47,185 bases of DNA from Minisyncoccota bacterium (GTDB lineage: Bacteria; Patescibacteriota; Minisyncoccia; Phycocordibacterales; SW-6-46-9). Positions 1 through 47,185 of the stretch are shown here, piece by piece. The notes beneath the pieces were generated by a model. That model worked only from the letters and a program-made list of their open reading frames with translations, had not been told where the DNA came from and did no database searches. Numbering within the stretch: the stretch's first letter is position 1; every line of letters starts with the position of its first letter. Location of the stretch: the NCBI GenBank assembly GCA_040904025.1, contig JBBDUG010000008.1, positions 1 through 47,185 on the forward strand, in the 5' to 3' direction. Made by a program: the position numbers and the translations under genes.

Positions 1-2
1 AT

Positions 3-1760
3 ATGAAAGATGATAAAGACTCGCTACATAATCTACGACACACACTTGCCCACCTTTTAGCCCGGGCAGTAGAAGAACACTACCCAGAAGCACAACCGAC
101 CATCGGCCCCCCAACCGATGACGGCTTTTACTATGACTTTGATTTCGGAGAGACGGATTTCGGAGAAGATGATCTGAAAAAGATCGAGAAAACAATGAAA
201 AAACTTTTGCCTTCATGGACAGCCTTTGAAGCAAAGGAAGTTACCCCGGATGAAGCACGAGAGGCATTTGAAGGAAATGAATATAAAAAGGAGCTCATTG
301 ATGAGCTTGAAGATGAGGGTGCAACAATCACTTTCTATACCGCAGGTGACTTTACCGACCTCTGCCGCGGTGGACATCTTAAGAACCCAGCTGAAGAGAT
401 TAACCCTAATGCATTCAAATTAGATCGCATAGCTGGTGCATATTGGAGAGGAGATGAGAACAATACAATGCTCACCCGTATATATGGTCTTGCCTTCGAG
501 ACTCCGGAGGAGCTAAAGGAGTACAAAGGAAAACGAGAAGAAGCAAAGAAGCGAGATCATAGAAAACTTGGTAAAGAACTAGATCTCTTCACCTTCTCTG
601 ACCTCATCGGCCCCGGACTCCCCCTCTTCACACCAAAGGGCACACTCTTGCGTGACCTAATTGTTGAGAAGATCCATGATATCCAAGAAGACTTTGGATA
701 TGATCGTGTCACTATCCCCCATATCTCAAAGAAGGACCTCTTTGAGACAAGCGGACACTGGGAGAAATTTGGAGATGAGCTTTTCAGAGTCAAAGGTAAA
801 GGTGATTCAGACTTTGACTTTGTCATGAAGCCCATGAACTGTCCGCTACATACACAGATATATGCATCCCGGCAACGCAGCTATCGAGATCTCCCAATAC
901 GCTACACCGAAGCAACAATGGTATATCGAGATGAACAAGCAGGAGAACTCCTTGGCCTCTCTCGCGTTCGCGCCATCACACAAGATGACGGACACGTCTT
1001 CTGTACAGAAGAACAGGCAGAGGAAGAGATTCTCAATATCGTGAAGGTTATAGAGCAATTCTATACCTCCCTCGGTATGTGGAATGACGATACCTTTTGG
1101 GTATCACTCTCTGTTCGAGATCCTGAAAAACCTGAGGAGTATCTCGGAGAAGATACTCGCTGGGAGAGAGCGGAAGAAACACTCAAGAATGTTGCAGAGA
1201 AAGCCGAGCTCCCCTTCAAGCGTATCGAGGGAGAAGCAGCCTTCTATGGACCAAAGCTCGACTTCATGTTCAAAGATGCCCTGGGGCGTGAATGGCAGCT
1301 TGGTACCGCACAGTATGATCTGAACATGCCGGGACGATTCGGACTCGTCTACACCGATGCTAATGGAGAAGAAAAAACCCCCGTCATGATCCATCGTGCT
1401 ATTGCCGGATCATTAGAGAGATTCCTCTCTGTTATCATCGAGCATTTCGCGGGTAAATTCCCCCTCTGGCTTTCACCTGTTCAGGTGAAAGTACTCCCAA
1501 TTGGTGAAGACCACAGAGAGTATGCCGAGAGTGTGGCAAAAGAGCTCGGTGATGCGGGTATACGTGTAGAGGTGGATACATCTGACAATACACTCGGAAA
1601 GAAGATACGAGTGGTAAAAATGGAAAAAGTCCCCTATTTCCTCGTTATCGGAGATAATGAGGTTGAGGGTGGAAATGTAACAGTGGAGAGTCGAGATGAA
1701 GGAAAAGTAGGTGTAATGAAGGTTGAAGAACTGATAGATAAATTGGAGAGTGAGGTGTAA
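3..1760 (+). CDS. thrS: Threonine--tRNA ligase
   Basis: 585 aa ORF with HTLAHLLA and DLCRGGH editing-domain motifs, KPMNCP, YRDE, GEAAFYGPKLD, HRAIAGSLERF and a C-terminal anticodon-binding domain. Confidence 0.97.
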   Translation: MKDDKDSLHNLRHTLAHLLARAVEEHYPEAQPTIGPPTDDGFYYDFDFGETDFGEDDLKKIEKTMKKLLPSWTAFEAKEVTPDEAREAFEGNEYKKELIDELEDEGATITFYTAGDFTDLCRGGHLKNPAEEINPNAFKLDRIAGAYWRGDENNTMLTRIYGLAFETPEELKEYKGKREEAKKRDHRKLGKELDLFTFSDLIGPGLPLFTPKGTLLRDLIVEKIHDIQEDFGYDRVTIPHISKKDLFETSGHWEKFGDELFRVKGKGDSDFDFVMKPMNCPLHTQIYASRQRSYRDLPIRYTEATMVYRDEQAGELLGLSRVRAITQDDGHVFCTEEQAEEEILNIVKVIEQFYTSLGMWNDDTFWVSLSVRDPEKPEEYLGEDTRWERAEETLKNVAEKAELPFKRIEGEAAFYGPKLDFMFKDALGREWQLGTAQYDLNMPGRFGLVYTDANGEEKTPVMIHRAIAGSLERFLSVIIEHFAGKFPLWLSPVQVKVLPIGEDHREYAESVAKELGDAGIRVEVDTSDNTLGKKIRVVKMEKVPYFLVIGDNEVEGGNVTVESRDEGKVGVMKVEELIDKLESEV

Positions 1761-1766
1761 TTAAAA

Positions 1767-1790
1767 AGACTCAGGATTTCTCCTGAGTCT
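1767..1790. terminator. Intrinsic terminator hairpin between convergent genes
   Basis: AGACTCAGGA-tttc-TCCTGAGTCT perfect 10 bp stem; the A-run at 1763-1767 gives a U-tail on the minus strand. Confidence 0.7.
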
Positions 1791-1877
1791 GTGAGACGAG
1801 GTTTTTCTCTTCACGGGCAATTTATATAAAAAGAGTCTAACCGCAGATGCAGTTAGACTCCTGGCCATACAATCAAG

Positions 1878-3464
1878 CTAGAGCTCGAGAACATCACGGA
1901 GCGTTTCTTGTAGCTCGTAGAACTTATCAAGCTCTTCATCGATTTCTCCCAACTCGTCTTCGAGCTCCCTTTTTCGCCCCTTTAACTCGGCGATCCGACC
2001 AGGCAGACGACGGAGTGCCTGGATTACCTTTTCGTCGATCTCAGGTAGGGAGAGAGACTCTTTGAATTCGAAGTTATCATCTTCAGGTTCCTCGAGAGGT
2101 TCTTCACTCCATTCAGCCTCTACTTCTGGTTCAGTAGTGTTCTCTTCTTGGGATGAAGACACTTGTACCTCCTCGTCCTTAGACCCTGAAACTTCCTGAG
2201 ATTTATCCTCGGACACTACCTCAGAGTCTTCAGGTTCGGCCTCGTGGCTCTTCACCAGTTCTGGCCTACCCTTCTCAGCCAAACGTTTGGCAAGAGCGTA
2301 GCGATTGATACCGATTTCGCGGAACTTTTGAAGAGGCATTTCCATCCACAGATGTGGATCTTCATGTGAACGTGAGTCATCAAAACCCATCTCTGGGATA
2401 CCACGCCTTGCTGAGGCAAAAGTAACTTGTTTAAATCCTGTGCGTCCGCAAAGCTCATCGTCAAGCCACGAACGCGGAAAACTTATCTTAACCTTTTCCT
2501 CCCCCGTTACCGATACAATTGCACGATCACTTTCTTCGTTGAAGATATCGGCAAATGCAGCGATGAGTTTTTCTTTCTGTGTCATTCCGTCACTTGTTTC
2601 CATCTCATTATCCGATCTGTCTGAATTTTCGGCGGTAATTAGCGGTGGGTCGTTGAGTGTGGTCTGATGTTCCGGAGTCTTTAATCTAGAAAGCCACTTG
2701 AATAGCCGGGTTTTCTTAAAAAGCACCATATCTCCATAGATATGAACAAGCCCCTCCTTTTTAAGCGAAAAGAGGGTTTGATCAAGAAGACGAGAAAAGT
2801 CCTCTGGATCTCTCCCCGTCTTCTTTATCTCCGAAGAGATAAGTTTCTGGAGATCGCTTTTCGGAACGGCGAGGGATACTTCACCAGATCCCTGAAGGCG
2901 GTCATAGATCAAAGAAAGGAGCAGCTTTGCTGCTGACTTTACCCGTTCTGAGCCTGATTCATTCATGACGAGGAGAAAAGAAAGTTTGGAATGCACATTG
3001 ATCTTAGGAAATTTTTCATTTCCAAAATGCTCAACATCCGAGACAAACACTTCATGGGATTTATCACCCATCAAGCCCCGGAATGCTCTGCGCATCACAA
3101 GATCCTCCTTTTCCCCTCGAGGGAAGGCTGAAAGTTGCTTAAGCATCTCTCGAGCTACACGATATACATGTACCCGAGATACCGCCTCACCTACGAAAGC
3201 GGGTGAGCGATAGTACGACAGCTTCTTAAATTTAAGGAATAACTGCACTATAGGGAAAAAATCAATACCCTCCGGTGCACAATCCAGAAATCTGAAGCTG
3301 TAGCGGTATGATGCGTTAAGTCTCTCTATCCCCAGCGTAGGAGCGATAAAACGGAAGAAATCTCCGTTATCTGCTCCTGGAAACTGACTAAGGAAATGCC
3401 TAACGGTTCTCTGATGATCATCATCACCACACTCATACTTCCCCTGAGAAGTATGCGTGTTCAT
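1878..3464 (-). CDS. Hypothetical protein with acidic low-complexity region and C-terminal coiled coil
   Basis: 528 aa ORF; no family recognised. Confidence 0.65.
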   Translation of the reverse strand: MNTHTSQGKYECGDDDHQRTVRHFLSQFPGADNGDFFRFIAPTLGIERLNASYRYSFRFLDCAPEGIDFFPIVQLFLKFKKLSYYRSPAFVGEAVSRVHVYRVAREMLKQLSAFPRGEKEDLVMRRAFRGLMGDKSHEVFVSDVEHFGNEKFPKINVHSKLSFLLVMNESGSERVKSAAKLLLSLIYDRLQGSGEVSLAVPKSDLQKLISSEIKKTGRDPEDFSRLLDQTLFSLKKEGLVHIYGDMVLFKKTRLFKWLSRLKTPEHQTTLNDPPLITAENSDRSDNEMETSDGMTQKEKLIAAFADIFNEESDRAIVSVTGEEKVKISFPRSWLDDELCGRTGFKQVTFASARRGIPEMGFDDSRSHEDPHLWMEMPLQKFREIGINRYALAKRLAEKGRPELVKSHEAEPEDSEVVSEDKSQEVSGSKDEEVQVSSSQEENTTEPEVEAEWSEEPLEEPEDDNFEFKESLSLPEIDEKVIQALRRLPGRIAELKGRKRELEDELGEIDEELDKFYELQETLRDVLEL

Positions 3465-3693
3465 GTGATTGTATGTATTTAGGAATGGTGCAGTGAGTTC
3501 TACACTTGAAACTACACTATTCTATTGACAGGTGCAAATAATCTTGATTTATCAACATATCTCGCTTTACTTCACTAAATCTCTATACTAGTCTGAGTGG
3601 TGTAGGGCAATGCGAGGCTTTATCAAGCCCCGAACTGTATACAGTTCATTGAACTACATATTATTTAGTAGCTACTAATTGAATTTTAATCCT

Positions 3694-3966
3694 ATGGAAA
3701 AGAAAGGAAATGCTCTAGCATGGCTCGCACTGATCGTGGGTATTCTTGCTCTCATTCTTGCATGGAGTGCATACAACCGCGCAGGTGCTGATCTTGAAAC
3801 TCAAGTTGACGAACAAATTGAAGAAACTGTAGACGAGACAGACAACAGCGCAGCAGCAGCAAATGCTGATGTTGAAGCTGATACTGACACTACAGATGAA
3901 GAAACAACAGATGATACAGAAAATGATGCTTCAGCTGAAGTTGAAACTGGTGCAGTTGTAGAGTAG
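3694..3966 (+). CDS. Small membrane-anchored acidic protein
   Basis: N-terminal hydrophobic helix (ALAWLALIVGILALILAW) followed by a D/E/T-rich tail; ATG at 3694 preferred over the TTG at 3679. Confidence 0.75.
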   Translation: MEKKGNALAWLALIVGILALILAWSAYNRAGADLETQVDEQIEETVDETDNSAAAANADVEADTDTTDEETTDDTENDASAEVETGAVVE

Positions 3967-3989
3967 TCACTCTATTCTATACTTTTGCG

Positions 3990-4017
3990 GAAAAGCTCGC
4001 GGTTAGCGGGTTTTTTC
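3990..4017 (+). terminator. Intrinsic terminator
   Basis: GAAAAGCTCGC-ggtta-GCGGGTTTTTTC stem with U-tract just after the 3966 stop. Confidence 0.6.
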
Positions 4018-4041
4018 ATTTGAATTTAAGGTATAAATGCG

Positions 4042-5655
4042 CTATTCTTTGGCAGTTGAAGAGGCCCCATCGTCTAGCGGTCTAGGACATCGCCCTCTCA
4101 CGGCGGAAACACGGGTTCGATTCCCGTTGGGGTCACAATATAGAACTTCTTGTTTTGAAAGATTTTCAGAACTCTGCGCCACAGGCGCACCAGAAAGGAG
4201 ATCAGCGCGTCGCTTCGCGACGAATTGATAGGGAGAGGGAAAGCTAAATGTTACGGATTTGTCATAAATCGTAGGGTTCGTTCCAATCTTTTGTACAAAG
4301 GAACTGATTTGCTCCAAATCACGAGAGTCCTTCAAAATATTGGCTTGTTTTGTATCTAATATAAGATTTCTCACGGGTTCGACCCATTCTTTCTTTCCTT
4401 CTTTACACTCTTTCTTCTTTTCAGAGAGAGAGGATATGGAGCGCATGAGTGTATCTTTCTTTTTGAGATAGATCTGTTTTGGAATATCACCTTCCAGATG
4501 CATGTCGACGAGTTTTTCCATGCGCTCCTCACTCTCCTTAATTTTCGAAGAAAGAGCGTGAAGAGCACTGCGCGACTCTTTACCTTCTTCTTTCTCCCAT
4601 ACATCCACTTTTTTCATCATCCAGTCAGTATATTGATCGTGCAGTGCGATTGTTTGAAGCTTTTCTTGTACTTGTGATACAAGCACACCTTCTCTGAGGT
4701 ATGACTGAGAACAGTCTCCACGCTTTTTAGTACAACGATAGTATCGATACCGGTGTCCCGACTTCCCTGTCGCCCATTGAGCAGTGATCATGCTCTCGCA
4801 TTCTCCGCATCTGAATATGCCGGTGAAGTGGAAGGTGTGTTTGTTTCGCTTTGTTCCCTGAGGACGTGACCTGTCTTCAAGTACATCCTGTACTGCTTCA
4901 AACAATTTGGAAGGAAGAATTGGTTCAAAGCTTCCTTCATACCACTCGTCTTTGTATTTCACAAAGCCGAGGTATGCACGATTTGTGAGCATACGTCTGA
5001 TAGAAGCTTTGCCAAGTGGCGTTCCACCTCTTGTGGTCAAGTTATGTTGCGCCAAAAACTCTGCGAGGGACTCGTATGTATGCGTACCTTTTATATATTC
5101 ACGAAAAGCTTTCACAATAACTTTTGAATACACTGGATGTGGTTCAATATTTCGAGTCTTTTGATTATTCACGTATCCAAGAGGAGCTCTTGTGAGCCAC
5201 TCGCCACGGCGGAGTTTTTGGCGCATGCCGCGCTTTGTATTTTGCGAGAGATTGTCTGAGTAGTATTTCGATTGTCCAAACGCCACTTGGAGCATGAAGA
5301 GCCCCTGTGGAGTTGGTTCAAACCAAAAGGTCGGGAAGCGCAAAGAAGAAATGGTTTCTTGATCTATGAGGTATATAATCTTGCCTCCGTCCACAGAGTT
5401 TCGGGCAAGACGATCGGGATGCCAAGCTAATATACCAATACTCTTCTCCTCCTCGATCTCTTCCATCATCTTTTTGAATACCGGTCTTCCCGGAGTCTTT
5501 GCGCTTTTCGACTCTTGAAATTCTCTTACAATTTCAAGATTTTCTCTCCTCGCAAATTCCCTCAATTCCACAAGCTGAGCTTCTATGCTCATGACCTGCT
5601 TGTTATCATCTTCTGTGGATTTGCGTGCGTAGAGAAAATATTTTGGTTTGGACAT
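4042..5655 (-). CDS. Large serine recombinase/integrase (resolvase + recombinase + Zn-ribbon + coiled coil)
   Basis: YARKS catalytic motif, DRLARN, APLGY, CGEC...YYRC Zn ribbon; likely start MSKPKY at 5655; the C-terminus reads antisense through the tRNA. Confidence 0.93.
   Translation of the reverse strand: MSKPKYFLYARKSTEDDNKQVMSIEAQLVELREFARRENLEIVREFQESKSAKTPGRPVFKKMMEEIEEEKSIGILAWHPDRLARNSVDGGKIIYLIDQETISSLRFPTFWFEPTPQGLFMLQVAFGQSKYYSDNLSQNTKRGMRQKLRRGEWLTRAPLGYVNNQKTRNIEPHPVYSKVIVKAFREYIKGTHTYESLAEFLAQHNLTTRGGTPLGKASIRRMLTNRAYLGFVKYKDEWYEGSFEPILPSKLFEAVQDVLEDRSRPQGTKRNKHTFHFTGIFRCGECESMITAQWATGKSGHRYRYYRCTKKRGDCSQSYLREGVLVSQVQEKLQTIALHDQYTDWMMKKVDVWEKEEGKESRSALHALSSKIKESEERMEKLVDMHLEGDIPKQIYLKKKDTLMRSISSLSEKKKECKEGKKEWVEPVRNLILDTKQANILKDSRDLEQISSFVQKIGTNPTIYDKSVTFSFPSPYQFVAKRRADLLSGAPVAQSSENLSKQEVLYCDPNGNRTRVSAVRGRCPRPLDDGASSTAKE
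4063..4135 (+). tRNA. tRNA-Glu (anticodon CTC); island integration site; CCA not encoded in the current state
   Basis: Acceptor GGCCCCA/TGGGGTC, anticodon arm TCGCC-CTCTCAC-GGCGG, T-arm ACGGG-TTCGATT-CCCGT. Confidence 0.96.
4133..4262. repeat. Inverted repeat IR1-left (attL element arm; 3' part of the recombinase gene)
   Basis: 130 bp reverse complement of 5686-5815 with 1 mismatch. Confidence 0.95.
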
Positions 5656-5685
5656 ATGTATATGTGGGTTAGGTATAAAACAAGA

Positions 5686-5985
5686 ACAAATCCGTAACAT
5701 TTAACTTTCCCTCTCCCTATCAATTCGTCGCGAAGCGACGCGCTGATCTCCTTTCTGGTGCGCCTGTGGCGCAGAGTTCTGAAAATCTTTCAAAACAAGA
5801 AGTTCTATATTGTGAAGAAATTATACACGCTACGCGAACCTTTTTCGAATTTAAGCTTAAAGACTAGTCGCGCGCTGCGCGCCTTCGCGCTCGGCTTATG
5901 CCTCGCCAAAGCACCCCTGAACACTACGCTTCCGCTTTAAGGAAAAGGGCCGACACAAAGAAAAAAAGAGGTGTAGTGTTCGGGG
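5686..5985. repeat. Internal inverted copy of attP (IR1-right 5686-5815 + IR2-left 5812-5985, overlapping at GTGA)
   Basis: Left half matches the reverse complement of 4133-4262, right half matches the reverse complement of 15079-15252; the two halves share only the 4 bp core. Confidence 0.92.
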
Positions 5986-5990
5986 TGCGA

Positions 5991-6995
5991 TTATGATCCC
6001 AACAAAGAAAGAGCGTGCTTAATTTCCTCTTGCAGATCATACGCGTTTCCGTGAGAAAGTAACCCGTGATACGACTGTAGGGTATCTGGGTTTGAATTAT
6101 TCTCAAGAGCTCTAAGTACTCTGCGTTTGGTTGTTGTTCTCAGCACTCTGTGGTCGGGAAAGTGAACCCACCCGAGGAAATCAACTCCTGATGCAAGAGT
6201 CTCTATTGAAACTTTTCGTGGGTGGAGTTTGAGACTGAGCTCGGTTTCAAGAAAGGAAGAGATTTGTGGAATGAGAGATTCGAGCCACCCTCTATCCTCA
6301 GAGAGGAAAACAAAATCGTCTGCATATCTAATGTAGTACTTTGTTTTTAGTTTGTGCTTCACATACTGATCAAAAACATTCATGTATACGTTCACAAGGA
6401 GCTGTGAGGTGAGATTTCCAAGCGGAAGCCCTGTCCCTAGTCTATGTACATGAAAGCTTGAGATTACCTGCCTCAGAAGCCACGTAATATCTTCATCAGG
6501 AATATATTCTTCAAGAATCGATATTAATATCACATGATCAATGGAGGCAAAGAATTTTCTGATATCACATTTGAGTACATGTGCCGTGCGAGTGTGATTC
6601 TTTGATACCTTGTATGAAAACACCTTGAACCTATCCATCGCTCTGTGTGTCCCCTTTCCGATTCTGCATGAATATGAGTCTGCGATGAATGTACGGTCGA
6701 AGAAAGGATAGAGCTTTTGGTGAAGTGCGTGATGCAGGAGTCTGTCTCGCACTTTCGCCTTGTGGATATTGCGCGGCTTTGGATCTGATATATTAAATGC
6801 CTCATATGGAGAGTGAGAATATTCTTTGTCTGAGAGATCAGAATGAAGTTCGAGAATGTTTTCCATGAGGTTGAGTTCAAACTCCTGTACATCACGCCTT
6901 CCCCTCTTTCCTCTCACAAATTCCTCCCATGCAGAGAGAAGATTTTCGAGAGATATGATATCCTCATATGTATGAGTGAAGACAATTTTTCCCAT
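5991..6995 (-). CDS. DGR reverse transcriptase (DGR1)
   Basis: 334 aa; GKGTH, LKCDIRKFF, GLPLGNLTSQ (DGR-type SQ), RYADD, GVDFLG; adjacent Avd and TR/VR pair. Confidence 0.95.
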   Translation of the reverse strand: MGKIVFTHTYEDIISLENLLSAWEEFVRGKRGRRDVQEFELNLMENILELHSDLSDKEYSHSPYEAFNISDPKPRNIHKAKVRDRLLHHALHQKLYPFFDRTFIADSYSCRIGKGTHRAMDRFKVFSYKVSKNHTRTAHVLKCDIRKFFASIDHVILISILEEYIPDEDITWLLRQVISSFHVHRLGTGLPLGNLTSQLLVNVYMNVFDQYVKHKLKTKYYIRYADDFVFLSEDRGWLESLIPQISSFLETELSLKLHPRKVSIETLASGVDFLGWVHFPDHRVLRTTTKRRVLRALENNSNPDTLQSYHGLLSHGNAYDLQEEIKHALSLLGS

Positions 6996-7024
6996 ACATT
7001 AAAGGATACCCCCCCCCACGACTT

Positions 7025-7372
7025 TTGCCAGTCATCCAGAAGACAAAACAGGTATACAAAGTGTGGATACCAATTCATCGAAACATGCCACGGGTTGAAC
7101 GGTTTGGGATCGGTACTAGAATAGATACTAAATTTCTCGATCTCCTAAATCTTTTGCGAAAAGCAGCATATGCAAGAGCAGAGGACAAAGTTGAGCCACT
7201 TAAGAACGCAGTCTCTACGTTAGATTCTCTGAGATTTTTCCTCCAACTCTCATGGGAGGTTTCTTTGATTCCTAATAAGCAATATACACGTCTCGGAAAA
7301 GATGTAGAAGAGATAGGACGTATGGTTGGAGGCTGGAAGAAAGGAATAGAAAAGAAAACTTCCGCCCGTTAG
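7025..7372 (+). CDS. avd: Avd-like four-helix-bundle accessory protein (DGR1), antisense to TR/RT; start uncertain
   Basis: MPRVERFGIG...EEIGRMVGGWKK signature; only a TTG start in frame, and an upstream ATG (6972) is out of frame across a C9 tract. Confidence 0.85.
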   Translation: MPVIQKTKQVYKVWIPIHRNMPRVERFGIGTRIDTKFLDLLNLLRKAAYARAEDKVEPLKNAVSTLDSLRFFLQLSWEVSLIPNKQYTRLGKDVEEIGRMVGGWKKGIEKKTSAR

Positions 7373-7380
7373 AGCGGAAG
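7359..7380. other. Hairpin between avd1 3' end and TR1 3' end
   Basis: CTTCCGC-ccgttaga-GCGGAAG; same position as the 24270-24299 hairpin in DGR3. Confidence 0.6.
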
Positions 7381-7393
7381 AAAGAAGAGAGTT

Positions 7394-7506
7394 GCGAGAA
7401 AAGACCTGGTTGCCATCGTTCCACCTGTTCGGGTTCTCGATCGAGTTAGCCTCGACGTTCCAGCCGCGGTTGTCGGAGTTCCAGTTGGCGTTGACTGCCC
7501 AGAGAA
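7394..7506 (-). repeat. DGR1 template repeat (TR1)
   Basis: 113 bp match to 7840-7952; 16 mismatches, all at TR adenines; 10 AAC codons in the target frame. Confidence 0.97.
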
Positions 7507-7824
7507 ATGTGCACCATCCCATCCGTTCCACCACCCTTTGAATGCTCTCCGGGTTGTATCTAATGTGGGACATCATAAGTCCACCAGCATAGTGCACCGA
7601 TTCAATTCTTTTTTAGGAATATGTACATATACCCTTGTACAAGACGTATCCAGTACAATTCTCACACCATACATATCCGAGGCGTGGTGCAGAAGCCGTA
7701 GCCGCCGCGACAAAACTTCCTCATAGATACTGTATCAAAATTAAAGACCCTCTGCATAATTGCACACGCGTGCAAAGATACAAAGGGTCTAAAGTGAAAA
7801 AGAAAGAGCAGAAGCTCAAGGGGT

Positions 7825-8454
7825 TCAAGCGACAGAATCGCGAGAAAAGACCTGGTAGCCACCGTCCCACCTGCTCGGGTACTCGATCGAGTAAGCCTCG
7901 ACGTACCAGCCGCGGCGGCCGGAGAACCAGAGGGCGCGGACTGCCCAGAGAACTCCCTGGCTGTCGCGAATGTAGAAGATGTTCGCGTAGCCGTTTGTGA
8001 GAAGGTCTCCATCTTCACCCTGTCCTTGCCGCTTCAAGAGCGACCAAAGGTGTGAGAGTGAAGTCTCGACAATTTCCTCACCGCCTAGCTCGTGAATAAT
8101 CGGTATATCGCGCGAGTATTCACGCAAACGGTGGATCTTGAGCTCGGTGTCTTCGACGTTTTCCTCGATCTTGCCGAGGAAGTGTGACTTGAAATTCGAG
8201 CCAAGCCAGATAATTGAGACGCCGTCGGTCTCTTTGCCTTCGCGGAAGTTGTCTTTCGCGATGAATTCCTTGGCGCCGCGAGCCGTAGTCGTTGAGAAGA
8301 ATTCGAGGATACGAGGCTTCTCGGGTTCGACGAGTTGGAACTGGATCTCATCAGAGAGAATGCGACGTGCGTTCTCTTCGCCGATCTTTTTGACGAGCGC
8401 GTTAAGTTGCCCGATCGTCCAGTCCTTCGTGAGCCATGATAATAGCTGTGTCAT
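7825..8454 (-). CDS. DGR1 target protein (209 aa, no signal peptide, C-terminal variable region)
   Basis: C-terminus encoded by VR1. Confidence 0.92.
   Translation of the reverse strand: MTQLLSWLTKDWTIGQLNALVKKIGEENARRILSDEIQFQLVEPEKPRILEFFSTTTARGAKEFIAKDNFREGKETDGVSIIWLGSNFKSHFLGKIEENVEDTELKIHRLREYSRDIPIIHELGGEEIVETSLSHLWSLLKRQGQGEDGDLLTNGYANIFYIRDSQGVLWAVRALWFSGRRGWYVEAYSIEYPSRWDGGYQVFSRDSVA
7840..7952 (-). repeat. DGR1 variable repeat (VR1)
   Basis: At the 3' end of the 7825-8454 gene; all 10 TR AAC codons are changed (R,L,F,R,Y,Y,Y,S,D,Y). Confidence 0.97.
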
Positions 8455-8552
8455 TGTGCTTCCCCCGGGCTTCCTTGCCCGTGTTTGTACTCCTCAAGCG
8501 GAGCGTTCTTGCTAGAGGATCACCCTTTGTGATCATAGCTAATCTATTATTA

Positions 8553-8581
8553 ATTATCTCATACCTTATTACCTCTGTCAA
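8553..8581 (-). promoter_or_regulatory. Sigma70-like promoter for the DGR1 target
   Basis: TTGACA-17 nt-GATAAT with TGn extension on the minus strand, ~100 bp upstream of the ATG. Confidence 0.6.
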
Positions 8582-8635
8582 CTACTAAATCACGGCTAAC
8601 TAAAGCTCTCTTTTAACGCAATGACTTTCTCCCTT

Positions 8636-9601
8636 CTAACTGTTTGATATCGGGGTTGATGTTCCTGATTCCTCTTCAACGCCGGCAGAGTTCGTTTCGT
8701 CTTCTTCTGTGTTCTCCACTTCAGTATCTTCTCCCCCGTTCTCACTCTCCACCTGCTCATTAATCTGCGGTGTCTCACTCCCCTCTGCACCCTCATCAGC
8801 CTGGGATTCTTTTGTATCATCCTCGGAAGAAGGAGTCGGATCTGTCGATGTAGATATATCATCTGCCGGCGCCTCTTCTGGTACAGGATTAGTTGAGGTT
8901 GCCACCTCACTATCTTCTCCCACAACAGATGGTGTAGAGGTTGCTGAGTTTGTGTCTGTTGATTGAGTAGATGTTGACGTAGATGTAGATACCACCTCCG
9001 TTTCTTTTTCTGTTTCCGTTTGCATAATGCTTCCCATTTCAGATCGTGTTTTTCCAACACTCGGGTCTCCTGAATCAGCATATCGGCGCTCGTTTTTTGC
9101 CTGCGGTCTCGTGACACTTGCAAGAGAGCCGAGAAGGCTCCGAAGTGTGGATTTTTCCTGTGTTACGACACCCTCTATACGTGCACGTTCAATAGCCTGC
9201 ACGCGCACAAGATAATCGCGCTCACGCTCCCCTCTCTCACGGAGCTCACTCGTGACATACACCTCGATTTCCTCCTCTGACATACTACCTGCCTCCACTT
9301 TCAATACGTCTGACTTTCGTACCGGTTGCCACATACCTTCAATCACTTCCCATGTGCTATATGTATATTCCACATACACGTACGTATCATCCTCGTATAC
9401 ACTTGTGACTTCGATATTCGCATCGTATGAATCAAAGCTCGCGCCAACGAGACGAGATGTATCAACCGGCACCTGTTGATTCTCACGCACCTGCGTGTAC
9501 GCAAATGCTGAGGATGAGATAACAAAGGCGGTGATGATGAGGGCGGGAAACGCGTTGTGATATTTAATGAAGTCTATAAGATTTTTCATACGTGTGTTCA
9601 T
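8636..9601 (-). CDS. Exported/membrane-anchored protein with acidic S/T/E-rich tail, directly downstream of DGR2 RT
   Basis: 321 aa; N-terminal hydrophobic segment ending AFA; begins 5 bp after the RT2 stop. Confidence 0.8.
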   Translation of the reverse strand: MNTRMKNLIDFIKYHNAFPALIITAFVISSSAFAYTQVRENQQVPVDTSRLVGASFDSYDANIEVTSVYEDDTYVYVEYTYSTWEVIEGMWQPVRKSDVLKVEAGSMSEEEIEVYVTSELRERGERERDYLVRVQAIERARIEGVVTQEKSTLRSLLGSLASVTRPQAKNERRYADSGDPSVGKTRSEMGSIMQTETEKETEVVSTSTSTSTQSTDTNSATSTPSVVGEDSEVATSTNPVPEEAPADDISTSTDPTPSSEDDTKESQADEGAEGSETPQINEQVESENGGEDTEVENTEEDETNSAGVEEESGTSTPISNS

Positions 9602-9606
9602 AGTTA

Positions 9607-10638
9607 TTAATATGTAAAGGGTATGTCGAGCCGGCGCTCAAGATCGCGCCTCAATCCCCACGATGATCCCTTGCGCGCATACTGATACCAAGATTCAATA
9701 GAGCGGTCAAACTGATCTTGCGTCATCGCTTCACGCGCTACCATCTTTCGATACGCGCGTGTCCGACGCACGAAACGTTGTACCGTACTCCTACGCAGAA
9801 GCCGGTGATGTGGAAAGAGGCGAAATCCAAGAAAATCAAGACCGGTGCGGTGCGGGAAGACCGCAACTTTGCGCGGGTTCATCACGAGCTTAAGTTTCTC
9901 TTCCAGAAACTCATTCATTCGGGTTGAGCACTCATGCAGATATTTCTTATCATTCGAGAAGATAACAATGTCATCCATATAGCGTATGTAGTACTCGGCT
10001 TTGAGCTCCCGCTTAATAAACTGATCCAGTTCATTAAGATAAATGTTTGCAAAGAGCTGGCTTGTGAGATTCCCGATCGGAATACCCTTGCCATACGTGA
10101 GGTCATACGAACTCTCAATAACGATTCGACAGAGATCAACGACGCGCCTATCGCGAATCTTGTGTTTTATAAGAGAGAGTAGAATCTCATGATTAATAGT
10201 CGCAAAGTACTTTGAGATGTCGGAGGTCAGCACATACTCTGTTTTGTGCATGAAGTGTTCCGCACGATCGAGGGCGACGTGCGTCCCTTTCCCCTCTCTA
10301 CACGCATAACTGTCATATATGAACATCGGCTCAAAGATGGTTTCTAGTGCGTAGTAGAGAGCATTGTGCACAACACGGTCACGGAAGCATGCCGCTTTTA
10401 TAAGACGCTTCTTTGAATCGCGAACAATAAAGGTACGATACTGCCCGTGTGTATATGTACCGTCATGGAGCTCGTCACGAATATCAACGAGATTGTCCTC
10501 GAGATTATACCCAAAGTGAAGCACCTGCATACGATACCGCTTTCCTCGACGCGCCCTCTCCCACGCCGCATAGAGTGCGGGTATAGAAGCAATAGTATGG
10601 AATATGTTGTTGTATGTTTTCATACGTAATATATACAA
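9607..10638 (-). CDS. DGR reverse transcriptase (DGR2)
   Basis: GKGTH, DISKYF, GIPIGNLTSQ, RYMDD, GLDFLG; start may be MKTYNN at 10623. Confidence 0.95.
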   Translation of the reverse strand: MYILRMKTYNNIFHTIASIPALYAAWERARRGKRYRMQVLHFGYNLEDNLVDIRDELHDGTYTHGQYRTFIVRDSKKRLIKAACFRDRVVHNALYYALETIFEPMFIYDSYACREGKGTHVALDRAEHFMHKTEYVLTSDISKYFATINHEILLSLIKHKIRDRRVVDLCRIVIESSYDLTYGKGIPIGNLTSQLFANIYLNELDQFIKRELKAEYYIRYMDDIVIFSNDKKYLHECSTRMNEFLEEKLKLVMNPRKVAVFPHRTGLDFLGFRLFPHHRLLRRSTVQRFVRRTRAYRKMVAREAMTQDQFDRSIESWYQYARKGSSWGLRRDLERRLDIPFTY

Positions 10639-10820
10639 AGGCCTAGTTAACCACAGCGGGGAGCTTCGGGTGAGGCACCCCTACCACAACCCGATGCGGG
10701 TACAGGCCGCATATTTTCCCGGAAACGTGCGTCCACGAGAAGGACTACACCAGTAATGAACAGGCACGGACAGTATCTCGATGGATTCAAGAGACTGTTC
10801 AGGCCCAAGGCTTTGTAGAG
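10639..10820 (-). ncRNA. Putative DGR2 spacer RNA 3' of TR2
   Basis: GC-rich non-coding stretch between TR and RT with short stems (e.g. ACAGT.TCTC...GAGACTGT), at the position of the priming spacer in canonical DGRs. Confidence 0.5.
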
Positions 10821-10937
10821 TACCAGGCGCATCGGAAGCCAATGTTGGAATTCGTGTTCGAGGGCGAGTTGTTCAGGTTCAGCGTGAAGACACCCGCATC
10901 GTCGCCATTATCCCAGTTCCCGCCACGTTGGAAGGCA
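10821..10937 (-). repeat. DGR2 template repeat (TR2)
   Basis: 117 bp match to 11392-11508; 10 mismatches at TR adenines plus 1 G/C difference. Confidence 0.97.
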
Positions 10938-10975
10938 ACCGTTGCTCGAGGTGCAGCCCTTCATATAGACACACC

Positions 10976-11314
10976 CTAGGAATTATTTTTTATCCATCCT
11001 CCGACCATCTTGCCGATCTCCGAGAGCCGCTCCGCCGCAAACGCATACTGCCGTGAGCCGATGAAATTGAGATCGCGCGCAACGCGCATGAGTGTTTTGA
11101 GCATATCCACGAGCAGACTCAGCTCATAGAGGTGCGGAAGTTTGCGACGCGACGCGTTAGCGCGCATGATGCATTTCAGGATTCTGAGGATGGTACTTTC
11201 AATGTGCTGTCCCAAGACGAATCTCTGCGACTTAGGAAACTTATTTACCGTCGGATAGATCCAGAGAAGCAATTCGTACGTCTTCTCGTATATCGCAAGG
11301 TCTTTATATGTCAT
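10976..11314 (-). CDS. avd: Avd accessory protein (DGR2)
   Basis: 112 aa; KFPKSQRFVLG...EIGKMVGGWIK; canonical target-avd-TR-RT order. Confidence 0.93.
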   Translation of the reverse strand: MTYKDLAIYEKTYELLLWIYPTVNKFPKSQRFVLGQHIESTILRILKCIMRANASRRKLPHLYELSLLVDMLKTLMRVARDLNFIGSRQYAFAAERLSEIGKMVGGWIKNNS

Positions 11315-11390
11315 AGAACTAAAGTTGAAAGAACTAAGCTATCCTACCCCCACCCCACGCCCGGCCAATCCAAATTCCAAATTTCTGTCA

Positions 11391-14300
11391 TTACCAGGCG
11401 CATCGGAAGCCAAAGTTGGAATTCGTGTACGAGGGCGAGCTGCTCAGGTACAGCGTGAAGACACCCGCATCGTCGGCATCATCCCAGCCCCCGCCACGCC
11501 GGAAGGCATGATAATCACTGTTATACCCGACACCGTCATACGCGTGGCCCGGATTGATATATATTTTTCCGATGCCATACGTAGAGTCCCAACTAATATC
11601 CCAGGGGCGCAGATCGTGACCTTGATAGTCGGTAACGGCCGTATACTCGAACCAGTTGGGGGTAGTGACATTTCCCGCCTTCACCATCTCCATAGTAATA
11701 CCATCATTATCATTACCATTGCCCGTAGCTGCGGTATCATCTTCAATGATATAGGCGTCGACCCACTCCCACACATTTCCGGAGAAATCCCAGATCGTTT
11801 CTGCATTTGAGAGTGCGAGTTCCGCTTTCGTATTGCGACCCGTTCCCGATTCAGGATTCGAGCCGTCATATGACACACTATCGGTTATGCCGATGTTCCC
11901 GCGCAATAACCCGCCCCCTGATGCCACGGTCGAGCCGATAACGCCATCGGCCCAGTTCCCCGTCTGCTTTGAGACGTTGTCGGCAATAGTCATCCACTCA
12001 GCGTTTGAGATGAGATGATACTCATCACCGAGCGCCTCACATTGCGCGCGAGCATCAGTTTGCGTAATACTCACCCATGGGTTTGAATTCGCCTGAGATG
12101 TCGCGACACCACTGACATTCTTTGCCTCATATTTCATTACACAAAATCCGGGGAGTGTGCCGTGCTTTGCCGAGCCCGGAACCCATATGTACCCCGTCGG
12201 ACAGTGTCGCTCGAATTCCTCCGCCACCACCTTATTCTCCACAACTATGTTTCCACCACCCGACACGGAGACTGACGGACATGCACCACCGGCACATACA
12301 TTAAAGTCTTCGTCGAGAAACGAGACGGTACCGCCGGAGGCCGAGAGTATGACATTTCCTGTTGCATCAACTTGGAATTCACTCCGACGCGACGCATCAT
12401 ATGCAATACGAAGCTGTGCATTTGCGACCGTATCGAAGACCTCAAATACGCGGGTAGGCGCGGAAGTACCCACACCCACTCGACCGGAGGACCAATCGAC
12501 CACGAGATTTCCCGAGCCAACATCAAATCCTCCGGCAAATGTACTCGTGGCCGAGGCATTTGAGGCCACGAAATTGTTTGCGGTGAGCTGTCCTGTGGTT
12601 GTATCGTCTCCGGAGTTTATAAGAAACGCATCATCGACATTGAGTGTATTTGAATTCCATGAGATATTTGTACCGGCTGTAATACGAGTAGAAGGGGTGG
12701 TATAGAAATTATCCCAGTTAGTGACAGAGGTGGAGAGCGGAATGGTATACCCACTCGAGAGCGCAAGTGCGTCTCCGGAAAGCTCGAGCCCTGTTGCTGA
12801 TACAGATAGATTTGTGTAGGTAGATATATCAATAGCGGTACCGTTCCATACACCCGTGGATATAGTTCCGAGTGTAGTGATAGAATCATCTCCGGTATAC
12901 GTACCCGCCGATACTGCATCAAGTATTGCGCTATACGCCTGTACATCAGATCCGATCGCAAGACCAAGATTCGTGCGTGCACCACTTGCCGTTACCGCCC
13001 CCGTTCCTCCGTATGCCACTGCAAGTGTATTTGCATTCCACGTTCCCGATGTCAATGTACCGACAGTAGCCAAATTGGGGGTGGAAAAGAGCGTTGCAAT
13101 GGTTGAGGTTGCATTGATACGTGCGTCTGCTCGTGCGTTGGTGAAGTAGAGGTTTGAGCCCTCTGCGAGGTCTGTTGTGGTGTTGTCAGAAAGATCATCA
13201 TCCGAGAGGGCTCCGTCATTGTTGGTAAAGACGTTAACCACTCCGGCAAGAAAACTCTCGAGTCCACTTTCAGTATTAGACTTGAGAATCGTTGATGATG
13301 CATTGATGTATCCTGCGGTATCTGTGTCAGTATAATGATCAAGATCAGAGATCTGTGACTCTGTGACGGAGAGGTTAGCAAGGGTTGTGATATTTGGGAG
13401 TGTTGTGGTTGCAGAGAGTCTCTCGTCGAAGCGGGTATTGGTCCAATAGAGATTTGATCCCTCAGATAGTGCATCAGTCGTTGTTGCACTAAAGAATGTA
13501 TGGAAAGGAGTCCCGAAGTTTGTGAGATTGCGTGCATCAAGGTAGTACACCCCTTCTTGTCCATCAAGTGTTCCCGTCCAATCTCCTGTTTTTGTTATGT
13601 ATCCGTCACCAATAGCTGTTCCCTGCCAGGTACCGCTTGTGACAGTCCCTACCTCACTCAAACCGGAAACCGATATATCGCCCGCAAAAGTTGATGTTGC
13701 CGTGGTTGATGTTGCCTGAATATAGGGAACTGTGATCGCGCCTGAAAGTGTTTGAGAACCGGAGACGGTAAAGTTGCCTGATATCGTCGCATCACCGGAA
13801 ACAGAAAGGGAGGTGATTGTTGTTCCTTCTGCATTGAGAGTTCCACCAACATCAAGTGTGTACGCAGGAGTGGTTGTGAGAACGCCAACTCTATTGTTAT
13901 CTGCATCAATATAGAGCGTATCTGTATCAAAGGCAGAATTTCCCGATACCGAAAGTTCTTGAGTGCTCACCGATTGCGAGATAGACGAGTGTATATCACG
14001 ACGAGCATTTTCATCCTGACGCCGCGCGATGAAGGTAAGGTCTGACAACTTATTAGAGAGCGAACTGAGAATGTTCGCGATTGTCTCATCTCGCTGCACT
14101 GTTTCTTGTGCCGCGAGACGCAAACGAGATGAAAGCTCCGCTTCGCTCACACCGGGATATACGAGACGTTCTTCGTATACCACTCGTTCAATTATCTGAG
14201 GTGAGGAAGATTCAAGAGAAAGTGATGTTTGTGGAGTAGTTGTTCCTGCTATGCTCCCCCCCCCCTCAGGGTTTAGAGCATTGTGTCGGTCAAAGACAAC

Positions 14301-14792
14301 GGTACGTGGTGGAGCAAGAAGAGAAGCAAGAGCAAATGCAGCTTGAGACAGGTTGGTACGGATAGATTCTGTAAGTGAATTCACCCGCGAATGTGAAATA
14401 TCCATGTGATCCACGACATACGTAACCGTACTCCTCATTGAGGAGACAGTTTGAGAAATTGTGTTGCCGGAAAATGATGAAGCAACAAACGGTGTTGCGA
14501 TAAGGATAAAAACAAGACTTGCCACAACCACTGGTCGTACCATAGGGATTAAAGAAAAAGAAGAATGTGGTTCATTCGCTTCCTCTTCATCAAGATAAAA
14601 ACTCTCTTCCAAATCCTGCCTGTATTCTTCAAGAAGTACTTTATCAATATGCCATTTCCCTTCTCCTTTGTAGACAGACTCAATCACTCGTGCACGACAG
14701 AGGCGCATGATGTGATCTTCTGACCACCCAGTGAGGTGTGCCGCCGCTTCAATGGAAATATACTCCTGATTCTCTGAATCGTGAAAAGCCAT
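11391..14792 (-). CDS. DGR2 target: large surface protein (N-terminal HTH, TM helix, fibre-like stalk, C-terminal FGE-sulfatase/C-type-lectin-fold domain)
   Basis: 1133 aa; YISIEAAAHLTGWSEDHIMRLCR (excisionase-like HTH), VVVASLVFILIATPFVA TM, repeated EGSNLY.TN.R and GT.TSGTW motifs, FCVMKYEA, DFSGNVWEW, RGG.W...GFRC. Confidence 0.92.
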   Translation of the reverse strand: MAFHDSENQEYISIEAAAHLTGWSEDHIMRLCRARVIESVYKGEGKWHIDKVLLEEYRQDLEESFYLDEEEANEPHSSFSLIPMVRPVVVASLVFILIATPFVASSFSGNTISQTVSSMRSTVTYVVDHMDISHSRVNSLTESIRTNLSQAAFALASLLAPPRTVVFDRHNALNPEGGGSIAGTTTPQTSLSLESSSPQIIERVVYEERLVYPGVSEAELSSRLRLAAQETVQRDETIANILSSLSNKLSDLTFIARRQDENARRDIHSSISQSVSTQELSVSGNSAFDTDTLYIDADNNRVGVLTTTPAYTLDVGGTLNAEGTTITSLSVSGDATISGNFTVSGSQTLSGAITVPYIQATSTTATSTFAGDISVSGLSEVGTVTSGTWQGTAIGDGYITKTGDWTGTLDGQEGVYYLDARNLTNFGTPFHTFFSATTTDALSEGSNLYWTNTRFDERLSATTTLPNITTLANLSVTESQISDLDHYTDTDTAGYINASSTILKSNTESGLESFLAGVVNVFTNNDGALSDDDLSDNTTTDLAEGSNLYFTNARADARINATSTIATLFSTPNLATVGTLTSGTWNANTLAVAYGGTGAVTASGARTNLGLAIGSDVQAYSAILDAVSAGTYTGDDSITTLGTISTGVWNGTAIDISTYTNLSVSATGLELSGDALALSSGYTIPLSTSVTNWDNFYTTPSTRITAGTNISWNSNTLNVDDAFLINSGDDTTTGQLTANNFVASNASATSTFAGGFDVGSGNLVVDWSSGRVGVGTSAPTRVFEVFDTVANAQLRIAYDASRRSEFQVDATGNVILSASGGTVSFLDEDFNVCAGGACPSVSVSGGGNIVVENKVVAEEFERHCPTGYIWVPGSAKHGTLPGFCVMKYEAKNVSGVATSQANSNPWVSITQTDARAQCEALGDEYHLISNAEWMTIADNVSKQTGNWADGVIGSTVASGGGLLRGNIGITDSVSYDGSNPESGTGRNTKAELALSNAETIWDFSGNVWEWVDAYIIEDDTAATGNGNDNDGITMEMVKAGNVTTPNWFEYTAVTDYQGHDLRPWDISWDSTYGIGKIYINPGHAYDGVGYNSDYHAFRRGGGWDDADDAGVFTLYLSSSPSYTNSNFGFRCAW
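11392..11508 (-). repeat. DGR2 variable repeat (VR2)
   Basis: Encodes AFRRGGGWDDADDAGVFTLYLSSSPSYTNSNFGFRCAW at the target C-terminus. Confidence 0.97.
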
Positions 14793-15078
14793 AATAGATT
14801 ATGTTTATTATAGCGTATACCTCTGTACTTTTCCGTCAGTTATCAACACTTTTTCGTTTACACCTATAATACAAGTTCACCCAATCACCTCTTAGCTGGA
14901 AAGTATAGACTACACTCGTGAGTACGTCGAAGAGCGAAACCTTCAAAGCATAAGGACATAAGCACTACCGATAGGTAGTGCGGGAGGTCCGCAATGCTTT
15001 GGGGTAAGTGGAGGATAGAATAACCAAAACGCTCGGGTATGAAGCGCCTTCGCTTCCTCCCTTGTGGAGGAAGAGAGC

Positions 15079-15252
15079 CCCCAAACACTACACCTCTTTT
15101 TTTCTTTGTGTCGGCCCTTTTCCTTAAAGCGGAAGCGTAGTGTTCAGGGGTGCTTTGGCGAGGCATAAGCCGAGCGCGAAGGCGCGCAGCGCGCGACTAG
15201 TCTTTAAGCTTAAATTCGAAAAAGGTTCGCGTAGCGTGTATAATTTCTTCAC
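15079..15252. repeat. Inverted repeat IR2-right (attR element arm)
   Basis: 174 bp reverse complement of 5812-5985 with 1 mismatch. Confidence 0.95.
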
Positions 15253-15297
15253 CAAAGAGAGAGCTAGTTCGAGCACTCTAAAAGGGTCGAATTAGCT

Positions 15298-15332
15298 AAC
15301 AAAAGCAAGTCGTAATCCGACTTGCTTTTGTT
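15298..15332. terminator. Terminator-like hairpin just outside attR
   Basis: AACAAAAGCAAGTCG-taatc-CGACTTGCTTTTGTT; would lie just downstream of the tRNA in the excised state. Confidence 0.65.
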
Positions 15333-15368
15333 GTAGTTTAGTACAACTGTTTGTGATATAATCTTTTT

Positions 15369-15575
15369 ATGAAAGATGATGCTAAAAAGTTGGGTGAAAA
15401 TCTTAAAAAAATCAGAGCTAAGAAAAATATAACTCAAACAGAGCTTGCACTAATTCTCAATGTCGATAAATCTTTTGTTAGTAACATTGAAAATGGGAAA
15501 AACAACCCAACTCTTTCAACTATTACCAATCTAGCAAAAGCTCTCAAAGTTCCGGTCGATGAGCTTTTCAAATAA
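15369..15575 (+). CDS. XRE-family HTH transcriptional regulator (possible R-M controller protein)
   Basis: 68 aa; LKKIRAKKNITQTELA...SNIENGKNNPTL. Confidence 0.9.
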   Translation: MKDDAKKLGENLKKIRAKKNITQTELALILNVDKSFVSNIENGKNNPTLSTITNLAKALKVPVDELFK

Positions 15576-18258
15576 ATTTATGATCAATCTAGTAACCTTA
15601 CAAGAAAATTTAGAAAACCTTAGTCAAAACTTTTCAAAGCAAATGTTTATTTTTGATTTGCTTTCTGTATACGAATTGCCTAAAAGTACAATTTCATTAC
15701 TCTCTAAAAATCCCACAAAACTATCTGGTAAAGAAGATCAGATCATTTTAAAAAATAAATTACTTTTTCATACAACTACACTCGAAGAGGATGAACACGT
15801 TGCTATCGATGCATTGCAGAAAGATAAAACTTCGTACAAGTTTAATCCTCGATTTATTATCGTTACAGATTTTGTGACGTTCTTGGCTGTAGATACAAAA
15901 ACAAAAGAAACTCTCGATATTCAAATTGGAGATCTCGGTAAACACTATGCGTTCTTCTTGCCATGGTGCGGAATGGAAAAGTCACAGCATGTAAATGAAA
16001 ATCCTGCTGATATCCGTGCCGCCTATAAGATGGATAAGCTATATCAGGCAATTATTACTGATGACCCTGAATACTACAAAAACAATAGCCACGATCTCAA
16101 CATATTTCTATCAAGACTTTTGTTCTGTTTCTTTGCTGAAGATACTGGTATTTTCCCTAAGACAGGGATGTTTACTAATTCTGTAAACTCCCATACTCAT
16201 GAAAACGGAGACGAGATGGATACTTACTTTTCGACACTTTTTGATGTTTTGGATACCAAAGATTCTGATCGATCGAAATTTGCTTCGCATTTCTTGGAAT
16301 TTCCATATGTTAACGGCGGTCTTTTTGAAACTAATATCAAATTGCCAACATTTACAGCTACTTCCCGAAAATTGATTATTGAATGTGGAAAGCTGAACTG
16401 GGACTCAATCAATCCAGATATTTTTGGATCCATGATTCAAGCAGTTGTTCTTCCAGGACAGCGTGAAAACCTTGGAATGCACTACACCTCCGTTCCGAAC
16501 ATAATGAAAGTCATTGAGCCTCTTTTCCTGAATGATCTATATGAGGAATTAGAGAATTCAAAGACTGATATTAAGAAACTCACCAAGCTTCGTGAACGAG
16601 TAGCGAAGATTAAGATATTTGACCCAGCGTGTGGATCAGGTAATTTCCTTATTATTTCATATAAGGAGCTATCAAAACTGGAGTCAAAAATAATCAGTTA
16701 CGCAAAAGATCTTGGGCATCAAATGATGTCGTATTCCGGCGTGTCACTAAATTCATTTTATGGAATAGAGATAGATGATTTTGCACACGAAATAGCTCGA
16801 CTTTCATTATGGCTTGCACAGCACCAAATGAACCAGTATTTCGATGGTATGTTTGGAATCATGAAAGCAACGCTTCCTCTTAAAGAAAGCGGAAAGATTG
16901 CTTGTGGTAATGCTGTTCGGGTTGATTGGAACGAAGTTTGTCCACGTAAGGATCAGGTTGTTGGTGAACATGAAATATATGTCGTGGGTAATCCGCCATA
17001 TCTAGGTTCTAGAAATCAAGAAGATGAACAAAAAGAAGATCTAAAAAGTCTGTTTATAAACGACTATAAAAGTCTAGATTACATATCTGCTTGGTTTTAT
17101 AAAGGAGCAAAATATATTTCAGGTCATGAAAAAATTAAGTTAGCTTTTGTATCAACAAATTCAATTTCGCAGGGGGAACAAGTAGCATTACTTTGGCCTC
17201 TTATTTTTCAGGAGAATGTGGAGATATGTTTTGCTCACCAGTCTTTTAAATGGAAAAATCTTGCGAAAGGAAATGCGGGTGTAACTTGTGTAATTATTGG
17301 TCTTGCTAACCAAGGTGGTCAGATAAAAAAGCTGTACTCATCAGATCAATATAGAAATGTTAAGAATATCAATCCATATCTTACAGAGGGAAATTCTAGT
17401 TTTATTACTAGACGCTCAAGTCCTTTATCAAAAGACCTCCCCCAAATGACATATGGAAATTTATTAAACGATGGAGGTAATTTTGTTTTAACAAAGGAAG
17501 AAAAAGATCAGCTTATCGAAAAATATCCAGAGTCAAATGTTTTAGTTAAAAGCTATATTGGATCCCAAGAATTTATTCGTGGACAACAAAGATGGTGCCT
17601 CTATATAAAGGATGACCAGATTACTTTGGCTAAATCTATTCCAGAGATTGTTAGTCGTTTAAATAAAATTAGAATACTGAGGAGTGCAAGTACAGAAAAA
17701 AGTACTCGTGCAATGGCAGATTTCCCTCACAAGTATTACTTCTTGGCACATAAGGAAACAAGTTCAATCATCATACCCAGAACATCTTCCGAGAATAGAG
17801 ATTACATACCAATGGGCTTCTTGGATAATAAAACAATTATCTCCGACGCGGCTCAAGTAATCTATAATGCAGAGCCATACATTTTCGCAATTCTAAATTC
17901 TCGTATGCACATGACTTGGGTGCGTGCTGTTGGAGGTAGACTTAAGACGGACTTACGATATTCATCAGCGCTTTGCTACAACACTTTTCCTTTTCCAGAA
18001 ATTTCACCAAAGCAAAAGGAGTCACTTACTAGCCACGTCTACAATATTCTAGAGGAACGTGAGAAGTGTCCAGAGAAGACAATGGCAGATCTGTATGATC
18101 CAGATAAGATGCCAGACGGATTACGGGAAGCACACAAATATTTAGATCTCGCTATTGATCAAATATATCGAAGCAAACCGTTTGACAGTGACGAAGATCG
18201 ACTAGCTCACTTATTCAAACTTTACGAGGAGATGATTACTAGAAAAACTAACCAATAA
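15559..18258 (+). CDS. MmeI/YeeA-like N6-adenine DNA methyltransferase with target-recognition domain
   Basis: RLLFCFFAEDTGIF, FPYVNGGLF, GMHYTS, DPACGSGNFL, GNPPY, YNTFPFP; start possibly the ATG at 15580. Confidence 0.9.
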   Translation: MSFSNKFMINLVTLQENLENLSQNFSKQMFIFDLLSVYELPKSTISLLSKNPTKLSGKEDQIILKNKLLFHTTTLEEDEHVAIDALQKDKTSYKFNPRFIIVTDFVTFLAVDTKTKETLDIQIGDLGKHYAFFLPWCGMEKSQHVNENPADIRAAYKMDKLYQAIITDDPEYYKNNSHDLNIFLSRLLFCFFAEDTGIFPKTGMFTNSVNSHTHENGDEMDTYFSTLFDVLDTKDSDRSKFASHFLEFPYVNGGLFETNIKLPTFTATSRKLIIECGKLNWDSINPDIFGSMIQAVVLPGQRENLGMHYTSVPNIMKVIEPLFLNDLYEELENSKTDIKKLTKLRERVAKIKIFDPACGSGNFLIISYKELSKLESKIISYAKDLGHQMMSYSGVSLNSFYGIEIDDFAHEIARLSLWLAQHQMNQYFDGMFGIMKATLPLKESGKIACGNAVRVDWNEVCPRKDQVVGEHEIYVVGNPPYLGSRNQEDEQKEDLKSLFINDYKSLDYISAWFYKGAKYISGHEKIKLAFVSTNSISQGEQVALLWPLIFQENVEICFAHQSFKWKNLAKGNAGVTCVIIGLANQGGQIKKLYSSDQYRNVKNINPYLTEGNSSFITRRSSPLSKDLPQMTYGNLLNDGGNFVLTKEEKDQLIEKYPESNVLVKSYIGSQEFIRGQQRWCLYIKDDQITLAKSIPEIVSRLNKIRILRSASTEKSTRAMADFPHKYYFLAHKETSSIIIPRTSSENRDYIPMGFLDNKTIISDAAQVIYNAEPYIFAILNSRMHMTWVRAVGGRLKTDLRYSSALCYNTFPFPEISPKQKESLTSHVYNILEEREKCPEKTMADLYDPDKMPDGLREAHKYLDLAIDQIYRSKPFDSDEDRLAHLFKLYEEMITRKTNQ

Positions 18259-18262
18259 TATT

Positions 18263-20200
18263 ATGAAAACTATTCAAGTAGCAGAAGCAACATACGCACA
18301 AACAGGACAAAGCACTAAGCTTAATGAGCTTGGTATGCGTGAGATGCAGGCAAAAGCATTTGAAAAAAGAAATGCACAATACCTGCTTTTGAAAGCACCT
18401 CCCGCATCTGGTAAATCACGAGCTTTGATGTTCCTGGCGTTAGATAAATTAACCAATCAGGGAATTAAAAAAGTTATTGTTGCTGTTCCTGAAAAATCTA
18501 TCGGTGGGTCCTTCAGTGAGACTAATTTAACTAGTGGTGGGTTCTTCGCTGATTGGAAACCAAACGATCACTACAATCTTTGTACCCCGGGACTGGATAA
18601 TGCTAAAGGTAAAGTTGAGGCGTTCAAGAATTTTATGGATAACGACGAGAAGATTCTTATCTGTACACACGCAACACTTCGCTTTGCGTGTGAGCAAATT
18701 GAAGATACAAAGTTTAATGATGCACTCATTGCAATTGACGAATTTCACCATGTTTCAGCAGATAAAGATACTAGTCGCTTAGGTAATGTGTTGCATGGAA
18801 TAATGACCAGCTCTAATGCACACATAGTCGCTATGACAGGGTCATATTTTCGTGGCGACGGTGTAGCTGTTTTATTGCCACAGGATGAGGCTAAGTTTGT
18901 AAAAGTAACATACAACTACTATCAGCAGTTGAACGGCTATACATATTTAAAGACCTTGGGTATTGGATACCACTTTTATCAAGGTAAATACACATCAGCT
19001 ATTGCTGAAGTTTTGGATACGAACAAGAAAACGATTTTACATATTCCGAACGTAAACTCTGGAGAATCTACAAAAGATAAGCTCAACGAAGTTGACTTAA
19101 TTCTGGATATTATCGGTGAGGTGGATCATCAAGATCATGAGACTGGCGTGATCTATGTGAAGCGTGATGGTGACGGAAAAATGCTTAAAGTCGCAAACCT
19201 GGTTGATGATTCAGTCGATCGAGACAAGATATCAAACTATCTTCGCACTATGAAAAACGAAGATGATATGGATATCATTATTGCTTTAGGTATGGCAAAA
19301 GAAGGTTTTGACTGGCCGTATTGTGAACATGCTTTGACTGTGGGTTATCGAAGCTCACTAACAGAGATCATTCAGATTATTGGACGTTGCACTCGAGATA
19401 GTGCAAACAAGACGCATGCGCAATTTACAAACCTAATAGCGCAACCAGATGCAAAAGACGGCGAAGTTAAAGTGTCGGTCAATAATATGTTAAAGGCAAT
19501 AACATGCTCTCTGCTCATGGAACAAGTAATGGCTCCTCATTATAATTTCAAACCACGATTCCCAAACGATGATACAAGCTTCACGCCAGGTGAAATTAAA
19601 GTAAATGGATTCAAAGCGCCTAGTACTGATCGTGTACAAGAAATTATTGAATCAGATATTAATGATCTTAAGGCCACTATTCTTCAAGACGATCAGATGG
19701 TTAAGGCATTGCCTGGAAATGTTGATCCAGAGGTAATAAACAAAGTGATGATACCGAAGATTATTCAAATGAAATACCCTGATCTTACTGATCTTGAAGT
19801 TGAAGAAGTTCGTCAGCATGTCGTTGTTGATTCTGTGATCAAGAATGGAGAAATCAAAGAAGTTGGAGATAAGAAATTTGTTCGTATGGCGGGACAGTTT
19901 GTAAATATAGATGATCTCAATATTGACCTTATCGACAGCATCAATCCGTTCCAAGAAGCTTTTGAAATTCTCTCAAAATCAGTAACCTCAAGTATTCTTA
20001 AAGTTATTCAAGATACTATTGATTCATCTCGAATTGAAATGACTCCCGAAGAGGTTAAAATTCTATGGCCTAAGGCAAAAGAGTTTACAATTCAAACAGG
20101 TCGAAAGCCTGAGATTTCTTCCTCGGACCCTCTCGAAAAACGACTTGCCGAGGCAGTGTTGTATTTGAAAAAACTTAAGGCTGAACAAGTGCAAAATTAA
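18263..20200 (+). CDS. YeeB-like superfamily 2 helicase/ATPase
   Basis: APPASGKS Walker A, DEFHH, MTGS, KEGFD, QIIGR. Confidence 0.88.
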   Translation: MKTIQVAEATYAQTGQSTKLNELGMREMQAKAFEKRNAQYLLLKAPPASGKSRALMFLALDKLTNQGIKKVIVAVPEKSIGGSFSETNLTSGGFFADWKPNDHYNLCTPGLDNAKGKVEAFKNFMDNDEKILICTHATLRFACEQIEDTKFNDALIAIDEFHHVSADKDTSRLGNVLHGIMTSSNAHIVAMTGSYFRGDGVAVLLPQDEAKFVKVTYNYYQQLNGYTYLKTLGIGYHFYQGKYTSAIAEVLDTNKKTILHIPNVNSGESTKDKLNEVDLILDIIGEVDHQDHETGVIYVKRDGDGKMLKVANLVDDSVDRDKISNYLRTMKNEDDMDIIIALGMAKEGFDWPYCEHALTVGYRSSLTEIIQIIGRCTRDSANKTHAQFTNLIAQPDAKDGEVKVSVNNMLKAITCSLLMEQVMAPHYNFKPRFPNDDTSFTPGEIKVNGFKAPSTDRVQEIIESDINDLKATILQDDQMVKALPGNVDPEVINKVMIPKIIQMKYPDLTDLEVEEVRQHVVVDSVIKNGEIKEVGDKKFVRMAGQFVNIDDLNIDLIDSINPFQEAFEILSKSVTSSILKVIQDTIDSSRIEMTPEEVKILWPKAKEFTIQTGRKPEISSSDPLEKRLAEAVLYLKKLKAEQVQN

Positions 20201-20201
20201 T

Positions 20202-21350
20202 ATGGATAAAAAAGATTTACTAGATTTAATAAACGATGACGATTTGGGACTTCTCGATCTAGATAAGAAGTCTGCTTCTGCTACGCCCGATGATCGATTA
20301 TCTGAATCATTCATGGAAATAAATGAGTTTTTTGCATTACACAATACAGAACCCAGGAACGGTGGAGACATCCATGAACATAAGCTCGCTTCACGACTTA
20401 AGCATATTAGAGAAAATAAAGAGCAAAAAGACTTTCTAAGTAAATTTGATATTCATAATCTACTAAAGACTACAGCGAAAGAACTCGACACCGTGAGTGA
20501 TATTTTTGCAGATGATGATCTGGATCTTCTTTCAATTGAGGATAGTTCTGTTTTTAATATAAAGAATGTTCCAGAGATCAGACAAGATCGTTCGGACCCT
20601 GACTTTGTTGCACAGAGAGAGATTTGTGCTGATTTTGATCAGTACGAACATTTATTTGAACAGGTTCAAAGAGATTTGAAAACTGGAACAAAAAAACTCG
20701 TTACCTTTGTGGAAAGTGAAATGAAACAAGGAGACTTTTTTGTTCTTAGTGGTGTTTTGATATATCTAGAAAAAATCTATGATCCATACAGAGGTAATAG
20801 TCAGAAAATAAACCGAAGAACTCGTTGTATTTATGAGAACGGAACTGAATCAAGCGTTTTGTTGCGATCATTAGGTAAAAGACTTTCTGATGCAGGATAT
20901 GCAATAAAAGATAATTCAGAAATAATGCCTATCGAGAGCGGAGATTCTGAGACAGGATACATTTATGTACTTAAATCACTCAGTGATAACCCAAGGATCG
21001 CTAGCACTAAAAATCTTTTTAAGATTGGTTTTTCAACTACTAATGTTGAAGAACGTGTAAAGAATGCGGATCAAGACCCAACTTATCTTATGGCTCCAGT
21101 TTCTATTGTCGCTACATACAGATGTTTCAATATGAACCCTCAAAGATTCGAAAGACTAATACACCGCTTCTTTAGTGATTCATGTCTAGACATTGAAATC
21201 ACCGACAGCAAGGGAAAAAACTACATCCCAAAGGAATGGTTCATTGCGCCAATTATGGTAATTGGAAATGTGATTGAGTTGATTATAAAAGGAGAGATTG
21301 TTAATTATTCTTACGACAAAAGCACTGAATCGATAATTAAGATTAAATAA
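20202..21350 (+). CDS. YeeC-like GIY-YIG/T5orf172 nuclease
   Basis: GYIYVLKS...FKIGFS...VEERV...FERLIH...EWF. Confidence 0.85.
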   Translation: MDKKDLLDLINDDDLGLLDLDKKSASATPDDRLSESFMEINEFFALHNTEPRNGGDIHEHKLASRLKHIRENKEQKDFLSKFDIHNLLKTTAKELDTVSDIFADDDLDLLSIEDSSVFNIKNVPEIRQDRSDPDFVAQREICADFDQYEHLFEQVQRDLKTGTKKLVTFVESEMKQGDFFVLSGVLIYLEKIYDPYRGNSQKINRRTRCIYENGTESSVLLRSLGKRLSDAGYAIKDNSEIMPIESGDSETGYIYVLKSLSDNPRIASTKNLFKIGFSTTNVEERVKNADQDPTYLMAPVSIVATYRCFNMNPQRFERLIHRFFSDSCLDIEITDSKGKNYIPKEWFIAPIMVIGNVIELIIKGEIVNYSYDKSTESIIKIK

Positions 21351-22623
21351 TCTTAATTATTTTGCTTTTCAAAACCAACTCGCTACTTATACACTCCAAC
21401 ACCGACCTCTGCTCTAAAACCGTCCCGTCTCTCAATACAAACTTCGCGTAGTCTTTGAGATCAATCGGCTCAATTTTCTCTGTTCGTTTCTTTCCCAAAA
21501 ACATCGCTTGGAGCTTTTTAAACTTCTGAATCTCACTATTTAGTTTGGCGTTTAACCTCACTTTATCAAGACTAATGGTATCAATCATTTTTAATAGAGC
21601 TTCAACCAGATTTGTTTCGTTCAAAGCAGGATTTTTGCAGTTCCTGTCCTTTGCTTTTGTACAACGGTAATACACGTAGCGGTTCACTCCACCAGCTTTT
21701 ATATTCTTAAACTTCTCATCGGCGGTAATGCCTGATCCGCAAATTCCACATTTCATGATTCTCGTAAAGGCAAACTCCTTGCCTTGTGATTTGATGACCT
21801 GTGACTTGATCGAACTTCTAGTCTCGTCAAATAATTCTTTAGTAATAAGTGGTGTATGTTTTCCGTCATACCAAATTCCTGCACCCTGTGGAAATTCAAA
21901 CTTTCCGTAGTAGAAGGTGTTATTGATAATCTTAAATACATTTCCAATACTTAGGTGATAACCACGAAGAGTTTTGAAATCTAGATCATATTTAAGCCAC
22001 GCATGTACCTTTGAAGCACTCCACTTATCATAGGCAATCTTTTCAAAGATTTGTTTAATGGTATCAGCTCGCTCTGGATCAATTTCAACCTCGCACTTTG
22101 CTAAACGACCATCCACCTTTTTGTATCCAGTTGGTGGCTGTGCTGGCCATAAGCCCATCTCACACCTTGTCCTCATACCACGCTTAACATTGATACTCTT
22201 ATTATCATTCTCGAGTTTTGCCTGAGAACACAGAATCATGAGCAGGAACTTGTCGCTTGGTGAATTAGTGAAATTTTGTCCGAACGTCTTTATAGTAATG
22301 AGCTTCTTTTGATCCATGCGATCAACTAACTTTCCTAAGTCACCAGCGTTACGAGAAAGTCGATCAGGTGCCCAAGTGATAATAGCGTCAAATATATTGT
22401 TATCGATATCTTTTACAATCTCTTCAAACACAGGTCGTTGCCCAGACTCTTTTGCAGAATGTGACTCACGTCTAATTTCAATAATGTTTAGTTTTTCTCG
22501 CTCAGCAATTTGCGTCATTTCCTTGATTTGAGAATCAATGGAAAGAGCTTGCTTCTCGTCTCCTTCGGTCGACTTTCTGGCGTATAGGACGTATTTATAA
22601 CTACTTACCTCTGTATCTGTCAT
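21343..22623 (-). CDS. Large serine recombinase (second copy, 426 aa)
   Basis: YARKS, DRLSRN, PPTGY, CGIC...YYRC. Confidence 0.93.
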   Translation of the reverse strand: MTDTEVSSYKYVLYARKSTEGDEKQALSIDSQIKEMTQIAEREKLNIIEIRRESHSAKESGQRPVFEEIVKDIDNNIFDAIITWAPDRLSRNAGDLGKLVDRMDQKKLITIKTFGQNFTNSPSDKFLLMILCSQAKLENDNKSINVKRGMRTRCEMGLWPAQPPTGYKKVDGRLAKCEVEIDPERADTIKQIFEKIAYDKWSASKVHAWLKYDLDFKTLRGYHLSIGNVFKIINNTFYYGKFEFPQGAGIWYDGKHTPLITKELFDETRSSIKSQVIKSQGKEFAFTRIMKCGICGSGITADEKFKNIKAGGVNRYVYYRCTKAKDRNCKNPALNETNLVEALLKMIDTISLDKVRLNAKLNSEIQKFKKLQAMFLGKKRTEKIEPIDLKDYAKFVLRDGTVLEQRSVLECISSELVLKSKIIKII

Positions 22624-22762
22624 ATATTAATTAATGACAGACCAGTTTGTGGTGCATAGTCTATGCAGAATAAAGGAAACGTCGCATAGTCTTATTATTG
22701 CCTTTACCATCCATTCTTAACTAGGTGACGTGAATTTGCTAAAATATGATCACAAAATCCAA

Positions 22763-22863
22763 GACCTAACCCTCGAAAGAGATATGGTCACAAAAACCGT
22801 CCAAGGTAGCGTCCTCGCATGAGGATTCGACCTTTTGTGTCGAGTCGGTGCGAGGATTTTGCT
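22763..22863 (+). promoter_or_regulatory. Structured leader motif, short copy
   Basis: GACCTAAC-CCTC/GAG-ATATGGTC, CCGTCCAA.GTA, then a TCCTCGCA/TGCGAGGA stem; same layout as 25883-26061. Confidence 0.5.
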
Positions 22864-23913
22864 TTATTCACTCAGCCAGAAATGAAACCTATTCCGGATA
22901 TCTTGCTCTAGCTCGTAGGCATCCGCATGTGAGAGAACGCCCATATAGGATTCGAGCGTAGAGCGTAGCCTTAGCTCGTTGATCTCGCCGCTTCGGTACC
23001 TGAGTACCGTCTGTCGCAGTTTCCTCGGAATTCGGCGTTTTGTCTTTGCACGCAGTTGTATGTGCTTCGGCAGAATGATGTAGCCGAGAAAGTCCACACC
23101 CCGTAAATGCTTCATCAGATGAATCTTTTTCGGGTGAAGTTCCAGTCGCAGTTCTTTCCCGAGAAACTCCTGCATCGGGGTGAGCAGTCTTTCGAGATAT
23201 GCTCTGTCGCCAGAAACAATCACGAAGTCATCTGTGTATCGAGCATAATGTTGAACCTTCAACTTGTGCTTCATAAATTGATCGAACTCATTCATGTAGA
23301 TGTTGGCGAAAATCTGCGAGGTCAGGTTTCCGATTGGGACACCTCTGCGCTCGAAGAGATTCGGTCGGCTTGCGGCAAAGCTCTCGACGATCTCTCGCAT
23401 AAGGTCCATGACTTTCTCGTCCTTGATTTTTGAATCAAGAATTCGGAGCAAGACATCGTGGTCGATGGAGTCGAAGAACTTCCGCACATCGCACTTGAGC
23501 GCGTAGCAGGGGCGGGTGTTGTTGCGACTTACGGCACGAATCATTTCAGCAACTTTCTCTACTCCTTTGTGTGTACCTTTCCCAACACGACAGGAGAACG
23601 ATGTTGGAATAAAGGTTGGCTCAAAGATTGGATTGAGGACGCTAAAAACCGCGTGATGAAGCACGCGGTCGCGGACAGTCGCCTTGTGGATTCTCCGGAG
23701 TTTTGGGTCGTGGATCCAAAAACCCCTGTATCCTCCGTGCCGATAGGTACCGTTCTTGAGTTCGCGATATAAGCCGAAGATATTCTCTTCAAGATTAACC
23801 TCGAACTCAATCACATCCGGCTTGTTGCGCTTGTCTGACTTGAATACCTCCCACGCACGGAATAGTGCTGACGGAGAAATTATTAACCAATGTAATTCCT
23901 TATATATTTTCAC
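22864..23913 (-). CDS. DGR reverse transcriptase (DGR3)
   Basis: 349 aa; GKGTH, LKCDVRKFF, GVPIGNLTSQ, RYTDD, GVDFLG. Confidence 0.95.
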   Translation of the reverse strand: MKIYKELHWLIISPSALFRAWEVFKSDKRNKPDVIEFEVNLEENIFGLYRELKNGTYRHGGYRGFWIHDPKLRRIHKATVRDRVLHHAVFSVLNPIFEPTFIPTSFSCRVGKGTHKGVEKVAEMIRAVSRNNTRPCYALKCDVRKFFDSIDHDVLLRILDSKIKDEKVMDLMREIVESFAASRPNLFERRGVPIGNLTSQIFANIYMNEFDQFMKHKLKVQHYARYTDDFVIVSGDRAYLERLLTPMQEFLGKELRLELHPKKIHLMKHLRGVDFLGYIILPKHIQLRAKTKRRIPRKLRQTVLRYRSGEINELRLRSTLESYMGVLSHADAYELEQDIRNRFHFWLSE

Positions 23914-23916
23914 GCT

Positions 23917-24267
23917 ATGAATGATTTAGACATACCCATTTTCAAGAAATCCTACGATCTCTACAAAGAGTTCTACCTCTTGCGCCTGTCAGTTCCTAAA
24001 CAAGACCGCTACACGCTTTGGCAGAAGTGCGAGTCGCTCCTTATCGATATTCTCGAAGGGATACTATTCGCAAGCCAGCAGTCGAAGCAAGAGAAGCTCC
24101 CAACCTTGGAAAAGACGAGCGTACGACTCAACTTCCTTAAGGTGTGTGTCCGGCTCATGAAGGATCTAAAAGCCATCGACGGCAAACAGTACGTTCTCAT
24201 AGAAGCGAATCTCGATGAGGTCGGTCGAATGCTTGGCGGGTGGATAAAGTCAACGAGAGAGCGATAA
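23917..24267 (+). CDS. avd: Avd accessory protein (DGR3), antisense to TR/RT
   Basis: 116 aa; DIPIFKKSYDLY...PKQDRYTL...EVGRMLGGWIK; start codon 3 bp from the divergent RT start. Confidence 0.93.
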   Translation: MNDLDIPIFKKSYDLYKEFYLLRLSVPKQDRYTLWQKCESLLIDILEGILFASQQSKQEKLPTLEKTSVRLNFLKVCVRLMKDLKAIDGKQYVLIEANLDEVGRMLGGWIKSTRER

Positions 24268-24269
24268 CA

Positions 24270-24299
24270 GAAACTCCCGCTTATGACGGCGGGAGTTTC
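24270..24299. other. Hairpin between avd3 3' end and TR3 3' end
   Basis: GAAACTCCCGC-ttatgacg-GCGGGAGTTTC, 11 bp perfect stem. Confidence 0.7.
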
Positions 24300-24316
24300 C
24301 GGATAGAGGTTGACTG

Positions 24317-24432
24317 CCTGGCAGACGAAACGCCGATGTTGCCGTTGCGGTTGTCGTCCCAATAGTTGTTGACGTTCAGACCCTCGGCATCGAAGTTGCC
24401 GACGTTGACGCGGTTGCCGTCCGAGTCGAGAT
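24317..24432 (-). repeat. DGR3 template repeat (TR3)
   Basis: 116 bp match to 24790-24905; 15 mismatches, all at TR adenines; 9 AAC codons. Confidence 0.97.
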
Positions 24433-24708
24433 ATTGCCCGTTTCCGTCCGTGGCACCGGAACCCGAGGGTTACTACTCTTGCGAGTCTATGTCCTCTCGT
24501 TCCTGAATTTGATTCGGGAGCAGCTCTTTCGAGCATCTCCACTAGATGCGGGCAAGAAGTTCTCTCTATCCCTTTCGCGCTCTGCCGTGATCCGTAAACC
24601 ACTGGCACTCCGGCGATCTCAAGGTGAGATATCCCGCGAGTGTGAACCGTAACCCACACTACATTAGCAAGATAGTAAAAGTATAAGTTGTAAAAATATA
24701 AAAAGAAA

Positions 24709-24742
24709 GAGCCTCCGGCGAAAAAAATTCGCGCGGAGGCTC
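24709..24742. other. Hairpin downstream of VR3 (DGR target-recognition hairpin and/or terminator)
   Basis: GAGCCTCCG-GCGAA-aaaaa-TTCGC-G-CGGAGGCTC about 40 bp past the target stop, followed by a U-rich run on the minus strand. Confidence 0.65.
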
Positions 24743-24780
24743 AAGTATTCAAGAGGGACAAGCCCTCAAGGATTCAAGGT

Positions 24781-25560
24781 TCACTGCTTCCTGGCAGACG
24801 AAACGCCGACGTAGCCGCCGCGGCGGCCGTCCCAATAGAGGTCGACGTCCAGACCCTCGGCATCGAAGTAGCCGACGCGGACGCGGTAGCCGTCCGAGTC
24901 GAGATCAGCGCAACGAACGTAGATCTTCTCGAACAAGCGTTCCCCAGTAGCGAGGAAATGGCCAACCATGGTGTAAACCACGATCCGAGCAGTCGGCGTT
25001 TCCTCGTCTTTCGAGAGGAGTGCCTGCTGATCGTTCCACGTCTTCGAGGTCGAGTTGACGATCGGTTCCTTGCGGACGAGCTGCCAGCCGACTTCGCCCT
25101 TATCCTTGGCGAACGCTTGCTTGTCATACCAGTCCTGTGAGTAAAACAGGGTCTGGTTTTCGAGCTTGCGGGTGACGCCACGGATGTCGAGGATCGACAG
25201 CGGGAAGACGGCGACGAGGATGTGAGTGTCCTTGCAGGACTTCAGCACTTCCTCGCTGAACGGAACTTCTGCCAAGTAAGCGAGCTGTTGCTTCGTGGTG
25301 TTAACCCCGAAGTGTTTGATCGCTTCCTCGATGCCGAAGAAGTTCTTGCCCATGATCGCGCGGGCGAGCTTCTGTGACGTTGACGGCTCGTAACCGCCGT
25401 TGACCATGAGTCGTGCGATGTTCGCCACGAATGCAGGGTCGGTGTTGATGCGGGATGCGACTTCTTCGGCGTTGTCGCCGATCGCTACCCACAGACGTTG
25501 ATTGGCGGCATTGATGTCGCCAGCGGGGACTTGAGTCCATGTTTTCATGATGGTTTTCAT
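24781..25560 (-). CDS. DGR3 target protein (259 aa, no signal peptide, C-terminal variable region)
   Basis: C-terminus encoded by VR3; ARAIMGKNFFGIEEA and TGERLF segments. Confidence 0.92.
   Translation of the reverse strand: MKTIMKTWTQVPAGDINAANQRLWVAIGDNAEEVASRINTDPAFVANIARLMVNGGYEPSTSQKLARAIMGKNFFGIEEAIKHFGVNTTKQQLAYLAEVPFSEEVLKSCKDTHILVAVFPLSILDIRGVTRKLENQTLFYSQDWYDKQAFAKDKGEVGWQLVRKEPIVNSTSKTWNDQQALLSKDEETPTARIVVYTMVGHFLATGERLFEKIYVRCADLDSDGYRVRVGYFDAEGLDVDLYWDGRRGGYVGVSSARKQ
24790..24905 (-). repeat. DGR3 variable repeat (VR3)
   Basis: All 9 TR AAC codons are changed (Y,R,Y,D,D,L,R,G,Y). Confidence 0.97.
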
Positions 25561-25734
25561 GATGTGCGCCTTTTTCTGTTAGCCTTTTTGAAATTATCTC
25601 GAAGGCGACTGGATTTGAGCATACGATCTCAAAATTACGTCTTGTCTCAGTTTGAGACGAGCTTTCTAGGCCCTCAAATAAGGCACAAAAAGCTCGTCTC
25701 AAGCAGTGATTTCCTATCAAAGAACTACAGATAT

Positions 25735-25763
25735 ATCATATCAAATAAATAAGCATTTGTCAA
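25735..25763 (-). promoter_or_regulatory. Sigma70-like promoter for the DGR3 target
   Basis: TTGACA-17 nt-TATGAT on the minus strand; the leader has a 14 bp inverted repeat (25652-25665/25689-25702). Confidence 0.65.
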
Positions 25764-25882
25764 TGGTTTTGGCGATCTGTCAAATGTCGGCAACTCAGGC
25801 TTAGCAGAACATACTTTCAGCGATATGATTCCAATAGATAGCAAAAATTGGTATCATGTACTTGTACAACTGAATATGTGGT

Positions 25883-26061
25883 GACCTAACCCCTCAAGTT
25901 TCTTGAGGATATGGTCGAAAATCCGTCCAAAGTAAAGAACTCCTAATCAGAGCTACTTTGGACGGTCATATCGGGAAACTGGTATGGGCACTCCCTACGG
26001 GGTTTGTCGGCCTGGTTAGGAGCTTTTTGCTACCTGACCAAAACTAAATCCGTCCAAAATA
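25883..26061 (+). ncRNA. C4-antisense-like structured RNA with flanking complementary boxes
   Basis: Closing stem CTCCTAATCAG/CTGGTTAGGAG; internal TACTTTGGACGG is complementary to CCGTCCAAAGTA upstream and nearly so to CCGTCCAAAATA just before the ATG at 26062. Confidence 0.55.
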
Positions 26062-26820
26062 ATGAATACAACACAGTCTCCTCACGGAGACGATTTTAAG
26101 ATATTAATACAAGAACGAATCAACAACTTCTTTGGGTATGGCAATCTAGACAGCGACATCTGGTTTGTCGGTATGGAAGAGGGCTTTGATGGGTCAATGG
26201 AGTTGCTGTATGAGCGATTCAAAACCACGAACAACAAAATAGTCTGCGATATTGTGGAAGACATGCAAACCAGTCCCGACCATTTGCGTTGGTTTGAAGA
26301 CAACGCACCAACACAGAAAACATATCGACCGCTCATTTTCATTCATCTATACCTAACAACTGGCAAAGAGCCGACACTTGAAGAAGTGCGTGAGTTTCAA
26401 ATACAACAGTTCGGCAGAAAACAATCCGACCACACAGTGCTTGAACTAATGCCGTTGCCGTCTAAGTCAATCAAAGAAGCAGACTGGTTATATGGTGATT
26501 TCAATATTGAAGGATTAGGTTCTCGCAAAGAGTACCTAAAAACATACAAACCAAAGCAAGTGCATAAGCTCCAAGAGCTAATACATCAACACAAACCTAA
26601 ACTCGTCCTTTTCTATTCACGTACGTACCTCGCAGACTGGCAACAGATTGCCAGTGTTCCATTTGAGGAAGTCATACCAAAGAAGCTCCACACAGCAAGG
26701 AACCACGGCACTGTATATGCTGTGGTTCCTCACGCCACTTCATTCGGTATGTCGAATGGAGATTGGCGAGATATTGCTGAACGGATTAGTAGCGTACTAC
26801 ATATCTCCGTTATCGTATAA
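26062..26820 (+). CDS. Hypothetical protein, possibly uracil-DNA-glycosylase-like fold
   Basis: 252 aa; GYGNLDSDIWFVGMEEG and VVPHATS resemble UDG-superfamily motifs A and B; the functional call is weak. Confidence 0.55.
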   Translation: MNTTQSPHGDDFKILIQERINNFFGYGNLDSDIWFVGMEEGFDGSMELLYERFKTTNNKIVCDIVEDMQTSPDHLRWFEDNAPTQKTYRPLIFIHLYLTTGKEPTLEEVREFQIQQFGRKQSDHTVLELMPLPSKSIKEADWLYGDFNIEGLGSRKEYLKTYKPKQVHKLQELIHQHKPKLVLFYSRTYLADWQQIASVPFEEVIPKKLHTARNHGTVYAVVPHATSFGMSNGDWRDIAERISSVLHISVIV

Positions 26821-27039
26821 GTCTAGTATCTGACCTCTCTCACTGAAGAACTCCTTATAGGTCATACCTGTCATGTGCTCAATGCACTCTCGCACAAGAT
26901 TCACCCTATACTCGTTGTTTGGGTTGCGTTCTGCGAGAATAATTAGACTGCACGCCATCTGACACATCAGAAGATGCTTCTCTTCAACATGTTGTTCCAA
27001 CCACTCTGTGCGGTTTTTATAGTAGCCAATGTATTCCAT
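26797..27039 (-). CDS. Hypothetical protein
   Basis: 80 aa ORF directly downstream of, and co-oriented with, 27060-27464. Confidence 0.55.
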   Translation of the reverse strand: MEYIGYYKNRTEWLEQHVEEKHLLMCQMACSLIILAERNPNNEYRVNLVRECIEHMTGMTYKEFFSERGQILDLYDNGDM

Positions 27040-27059
27040 AGCTATTTCAATTAATGTGA

Positions 27060-27464
27060 TTAATCATTCTCCTTCGCTTCCTTAAGCTCTTTCTCCAAGC
27101 GAACACGCTCAGGATCAACTGGACTGATAACGATCTCGGTAATGTGTCCTGGTTCATTAGCCACGTCCCAGAAGTTTTTTGGGCGAGGTCGAGCGTAGTT
27201 TTTCTTGTTGTTATCAAGCCAGTACTGAATTGCTCGCTGTTTTCCTTGGTTGATGTTGGTAATCAATTTGCTTTCAGCAAGGTCATTGATGGAATCAATT
27301 CCCGAAACCAGAGCATCCTCGACTCGGGCGTCAAAGTCTGAATCCTCACGACACCAGCGGTACACGGTATTGCGAGCGATGCCAACTTTTTCACATGCCA
27401 GTGAGATGTTAGGAATCTTGCGAAGCTCCTCCAGAAAGGACTTCTCCTTGCGGTACTTCTTCAT
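27060..27464 (-). CDS. HTH protein resembling phage terminase small subunits
   Basis: FLEELRKIPNISLACEKVGIARNTVYRWCREDSDF...DLAESKL...AIQYWL. Confidence 0.7.
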   Translation of the reverse strand: MKKYRKEKSFLEELRKIPNISLACEKVGIARNTVYRWCREDSDFDARVEDALVSGIDSINDLAESKLITNINQGKQRAIQYWLDNNKKNYARPRPKNFWDVANEPGHITEIVISPVDPERVRLEKELKEAKEND

Positions 27465-28737
27465 TGTTTCTGATTACCGTGGCTTTCTCGCCAGTTAGTG
27501 CCTCGTACCGCTTGATAGCAAGATCACAGAATGCTGGTTCAATCTCGACTGCATACACTCGACGCTTCAACTTCACGCCAGCCATAATGAGACTCGATGA
27601 TCCCGAGAAGGAATCCAAAATGATGTCATTCATGCGGGTACAGCGACGAATAGCTTTCTCATAAAGCTCACTTGGCTTCATGGTAGAATGCTTATATTCG
27701 TTCCCTGACAATCGCTTCACTGGCCAGACATCGACGGTATCGAGTGCTTGAGCAAGCAGATCATCGCCTGTAGTCATCTCAGCGTTCATGACCTCATTGG
27801 TCTTGTTCACGCCTTTAACGATGTACGGCTTTCCTCGTGTGCTGTATGTACACGGCTCAAATGCTTTGTTAAAAGCAACACCTGGGACAGGATTTTGTGG
27901 TGACTTCAACCACAAGCACACTCTGCGGTTAGTGAGTCCAAGTTCTCGGTACAACAGCTGAATCGCCCAAATGTATGTCTGGTCACTCCAATAGAAGACG
28001 TGTGCATCATCCTTGGTGACGGCAAGTGCCGCCTCCATGCTCTTGCGAAGGAATGACACATACTCCTCGTCAGTCTTGTTGTCGTCAACCGTACCGCCAT
28101 AGTTTTGTTTTCCACCTATTCCGCCGTTGTACGAAACGTCGAGATTGTACAAAGGGTCAGAAATTATGCAGGTCGCTCGCTCATCACCAAAGAGTTTCTG
28201 AAGTGTCTCTGGTTTGGTGGAGTCTCCGCAAATCAACTTGCTTGTCCCGAGGAGAATGATGTCTCCGAGCTTTGTGGTTGGATCGGTGATTTGCTCAAGC
28301 TCCTTTTCAACGTCGAAGTTGTCGTCTTTGAGTCGCTCGTTCCAGAGGTCGTCCAATGACTTTTGATCAAATCCCAATTCAACCAAAAGCGATGGTTCGA
28401 AGTCCTTCAAAAGATCGTAGTCCCAGTCAGCATGAATCGAATTGCTTCCGATCATGTACCGCTCCGCTTCCTCATCTGTGAGTTTGCGGTTAGGGACTCT
28501 GACATCAATCATTTCGTCGCCTCGACCGAGAGCGATGAGCACCTTTACCCTCATGTGACCCGCTAGAATGGTGTTATCGAGGTCCAGTGCAGGTATCTCA
28601 ACAATGTTATAGCGTTCAAGACTCTGCTTGAGTCGCTCCATCTGGTCTTTGGTAATTTTGCGTGGAGATTTTTTGTGAGGGAGCAGGTCGCTCACTCGGC
28701 GTTTCTCCGTACGCCACTGTAGTTTCTCTTCTAACAT
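27409..28737 (-). CDS. ParB-like N-terminal domain + N4/N6 DNA methyltransferase (motifs degenerate)
   Basis: ILAGHMR, LICGDST, SDPLYN (cf. DPPY), HSTMKP, LDSFSGSS (cf. DPFxGSG). Confidence 0.85.
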   Translation of the reverse strand: MLEEKLQWRTEKRRVSDLLPHKKSPRKITKDQMERLKQSLERYNIVEIPALDLDNTILAGHMRVKVLIALGRGDEMIDVRVPNRKLTDEEAERYMIGSNSIHADWDYDLLKDFEPSLLVELGFDQKSLDDLWNERLKDDNFDVEKELEQITDPTTKLGDIILLGTSKLICGDSTKPETLQKLFGDERATCIISDPLYNLDVSYNGGIGGKQNYGGTVDDNKTDEEYVSFLRKSMEAALAVTKDDAHVFYWSDQTYIWAIQLLYRELGLTNRRVCLWLKSPQNPVPGVAFNKAFEPCTYSTRGKPYIVKGVNKTNEVMNAEMTTGDDLLAQALDTVDVWPVKRLSGNEYKHSTMKPSELYEKAIRRCTRMNDIILDSFSGSSSLIMAGVKLKRRVYAVEIEPAFCDLAIKRYEALTGEKATVIRNNEEVPQGEVLSGGASQDS

Positions 28738-29078
28738 ATGTAGGTGAGATTACGAGACGTGCTCCTTGTATGCAGTCCGTCTCACCGATTAATTACGGGA
28801 TTGTATTCCCGTAGTTGTTTTCTTTACACTCATTATATCACTCAAAATCGCACCTCATTTTGTGTGCAAGGATACGTCAAATACCCTTATTTAAAAGGAT
28901 ATTATAGAAATTAAGGAGAGAAAATCGTCATTTTGATGCTTTAAAAAATTGAAATTCGATTGGTTTACTAAGTGGTGCTGAGAAAGTATAAGTTTGCAGT
29001 ATTATTCCAAGTTGTGTATATTGTGTACAAAGTTGTGTTCTTTTACGTTGCAAATCACTCCATTATATGATATAATGG

Positions 29079-29759
29079 ATGGACATGAAGAAAATCACTC
29101 TTACATCAAAACAGCAAGAAACGCTTGAGTACATCAAGACGTACATTGCTAGGAATAGCGAATCACCTACTATCACAGAAATGCAGAAGGATTTAGGTCT
29201 CGATTCACTTCGTAGTGTTACCCAACGGATTGAAGCCCTCGAATCAAAAGGACTCATTAAACGTGACCGCTTCCAGCATCGTAGTATTCGAATATTGGAT
29301 ACTAACCCTCACGAACCAAAAGGAACAATACAGGTTCCTGTAATTGCAACTGCTGGTTGCGATGCTGCGGAGGTGTACGCACAAGAACAGTACGATGAAT
29401 TTCTACAAATTGATCCGACACTTACGAAAGGTGTTCGAGATATTGTTGCACTTAAAGCATCTGGTAACAGTATGATTGATGCCGGAATTCATAATGGCGA
29501 TTATGTACTCGTGGAGGTGACGGAGAATGTAGCAAATGGAGATCGTGTGGTTGCAATTCTTGAAGATATGGCTGTGATAAAAACACTTCGGCGTACAGCT
29601 GACACGACTGTTCTTATTCCAGAATCTAAAGGTAATGGGTATTCGCCTATCGTGATGAGTAACGAGAATTCAAAAATTTTCGGTAAGGTGTTAAGCGTGA
29701 TTCCGATGAATTTTAATGATGACTACGAAATTATTTATGACAAAGATATTAAACATTAA
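29079..29759 (+). CDS. lexA: LexA-family repressor with S24 peptidase domain
   Basis: LTSKQQETLEYI...SPTITE wHTH, TAG Ala-Gly cleavage site, GNSMIDAGI catalytic Ser, VIK Lys. Confidence 0.88.
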   Translation: MDMKKITLTSKQQETLEYIKTYIARNSESPTITEMQKDLGLDSLRSVTQRIEALESKGLIKRDRFQHRSIRILDTNPHEPKGTIQVPVIATAGCDAAEVYAQEQYDEFLQIDPTLTKGVRDIVALKASGNSMIDAGIHNGDYVLVEVTENVANGDRVVAILEDMAVIKTLRRTADTTVLIPESKGNGYSPIVMSNENSKIFGKVLSVIPMNFNDDYEIIYDKDIKH

Positions 29760-29764
29760 ACAAT

Positions 29765-29974
29765 ATGACAAAGAAATACATTAAAAACGCTGGAAAACAT
29801 TGGACACCGACAGAGATTAAACAACTACGCGAACTTGCAAAGAAAAACACTCCAACACGTGTGATTGGTTTGAAGTTGGGTCGACCAGAGGGTGGAGTCT
29901 ATTCCAAAGCATCCGAAAAAAATATTAATCTGAAACCGACCAATCAATCGCCATATAACCGACGTAAAAAATAG
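29765..29974 (+). CDS. Small basic HTH-like protein
   Basis: 69 aa; WTPTEIKQLRELA...RVIGLKLGR; tightly packed between lexA and the effector gene. Confidence 0.75.
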   Translation: MTKKYIKNAGKHWTPTEIKQLRELAKKNTPTRVIGLKLGRPEGGVYSKASEKNINLKPTNQSPYNRRKK

Positions 29975-29975
29975 T

Positions 29976-31166
29976 ATGTCAGGAAAGAACACACCTAAAA
30001 AACGAAGTCGTCCCACAATACCTATCAAAACCCAACTCCAACTTTGGGTCAAAGCTGGAGGACGATGTGAGCATCCAGGCTGTAATGAGATCGTGTTAAG
30101 AGATAAAACTACCCTCAGCGAAGGTAACTATTCAAATATTGCTCATATTATTTCATGGACACCAACTGGGCCACGTGGTGACAAAAAACTGTCATCAAAA
30201 CTCGCAAAGGACTTATCTAATTTAATGTTGATGTGTTTAGATCATTCCAAAAAGATTGACAGACGTGAGCACTTCGCTCTTTATACTATTGATTATTTAC
30301 GTAAGGCGAAGAGCGACCACGAAGATCGTATTAACATACAGACGAGTATTGACCCCTCACGCAAAACTACAGTAGTACGATTGCAGTCGAATATTCGAGG
30401 TCGTCGTGTAGAAGTTGATCGAGCCGATGCGTACACTGCATTGATTACGGCGGATCGTTATCCAAACGACGAAAAAGGTATTTTTATCGACTTAACCAAT
30501 CTTAATTACGATACTGAAAATTCTTCCTGGGATGTCGCGGTAAAGAAAGTTGATGCTGAGGTAAGTCGTTTGCATACGATAGGCAACGACGAACGTAAGG
30601 AATCACACCTATCGGTTTTCGCCTTAGCGCCAATCCCTGTACTAGCATATCTTGGTTACGCACTAGGTAATATCATAAACACTGATATCTATATAAAGCG
30701 ACGTGAACAGCCGTGGAGTATCACGTCTGCCGAACCTACCTTGTCTTTAAAGCTGATAAGGTCACGTAATTTAATGAAGTCAAAAACGGTAGGTCTCACT
30801 GTAGCAATCAGTGGTGAGCCCTCAAATGAAGACATTAGACACCATATTGGAAAGGCACCCTTGTACACAATAACTGTGAAGAAGCCAGAGCTTGATCAAA
30901 TTATTTCATCTGAAGATTTAGAAGCGTTTCGAAAGATTTACCGTGAGACACTGGACGAAATACAGATGAAGCATGGTAAGAGATGCGAAGTGCATCTTTT
31001 TGGGGCAATGCCCACATGTGCAGCGATAGTATGTGGTCGTGAAATACTTCATGGAACAGACCCTGTAATCACAGTGTACGAATATGTAAGTCAAGAAGAA
31101 GGATATGTATCAGCAATTAAATTTAACAATATAAGGTATGGTGCGACCAAAAAAGCACATAATTAA
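29976..31166 (+). CDS. CBASS effector, HNH nuclease-SAVED (Cap5-like)
   Basis: GGRCEHPGC, IAHII, GPRG, NLMLMC.DH...ID HNH domain; SVFALAPIP.LAYLG and VHLFGAMP SAVED motifs. Confidence 0.88.
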   Translation: MSGKNTPKKRSRPTIPIKTQLQLWVKAGGRCEHPGCNEIVLRDKTTLSEGNYSNIAHIISWTPTGPRGDKKLSSKLAKDLSNLMLMCLDHSKKIDRREHFALYTIDYLRKAKSDHEDRINIQTSIDPSRKTTVVRLQSNIRGRRVEVDRADAYTALITADRYPNDEKGIFIDLTNLNYDTENSSWDVAVKKVDAEVSRLHTIGNDERKESHLSVFALAPIPVLAYLGYALGNIINTDIYIKRREQPWSITSAEPTLSLKLIRSRNLMKSKTVGLTVAISGEPSNEDIRHHIGKAPLYTITVKKPELDQIISSEDLEAFRKIYRETLDEIQMKHGKRCEVHLFGAMPTCAAIVCGREILHGTDPVITVYEYVSQEEGYVSAIKFNNIRYGATKKAHN

Positions 31167-31174
31167 GTATTACT

Positions 31175-32176
31175 ATGTCAAACATAAATAAAATTTTTGA
31201 AGATTTTCTAGAGAATACGGTGAATCTAAACTCATCTCGATTTGAGAAGGTAGAGAAAGCCGAGGAAACTTTGAGCAAATTTGTAAAGGAGAGCGAAACA
31301 TTTAAGGATCTATACGTTGAAACAACACGTCAAGGATCAGCTCGGCAAAAGACCATCATCAAGCCAGTTGGTGACAAGGATGAGTTTGATGTTGATCTTC
31401 TTATTACTCTTAAGGAAAATAGCGAATGGTCACCATCTGATTACCACTCACACTTAGCTGAACTATTTAAAGATTCAGATAGGTATGAAGATATTACTGA
31501 CACTCGTGGCAAAACACGCTGTGTGACAATTAATTACAAAAGTGATTTTCATGTCGATCTTGTTCCAGCAATAGAGCGTGATGGACAGATGTACATATTT
31601 AATAAATCAACCGATGAGGAGGAGTGTACTGACGGTGACGGATATGCTCAGTGGTTTGAACAGCAAGACGCACATGCTAGTGGCTATCTAGTTCCTGTCG
31701 TTCGGCTCGTTAAGTATTTACGTGATTCACGTAATGACTTCGACACAAGATCTGTAATCCTTACGACGATTATTGCGATGCAAGTGCAACCCGAGGACAG
31801 TTTTAAGAGCATCTCTGACGCATTCGCTACAATTATGGAACGTGTAGATGTTTTTCTGTCAGAACATAACGAGGCTCCAACAATTGAAAATCCAGCAATG
31901 GATGATGATCCTTTTGATCGGAAATGGAAAGATGACAATAATAAATCTTTTAAATCATTAAAGAAAGCCATTAATTCGTACACAGATATTATCTCCGATA
32001 CTGATTCGTTGGAGCAGTGGCAAGAATTGTTCGGGGATAAATTTAAAGAGGCGGATGCGGATGGAGATAAAAGTAATAAAACTGGTGGTGTAACCACTGC
32101 AACTGCGGCTTCAGGATTTGTTGTTGGAGGTTCACACACACCCACTGGTCAATGGTCTAATGACGATGATAACTAA
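31175..32176 (+). CDS. CBASS cGAS/DncV-like nucleotidyltransferase (CD-NTase)
   Basis: QGS...TIIKP...EFDVD, KTRCVTINY...FHVDLVP, VRLVKYLRD, NP; long flexible C-terminal tail. Confidence 0.9.
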   Translation: MSNINKIFEDFLENTVNLNSSRFEKVEKAEETLSKFVKESETFKDLYVETTRQGSARQKTIIKPVGDKDEFDVDLLITLKENSEWSPSDYHSHLAELFKDSDRYEDITDTRGKTRCVTINYKSDFHVDLVPAIERDGQMYIFNKSTDEEECTDGDGYAQWFEQQDAHASGYLVPVVRLVKYLRDSRNDFDTRSVILTTIIAMQVQPEDSFKSISDAFATIMERVDVFLSEHNEAPTIENPAMDDDPFDRKWKDDNNKSFKSLKKAINSYTDIISDTDSLEQWQELFGDKFKEADADGDKSNKTGGVTTATAASGFVVGGSHTPTGQWSNDDDN

Positions 32177-32858
32177 AGAAGAAATTGAATGGCTCAACCA
32201 TAATTTTCCTGATCTTCAAGTAAATAACGAAAGCAATGTTATTGAGGGAACTGTTTGGTTCAACTCCGTCTATGACAAGGTGGCGAATGAGTTCACAGCT
32301 TTCCCTAAGCCCGGTGTTGTTTATGCGGGTGAGATGTTTGCAGGTAAATATGAGGTCAAAATTACTAAGAGCGACAAGAAACGTAGAGTGCCTGAGTTGC
32401 AAGTCTTTATAGATCAAAGTAAGTGGATCCCTAATAGACATTTCTACGATATTGGATACGGCAAGGCTTGTGTTGCTGGTCCTGTAGAAGAAGATAATCT
32501 TTTTACCCGATATAGTTTCTACGAATATTTTGAAAGATTTGTAATTCAGTTTTTATATGCCCAATCATATTTTGATAAACACGGTAAGTGGCCGTGGTTT
32601 GCGTACGCTCACAACGCCGCTGGAATTTTAGAGTCATTCAGCAAAAGTGAAAAGACTAAATCGCAAACTTTAGCCTGTCTTAAACGCCTAAAAGCAAATA
32701 GGCGTTGGGACGAAGTTAGATCGATTCTAGGTGGTCGTTTTGATGGAAAGAAGTGTCTTTGTGGTAGTAAAAGTATGCTCAATAAGTGTCATGCAAATTT
32801 AGTTTGGGTTGCCCGTGATTTTTGCAATACAGCAAAGGGGTATGGGATAAATATATAG
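32166..32858 (+). CDS. Prokaryotic E2-like protein with C-terminal SEC-C-like motif (CBASS accessory)
   Basis: RHFY....GKAC resembles the E2 His...Cys site; FVIQFLYAQSYF..HGKWPW..YAH; CLCGS.....KCH; start overlaps the CD-NTase stop. Confidence 0.65.
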   Translation: MITKEEIEWLNHNFPDLQVNNESNVIEGTVWFNSVYDKVANEFTAFPKPGVVYAGEMFAGKYEVKITKSDKKRRVPELQVFIDQSKWIPNRHFYDIGYGKACVAGPVEEDNLFTRYSFYEYFERFVIQFLYAQSYFDKHGKWPWFAYAHNAAGILESFSKSEKTKSQTLACLKRLKANRRWDEVRSILGGRFDGKKCLCGSKSMLNKCHANLVWVARDFCNTAKGYGINI

Positions 32859-32863
32859 TGACT

Positions 32864-33286
32864 ATGTTTGATGTAATCTTTAAAAATTATTGTTTGCTCT
32901 CCGATATCCCAACTTCACAGTCTTTCTTTGGCCGGTTCTGGAAAGGTGCACTTACCGTTTGGGTGGACTACTGGCCGTACATTATCGGATTTTTTGTCAT
33001 TGTTGTCATCAGTGAACTCCTTACGAGGCATAGAAATCCATACAACTCAGCTAATGGCTTTACGCCAGACTTCAACCGACTCGTTGGTAGTCTTACGTAC
33101 ATGTTGTTACAACTACTTCTATATTTCGCTATATATTTAATAGTAGGTAATGTCGCATATTGTTTTTCATGGCCATACATAGCCCATGTACTAGTCTTTT
33201 CACTTAATTTCGCTTTTCTTCACGGTATCGGTTTCTGGCCAGAGAGACCAAAACCAAAGCGATATCGACGAAGACGAAAGTGGTAA
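32864..33286 (+). CDS. Small multi-pass membrane protein
   Basis: Three hydrophobic segments and a basic C-terminus; ATG 5 bp after the preceding stop. Confidence 0.65.
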   Translation: MFDVIFKNYCLLSDIPTSQSFFGRFWKGALTVWVDYWPYIIGFFVIVVISELLTRHRNPYNSANGFTPDFNRLVGSLTYMLLQLLLYFAIYLIVGNVAYCFSWPYIAHVLVFSLNFAFLHGIGFWPERPKPKRYRRRRKW

Positions 33287-33436
33287 AAAGTGTCACTTTT
33301 GTCACTTTTTGCTCCTCTCGAGAAGGGTCGTTAAGGATTTAAGGTGAATAGCTACGAAAGCCTTACGGGGCAATGAATCCACTTGGTTCCATCACGATTC
33401 GGCTCACAAATTGAAACTTCTTCAAAAACCTGTGCT

Positions 33437-33898
33437 CTAGTCTGCAAGAACAACGGCAGGGTAGGAGGAGAGTTGGCTACAACCTAGCCAGGTACGAGAC
33501 CAATCCCAATGGTCACCACGCCAACGGAGACAACGAACACCAGATCTGCCATCAGGGTATCGATAGATTGTTCCCCAGAAGAACGGAAAAACTTCTCTCC
33601 AGCTCTCCGGGATAAGTTCTTGGTGCTCGATAAGGTAGTCGAGAACATTTGCACTGAGAACAGATTGATCTTGAATAATTTCTTGAAGATCTGAACCAAC
33701 AATTATTTCATCTTTTTGTTTATTGAGTAGAAACAACTCAACCTTTTTTCCATCGATACACAAGTGCTCTGCACATCGTTCAATTTGAATAATTCCTTCG
33801 CCTCTGTGCTCTAAAATCTCCCAGTCTTTACTCGGAAGGTATGGATCCCCAGACAAATCAACAGATGTGGATGTATTATTTTTCATAACAAAATTCAA
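33437..33898 (-). CDS. Hypothetical protein resembling CPR DGR-target proteins
   Basis: LSANVLDYLIEHQELIPESW...FFWGTIYR...VRCLRW...W...WL...PAVV; aromatic-rich C-terminus; no matching TR in this window. Confidence 0.6.
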   Translation of the reverse strand: MNFVMKNNTSTSVDLSGDPYLPSKDWEILEHRGEGIIQIERCAEHLCIDGKKVELFLLNKQKDEIIVGSDLQEIIQDQSVLSANVLDYLIEHQELIPESWREVFPFFWGTIYRYPDGRSGVRCLRWRGDHWDWSRTWLGCSQLSSYPAVVLAD

Positions 33899-34044
33899 GG
33901 TATTTAAACTTGTCTTAACATTCTACCTAACCATCTTACACAATAATGTATATATAGACACTCAGTTGAGCATCTCTAGTGTATTAGTGGAAACGGATAT
34001 ATTGAACGAGTTGGTCTATTAGATTATCAAATGTTCGAGGTCTA

Positions 34045-34063
34045 TCCCGTTGGGGTAACAATA
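34045..34063 (+). repeat. tRNA-Glu 3'-end remnant; likely right boundary of the composite island
   Basis: TCCCGTTGGGGTAACAATA, 18/19 identical to 4122-4140. Confidence 0.75.
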
Positions 34064-34075
34064 CAAAACTCCCTC

Positions 34076-34432
34076 CTACCCATGATTACACCTACCCCGC
34101 ACTGTCACCTCTATCTCATCAACTTTAAAGTCTTTTAACTTAAGTAGCTTTTTAATTTTCTCATCAGGTGCAGTGAAGTGGATAACATTCTCGCAATCAG
34201 TACATACTGCATGATGATGTGGTTCATGCTGATATTCATACAGCACTTCATCTGTATCTAAAAACACTTTAGTGATGAGCTTCTCTTTCACAAAAAGATC
34301 AAGATTACGATATATCGTAACTAAATCGATATCAGGCAATTTCGCATGTATCTCTTTTGCAGAAAGGGTCCCCTCATGCTTTTTAAGCACATCAAGTATT
34401 TGTTTCCTTTTCGTTGTTAGGCGTAGTGTCAT
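34076..34432 (-). CDS. Fur-family (Zur-like) transcriptional regulator
   Basis: RLTTKRKQIL, SAKEI, TIYRNL, HHHAVCTDC; divergent from a ZIP transporter. Confidence 0.92.
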   Translation of the reverse strand: MTLRLTTKRKQILDVLKKHEGTLSAKEIHAKLPDIDLVTIYRNLDLFVKEKLITKVFLDTDEVLYEYQHEPHHHAVCTDCENVIHFTAPDEKIKKLLKLKDFKVDEIEVTVRGRCNHG

Positions 34433-34492
34433 ATGCAAGTGATTTGCATCTTAGCAGAATACTGCTATACTCGCAATGCAAGTGATTTGCAT
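34433..34492. promoter_or_regulatory. Two identical 17 bp palindromic operators (putative Fur/Zur boxes)
   Basis: ATGCAAGTGATTTGCAT at 34433-34449 and 34476-34492 in the divergent promoter region. Confidence 0.75.
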
Positions 34493-34512
34493 TTATTTCT
34501 AACCTGATATAT

Positions 34513-35352
34513 ATGATTCTTGAACCCATATTAGCAGCAGTCGGTATCGCTCTGGTATCACTCACCGGAGTATTGTTCTTTGGGAGCAATAAGCAGCTCA
34601 TGAGGATACAAAAGTATGTCATACCAGTAGCGGTAGGTGTCTTTTTGAGCTTGATTCTTTTTGAACTCATTCCAGAGACACTCGTACTTTCACCAGAATA
34701 CGGAGGCATCGCCATCGCTGTTGGCTTTATCGGGTTCTACATACTCTCAAGCATGCTTCATGAATGGTATCACCACCTCGAAGAGGAGGATTGTGACCGA
34801 AGGGGTGCAGCAGTTCTTCTTCTCATCGGAGATGCTATTCACAATGCAGCAGATGGTGTTATCCTCGGAGGAGCATTTCTCGTTGATCCAACTATTGGAA
34901 TTGCAGCAGCAATAGGGATAGCATTGCATGAGGCACCACAAGAGGTAGTGGAGTTTGGTGTACTGGTCCGAGCCGGTTTTAGTCGTACAAAAGCAGCTCT
35001 ATACAACCTAATCTCTGCAAGCAGCGTTATTCTCGGAACCATCATCACTATCGCCCTCGCCACACACGCAGAAGAATATATTTGGCTACTCACAGGTATT
35101 GCCGCAGGAAACCTTCTCTTCCTAGCTGCAAGTGATCTTCTCCCACGTGTTCATGGGGATCTTAAGAACTATGGCAGTGTCTGGAAATCTGCCACATTGA
35201 TCACACTCGGATTCATCTTCATGACCGGTATCCTCATGTGGACCCATGAATATTTTGGCCATGGACACGAACAGGAAGAGCACTATGAAGAACACCATGA
35301 CGAGATTGAAGAACATCATGATGAAATCGATGAACACGGACATGATGCCTGA
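34513..35352 (+). CDS. ZIP-family metal transporter with His/Glu-rich tail
   Basis: GDAIHNAADG and ALHEAPQE motifs, multiple TM helices. Confidence 0.92.
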   Translation: MILEPILAAVGIALVSLTGVLFFGSNKQLMRIQKYVIPVAVGVFLSLILFELIPETLVLSPEYGGIAIAVGFIGFYILSSMLHEWYHHLEEEDCDRRGAAVLLLIGDAIHNAADGVILGGAFLVDPTIGIAAAIGIALHEAPQEVVEFGVLVRAGFSRTKAALYNLISASSVILGTIITIALATHAEEYIWLLTGIAAGNLLFLAASDLLPRVHGDLKNYGSVWKSATLITLGFIFMTGILMWTHEYFGHGHEQEEHYEEHHDEIEEHHDEIDEHGHDA

Positions 35353-35373
35353 TTTGATATAATATGATGCGTA

Positions 35374-36501
35374 ATGAAATCAAACCTCTCCAAAATACTA
35401 TTTACCACACTTGCTCTGGTAGCACTCGTATCTCCCACCGTTGCCACGGCTCAAGAGGTATACGATAGCTATCAAGGCACATGGCATGGAAAAGTAGTTG
35501 AAGTACTCGATGAGGAGATTCGAGATATTCCAGGAACAGACACCCAACATCTCTATCAAACCATACGAGCGGAAGTACTCGATGGACCCCAAAAAGGTGA
35601 TATCATCACCATTGAAAATGACTACTTAGAACTTAAAGAAGGTAATAAGTTCTATTTCAACCACAACGTCCTCATAGATGGCAGAGAGACGTATAGCGTC
35701 ATCAATATCGACAGAAGAGGAGGTCTCTTCTTTTTGATCGCAATATTTATCGGCGCAATCATTATATTCGGTAGATGGCAGGGAGTACGTTCGCTCGTTG
35801 CACTTGCCGGAAGCTTCTTTGCTATTTTCTACATTCTCATGCCCGGCATACTCGGTGGTTGGAGTCCACTGCTTGCAAGTATTCTGGTTGCCTCTGGTAT
35901 ACTCTTTGCCGCCATCTTCTTTACCCACGGCTTCAATCGAGAATCACTTGTCGCCTACGGAGGAACAATGATCGCTGTTGCCCTCACAGGCCTCTTTGCC
36001 GTATTTTCTGTACATCTCACCGACCTATCTGGATTTTCCTCCGAGTCGGCCACATATCTAAACTTCAACACCGGTGGTTCTCTCGACTTCACCGCATTAC
36101 TCCTCGGAGCGATCATCATCGGAGTATTGGGTATACTCGATGATATTGCTGTAACACAGGCAGCTATTGTTACCGAACTATATGAAAGCAACCCGTCTTT
36201 AAGCAGGGCTGAGGTGTATAAGAAGGCATTGAGAGTTGGACGCGAGCATGTCAGTGCACTGGTTAACACACTTGTTCTTGCATACACCGGAGCTTCACTC
36301 CCTCTTTTGCTCCATTTCTATACCGCATCCTCGAGTATAAGTATGGCGATAAATACAGAGTTGTTTGCAACAGAGATAGTACGAACTATCGTAGGAAGCA
36401 TTGGACTAATACTGGCAGTCCCCATTGTTACAGCACTCGCTGTACTCTATCTAAAGGGGTATAAATCAAAGCACTCACACTCTCACTCACACCATCACTA
36501 A
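35374..36501 (+). CDS. YibE/F-family membrane protein
   Basis: IIIGVLGILDDIAVTQ, GREH...VNTLVLAYTGASLP, EIVRTIVGSIG; His-rich C-terminus. Confidence 0.9.
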   Translation: MKSNLSKILFTTLALVALVSPTVATAQEVYDSYQGTWHGKVVEVLDEEIRDIPGTDTQHLYQTIRAEVLDGPQKGDIITIENDYLELKEGNKFYFNHNVLIDGRETYSVINIDRRGGLFFLIAIFIGAIIIFGRWQGVRSLVALAGSFFAIFYILMPGILGGWSPLLASILVASGILFAAIFFTHGFNRESLVAYGGTMIAVALTGLFAVFSVHLTDLSGFSSESATYLNFNTGGSLDFTALLLGAIIIGVLGILDDIAVTQAAIVTELYESNPSLSRAEVYKKALRVGREHVSALVNTLVLAYTGASLPLLLHFYTASSSISMAINTELFATEIVRTIVGSIGLILAVPIVTALAVLYLKGYKSKHSHSHSHHH

Positions 36502-36516
36502 TCGACGTGATATGAT

Positions 36517-36900
36517 ATGGATATGAATATCGTATATATAATCCTTTCAGTCATAGTTGGGTACTATATTGGCCGCAAAACTAAAAAGACCTCACTCCCC
36601 TCCTCTCCGGAGGAAATCTCGGAGGCACAGGAAGCCGCACGGGAAGCTCTCTCCGAGAGAACTGAGGGGCGCAAAGAGGAGATTGTTGAGATGATGCAGA
36701 ATGCAAAAGAGCGCCATGAGGCGCTTAAAGCCTGTGGATTGGCTGAGGAACGGAAAGGAATACATAGAGAAGATGTAGAGAGGCTACTCGGTGTATCAGC
36801 ACAGACTGCTCTAAAATACCTCAACTCACTTGAGGATGACGGAAAGATAGAGCAGATCGGAGTATCCGGAAAAGACGTATACTACAAGCTTATCTCTTAG
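36517..36900 (+). CDS. Membrane-anchored protein with C-terminal winged HTH
   Basis: N-terminal TM; DVERLLGVSAQTALKYLNSLEDDGKIEQIG. Confidence 0.75.
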   Translation: MDMNIVYIILSVIVGYYIGRKTKKTSLPSSPEEISEAQEAAREALSERTEGRKEEIVEMMQNAKERHEALKACGLAEERKGIHREDVERLLGVSAQTALKYLNSLEDDGKIEQIGVSGKDVYYKLIS

Positions 36901-37022
36901 GGAGAATTATATAAAACCTAGGCGGATTTTATATAGATATCCCCGTCCATTTTATTGACAAAAGACACTTCTCTCACTAGTTTTATAACTGAACCTGTTC
37001 CATTATATTCTGGAGGAAGAAG

Positions 37023-37310
37023 ATGTCTGACTCATTAATACGCCGACTCACTCCGTTGAATAAACAAGGGGGTACCGCCAGCTTCATCGCCAACGTCATA
37101 GAGGACGATGAACTTCTCTCAAAGGAAGAAGTGTTTCTGATAAAGCGGAAAGGACGCTGGGTTCCCGCCCTTGTTAAAAAGGATATGCGCGGACTCCCAC
37201 AACTTTCGCTCACCATCGGGATTCCCATCCCTGACCATGAACATATTGAGGGAGTTAAGTTGGCACAGGTGTGCTCGGATGGCATAAACGCCCTTCCTCT
37301 TAGTAAATAA
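37023..37310 (+). CDS. Hypothetical protein
   Basis: 95 aa ORF preceded by GGAGG; fills the intergenic space. Confidence 0.5.
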   Translation: MSDSLIRRLTPLNKQGGTASFIANVIEDDELLSKEEVFLIKRKGRWVPALVKKDMRGLPQLSLTIGIPIPDHEHIEGVKLAQVCSDGINALPLSK

Positions 37311-37360
37311 GGGTAGATACCCTCCCCCCAGCGTGACTGAAACCCAGTCACGCCTTTTTT

Positions 37361-39079
37361 CTATCTATCCGGCGGAATTTGATAATAGGAGATAAGAAAA
37401 TCAACAAGGTCCATAAAGGGGTCGGTGAGTGTCTCGGATGCATATCGTGCTCCCTGGGGCTCGAGGCTTATGAGGAATATAAGGTACTTGGCTTCATACG
37501 CCGGAAAGTATCCAAAAAATGAGTGGAGAAAGCGATCATCATAGTATCCTCCGTTAGGAGCAGGGATCTGCGCTGTTCCCGTCTTTGCCGCAATATTATA
37601 CCCCTCTCGCTTCTCTGTGCCCCCAACCAGCGCATCATCTACAGCCCCGACAAGCATACGAGAGATCTCTTCAGATGTAGAGGGTCGTATAACCCCCTCT
37701 TTAACTGGTTTTTCAATATCACGTCGTATTCCAATGTCATATTTAATACTGTCAGTGACATGCGGTGTCACAAGTCGCCCACCATTTGCAAGTGTTGCAA
37801 GAGCACGGACTGTCGCAATGGGAGTCATTGCAATTCCCTGCCCGAATGAAGCGGTAAAGTGTTCGATATCACGAGGGCTTGAAAGGTTTTCGGTGAGTCC
37901 GGCAACTTCTCCCGGAAGATCAATATTTGTCAGACTCTGTATGCCATACCCACGCATATACTCAGAGAAGCGTTCATTCCCCAACCGCTGGACAACAAAG
38001 GAGACACCTGTGTTGAGAGATTGGTTGAGCACCTCCTGCATATTCACCACCCCTCGTGCACGTTTGTCATAGTTGGAGATTTTCTCCCCATTCACCTCAA
38101 TTGTCCCCGTGTCATTGTATGTTGTCTCGGGAGTTATAACTCCGGCATCAAGTCCCGCCGCTATTGTCAGTGGCTTTATAATAGATCCCATCTCATATAC
38201 ATTCTGTACGAGTGAGTTGGTGAATACTCCAACATCTCTCTCTTCATTATATGTATTGGGGTTAAATGAGGGCGTGACTCCCATAGCTCGTATTGCCCCT
38301 GTTTGGGGATCCATGATAATACCGGCAACCATCTTGGAGTTCCACGTCTCCGCTGCCTCTTGTAGTTGCTTCTCGAGTTCCCGCTGTACTGTTGGCTCAA
38401 TTGTGAGCTGAATGTCTCCTGAGCGCTGTGAATTCCCACTTACAATAGTCTCCCCCACCTGAGAGAATACTTCAGCAAAGAAGTTAATATAGAGGTTCTC
38501 AGTGTGTTCTGAGAGCGTATCATTCCAGTATTCTTCTGCTCCATAGCGTCCTTCGAGTGTATCCCCGTTATACCCCACAAATCCAAGAACATGACTGGCG
38601 AGATCTTGTCCAGGATAGAATCTCCACCGCTCCTTATACACCTTCACTCCATCTATCCCCAATGCAGAGATAGCATCCGCCTTCTCTTCGCTGAGACGAT
38701 TAAGTATTACTTCATACGGATCATCCTTCCCCGCCTTGAGAAAGAAGCTGTCCTTCTCGATCTCAACGATCTCAGAGAGTGCAGTATATGCAGCCTGTGC
38801 ATCTTCAATCGTACGCGGATTGATCGCAAGCAGGTATCCCGATTTCAGTGTTGCCGCAGAGACATGCTCTCCGTCTTTGTTGGTGAAATATATAGAACCG
38901 CGGGTAAAAAGATCTTGTGTTGTCTGTACATACTGTCGATCAGCACGATCATTAAACTCATCACCATGTACAACCTGTACGAAATAGAGTCTCACCCCGA
39001 GGATGAGAGCAGTGAAGATAAAAAAGCCCGTTATTATACGTAGTCGCTTTGTACTTAAATTTTTTCCAGTCCTACTCAC
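37361..39079 (-). CDS. ftsI: Class B penicillin-binding protein (FtsI-like)
   Basis: RGSIY, EMGSIIK (SxxK), SLN, KTGTAQ; follows mraZ-rsmH-ftsL-like. Confidence 0.88.
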   Translation of the reverse strand: MSRTGKNLSTKRLRIITGFFIFTALILGVRLYFVQVVHGDEFNDRADRQYVQTTQDLFTRGSIYFTNKDGEHVSAATLKSGYLLAINPRTIEDAQAAYTALSEIVEIEKDSFFLKAGKDDPYEVILNRLSEEKADAISALGIDGVKVYKERWRFYPGQDLASHVLGFVGYNGDTLEGRYGAEEYWNDTLSEHTENLYINFFAEVFSQVGETIVSGNSQRSGDIQLTIEPTVQRELEKQLQEAAETWNSKMVAGIIMDPQTGAIRAMGVTPSFNPNTYNEERDVGVFTNSLVQNVYEMGSIIKPLTIAAGLDAGVITPETTYNDTGTIEVNGEKISNYDKRARGVVNMQEVLNQSLNTGVSFVVQRLGNERFSEYMRGYGIQSLTNIDLPGEVAGLTENLSSPRDIEHFTASFGQGIAMTPIATVRALATLANGGRLVTPHVTDSIKYDIGIRRDIEKPVKEGVIRPSTSEEISRMLVGAVDDALVGGTEKREGYNIAAKTGTAQIPAPNGGYYDDRFLHSFFGYFPAYEAKYLIFLISLEPQGARYASETLTDPFMDLVDFLISYYQIPPDR

Positions 39080-39383
39080 GGAAGGTTACAACATCACTAG
39101 AACCGCGTGTGACAAAGTGCTGATTGGTCACTTCTTTAAATCCAAGAGTATGTGCGTATTCTTGTGTAAGTGTTGCTTTTGTCTGCATGTATTCATATTC
39201 CATCTCGGCAATACGTGCACTCACGAGAGCGATCTCCTCTTCAACATCTTTGCGATCCACCACATGCAAGACTGTTTTATTTACAAAATATGCGTATGAA
39301 ATAGAGGCAACAGCAAGAATTGCAATCAATCCAAATGTGATTGCTCTTTCTGTTCCTATTGATTGTAGTTTTGAAATGTTCAT
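39072..39383 (-). CDS. FtsL-like cell division protein
   Basis: Single TM + coiled coil ending AHTLGF; located between rsmH and the PBP gene. Confidence 0.65.
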   Translation of the reverse strand: MNISKLQSIGTERAITFGLIAILAVASISYAYFVNKTVLHVVDRKDVEEEIALVSARIAEMEYEYMQTKATLTQEYAHTLGFKEVTNQHFVTRGSSDVVTFRE

Positions 39384-40264
39384 TGTCGTTCAGCTACGCG
39401 GAGTTTTGCGCTTCGTGCGCGAGGATTTTCCGCTCTCTCCTCTTCGCTTGGCTGCAGTGGCTTTTTTGTATGTATGAGTGCGTCTCTCTGACGCTTGAAG
39501 AAGTGCTTTACAACCCTATCCTCAAGACTGTGAAATGAAATGACTGCGAACCGTCCATTGGGGCCTAATCTCCCCCATCCACCTCGGAGCACCTCTCGGA
39601 GTGCCTCGATCTCATCATTCACAGCAATTCTTAAGGCTTGAAAGGTGCGTGTGGCCGGATGGATGCGTCCTCTCCGATAGCGGGCGGGAACGGCCTCTTC
39701 AATAATCTCCCGAAGGTCTTTTGTGGTATTTATGGGAGATTCTTTCCGCGTGGAAATGATTGCTTCTGTAATACGGCGTGCATATCGCTCTTCGCCATAT
39801 CCGGAGATCACTGCTTCGATATTCTCCCCGTCCCATTGATTCACAATTGTTGACGCGGTGAGATCATCTTCTTTGGGATGCGGATTGAATGTCATGAGGA
39901 GAGGTTCTTCCCCTTTAAAGCTGAATCCGCGCCCTGATGAATCGATCTGCTCACTGCGTATACCGAGATCAAGAAGAATACCGTCTACATATTTAATCTC
40001 AAGATCATCAAGAACCTGAGTGATATTGCGTGCATTCTCTCGAATGAGATGGGTCGTGCACGCAAGATCAGAGAGATTCTCTTCTGCCATCTTAAGCGCT
40101 TCGGAATCCTCGTCGAGACCGATAATTGTGCCGCTCGCGCCTAGTTTCTTTCCGATTTCTCGAGCATGTCCACCATTTCCGATAGTCCCATCAACAAATA
40201 TCTCGCCTTCTTGTGGATCAAGGAGATCGAGAACTTCATCGAGGAGTACAGGGATATGAGTCAT
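39380..40264 (-). CDS. rsmH: 16S rRNA m4C1402 methyltransferase
   Basis: HIPVLLDE, DGTIGNGGH, HPATRTFQALRIAVNDE, ISFHSLEDR, NPRARSAKLR. Confidence 0.97.
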   Translation of the reverse strand: MTHIPVLLDEVLDLLDPQEGEIFVDGTIGNGGHAREIGKKLGASGTIIGLDEDSEALKMAEENLSDLACTTHLIRENARNITQVLDDLEIKYVDGILLDLGIRSEQIDSSGRGFSFKGEEPLLMTFNPHPKEDDLTASTIVNQWDGENIEAVISGYGEERYARRITEAIISTRKESPINTTKDLREIIEEAVPARYRRGRIHPATRTFQALRIAVNDEIEALREVLRGGWGRLGPNGRFAVISFHSLEDRVVKHFFKRQRDALIHTKKPLQPSEEERAENPRARSAKLRVAERQ

Positions 40265-40265
40265 A

Positions 40266-40700
40266 TTAGATCATTCCGACATCACCAAGTCTTTCTGCCA
40301 ACATGTCAGCTTGCGATTCAATACGCTCCTTGCACTCTTCCCAGCTTTCGGTATTCCAGACTTCAACCCTATTCCCCACTCCGGCAAGAATCACTTTGTC
40401 CTCCAAAGAGGCAAACTCTTTGAGGACATCCGGAATGAGGATACGTCCCGAGGAATCAACGTTTGCTTCCACTGCTCCGGAGAGCATGAAGCGGTTGAGG
40501 TTACGGGAATCGGATTGACCGAAACTCAGCTGCGTTAATTTTTCAGAGATCTGTTCCCAGCGGGAAAGTGAGTAGAGAAACAAACAATTATCGAGTCCGC
40601 GTGTAAGGACAACTGTCTTTCCGAGTTCCCTGCGAAACTTCGCCGGAAGCGAAATCCTTTTCTTATCATCCAGTGTATGTGTGTATTCTCCTATGAGCAT
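40266..40700 (-). CDS. mraZ: Division/cell wall cluster transcriptional repressor
   Basis: MLIGEYTHTLDDKKRISLPAKFR and DSSGRILIP motifs. Confidence 0.96.
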   Translation of the reverse strand: MLIGEYTHTLDDKKRISLPAKFRRELGKTVVLTRGLDNCLFLYSLSRWEQISEKLTQLSFGQSDSRNLNRFMLSGAVEANVDSSGRILIPDVLKEFASLEDKVILAGVGNRVEVWNTESWEECKERIESQADMLAERLGDVGMI

Positions 40701-40794
40701 ATTCACGAGTCTACGGATGAACACGAACGACACGAAGCTGAGCGTTGATTATTGTGTCATTCGCTAACATCCGTGTACTCGTTTCGTGCTCTAT

Positions 40795-40865
40795 CCCACT
40801 TTATCCCACTTAGTTACCATTCTATACCACTGAGCACCACTTGGCGAATCAGTTATCCACACCAC
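40795..40865 (-). promoter_or_regulatory. MraZ-binding direct repeats
   Basis: GTGG(G) boxes at ~10 bp spacing upstream of mraZ (CCAC on + at 40796, 40806, 40827, 40837, 40857). Confidence 0.7.
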
Positions 40866-41055
40866 ATTGACACTCAATATGTAAGAGATAGAGACAAGTA
40901 TTAAACAAAAAAATCTCCTCAGAGTATGTACTCTTCAAGTACCCTGCCGACAGGTGAGATCCTTCTCATCTTTTCGAAACGATGTCTTGAAATAAAAAAA
41001 CACATCGGAACATTTTCCGATGTGAATTTTCATCAAGAAGAGTCTATAGGACAAT

Positions 41056-43344
41056 TTAGATATCATCTTGTCTTTTACGCTCAATATGTCCTTTATACCA
41101 CTCACGTATAAGCCACGCGAGTATAAGTAGGAGTATTAAAATGAAGAGTCCTGTGGATCCAAGGAAGTTAAACATGCTATCGAGCCCCGTGTAGAAGGCA
41201 GCGGCTACATTTTGTAGCGGTGTACGTATTTGTTCATCGAGTATGATAACCTTACCTTTTTGGTCATCCGGCTCTTTTGTCGTCGTCGGCGTAGTTGTCG
41301 CCGGTGTATGTATCTCTTCTGCGGGCCTATTTCCAACGCCAACCTTCCAAATGTCGGCATCTGCACCGCCAACCTGTGGCTGTGCACCTAACTGAAAGAG
41401 ATGCCTATATGCATTTATCTCCTGCTGATTCGCCCCTGAAAGTGGGAACGGACGATTACAGAATATCTCATTTATCTGCTTTTTCGTTGTTATGTATACG
41501 TACCCAGTTGGCTGGTTATCACCATAGCCCCATGGGTTAAGGATCTGTTCTGAATAACGCATCTGAAATACATTAACAGCCTGGAGTGTCGGTTCATCAA
41601 ACACACCAGTAACTTCGAGGGAGAATCCCTCAAACACGTTAAGGAACACCTGCAATTTCATGACCTCTATCCAGTCATTATGAAAATCAATTCGCAGATA
41701 ATCATTTAAATATGTACATGTAGTTGCACCAAGCACCTCTGGCTCAGGTGCATCGGGAGAAGAACCTCCTCCACCGCCACCACTGCTTCCACCACCTCCT
41801 CCACTTCCGCCACCTCCACCTCCACCAGAGGGAGCACAGTCAACAGTTATAGTGCGGTCTGCAGTATCAGTTCCACCGTTCCCGTCATCGGCGGTATATG
41901 TGAGGATATATGATCCATCGGTACTATCTGCAAGTGCATCATTGAGATCATCATCACCACTCACATCAATCTGTACAGAATCACCGTCTGGGTCAGTGGC
42001 AGAGACACCCGCCATTGCATCGAAGGTCGATGGACATGATGTTAGTGTCTGATTTCCAATACCAGTGATAGTCGGTGCGCTATTGCTACTTCCACCTCCG
42101 CCGCCACCTCCAGAGGGGGCACAGTCAACAGTTATAGTGCGATCTGCGATATCAATCCCACCATTACCATCATCGGCGGTATAAGTGAGCGTATAGGTGC
42201 CATTGTTGCTGTTTGAGAGGGCGGTGTTGAGTACTCCATCTCCGGAAACATCAATCTGTACAGCATCACCATCTGGGTCAGTTGCAGAAACACCTGCCAT
42301 TGCATTAAAGGTTGATGGACATGATGTTAGTGTCTGATTTCCAATACCGGTGATAGTCGGTGCTGAGTTTCCACCACTTGGTCCTCCTGTACCACACGTA
42401 TCGTTATTCACAGTTATCGTACGATCAACAATATCGAATCCTCCATTTCCATCATCGGCAATGTATGTGAGAACATACGTACCTGCATTGTTGTTTGAAA
42501 GCGCGGTATTAAGTGTGTTGTCTCCTGATACATCGATTTGTACAGAATCACCGTCTGGGTCAGTGGCAGAGACACCCGCCATTGCATTAAAAGAGTCTTC
42601 ACATACTGAGATGGAGGTGTTTCCTACACCTGTGAGCGATGGTGCTGAGTTTCCACCACTTGGTCCTCCAGTACCACATGTATCGTTATTCACAGTTATT
42701 GTACGGTCAACAATATCGAATCCTCCATTTCCGTCATCAGCGGTATAAGTAAGGGTGTATGTACCAGGAGTGTTGTTTGAAAGTGCATCTGCAAGTACCC
42801 CATCTCCGGAAACATCAATCTGTACAGAGTCACCATCTGGGTCAGTTGCAGAGACACCAGACATCGGGTCAAAGGAATCATCACAAATAGTGAGTGTTGT
42901 ATTATTTACCCCTGTTATAGATGGAGCACTGTTACTACTTCCACAACTCTCGTCGTTAACTGTTATCGTACGATCAACAATATCGAATCCTCCATTTCCA
43001 TCATCGGCAATGTATGTGAGAACATACGTACCTGCATTGTTGTTTGAAAGCGCGGTATTAAGTGTGTTGTCTCCTGATACATCGATTTGTACAGAATCAC
43101 CGTCTGGGTCAGTGGCAGAGACACCCGCCATTGCATTAAAAGAGTCTTCACATACTGAGATGGAGGTGTTTCCTACACCTGTAAGCGATGGTGCTGAGTT
43201 AGATGATTGAGCGTGTGTAATCCCAGTACCAATAGTCATGAAAAAGACGAATGCCACAGCAAGCGCTGCAAGGAGGGTTTTATTTGAAATTATTTGAATC
43301 AATTTGTTCATAAAAGATAAAGTGTGTTCCTCCGCCTTTCCCAT
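41056..43344 (-). CDS. Surface protein with five Ig-like (DUF5011/HYR-like) repeats, Gly linker, peptidoglycan-binding-like domain and C-terminal TM
   Basis: Signal peptide; 5x SAP.ITG...GVSATDPDGD...GTY.LTY.ADDGNGG...RTITV; EVMKLQVFLN...TGVFDEPTLQAVNVFQ. Confidence 0.85.
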   Translation of the reverse strand: MGKAEEHTLSFMNKLIQIISNKTLLAALAVAFVFFMTIGTGITHAQSSNSAPSLTGVGNTSISVCEDSFNAMAGVSATDPDGDSVQIDVSGDNTLNTALSNNNAGTYVLTYIADDGNGGFDIVDRTITVNDESCGSSNSAPSITGVNNTTLTICDDSFDPMSGVSATDPDGDSVQIDVSGDGVLADALSNNTPGTYTLTYTADDGNGGFDIVDRTITVNNDTCGTGGPSGGNSAPSLTGVGNTSISVCEDSFNAMAGVSATDPDGDSVQIDVSGDNTLNTALSNNNAGTYVLTYIADDGNGGFDIVDRTITVNNDTCGTGGPSGGNSAPTITGIGNQTLTSCPSTFNAMAGVSATDPDGDAVQIDVSGDGVLNTALSNSNNGTYTLTYTADDGNGGIDIADRTITVDCAPSGGGGGGGSSNSAPTITGIGNQTLTSCPSTFDAMAGVSATDPDGDSVQIDVSGDDDLNDALADSTDGSYILTYTADDGNGGTDTADRTITVDCAPSGGGGGGGSGGGGGSSGGGGGGSSPDAPEPEVLGATTCTYLNDYLRIDFHNDWIEVMKLQVFLNVFEGFSLEVTGVFDEPTLQAVNVFQMRYSEQILNPWGYGDNQPTGYVYITTKKQINEIFCNRPFPLSGANQQEINAYRHLFQLGAQPQVGGADADIWKVGVGNRPAEEIHTPATTTPTTTKEPDDQKGKVIILDEQIRTPLQNVAAAFYTGLDSMFNFLGSTGLFILILLLILAWLIREWYKGHIERKRQDDI
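42413..43200. repeat. Near-identical intragenic direct repeat (42413-42651 / 42962-43200)
   Basis: ~239 bp with one mismatch noticed; the alternative-frame ORF translations in the ORF track are identical. Confidence 0.85.
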
Positions 43345-43588
43345 GGAAGATCACAGTATATTTAACACTAGGTGTAAATAGATGCATGTCAATACCTCCG
43401 ACAATTATTCAAGCTGTTAACAGGGTCTAAAACACCATATGTCCTTTAGAAAGGTCTAGTTTGGCTTATATGTTTTTCTAAAGGTCAAAGTTCATGATTT
43501 CATCTTGTCCTTTATAATAATGTCCTTTAAAGAAAAAAGACGTACACGGCAAGGCCATGTACGTCCGATCGTCGTCAATGAACATTAA

Positions 43589-44791
43589 TTACTTCAGAAG
43601 ATTCATCGTCAGTACCCGGGTTCCGAGCTCCGATTCGAATCGAATAAGGTAGACACCGCTTGAACTCTCAGGTGACATTTCGATCGTCACCTGATGAGAA
43701 CCAACGGACCGCACCTCATCAAATATCTGCATGACTTGCTGGCCAAGCATGTTGTATACAGCCAGCCGCACATGTGTTGTCTTCGGAAGTGCGAACTCGA
43801 TAGTTGTTGTTGGATTAAAGGGGTTGGGATAGTTCTGCTTGAGAACCATCTTTGATGGCATCTCCTCATCCAACTCGATATCAGTAGCGACCCCCACAAC
43901 CACCACGGTGAGCACTCCATGATTCGAAGTCTTCTCTCCATCGGATACCACCCATGTGTGTGCGAGGCTCCCCTCGAACCCAGATGGAGGAGTATAGCAG
44001 AGAATACCGTCAAACACACTCTCTCCACTATCTGTTGTCCCCGGAGAATATATGGGAATTGGATTCCCATTCACCTTCGTCACCGAACCTTGTGTAGGCT
44101 TGGTGATAAGGAGAAAGTCTTCGAGCTGTGCCAGTGGTACCGTCTGTGCGGTCACATACTGTGACTGCTTTAGGTCAACACAAATACGTTGACCGCTTTG
44201 CGTCTGGACGGTTCCATCATGAGCAATTGGAGGTAAAGTGCTTGAAACTGGCCCCACTGTGAATACTTGTATCTTTGTTCGATACGCTTCGGTTCCAACA
44301 AAAGAACCGTTTTCTCCACGTACCTGAAACCGATACTCACCGGTCTCTGCGACCACATGAGTGCGAACAACATGGTTCACACTCACCGTCTCCTCCATCA
44401 ACTTATCATCGGGATCGCCCGACATGTGGAGAAAGAACTCAAAGGTGGTGCTGTCGGGGTCACCATTCTGCCCCGTCATCGTGAAGGTAACGGTCTCGTT
44501 CTTCTCGATCGCATCTCCCGGCCATCCTGTCTTAAGGAGAAAGTCAAACCGTGCCGATGTCTTTCCAAGACTACCGTCCGGATTCACTTCGTAATCAGTG
44601 ATGGTTATCTGTCGGACCTCGAAGGTCCAACCGTCCATCTTTACTGCCACGACGAGTTCTTCGTCGTAGACAGTCTCGATCTCCTGTTTAGAGACCTCCT
44701 GTGCCATTGATTCTCTCCCGAGCACTCCTATCAAAAAAAGCGCTACGAAGGAGATAGCGGTGTACCTGGTTACCATCCTCATTGGTTTCAC
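43589..44791 (-). CDS. Secreted protein with Ig-like domain and T9SS type-A-like C-terminal sorting domain
   Basis: Signal peptide; YTPPSGFEG...VSDG; LKQNYPNPFNPTTTIEFALP...LAVYNMLGQQV...SSGVYLIRF...MNLLK. Confidence 0.85.
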   Translation of the reverse strand: MKPMRMVTRYTAISFVALFLIGVLGRESMAQEVSKQEIETVYDEELVVAVKMDGWTFEVRQITITDYEVNPDGSLGKTSARFDFLLKTGWPGDAIEKNETVTFTMTGQNGDPDSTTFEFFLHMSGDPDDKLMEETVSVNHVVRTHVVAETGEYRFQVRGENGSFVGTEAYRTKIQVFTVGPVSSTLPPIAHDGTVQTQSGQRICVDLKQSQYVTAQTVPLAQLEDFLLITKPTQGSVTKVNGNPIPIYSPGTTDSGESVFDGILCYTPPSGFEGSLAHTWVVSDGEKTSNHGVLTVVVVGVATDIELDEEMPSKMVLKQNYPNPFNPTTTIEFALPKTTHVRLAVYNMLGQQVMQIFDEVRSVGSHQVTIEMSPESSSGVYLIRFESELGTRVLTMNLLK

Positions 44792-44922
44792 CTCTTCTTC
44801 TTGATTTCAAGTTTCAATTCCACGTATTGTGTATCTAACTAAACACTGCCATATAAGAAAAGAGACGTCAATAACCTCTTTGGTCTACATATATAAACGA
44901 GAAAGTTTACACTCTCTTTCAA

Positions 44923-46377
44923 TTACTCTCCTTTAGGCTTCATGAGTGGGAAGAGTTGTGTCTCCCGAATAGGGAGATCCACTAAATATGAAAATAATCT
45001 CTCTCCAAAGCCAAAGCCAAATGTTGGAGGTATACCATGCTCCATTGCCTCAACATAGTCCCAATCAGGCATCATTGCCTCTGTGTCTCCTGCCTCTAGA
45101 AGCTCCTTCTGCTTATTAAAGCGTTCTCGTTGGTCTTCTGGGTCATTGAGTTCTCCATGTGCACGCCCAATCTCACTCCCCGCCAATATGACCTGGAATG
45201 TGTATGTAAGCTCTGGATTATCCTCCCTCTCCTTTGAGAGTGGTGCAACAAGCTTTGGGTGATTTACAAGCAACGCGGGACCACTCACTTCCTTCCGACA
45301 ATACTTCCAGAGCGTATCAGTCATACGCTCCCTATTCTCTCCTTCATATTCAACACCTAATTCTTCAAGCCTCTGTGCAAGTTCTTCCTCAGTGGCGGTG
45401 AGGACATTAACCCCAGTCTTCTCTTCGACGGTTGAGACATAGTCAAGCTCTTCCCACTCGTCGGAAAGATCAAAGCTGTGTCCGTGTGTCTCAAATGTCG
45501 TTGTACCAAACACCTTCTCTGCAAGTCTGCGATAGAGGTCGATAACAAGATCTTTACCATCCTCGAAGTTGAGATATGCGGCATAGAACTCACAATTTGT
45601 GAATTCCTGGAGATGTTCTGGACTCGTCCCTTCATTTCTGTATACCCGCCCTATCTCAAAGGTACGCGGGAATCCAGCGGCCATGAGCCGCTTCTGCCAA
45701 AGCTCTCCAACAGATATACGAAGAAAGACATCCAGGTCAAAGTCATTGTGATATGTTTTGAAGGGAGTTGCCTCCGCTCCACCGGTGGTAAGTTCAAGTG
45801 TGGGGGTGTCTACTTCAATAAAGTCTTTCTCTTCTAGATACGTACGTACTTCTTTCCAGAATTGCGCCTTTTTCTCAAAGAGTTCCCGTACATCGGGATT
45901 AGTGAGTATATCGAGATATCGGTGACGCAACCGTGCTTCGGTATCCTGTAGACCATGGTATTTCTCAGGCAATGGCCTGAGAGTCTTTGAGAGCATACGC
46001 CAATCATCCACAAGAATGCTCTTCTCGTCACGTTGGGTTGTAAAGGCAGTTCCGTGTACTTCTATGAAGTCACCGAGATCCACCGCATTATTAAAAAGTT
46101 CATATAGATTCTCATCTATATTCTCTTCCTTAAAGAAAGCCTGAATACGCTCTGTACCATCATATATATCAGCAAAGGCAATGGCACCAAATGTGCGGAG
46201 GCTCATTATACGACCGGAGAGCCAATATTCCTCACCACTCTCTGAATCATATTCAGAGAGAAACGTTTCAACAGAAGCAGTGCGATTACTATCTGCTGGA
46301 TAGGGATCCATCCCCGCCTGTTCAATGAGAGAAAGCTTTTCTTTCCGTTCTTTTCGTATTTCTTCGAGTGAAGACAT
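44923..46377 (-). CDS. lysS: Lysine--tRNA ligase (class II)
   Basis: LRPLPEKYHGL, RHRYLD, GGAEATPF, YRNEG, ELNDP, GIPPT.GFG.G.ERL. Confidence 0.97.
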   Translation of the reverse strand: MSSLEEIRKERKEKLSLIEQAGMDPYPADSNRTASVETFLSEYDSESGEEYWLSGRIMSLRTFGAIAFADIYDGTERIQAFFKEENIDENLYELFNNAVDLGDFIEVHGTAFTTQRDEKSILVDDWRMLSKTLRPLPEKYHGLQDTEARLRHRYLDILTNPDVRELFEKKAQFWKEVRTYLEEKDFIEVDTPTLELTTGGAEATPFKTYHNDFDLDVFLRISVGELWQKRLMAAGFPRTFEIGRVYRNEGTSPEHLQEFTNCEFYAAYLNFEDGKDLVIDLYRRLAEKVFGTTTFETHGHSFDLSDEWEELDYVSTVEEKTGVNVLTATEEELAQRLEELGVEYEGENRERMTDTLWKYCRKEVSGPALLVNHPKLVAPLSKEREDNPELTYTFQVILAGSEIGRAHGELNDPEDQRERFNKQKELLEAGDTEAMMPDWDYVEAMEHGIPPTFGFGFGERLFSYLVDLPIRETQLFPLMKPKGE

Positions 46378-46435
46378 CTGTTTTAGTATAACGAAAAAAA
46401 TCCCTTCCGTACACGAGGGAAGAGATTTCTACTTC

Positions 46436-46900
46436 TTACTCCACCTTATCAATTGTATAGGTCACCTCACCTCCGGGAGTTGAAAGCGTCACCTTATCCC
46501 CTTTTTTGTTTCCCAAAAGGGCTGATCCTAGTGGAGATGTATATGAGATCTTTCCTGCTGCCATATCAGACTCTTCTGAGCCAGCAATGGTGTATTTAAT
46601 CTTTTTCTTGCTGCGATTACGTCGCACTGTTACCTCGGAACCGATCTCGATAGTATCTGTCTTCTTATGAGAAACAATCGTTGCATACTTGAGCTTTGTC
46701 TCAAGTTCACGAATACGTGCTTCAGTCTCAGCCTGATTTTGTCGTGCTTCATGATATTCAGCATTCTCAGAGAGATCTCCGAGTGATTTTGCATATTCTA
46801 AATTCTCCGCAATCTCTTTGCGGCGTGTATTCCTGAGATATTCAAGCTCCTCGCTCAACTCCTTGTGTTTTTCTTTTGTTAAATAGTATTCTTGGTCCAT
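46436..46900 (-). CDS. greA: Transcription elongation factor GreA
   Basis: GDLSENAEY and ISYTSPLG motifs. Confidence 0.97.
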   Translation of the reverse strand: MDQEYYLTKEKHKELSEELEYLRNTRRKEIAENLEYAKSLGDLSENAEYHEARQNQAETEARIRELETKLKYATIVSHKKTDTIEIGSEVTVRRNRSKKKIKYTIAGSEESDMAAGKISYTSPLGSALLGNKKGDKVTLSTPGGEVTYTIDKVE

Positions 46901-46946
46901 ATCCTATATATAGTGAGGGTGCATTATACAGAAAATGCTGTTTTTT

Positions 46947-47185
46947 TCAATTTTCTTCCTGATTTCTCCCCGAAAGCCCCAAATACTCGGGTGTATTAAC
47001 ACGCATCCAATCAAACACCTGCCGCATCACAGCGGTTGCCCCCACCAAATTACTCCTATCCCCCCGCTCCATAACAACAGTGAAGACATATTGGGGATCG
47101 TCATATGGAAAATATCCGGTAACCCATGAGTGTACTTTCTCTCGCTCATTCCCCACCTCTGCTGTTCCAGTCTTTGCCGCAATAT
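46947..47185 (-). CDS. Class B penicillin-binding protein (MrdA/PBP2-like), C-terminal fragment cut by the window edge
   Basis: IAAKTGTAEVG...HSWVTGYFPYDDPQY. Confidence 0.85.
   Translation of the reverse strand, partial: IAAKTGTAEVGNEREKVHSWVTGYFPYDDPQYVFTVVMERGDRSNLVGATAVMRQVFDWMRVNTPEYLGLSGRNQEEN

Follow-up and report, generated by a model that had tools for sequence, protein, structure and literature searches.

A family of serine recombinase-mobilised tRNA islands in Patescibacteria with a second, inverted attP upstream of the recombinase gene

The genomes of Patescibacteria are tiny, and to our knowledge few vehicles for gene transfer have been recognised in them. In the Hin and Gin segments, small serine invertases act on 26-bp sites with the help of a Fis enhancer, and populations commonly contain both orientations. 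The yeast 2-micron plasmid carries Flp, a tyrosine recombinase, and places identical FRT sites within 599-bp inverted repeats, an arrangement used for copy-number amplification of the replicon. Circles formed by Tn4451 (TnpX), IS911 and IS30 acquire a promoter across their joined ends that points toward the recombinase gene and is present only in the circle. Integration of mycobacteriophage BPs, carried out by a tyrosine integrase, alters the repressor gene, and no internal attP copy is known there. For BPs and its relatives, integration-dependent immunity is reported in which attP lies in the 3′ end of a gene and integration alters the C-terminus (PMC4557955, PMC3694055). According to the Islander work (PMC4383910), tyrosine integrases are the usual makers of islands in tRNA and tmRNA genes, and they restore the gene that they split; for large serine integrases, PMC11722253 places the attP motif 4-5 bp farther out than in attB.

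In the window, by which we mean the whole 47,185-nucleotide stretch of DNA analysed here, positions 4133-15252 are an 11.1-kb integrative island with the layout attL - int - inverted attP - cargo - attR (Table 1). A repeat search of the window found two inverted pairs, one between 4133-4262 and 5686-5815 (IR1; 130 nt, 99% complementary, with a single mismatch that changes S to N) and one between 5804-5985 and 15079-15260 (IR2; 182 nt, 98%), the exact blocks of the latter being 5812-5985 and 15079-15252. By length and identity these repeats are far beyond chance, and repeat search and alignment agree on the positions given for them in the initial annotation. In a three-way alignment, TCAC alone is common to attL, the internal copy (as its reverse complement) and attR at the crossover. 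Since the arms meet at this 4-bp core, the internal 5686-5985 corresponds to the attL x attR junction, which bears out the earlier assignment of the three sites as attL, inverted attP and attR. Only three copies of the attachment region, namely these three, were counted in the whole genome (682 kb). Joining the tRNA to the right flank restores ...GGGGTCA-CCA, and attB can be reconstructed. The B′ flank at about 15301-15335 reads as a hairpin followed by a T-rich run and resembles the original terminator of the tRNA; a program scan of the sequence did not list it.

Table 1. Features of the island and its attachment sites in the window
Feature	Position	Strand	Basis
Integrated form of the large serine recombinase gene, beginning MSKPK... 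and running on past the core through 34 tRNA-antisense codons	4042..5655	-	Pfam, translation, alignment
tRNA-Glu(CTC); 3′ part is the B half-site of attB/attL	4063..4136	+	ARAGORN; Rfam RF00005, 60.1 bits
Crossover core TCAC at attL	4133..4136	.	three-way alignment
X arm (IR1 left arm); attP X half-site and last ~43 recombinase codons before the core	4133..4262	.	repeat search, translation, alignment
X′ arm (IR1 right arm); inner end 30 nt upstream of the recombinase ATG	5686..5815	.	repeat search, alignment
Stored in-frame recombinase C-terminus, native tail EEIIHATRTFFEFKLKD and stop, without own start codon	5688..5867	+	translation
Core of internal inverted attP, GTGA on + strand	5812..5815	.	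three-way alignment
Y′ arm (IR2 near arm); tRNA-mimicking Y half-site, native tail codons with stop, GC-rich hairpins	5812..5985	.	
Promoter-like TCGAAA-17-TATAAT, 10/12, pointing across the core to the recombinase	5820..5848	-	consensus match
Reverse transcriptase of DGR 2	5991..6995	-	Pfam RVT_1, E 3.3e-22
Template repeat 2	7388..7506	-	17/18 mismatches to VR2 at TR adenines
209-aa target gene, variable repeat 2 (7834-7952) at 3′ end	7825..8454	-	repeat search
Reverse transcriptase of DGR 1	9607..10638	-	Pfam RVT_1, E 5.5e-26
Template repeat 1	10821..10937	-	10/11 mismatches to VR1 at TR adenines
1133-aa target gene, variable repeat 1 (11392-11508), FGE-sulfatase/C-type-lectin-like C-terminus	11391..14792	-	PF03781, E 2.9e-5
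Y arm (IR2 far arm), ends in core TCAC 15249-15252 (attR)	15079..15252	.	repeat search, alignment
Twin promoter-like site, pointing out of the element	15216-15244	+	consensus match
B′ flank, starts CAAAG, completes CCA	15253..15335	+	read from sequence

As judged from its domains, the product of the int gene is a large serine recombinase belonging to a large family in Patescibacteria. A Resolvase domain (PF00239, E 1.2e-24, residues 22-168) is followed C-terminally by Recombinase (PF07508, E 3.3e-13) and zinc-ribbon (PF13408, Zn_ribbon_recom, E 5e-10) matches, and S28, in the place of the nucleophilic serine, is invariant in 28 aligned sequences. The reading frame (5655->4042, minus strand) crosses the core and continues as tRNA antisense, whereas the internal copy reads in frame KSVTFNFPSPYQ...EVLYC-EEIIHATRTFFEFKLKD-stop. 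The attP core thus lies inside the 3′ end of the coding frame and is joined to two alternative C-termini, as in a tail switch of the BPs type, and because the X half-site is within the recombinase 3′ end, integration swaps the native tail for tRNA-antisense read-through. The earlier claim that crossover inside the frame alters the C-terminal tail therefore holds, and does so family-wide: the 32 loci read share a conserved native tail, [ED]-I-L-T-F-A-R-T-x-F-E (12-20 residues, then a stop), whereas tRNA-side tails are variable (1-136 residues). Mimicry of the tRNA by Y gives the tRNA-derived tail a partial likeness to the native one (x-R-T). Two partial database proteins (P0126 and P0128) terminate in the native tail.

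The recombinase has more than 7000 homologs, and relatives number at least 546 and at least 570 in genome and metagenome contigs; of 400 genomes sampled from the phylum, 11 hold a close homolog. No relatives were found in viral contigs, and no phage genes were found in the element. When we searched relatives for the duplicated attP, as the initial annotation had suggested, IR1 was found around the recombinase gene in 117 of 124 evaluable homologous loci, with recombinases down to 56% identity. The repeat arms are 115-309 nt long, the X arm begins at conserved D-K-S codons, and the boundaries are equal in all members. Where more than 2 kb of upstream sequence is available, IR2 abuts IR1 at 32 of the 68 loci; where more than 9 kb is available, it does so at 24 of 36 and was not found at the other 12. 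Records titled 'chromosome' (L010, L066) are among the loci with abutting repeats; the cargo between the IR2 arms of the 32 relatives is variable (1.2-7 kb). Targets are the 3′ ends of tRNA genes, with the recombinase 3′ end overlapping the tRNA antisense, and hence reading into it, in 126 of 143 loci; at one locus (L152) the target is the tmRNA. The internal site has a Y-type flank in 114 of 138 loci by a strict pattern, plus about 10 variants recognised by eye, and the Y motif, found in 100 of 121 loci, mostly lies 180-200 nt upstream of the recombinase start. In 85 of the 86 loci with both motifs (109 examined), the Y motif GTTCG is 6 nt farther from the core than the tRNA GTTCRA, a comparison of the tRNA-side halves only, B′ not being conserved. 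The seven loci that lack IR1 have intact reading frames, and an internal Y/X site is kept in four of the seven loci without a match to their own 3′ end (L036, L117, L143, L038), among which L117 has a Ser-type internal site in an element located at tRNA-Ile. We found no description of a twin-attP layout in the literature searched, and this large element family is apparently undescribed.

Both cassettes in the window are, from their sequence, diversity-generating retroelements (DGRs), each with a reverse transcriptase and a template/variable repeat (TR/VR) pair differing at template adenines; VR1 positions vary between sequencing runs. The 209-aa target of DGR 2 is without a Pfam match, and the 1133-aa target has a weak HTH_17 match at its N-terminus. 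The two DGRs are cargo only. The initial annotation knew of no described DGR carrier with this layout; the layout goes with the recombinase family rather than with DGR carriage, DGRs being one cargo among many. The 20 cargo ORFs scanned, from 17 relatives, matched HTH_3, surface, metabolic or defence families, or nothing; none of the 20 matched a replication or partition family, and no directionality factor was recognised among the smallest cargos scanned. In 20 of 22 elements an HTH_3 gene starts beside the near arm and points away from the recombinase, a strong bias in cargo orientation; as a marker of cargo polarity it lies at the far arm in one further element (L107) and in the middle in another. 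The window's own cargo genes are on the minority strand.

Flank comparisons indicate that the elements move horizontally. In 135 of 141 pairs whose recombinase DNA is at least 90% identical, flank similarity was undetectable, and between L037 and L107 the gene is 100% identical and the flank 79%. Arm identities likewise indicate that the repeat arms evolve in concert (median 100% within one element, 94.7% between related elements). Neither an empty attB nor a free circle of the window element was seen in run contigs or relatives, the circle junction being indistinguishable from the internal copy. Together, we regard it as nearly certain that these loci form a family of islands mobilised by large serine recombinases at tRNA/tmRNA 3′ ends, with a two-half attP (Y mimicking the T-arm, X in the gene), a tail swap, a nearly universal second inverted attP at a fixed distance upstream of the recombinase gene, concerted arms, and movement between distant hosts.

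For the internal copy itself, our preferred reading, held tentatively and at somewhat less than even odds, is that it is kept mainly as a cis-acting control region; the explanation as a whole, an integrative family with such a cis-control copy, comes just short of an even chance. As a standing replica of the circle junction ahead of the recombinase gene, the copy would supply a promoter-like element firing across the core and a 130-nt leader, and would offer a putative binding site for the recombinase itself, while its hairpins would shield the gene from the cargo operon running the other way. Because the repeats are long and perfect, homologous recombination can invert the recombinase segment as well as the cargo; we take such inversions to be rare events, mostly selected against, and a side effect of the layout rather than what it is for. 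Consistent with a role in cis are the position of the Y motif relative to the start codon, the divergent HTH_3 gene, a −35/−10-like pair at an equal position in 21 of 33 elements, and the Y/X site that persists in four of seven loci without a repeat match. The promoter-like pair scores at least 9/12 in 5 of the 33 elements and in 48 of 1650 shuffles, and its conservation could simply reflect recombinase binding. Also against a cis role, a control region would not need 300-400 bp or near-perfect identity to both element ends, IR2 was not found at 12 of the 36 loci with more than 9 kb upstream, and the loss of IR1 with intact frames in 7 of 124 loci implies that it is dispensable at least for a while.

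A chimera of integrated and circular forms, which the initial annotation had named as a way in which its reading could fail, is vanishingly unlikely. The assembly is of short-read style with a 55-nt contig-end overlap, so that the 130-174-nt repeats needed read pairs, but neither a simple integrated form nor a circle would contain the junctions 5685/5686 and 5985/5986. These are bridged by independent contigs (k=31) from four public runs of one study, the former in X4 record 26 and the latter in X3 record 19, X1 record 4 and X2 record 14, and the same layout recurs in many unrelated assemblies, records titled 'chromosome' among them. The copy might instead be a second working attachment site, such that a circle with two identical inverted attP integrates via either or retargets when the copies differ, which we consider very unlikely. 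The two-attP geometry follows directly from the sequence, the integrated layout is what such a circle would leave, both conserved half-sites are kept internally in nearly all loci, and the internal site of L117 differs in type from its location. L137, with the arrangement tRNA-Ser - core - X - recombinase, co-directional with the tRNA, is as expected from integration via the second site. However, indistinguishable sites predict about equal orientations, and the assemblies give ~126 to 1-2; a circle was not detected in contigs, where its junction is not separable from the internal copy; and 2-micron-type amplification is without a basis in the cargo ORFs scanned. Of the 2-micron analogy drawn earlier, the two inverted attP necessarily present in an excised circle are retained and the replicative part is not.

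The same arms could also serve as a programmed switch, in which the recombinase itself (since attL keeps the only conserved attB half) or RecA flips the recombinase gene between attL and the internal inverted attP, and IR2 likewise flips the cargo. The silent state would be the tail-swapped form convergent with the tRNA, and the active state the native-tail form downstream of the tRNA promoter, which would trigger excision without a separate directionality factor. We think this unlikely. Both segments are bounded by perfect inverted repeats family-wide, the concerted evolution of the arms implies that they still recombine, the conserved native tail is stored in frame, the L137 recombinase reads away from tRNA-Ser, P0126 and P0128 end in the native tail, the L107 marker is at the far arm, and the smallest cargos scanned have no obvious directionality factor; attP-attP tetramers have been observed with another serine integrase (PMC11722253). 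Against this, the orientation is near-invariant, the recombinase pointing away from the tRNA in one clean contig (L137) and one hybrid (L007). Identical arms make the assembly graph symmetric, and L137, P0126 and P0128 could thus be mis-threaded paths; the available run data are contigs, from which isomers cannot be phased. Furthermore, recombination of attP with attL or attR is not known from canonical large serine integrases, at four loci the retained internal site has ceased to match attL, and the tRNA-derived tail partly resembles the native one. The initial annotation's IR1 switch thus finds little favour, and its IR2 inversion is backed only by the marker position in L107 (1/22 relatives) and the minority cargo strand of the window. 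A functionless frozen accident, an ancient inverted attP duplication kept identical by gene conversion in a successful family, is very unlikely in our view. A single origin is suggested by repeat boundaries that coincide in all members, the arm identity needs nothing beyond gene conversion, and IR1 has been lost without damage to the frames; but the copy is retained across most loci and diverged recombinases despite the cost of invertible repeats, the start-codon spacing is fixed, and the Y/X site survives where it no longer repeats attL.

Also counting against the favoured cis-control reading, the co-directional L137 and the flipped cargo polarity of L107 suggest that inversion or second-site use may belong to the life cycle. 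A bolder and rather doubtful proposal is that the twin attP is a self-rewiring, factor-free directionality switch, in which recombination swaps the tail and changes the orientation to the tRNA promoter. Circular, flipped and stable integrated forms would each yield a different enzyme or enzyme amount, and the internal attP would be the partner for attP x attL toggling from a locked state to one competent for excision and back. Patescibacteria islands by the hundred would then share a new control of large serine integrases, with a target changeable by altering a 4-6-nt core beside the universal tRNA T-arm motif. Whatever the role of the copy, the family is a compact vehicle, a 1.5-kb recombinase gene with 1-9 kb of cargo inserted into tRNA genes on hundreds of contigs, that delivers surface proteins, DGRs, defence genes and metabolic genes. 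Its conserved inverted attP raises the question of what regulates a large serine integrase for which no directionality factor is known, its tRNA-mimicking attP with a fixed 6-nt offset is a natural example of the attP/attB rule, and a short core beside a universal motif suggests a target determinant for recombinases. The repeats explain a recurrent assembly break, no more than 520 nt separating the recombinase start from a contig end at 70 of 160 loci, and the orientation of repeat-enclosed segments in short-read assemblies is not secure.

With large serine integrases (phiC31, Bxb1, Listeria A118/LI, SPbeta SprA) the recombinase shares the Resolvase, Recombinase and zinc-ribbon architecture and a short core with flanking half-sites, and the outer attP motif is shifted outward, by 6 nt here and by 4-5 bp in PMC11722253. 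The family differs from them in its tRNA/tmRNA 3′ end target mimicked by one attP half, in the crossover within the recombinase's own frame, in the conserved second inverted attP, and in that no directionality factor was recognised in the smallest cargos and no phage genes were found. Compared with BPs, the altered gene is the recombinase itself, with a putative tail effect. Site-specific insertion at tRNA/tmRNA 3′ ends with variable cargo is shared with Islander-type islands, but in this family the crossover, made by a serine recombinase, falls at the discriminator/CCA position, so that only the 3′ trailer is replaced. Like hin, the recombinase gene encodes a serine recombinase and lies between inverted recombination sites, although here the recombinase is large, the arms span 115-309 nt and the orientation hardly varies. 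A circle of two unique segments and two long inverted repeats, each with a central recombination site and with the recombinase in one segment, recalls the 2-micron plasmid, but the element lives integrated and lacks replication functions among the cargo ORFs scanned. Finally, whereas the junction promoters of Tn4451, IS911 and IS30 come and go with the circle, the consensus match suggests that this family would carry the junction permanently, as a replica ahead of its recombinase gene.

At the 3′ end of a tRNA-Glu gene, the island at 4133-15252 carries two inverted repeat pairs, IR1 (X arms) and IR2 (Y arms), which a repeat search recovered at the positions claimed in the initial annotation. 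In a three-way alignment, attL (the tRNA side), the internal copy (as reverse complement) and attR (the 15252 side) share only TCAC at the crossover, and 5686-5985 is therefore the exact attL x attR junction held as an inverted internal copy, so that its earlier reading as the attP regenerated by excision stands. Joining the tRNA directly to the right flank gives ...GGGGTCA-CCA, and in the 682-kb genome (59 contigs, 94% complete) these three are the only copies of the repeat. The large serine recombinase frame crosses the core into tRNA antisense; the internal copy, read in the same frame, gives ...EVLYC-EEIIHATRTFFEFKLKD-stop. The sequence at positions 1-55 of the window recurs without change at the end of contig C31 (25979-26033) of this genome, a k-mer overlap that connects the two contigs, and judged from this 55-base overlap the assembly apparently used k=55.

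Features of the island and its right-hand neighbourhood, in window coordinates
Feature	Position	Strand	Details
tRNA-Glu(CTC)	4063-4136		
IR1 (X arms)	4133-4262 / 5686-5815		inverted, 130 nt, 99%
Large serine recombinase	5655->4042	minus	Resolvase, Recombinase, Zn_ribbon_recom domains
IR2 (Y arms)	5812-5985 / 15079-15252		inverted; extendable to 182 nt at 98%
Cargo: two DGRs	5986-15078		two reverse transcriptases
MmeI-type restriction-modification gene	15559-18258		five MmeI Pfam domains
Second, distant serine recombinase homolog	21565-22611	minus	35% identity
LOOT RNA	25883-26004	+	Rfam RF03000, 78.6 bits

The recombinase has more than 7000 homologs, with at least 546 relatives in genome contigs and at least 570 in metagenome contigs; the search of viral contigs returned none, and a phage origin was rejected on that ground. 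For comparison we used 160 loci, picked by similarity to one query as the best 80 of the at least 546 genome relatives and the best 80 of the at least 570 metagenome relatives. The same recombinase with a duplicated attP, which the initial annotation had suggested looking for in related genomes, is indeed widespread: a 110-148-nt inverted repeat, with one arm at the 3′ end of the gene and the other immediately before its start, is found in 117 of the 124 evaluable loci. At the recombinase 3′ end, tRNA antisense is present in 126 of 143 loci, the target tRNAs being Glu, Ser, Arg, Gly, Ala, Leu, Lys, Ile, Val, Pro, Tyr and Met; a single locus (L152, 1822-2228) adjoins a tmRNA instead (Rfam, 105 bits), and the flanks of three others (L066, 11520-11760; L097; L115) match neither a tRNA nor an Rfam family. 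The second repeat, 80-309 nt long and 100% identical in 16 of 32 cases, begins a few bases from the first, and 1.2-7.0 kb separate it from its partner. Where more than 2 kb of upstream sequence is available, it was detected in 32 of 68 loci, and where this sequence exceeds 9 kb, in 24 of 36. Among the loci that have it are records titled 'chromosome', for example those of L010 and L066. The recombinase start lies within 520 nt of a contig end in 70 of the 160 loci, and the repeats therefore break assemblies. One locus (L044, 7558-17880) is a tandem array in which one recombinase gene runs into the Y arm of the element that follows, and another 1.4-kb repeat-flanked unit starts at the contig end, and a further locus (L070, over its whole length) holds three recombinase copies; given these arrays, attR may be a secondary target.

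Between them, four public sequencing runs of one study supply independent k=31 contigs that span the junctions 5685/5686 and 5985/5986. Since both junctions require a real internal copy, the copy is real, and an assembly chimera of the kind the initial annotation had allowed for is contradicted by these bridged, unique junctions and by the recurrence of the layout in relatives; an artefact can be practically discounted. The data for the four runs consist of k=31 contigs only, which break at repeat edges and cannot phase orientation. The 4136->15253 joint that an empty site would give does not occur in these contigs, which stop at the repeat edges, and the 40 nearest genomes inspected for an empty attB all belong to other genera, with only thrS and the tRNA in common. 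A contig of one run (X3) joins a different tRNA-like 3′ end, at the core position, to 15249 onward; its 26 loose letters, too short to interpret, may represent an unoccupied site in a related strain. Sequencing depth in another run (X1) is 35-39 for the element and about 50 for the flank; as one value per contig, this difference was set aside as evidence.

Elements at different tRNAs keep the Y half-site, which bears a GGTTCG motif resembling the tRNA T-arm. The Y motif lies 6 nt farther from the core than the motif of the tRNA in 85 of the 86 loci with both motifs (109 examined, strict pattern). According to PMC11722253, an attP/attB offset of 4-5 bp defines large serine integrase sites, and the 6-nt shift is the same in kind. 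The X half-site has a conserved GAAACTTC-like box, and E-V-x-x-C is accordingly conserved in the protein. Cores are 4-6 nt long (TCAC at Glu; CCGC at Ser; GCAC at Arg, Gly and Leu). In 32 loci, the frame across the core into Y yields a conserved native tail, [ED]-I-L-T-F-A-R-T-x-F-E, with a stop after 12-20 residues, and the frame into the host yields tails of 1-136 residues. These alternative tails mean that integration changes the C-terminus throughout the family, so that the tail change first proposed for the window extends to all 32 loci read. Because Y mimics the tRNA, native and host-derived tails have x-R-T in common. Two partial database proteins (P0126, P0128) end in the native tail; their repeat path was possibly mis-threaded, and we rejected them as proof of circles or flipped forms and keep them as leads only.

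Inversion of the IR1 and IR2 segments, also put forward in the initial annotation, is not borne out by the assemblies. Free flipping of either segment would yield both states in assemblies, which instead have nearly all one orientation: the recombinase reads into tRNA antisense in the 126 loci counted above, and a small HTH_3 gene, present in 22 of 32 elements, starts beside the recombinase-proximal arm and points away from the recombinase in 20 of the 22. In short-read contigs such orientation rests on read pairs, because identical arms make the assembly graph symmetric. Among 138 loci that could be classified, a strict pattern identifies the flank of the internal core as Y-type in 114, with about 10 further variants recognised by eye; this flank is tRNA-type in L137 and partly in L007. 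L137 is clean, in the order host genes, tRNA-Ser(TGA), core CCGC, X and a recombinase pointing away from the tRNA, and its contig stops where the second arm should start. L007 combines a partial tRNA and a foreign X on its upstream side with tRNA-Glu and another, different X on its downstream side, and may be a recombinant or a chimera. A pattern match in L155 was set aside as not tRNA-like by eye. The HTH marker lies at the far arm in L107 only. In the window's own cargo no HTH_3 match was obtained at E <= 1, and its orientation is therefore judged by gene strand only: the cargo genes all share the strand of the recombinase, a minority pattern, since in about 14 of 19 first-set elements cargo is mostly on the opposite strand (by eye).

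The two X arms of one element have a median identity of 100% (65 of 123 at 100%, 96 at 98% or above, 18 below 95%), against a median of 94.7% between related elements whose genes are 90-99.5% identical. The X arm always starts at conserved D-K-S codons, and this fixed start together with the within-element identity points to one origin followed by gene conversion. Two GC-rich stem-loops also lie in the X arm (4133-4262 and 60 relatives, alignment A3). Their loops are often UUCG- or GNRA-like; the stem-loops are kept despite changed sequence and overlap the stretches that encode the conserved protein motifs FVAxRR and AxxAR. Pairing in helix 2 covers 85.5% of cells, with both sides changed in 5 of its 6 pairs. 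A consensus fold of the arm (RNAalifold) gave 3 pairs only; a hand-drawn two-hairpin structure, derived from the same sequences, has 75% of cells paired, and its covariation, again for a structure from those sequences, is 0.236 versus 0.131 when shuffled (0/500) and 0.056-0.129 when slid.

What the internal copy does may be mainly cis-regulatory, with rare inversions as by-products, a role we favour tentatively. The Y motif is found in 100 of 121 loci, in most of them 180-200 nt upstream of the start, and the internal site remains in 4 of the 7 loci where the match to the gene's own end is lost; that the copy has no function is improbable. Furthermore, a putative −35/−10-like pair has a constant position in 21 of 33 elements and would start transcription at the core, towards the recombinase, although just 5 of the 33 reach 9 of 12 matches, compared with 48 of 1650 shuffles. 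In two loci (L117, about 4850-5031, at tRNA-Ile; L036, about 215-398) the internal Y/X site belongs to the common tRNA-Ser type, is almost the same as in L018 and L022, and differs from the gene's own 3′ end, which suggests modular exchange between elements. A role in recombination draws on the repeats themselves, the homogenisation of their arms, the L137 and L107 arrangements and the stored native tail. We consider a programmed switch unlikely, and use of the copy as a second integration site quite doubtful; some probability is reserved for explanations beyond these.

The elements are evidently mobile between hosts. Recombinase DNA is at least 90% identical in 183 locus pairs. Both host flanks are available for 141 of them, and 135 of these 141 lack flank similarity; L037 and L107 have identical genes (100%) and flanks at 79%. 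In a sample of 400 genomes from the phylum, 11 contain a close homolog, and these 11 are spread across families. Relatives carry diverse cargo, including a beta-helix/PKD protein, an aromatic amino-acid lyase, a GTP cyclohydrolase II-methyltransferase fusion, an AAA_15 ATPase and DUFs. In the window, mismatches within the two template/variable repeat pairs of the diversity-generating retroelements (DGRs) fall on template adenines in 10 of 11 and 17 of 18 cases, and one DGR target has an FGE-sulfatase-like C-terminus. Four positions in variable repeat 1 (11444, 11452, 11476 and 11482) are not the same in a contig of run X2 as in the window, consistent with ongoing diversification between samples. 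At its start, the 1133-aa target (14792) weakly matches a helix-turn-helix family (HTH_17, E 0.0024, below Pfam's cut-off), which is unusual for a DGR target; this start adjoins the far arm, a mirror of the HTH gene at the near arm in relatives. Immediately right of attR, the low-GC stretch (0.35-0.39) at 15559-22611 may be another island. The LOOT RNA beyond it recurs in the locus of an unrelated relative (L066, 20925-21044, 73.3 bits).

We found no description of the twin-attP layout in the open literature; the large recombinase catalogue of a preprint (10.1101/2021.11.05.467528) may include members of this family. The element belongs to the large serine recombinase integrative elements, and differs from those described in targeting tRNA 3′ ends through a tRNA-mimicking attP, in retaining an inverted attP and in placing the crossover within its own recombinase gene. 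The likeness to integration-dependent immunity phages lies in a crossover within a gene, which there is the repressor gene and here the recombinase's own.

Follow-up and report, generated by a model that had tools for sequence, protein, structure and literature searches.

The window analysed here, 47,185 nucleotides of DNA from a Minisyncoccota bacterium, is an entire contig (C8) of a 682-kb, Paceibacterota-like assembly from an ultra-small (CPR) cell. It hosts three complete DGRs, each with an RT, an Avd, a TR and an ORF whose 3' end carries the VR, together with two large serine recombinases, SR1 and SR2 (Table 1). All of these had been named in a preliminary description of this DNA, and they are borne out by the repeat pairs, by matches to RVT_1 and bAvd and by the Pfam domains of the recombinases. 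The same description placed the DGRs at a tRNA island and at one hotspot. ARAGORN and Rfam find a single tRNA gene in the window, tRNA-Glu(CTC), and no tRNA cluster. A better description than hotspot is one accessory island of ~29 kb (about 4.1-33.3 kb), bounded by tRNA-Glu and fur, in which both elements lie. The island additionally carries a type IIG restriction enzyme (PADLOC REase_MTase_IIG, 1018.8 bits) and a CBASS-like pair.

Table 1. Features of the accessory island, in window coordinates.
Feature	Position	Strand	Remarks
SR1, large serine recombinase	4042..5700	-	Pfam Resolvase, Recombinase and Zn_ribbon_recom; YARKST motif
tRNA-Glu(CTC)	4063..4136	+	ARAGORN; Rfam tRNA 60.1 bits; 3' end is left half of attachment site
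Arm X (P' side of attP)	4133..4262	+	130-nt inverted repeat, 99% identical to 5686-5815
Spare attP, internal, inverted	5686..5985	-	rc(X) 5686-5815 meets rc(Y) 5812-5985 at core 5812-5815
RT1	5991..6995	-	334 aa; RVT_1 E=3e-22; YADD, GNLTSQ; RT1-type clade
Avd1	7025..7372	+	bAvd 59.5 bits, Pfam cut-off 40; strand opposite RT1 and TR1
TR1/VR1	7388..7506/7834..7952	-	Direct repeat pair; lower copy is TR on minus strand
Target 1	7825..8454	-	209 aa, no family; contains VR1
321-aa ORF	8636..9601	-	Between DGR1 and DGR2
RT2	9607..10638	-	343 aa; RVT_1 E=6e-26; YMDD, GNLTSQ; clade with other CPR lineages
TR2/VR2	10821..10937/11392..11508	-	Direct repeat pair; lower copy is TR on minus strand
Avd2	10976..11314	-	bAvd 92.5 bits, cut-off 40; strand of RT2
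Target 2	11391..14792	-	1133 aa; contains VR2
Arm Y (P side of attP)	15079..15252	+	182-nt inverted repeat, 98%; ends in attR core TCAC 15249-15252
Type IIG (MmeI-like) restriction-methylase, SF2 helicase, T5orf172 protein	15559..21350	+	Pfam; between both elements
SR2, second large serine recombinase	21343..22623	-	Pfam Resolvase, Recombinase, Zn-ribbon; YARKST; 33% identical to SR1
RT3	22864..23913	-	349 aa; RVT_1 E=4e-27; YTDD, GNLTSQ; RT3-type clade
Avd3	23917..24267	+	bAvd 59.6 bits, cut-off 40; strand opposite RT3
TR3/VR3	24314..24432/24787..24905	-	Direct repeat pair; lower copy is TR on minus strand
Target 3	24781..25560	-	259 aa, no family, 1141 homologues; contains VR3
LOOT RNA (Rfam RF03000)	25883..26004	+	78.6 bits, gathering 46.4; divergent from target 3
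Small HTH/TerS-like gene	27060..27464	-	Weak Pfam matches

Every ORF of the three DGRs is intact and the catalytic motifs of the RTs are present. The 'SQ' of motif 4, found in all three RTs, is a hallmark of DGR-type RTs. DGR1 and DGR3 share the layout TR-(avd)-RT, and DGR2 is arranged as avd-TR-RT. RT1, RT2 and RT3 were also scored against group II intron, retron and DRT models, and all stay under the cut-offs.

The mismatches between each TR and its VR lie almost exclusively at TR adenines: 17 of 18 in DGR1 (the other is C>T; Fisher test of A vs non-A, p=1e-11), 10 of 11 in DGR2 (plus one G>C; p=6e-7) and 15 of 16 in DGR3 (plus one C>A; p=3e-10). When TR and VR trade roles, the mismatches at VR adenines number only 0, 0 and 1. 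The preliminary description gave 16/16, 10/11 and 15/15; for DGR1 we count 17 instead of 16. Since DGR1 and DGR3 have their lone non-adenine mismatches at the extreme edge (repeat positions 116 and 117 of 119), the two sets of counts differ by repeat trimming only. Read in the VR frame, the adenines of the TRs are concentrated in codon positions 1 and 2 (29/30 for TR1, 24/26 for TR2 and 30/31 for TR3), with only 1, 2 and 1 in position 3, and the same frame holds 11, 6 and 9 AAC codons, respectively. VR1, VR2 and VR3 end 9, 1 and 6 nt before the listed ORF ends, stop codon counted. The end of each pair is a stretch of ~16-24 nt free of adenine changes, a candidate IMH-like segment, beyond which TR and VR diverge, and hairpins, called without a shuffle control, lie 3' of TR1 (9 bp) and TR3 (13 bp). 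As had been claimed, the TRs do not match one another, and in the whole 682-kb assembly the sole match of each TR at E<0.1 is its own VR.

The three target proteins are mutually unrelated by hhalign. Targets 1 and 3 have no sequence match in Pfam, NCBIfam or the PDB. Target 2 has a weak HTH_17 match at the N-terminus and a FGE-sulfatase/C-type-lectin-like domain at the C-terminus (30.3 bits, cut-off 23.3). The 321-aa ORF between DGR1 and DGR2 matches nothing in Pfam, NCBIfam or PADLOC. A signal peptide was not noted in target 2.

Differences between samples suggest that at least two of the DGRs have diversified recently. This evidence comes from assembled contigs of public runs, which are blind to frequencies and rare variants, and two of these runs (X1 and X2) are possibly the source samples of the window itself. 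A 7,175-nt contig from X2 differs from the window by four letters, all of them in VR2. Two of the four are off TR adenines, namely one T>A and one G/C position that is mismatched in the window as well. In X1 a second contig, with a depth of 18.2 of 35.2, differs at VR2, in an alignment that is indel-like. Likewise, target 3 and a 259-aa protein encoded on a 3,200-nt public contig differ at nine residues, all in VR3, and all nine are obtainable from TR3 codons through A-to-N changes alone. For VR1 the contig comparisons list no letter differences. That VR2 and VR3 vary between samples while thousands of flanking bases match argues for recent activity, in line with the preliminary description. 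A sceptical reader could instead regard these DGRs as intact-looking relics, with VR differences that reflect old retrohoming fixed in diverged strains and nothing diversifying now. The dependence on contigs and the two VR2 differences away from TR adenines lend this some weight, as does a caution, in the discussion of genomic DGRs by Wu et al. (2018, PMC5758913), about inferring function from them. We nevertheless consider the relic reading unlikely: the VRs differ by four letters and nine residues between flanks that match in full over 7,175 nt and about 3 kb, two versions of VR2 occur side by side within sample X1, and the ORFs are intact throughout, catalytic motifs included.

DGR1 and DGR2 lie, in tandem as previously proposed, inside an 11.1-kb element located at the tRNA-Glu 3' end, of which they form the 9.1-kb cargo. 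The element belongs to SR1, whose YARKST motif carries the catalytic serine of serine recombinases. Judging from the sequence, the true start of SR1 may be a Met at about 5655. The junction alignment puts the attL core, TCAC, at 4133-4136, within the 3' end of tRNA-Glu, and the SR1 ORF has its 3' coding end in arm X. At attL the sequence reads ..GGGGTCAC followed by AATATAG, at the internal junction (reverse complement) ..TTCTTCAC followed by AATATAG, and at attR ..TTCTTCAC followed by CAAAGAG. Hence attL and attR share a short core, and both attB and attP can be rebuilt. The bases after the attR core are CA, which in an empty site restore the ..ACCA of the tRNA. Such an empty site is seen in a third public run (X3), where a contig ends at 15249 with the tRNA 3' end joined to the right flank. 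A spare attP, which on the minus strand reads Y + TCAC + X, separates the recombinase gene from the cargo. Because this complete, inverted attP lies inside the element, long inverted repeats flank the recombinase gene and likewise the cargo. No excision or inversion joints, of the SR1 or the SR2 element, were reported in the public-run contigs.

Long inverted repeats of this kind (130 nt and 182 nt) are places where assemblers make misjoins, which raises the question of whether the contig is a chimera of DNA from different organisms. Depth could be read in this way, as in X1 the Logan depth is 35-38 over 5951-15113 vs about 50 over 15223-25599, and the contig of the shared Y arm has a depth of 47.7, not twice that of the cargo. 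Contig depth is a poor measure, however, and the lower depth over 5951-15113 fits an element that only some of the population carries, as the empty site in X3 illustrates. The three junctions, moreover, follow attL/attP/attR logic and restore the CCA of the tRNA. The layout also recurs with different sequences, in a second copy at a tRNA-Ser on another contig of the assembly (C39) and in three single-contig genomes (G337, G093 and G109). We therefore hold a chimeric assembly to be very improbable.

The SR1 element has many relatives. In 20 SR1-family loci that were fetched, the inverted repeat flanking the recombinase is found in all 20, a tRNA is abutted in 17 and a second, cargo-flanking repeat pair is present in 12. 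A further 80 loci, taken from genome_contigs, show the first repeat pair in 72 cases, which also counts against a chimera; of the 37 whose upstream sequence reaches 3 kb or more, 19 have the second pair. The cargo of this family usually consists of defence genes, e.g. restriction, Shedu and defence-RT genes. DGR-type RTs are found in none of 19 delimited cargos and none of the 80 loci, which speaks against the suggestion that such elements collect DGRs as a general trait. Our literature search found no published description of an element of this type, with a tRNA 3' end as its target and an inverted spare attP.

DGR3 belongs to a second kind of element. SR2, already noted as a neighbour of this DGR, lies directly downstream of RT3, and the TerS-like gene probably belongs to the same SR2/LOOT-type element. 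Ends (att sites) of the SR2 element were not found. An SR2/SR4-type recombinase occurs in the fetched flank of 10 of 16 RT3-type loci vs 0 of 24 RT1-type loci (Fisher p=9e-6, from kin that are not independent). The LOOT RNA is present in 6 of the 10 RT3-type loci scanned, and TerS-like homologues in 4 RT3-type loci. The proposal that serine-recombinase elements carry DGRs is therefore supported, not as a single kind of carrier, since the two element types are unrelated; and the co-occurrence of DGRs and recombinases recurs for the DGR3 type only.

The three RTs are 38-47% identical to one another, and in the RT tree they fall in three separate clades (support 94-100; SH-aLRT 100, 99 and 97), each of which mixes RTs from other families of the order or from other CPR lineages. 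RT1-type relatives are 63-70% identical and RT3-type relatives 54-74%. Among 400 genomes of the order, none gives a match to RT2 at E<=1e-90, and the best relatives of RT2 are 49-59% identical. The low mutual identity and the well-supported separate clades, each with relatives closer than the RTs of the window are to one another, imply independent acquisitions, as the preliminary description had surmised. We give next to no credence to in-place duplication and divergence with incidental serine recombinases, in spite of relatives with clustered DGRs and no recombinase close by (G176:C1 has three RTs within 45 kb, and G131 and G155 have two in a span of 7 to 12 kb), since it is contradicted by the RT tree, by the unrelated targets and TRs, by the differing cassette layouts and by the Y arms of the SR1 element, which exactly enclose DGR1 and DGR2.

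Taken together, we think it probable that three separate, intact DGRs of independent lineages were brought in on two large-serine-recombinase elements. By analogy with the Bordetella phage paradigm, from which we infer the mechanism of mutagenic retrohoming, each RT, with its Avd, would copy the TR transcript into cDNA and misread adenines. The cDNA would then replace the 3'-terminal VR of the target gene of the same DGR, and so rewrite a C-terminal patch of ~40 residues in three unrelated proteins. DGR1 and DGR2 would have arrived as cargo of an element inserted by SR1 at the tRNA-Glu 3' end, and DGR3 in an SR2-type element, along with the LOOT RNA and the TerS-like gene. What the targets do, and that SR1 and SR2 excise and integrate their elements, we infer.

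CPR bacteria are the richest cellular home of DGRs, and CPR-type DGRs are reportedly also treated by Paul et al. in Nature Microbiology in 2017. Genomes with several DGRs are common in this order, at least three RT matches being found in 29 of 400 genomes. The BPP-1 DGR of a Bordetella phage is the prototype, with the architecture avd-TR-RT. DGR2 resembles it in its order of target-VR, avd, TR and RT on a single strand, and in the location of VR2, which closes a C-type-lectin-like (FGE-sulfatase) domain whose last residues are ..GFRCAW. It differs in that its target, a protein of 1133 aa whose N-terminus has a weak HTH, is no phage tail fibre, in that a recombinase island carries the DGR instead of a phage, and in that RT2 reaches about 50-58% identity with CPR RTs only. 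The TR-(avd)-RT layout (B3) makes up 90% of the CPR DGR set in the account of cassette layouts by Wu et al. (2018, PMC5758913), and these authors state that next to no information exists on the mobile context of CPR DGRs. DGR1 and DGR3 are like these B3 DGRs in the reverse-strand avd between TR and RT, in their small targets without known domains and in the adenines placed in AAC codons. Unlike that set, two B3 cassettes and a third of another layout share 20 kb here and lie in mobile elements, of which the SR1 element is delimited. The DGRs themselves add to a kind already known, and the carrier element is the less usual part.

Large serine recombinases serve elements and prophages such as phiC31, Bxb1, A118 and SPbeta (SprA). 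SR1 and SR2 share their domain set, and the attL and attR of the SR1 element share a short core as in these elements. What sets the SR1 element apart from them is its target, a tRNA 3' end, and its complete inverted internal attP. The attP of CTX-phi is formed by two inverted dif-like sites, on which the host XerCD tyrosine recombinases act in folded single-stranded DNA. The double-stranded form of the SR1 element, with two inverted copies of an attachment site, resembles that of CTX-phi, although SR1 is a serine recombinase, cutting duplex DNA. This analogy may serve as a lead only.

We know of no prokaryotic system for targeted protein hypermutation other than DGRs, and the locus offers a delimited example of their movement, with two DGRs enclosed by exact att junctions, in a recombinase element that apparently only part of the population carries. 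DGR3 sits in a second type of element, and its tie to the RT3-type DGR lineage recurs across families. As three unrelated DGRs, two with signs of current activity, share one genome, the locus is also a natural test bed for the insulation of RT/Avd/TR sets. That SR1 carriers normally hold restriction, Shedu and defence-RT genes hints at a role in conflict for the diversified proteins. A bolder view, which we find rather doubtful, is that CPR DGR cassettes are plug-in cargo of small recombinase islands shuttling anti-phage systems, that the SR1 carrier is a design undescribed in print and that the spare attP has a function of its own. If true, the diversified proteins would be horizontally traded conflict or sensing proteins, e.g. 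target 2 with its HTH and lectin-like ends, and the spare attP could act in regulation of the recombinase, in orientation switching or as a folded single-strand attP. The locus illustrates how mutation machines pass between genomes.

DGR1, DGR2 and DGR3 are three sets of RT, Avd, TR, VR and target ORF in the window, which makes up all of one contig (C8) of a 59-contig assembly (681,915 bases, 43.6% G+C, estimated 94% complete). The preliminary description held that all three are complete and that their mismatches are adenine-specific, and our analysis confirms this. A direct-repeat search of the window returned three two-copy families of 117–119 nt with 85–91% identity, and in every pair the adenine-rich copy is the lower-coordinate one, in minus-strand reading. 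TR and VR differ at 17 adenines plus one C>T in DGR1, 10 adenines plus one G>C in DGR2, and 15 adenines plus one C>A in DGR3. Tested against repeat base composition, the bias to TR adenines has p=1e-11, 6e-7 and 3e-10, respectively; when TR and VR trade roles, the count at adenines drops to 0, 0 and 1. Each VR forms the final ~40 codons of an ORF, in whose frame the TR adenines occupy almost exclusively codon positions 1 and 2 (11, 6 and 9 AAC codons in TR1, TR2 and TR3). The RTs match RVT_1 (E=3e-22 to 4e-27), all contain YxDD and GNLTSQ, and all score below the cut-offs of the intron, retron and DRT models; each DGR has its own Avd, above the Pfam cut-off. In DGR1 and DGR3 avd lies between TR and RT on the opposite strand, and in DGR2 the target, avd, TR and RT share one strand. 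These layouts are B3 and B1 of Wu et al. 2018 (PMC5758913), where B3 makes up 90% of the CPR set. The hairpins 3' of TR1 and TR3 (see the table) may be a component of the DGR RNA.

The independence of the three cassettes, also proposed earlier, is upheld by phylogeny. Within the window the RTs are 38–47% and the Avds 23–36% identical in pairwise comparison. A quick IQ-TREE analysis of 52 rows (29 RTs from genomes of the order, 20 RT2 relatives from databases and the three window RTs) gives each window RT a separate clade, with a root split of 100/100 and SH-aLRT values of 99 and 97 for the clades of DGR1 (RT1-type) and DGR3 (RT3-type). Identity to relatives is 63–70% for RT1-type and 54–74% for RT3-type. 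The best relatives of RT2 are 49–59% identical and carry names from several other CPR lineages; at E<=1e-90, a threshold that bears on close relatives only, 400 genomes of the order gave no RT2 match besides the window itself. Likewise, hhalign found no profile similarity among targets 1, 2 and 3, sequence and profile searches of the PDB with them gave nothing meaningful, and an ESM Atlas search returned Minisyncoccota clusters only. With three RT clades and unrelated targets, the cassettes therefore came in separately. The 94%-complete assembly contains no further DGR-type RT and no remote VR.

Variation between samples was read from assembled contigs of four public runs (X1–X4) from one study, two of which are possibly the source of the assembly. 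In X2 a 7,175-nt contig (7939–15113) differs from the window by four letters, all within the 117-nt VR2. TR adenines account for two of them; a third brings back the G of the TR at the window's sole non-adenine mismatch, and the fourth, a T>A, is at a position without a TR adenine. A second X1 contig, with a depth of 18.2 of 35.2, also departs from the window inside VR2. The top homologue of target 3 in the database is a 259-aa protein from a 3,200-nt contig. It is identical except for nine residues, all of which lie in VR3 and can be reached from the TR3 codon through adenine changes alone. X3 has a contig of equal length (record 24) with 12 other letters, which may be the same one. In 15 further homologues the VR is hypervariable and the first 218 residues are near-invariant. 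Contig pieces end at or inside all three VRs in X1 (7852/7939, 11413/11490, 24809/24864) and at VR1 in X2; we did not count these uncovered parts as evidence. The suggestion of recent activity thus stands for VR2 and VR3, where the VR-restricted pattern reads as the trace of a DGR that is active or was so very recently, but VR1 has no letter variation listed in the contigs of the four runs.

The accessory stretch of about 4.1–33.3 kb that hosts the DGRs is flanked by housekeeping genes, with thrS on the left and fur, a ZIP transporter, PBP, mraW and mraZ from about 34 kb on the right. It also encodes a type IIG enzyme, a helicase, a T5orf172 protein, a methylase and a LexA-like protein. A search of 400 further genomes from the order found DGR-type RT matches in 140; by hand count at least two occur in 60, at least three in 29 and at most seven in one genome, although a match does not equal a copy and stops interrupt some of them. 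Clusters occur elsewhere too, with three RTs within 45 kb in one genome (G176) and two within 7–12 kb in two others (G131, G155). According to Wu et al. 2018 (PMC5758913), about 10% of the complete genomes with DGRs have more than one, and Roux et al. 2021 (PMC8144416) describe a DGR clade restricted to CPR as well as enrichment in CPR. From these counts and both surveys, three DGRs in one genome are therefore not exceptional in this lineage.

Features of the window and of related loci (window coordinates unless a contig or locus is named)
Feature	Position	Strand	Detail
SR1, large serine recombinase	4042–5700	-	at tRNA-Glu(CTC) 3' end
SR1 element	4137–15252		11.1 kb; cargo DGR1 and DGR2
Inverted repeat around SR1	4133–4262, 5686–5815		130 nt, 99%
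Inverted repeat around DGR1 and DGR2	5804–5985, 15079–15260		182 nt, 98%
attL			tRNA-Glu ..GGGGTCAC, then AATATAG
Internal site		other strand	..TTCTTCAC, then AATATAG
attR			..TTCTTCAC, then CAAAGAG
Hairpin 3' of TR1	7300–7387	-	9-bp stem, CTTCCGC..GCGGAAG core
SR2, large serine recombinase	21343–22623	-
Hairpin 3' of TR3	24230–24313	-	13-bp stem
LOOT RNA (RF03000)	25883–26004
TerS-like gene	27060–27464
LexA-like S24 peptidase, then CBASS-like pair	29079–32176		SAVED-HNH effector (PADLOC E=5e-104) and SMODS cyclase
Surface protein, Ig-like domains	41056–43344		762 aa; five tandem ~280-nt repeats (41825–43200, 66–97% identity)
Second spare-attP element, same genome	C39:76355–79242		at tRNA-Ser(TGA); core CCGCCAATT
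UG17-type defence reverse transcriptase in a relative's cargo	L034:11102–12589		495 aa; beside LexA-S24/C5-methylase fusion

DGR3 travels in different company from the other two. SR2, which is 33% identical to SR1 and lacks long repeats, begins 240 nt downstream of RT3. Our survey of the proposed co-occurrence of DGRs, serine recombinases and tRNAs supports it for this type: recombinases like SR2 and SR4, the latter on another contig (C51) of the assembly, are found at 55–88% identity in 10 of 16 RT3-type loci (about 8–9 kb flanks), mostly on the downstream side of the RT and often followed by a tRNA. Among 24 RT1-type loci there is none, and three have some other serine recombinase; both sets of loci are best RT matches plus multi-DGR clusters, and kin among them are not independent. 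LOOT RNA is present in six of the ten RT3-type loci scanned (L052, L053, L060, L065, L066 and L087). In every case it is encoded on the opposite strand to the DGR genes, and it lies either upstream of the target or downstream of the RT. The second LOOT copy of the genome shares C51 with SR4. Of 150 genomes sampled, 40 bear LOOT, and a cross-check by hand showed 23 of these to be without a DGR-type RT match, so LOOT is part of the element and not of the DGR. The TerS-like gene has homologues in four RT3-type loci. The ends of the DGR3-carrying element are not definable from the window and the contigs compared. SR2 also matches contigs of other community members, and these diverge from the window near 21368 and 22688, a hint that one end may lie near the SR2 3' end.

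The SR1 element is better delimited. Its two inverted repeats adjoin each other, and the junction sequences of attL, the internal site and attR therefore fix its extent (see the table). A full attP in inverted orientation, with Y arm (P side), core and X arm (P' side), makes up the internal site; we call it the spare attP. An empty site would restore ..ACCA. An unoccupied site of a related strain is seen in X3, where a contig end leads straight from a slightly different tRNA 3' end into 15249 onward. No excision or inversion joints of the element are reported in contigs of the public runs; a circular junction is indistinguishable from the spare attP because the sequence is identical. For cargo and flank, respectively, contig depth, a poor measure, is 35–38 and about 50 in X1, 29.5 and 38–50 in X2, and about 3–5 and 10 in X3. 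The lower cargo depth is consistent with an element present in part of the population. The X1 contig for the common Y-arm part (5812–5980 / 15084–15252) has a depth of 47.7, with the right flank at 49.5; against expectation for a two-copy repeat, this is not twice the depth of the cargo. As listed, the SR1 ORF passes the attL core and runs about 31 codons antisense across the tRNA-Glu gene (4042–4136), a tail that is probably not meaningful because stop codons occur there in relatives.

This layout recurs. The second such element of the genome has Y arms of 117 nt that are 100% identical, X arms 80% identical, only about 1 kb of cargo, and a recombinase 43–44% identical to SR1. The layout is present at all 20 loci of the SR1 family that were fetched from other genomes; 17 adjoin a tRNA called by ARAGORN, the second repeat pair is clear in 12, and four are cut by a contig end. 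Read by eye, L032 and L045 have two P arms almost back to back and appear to be cargo-less elements. In a set of 80 loci drawn from genome contigs, which overlaps the 20, the layout is found in 72, and 31 have their contig end at most 600 nt upstream of the gene for the recombinase, which is expected at a repeat. Among 400 further genomes from the order, 210 encode SR1-like proteins (E<=1e-40). The 3' end of the recombinase gene points toward the tRNA in all 22 oriented copies (the 20 loci and the two of this genome), therefore frequent flipping of the recombinase module is unlikely. Our literature search found no published description of this family.

The cargo of 13 relatives includes Shedu (2), restriction-modification sets (DpnII, MvaI/BcnI, Mrr, GmrSD/HNH, EcoRI-type and C5 methylases), a UG17-type defence RT, UvrD helicase, deaminase, Nudix and small Xre regulators. 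The idea that serine-recombinase elements collect DGRs holds for DGR1 and DGR2 in the SR1 element but does not extend to the SR1 family generally, since DGR-type RTs are found in 0/19 delimited cargos and 0/80 loci. At 9.1 kb the cargo in the window is also larger than any of the 19, compared within 10-kb flanks. Given the defence-type cargo of its relatives and no DGR among them, the SR1 element is thus an unusual member of its family, a defence-island vehicle that carries two DGRs.
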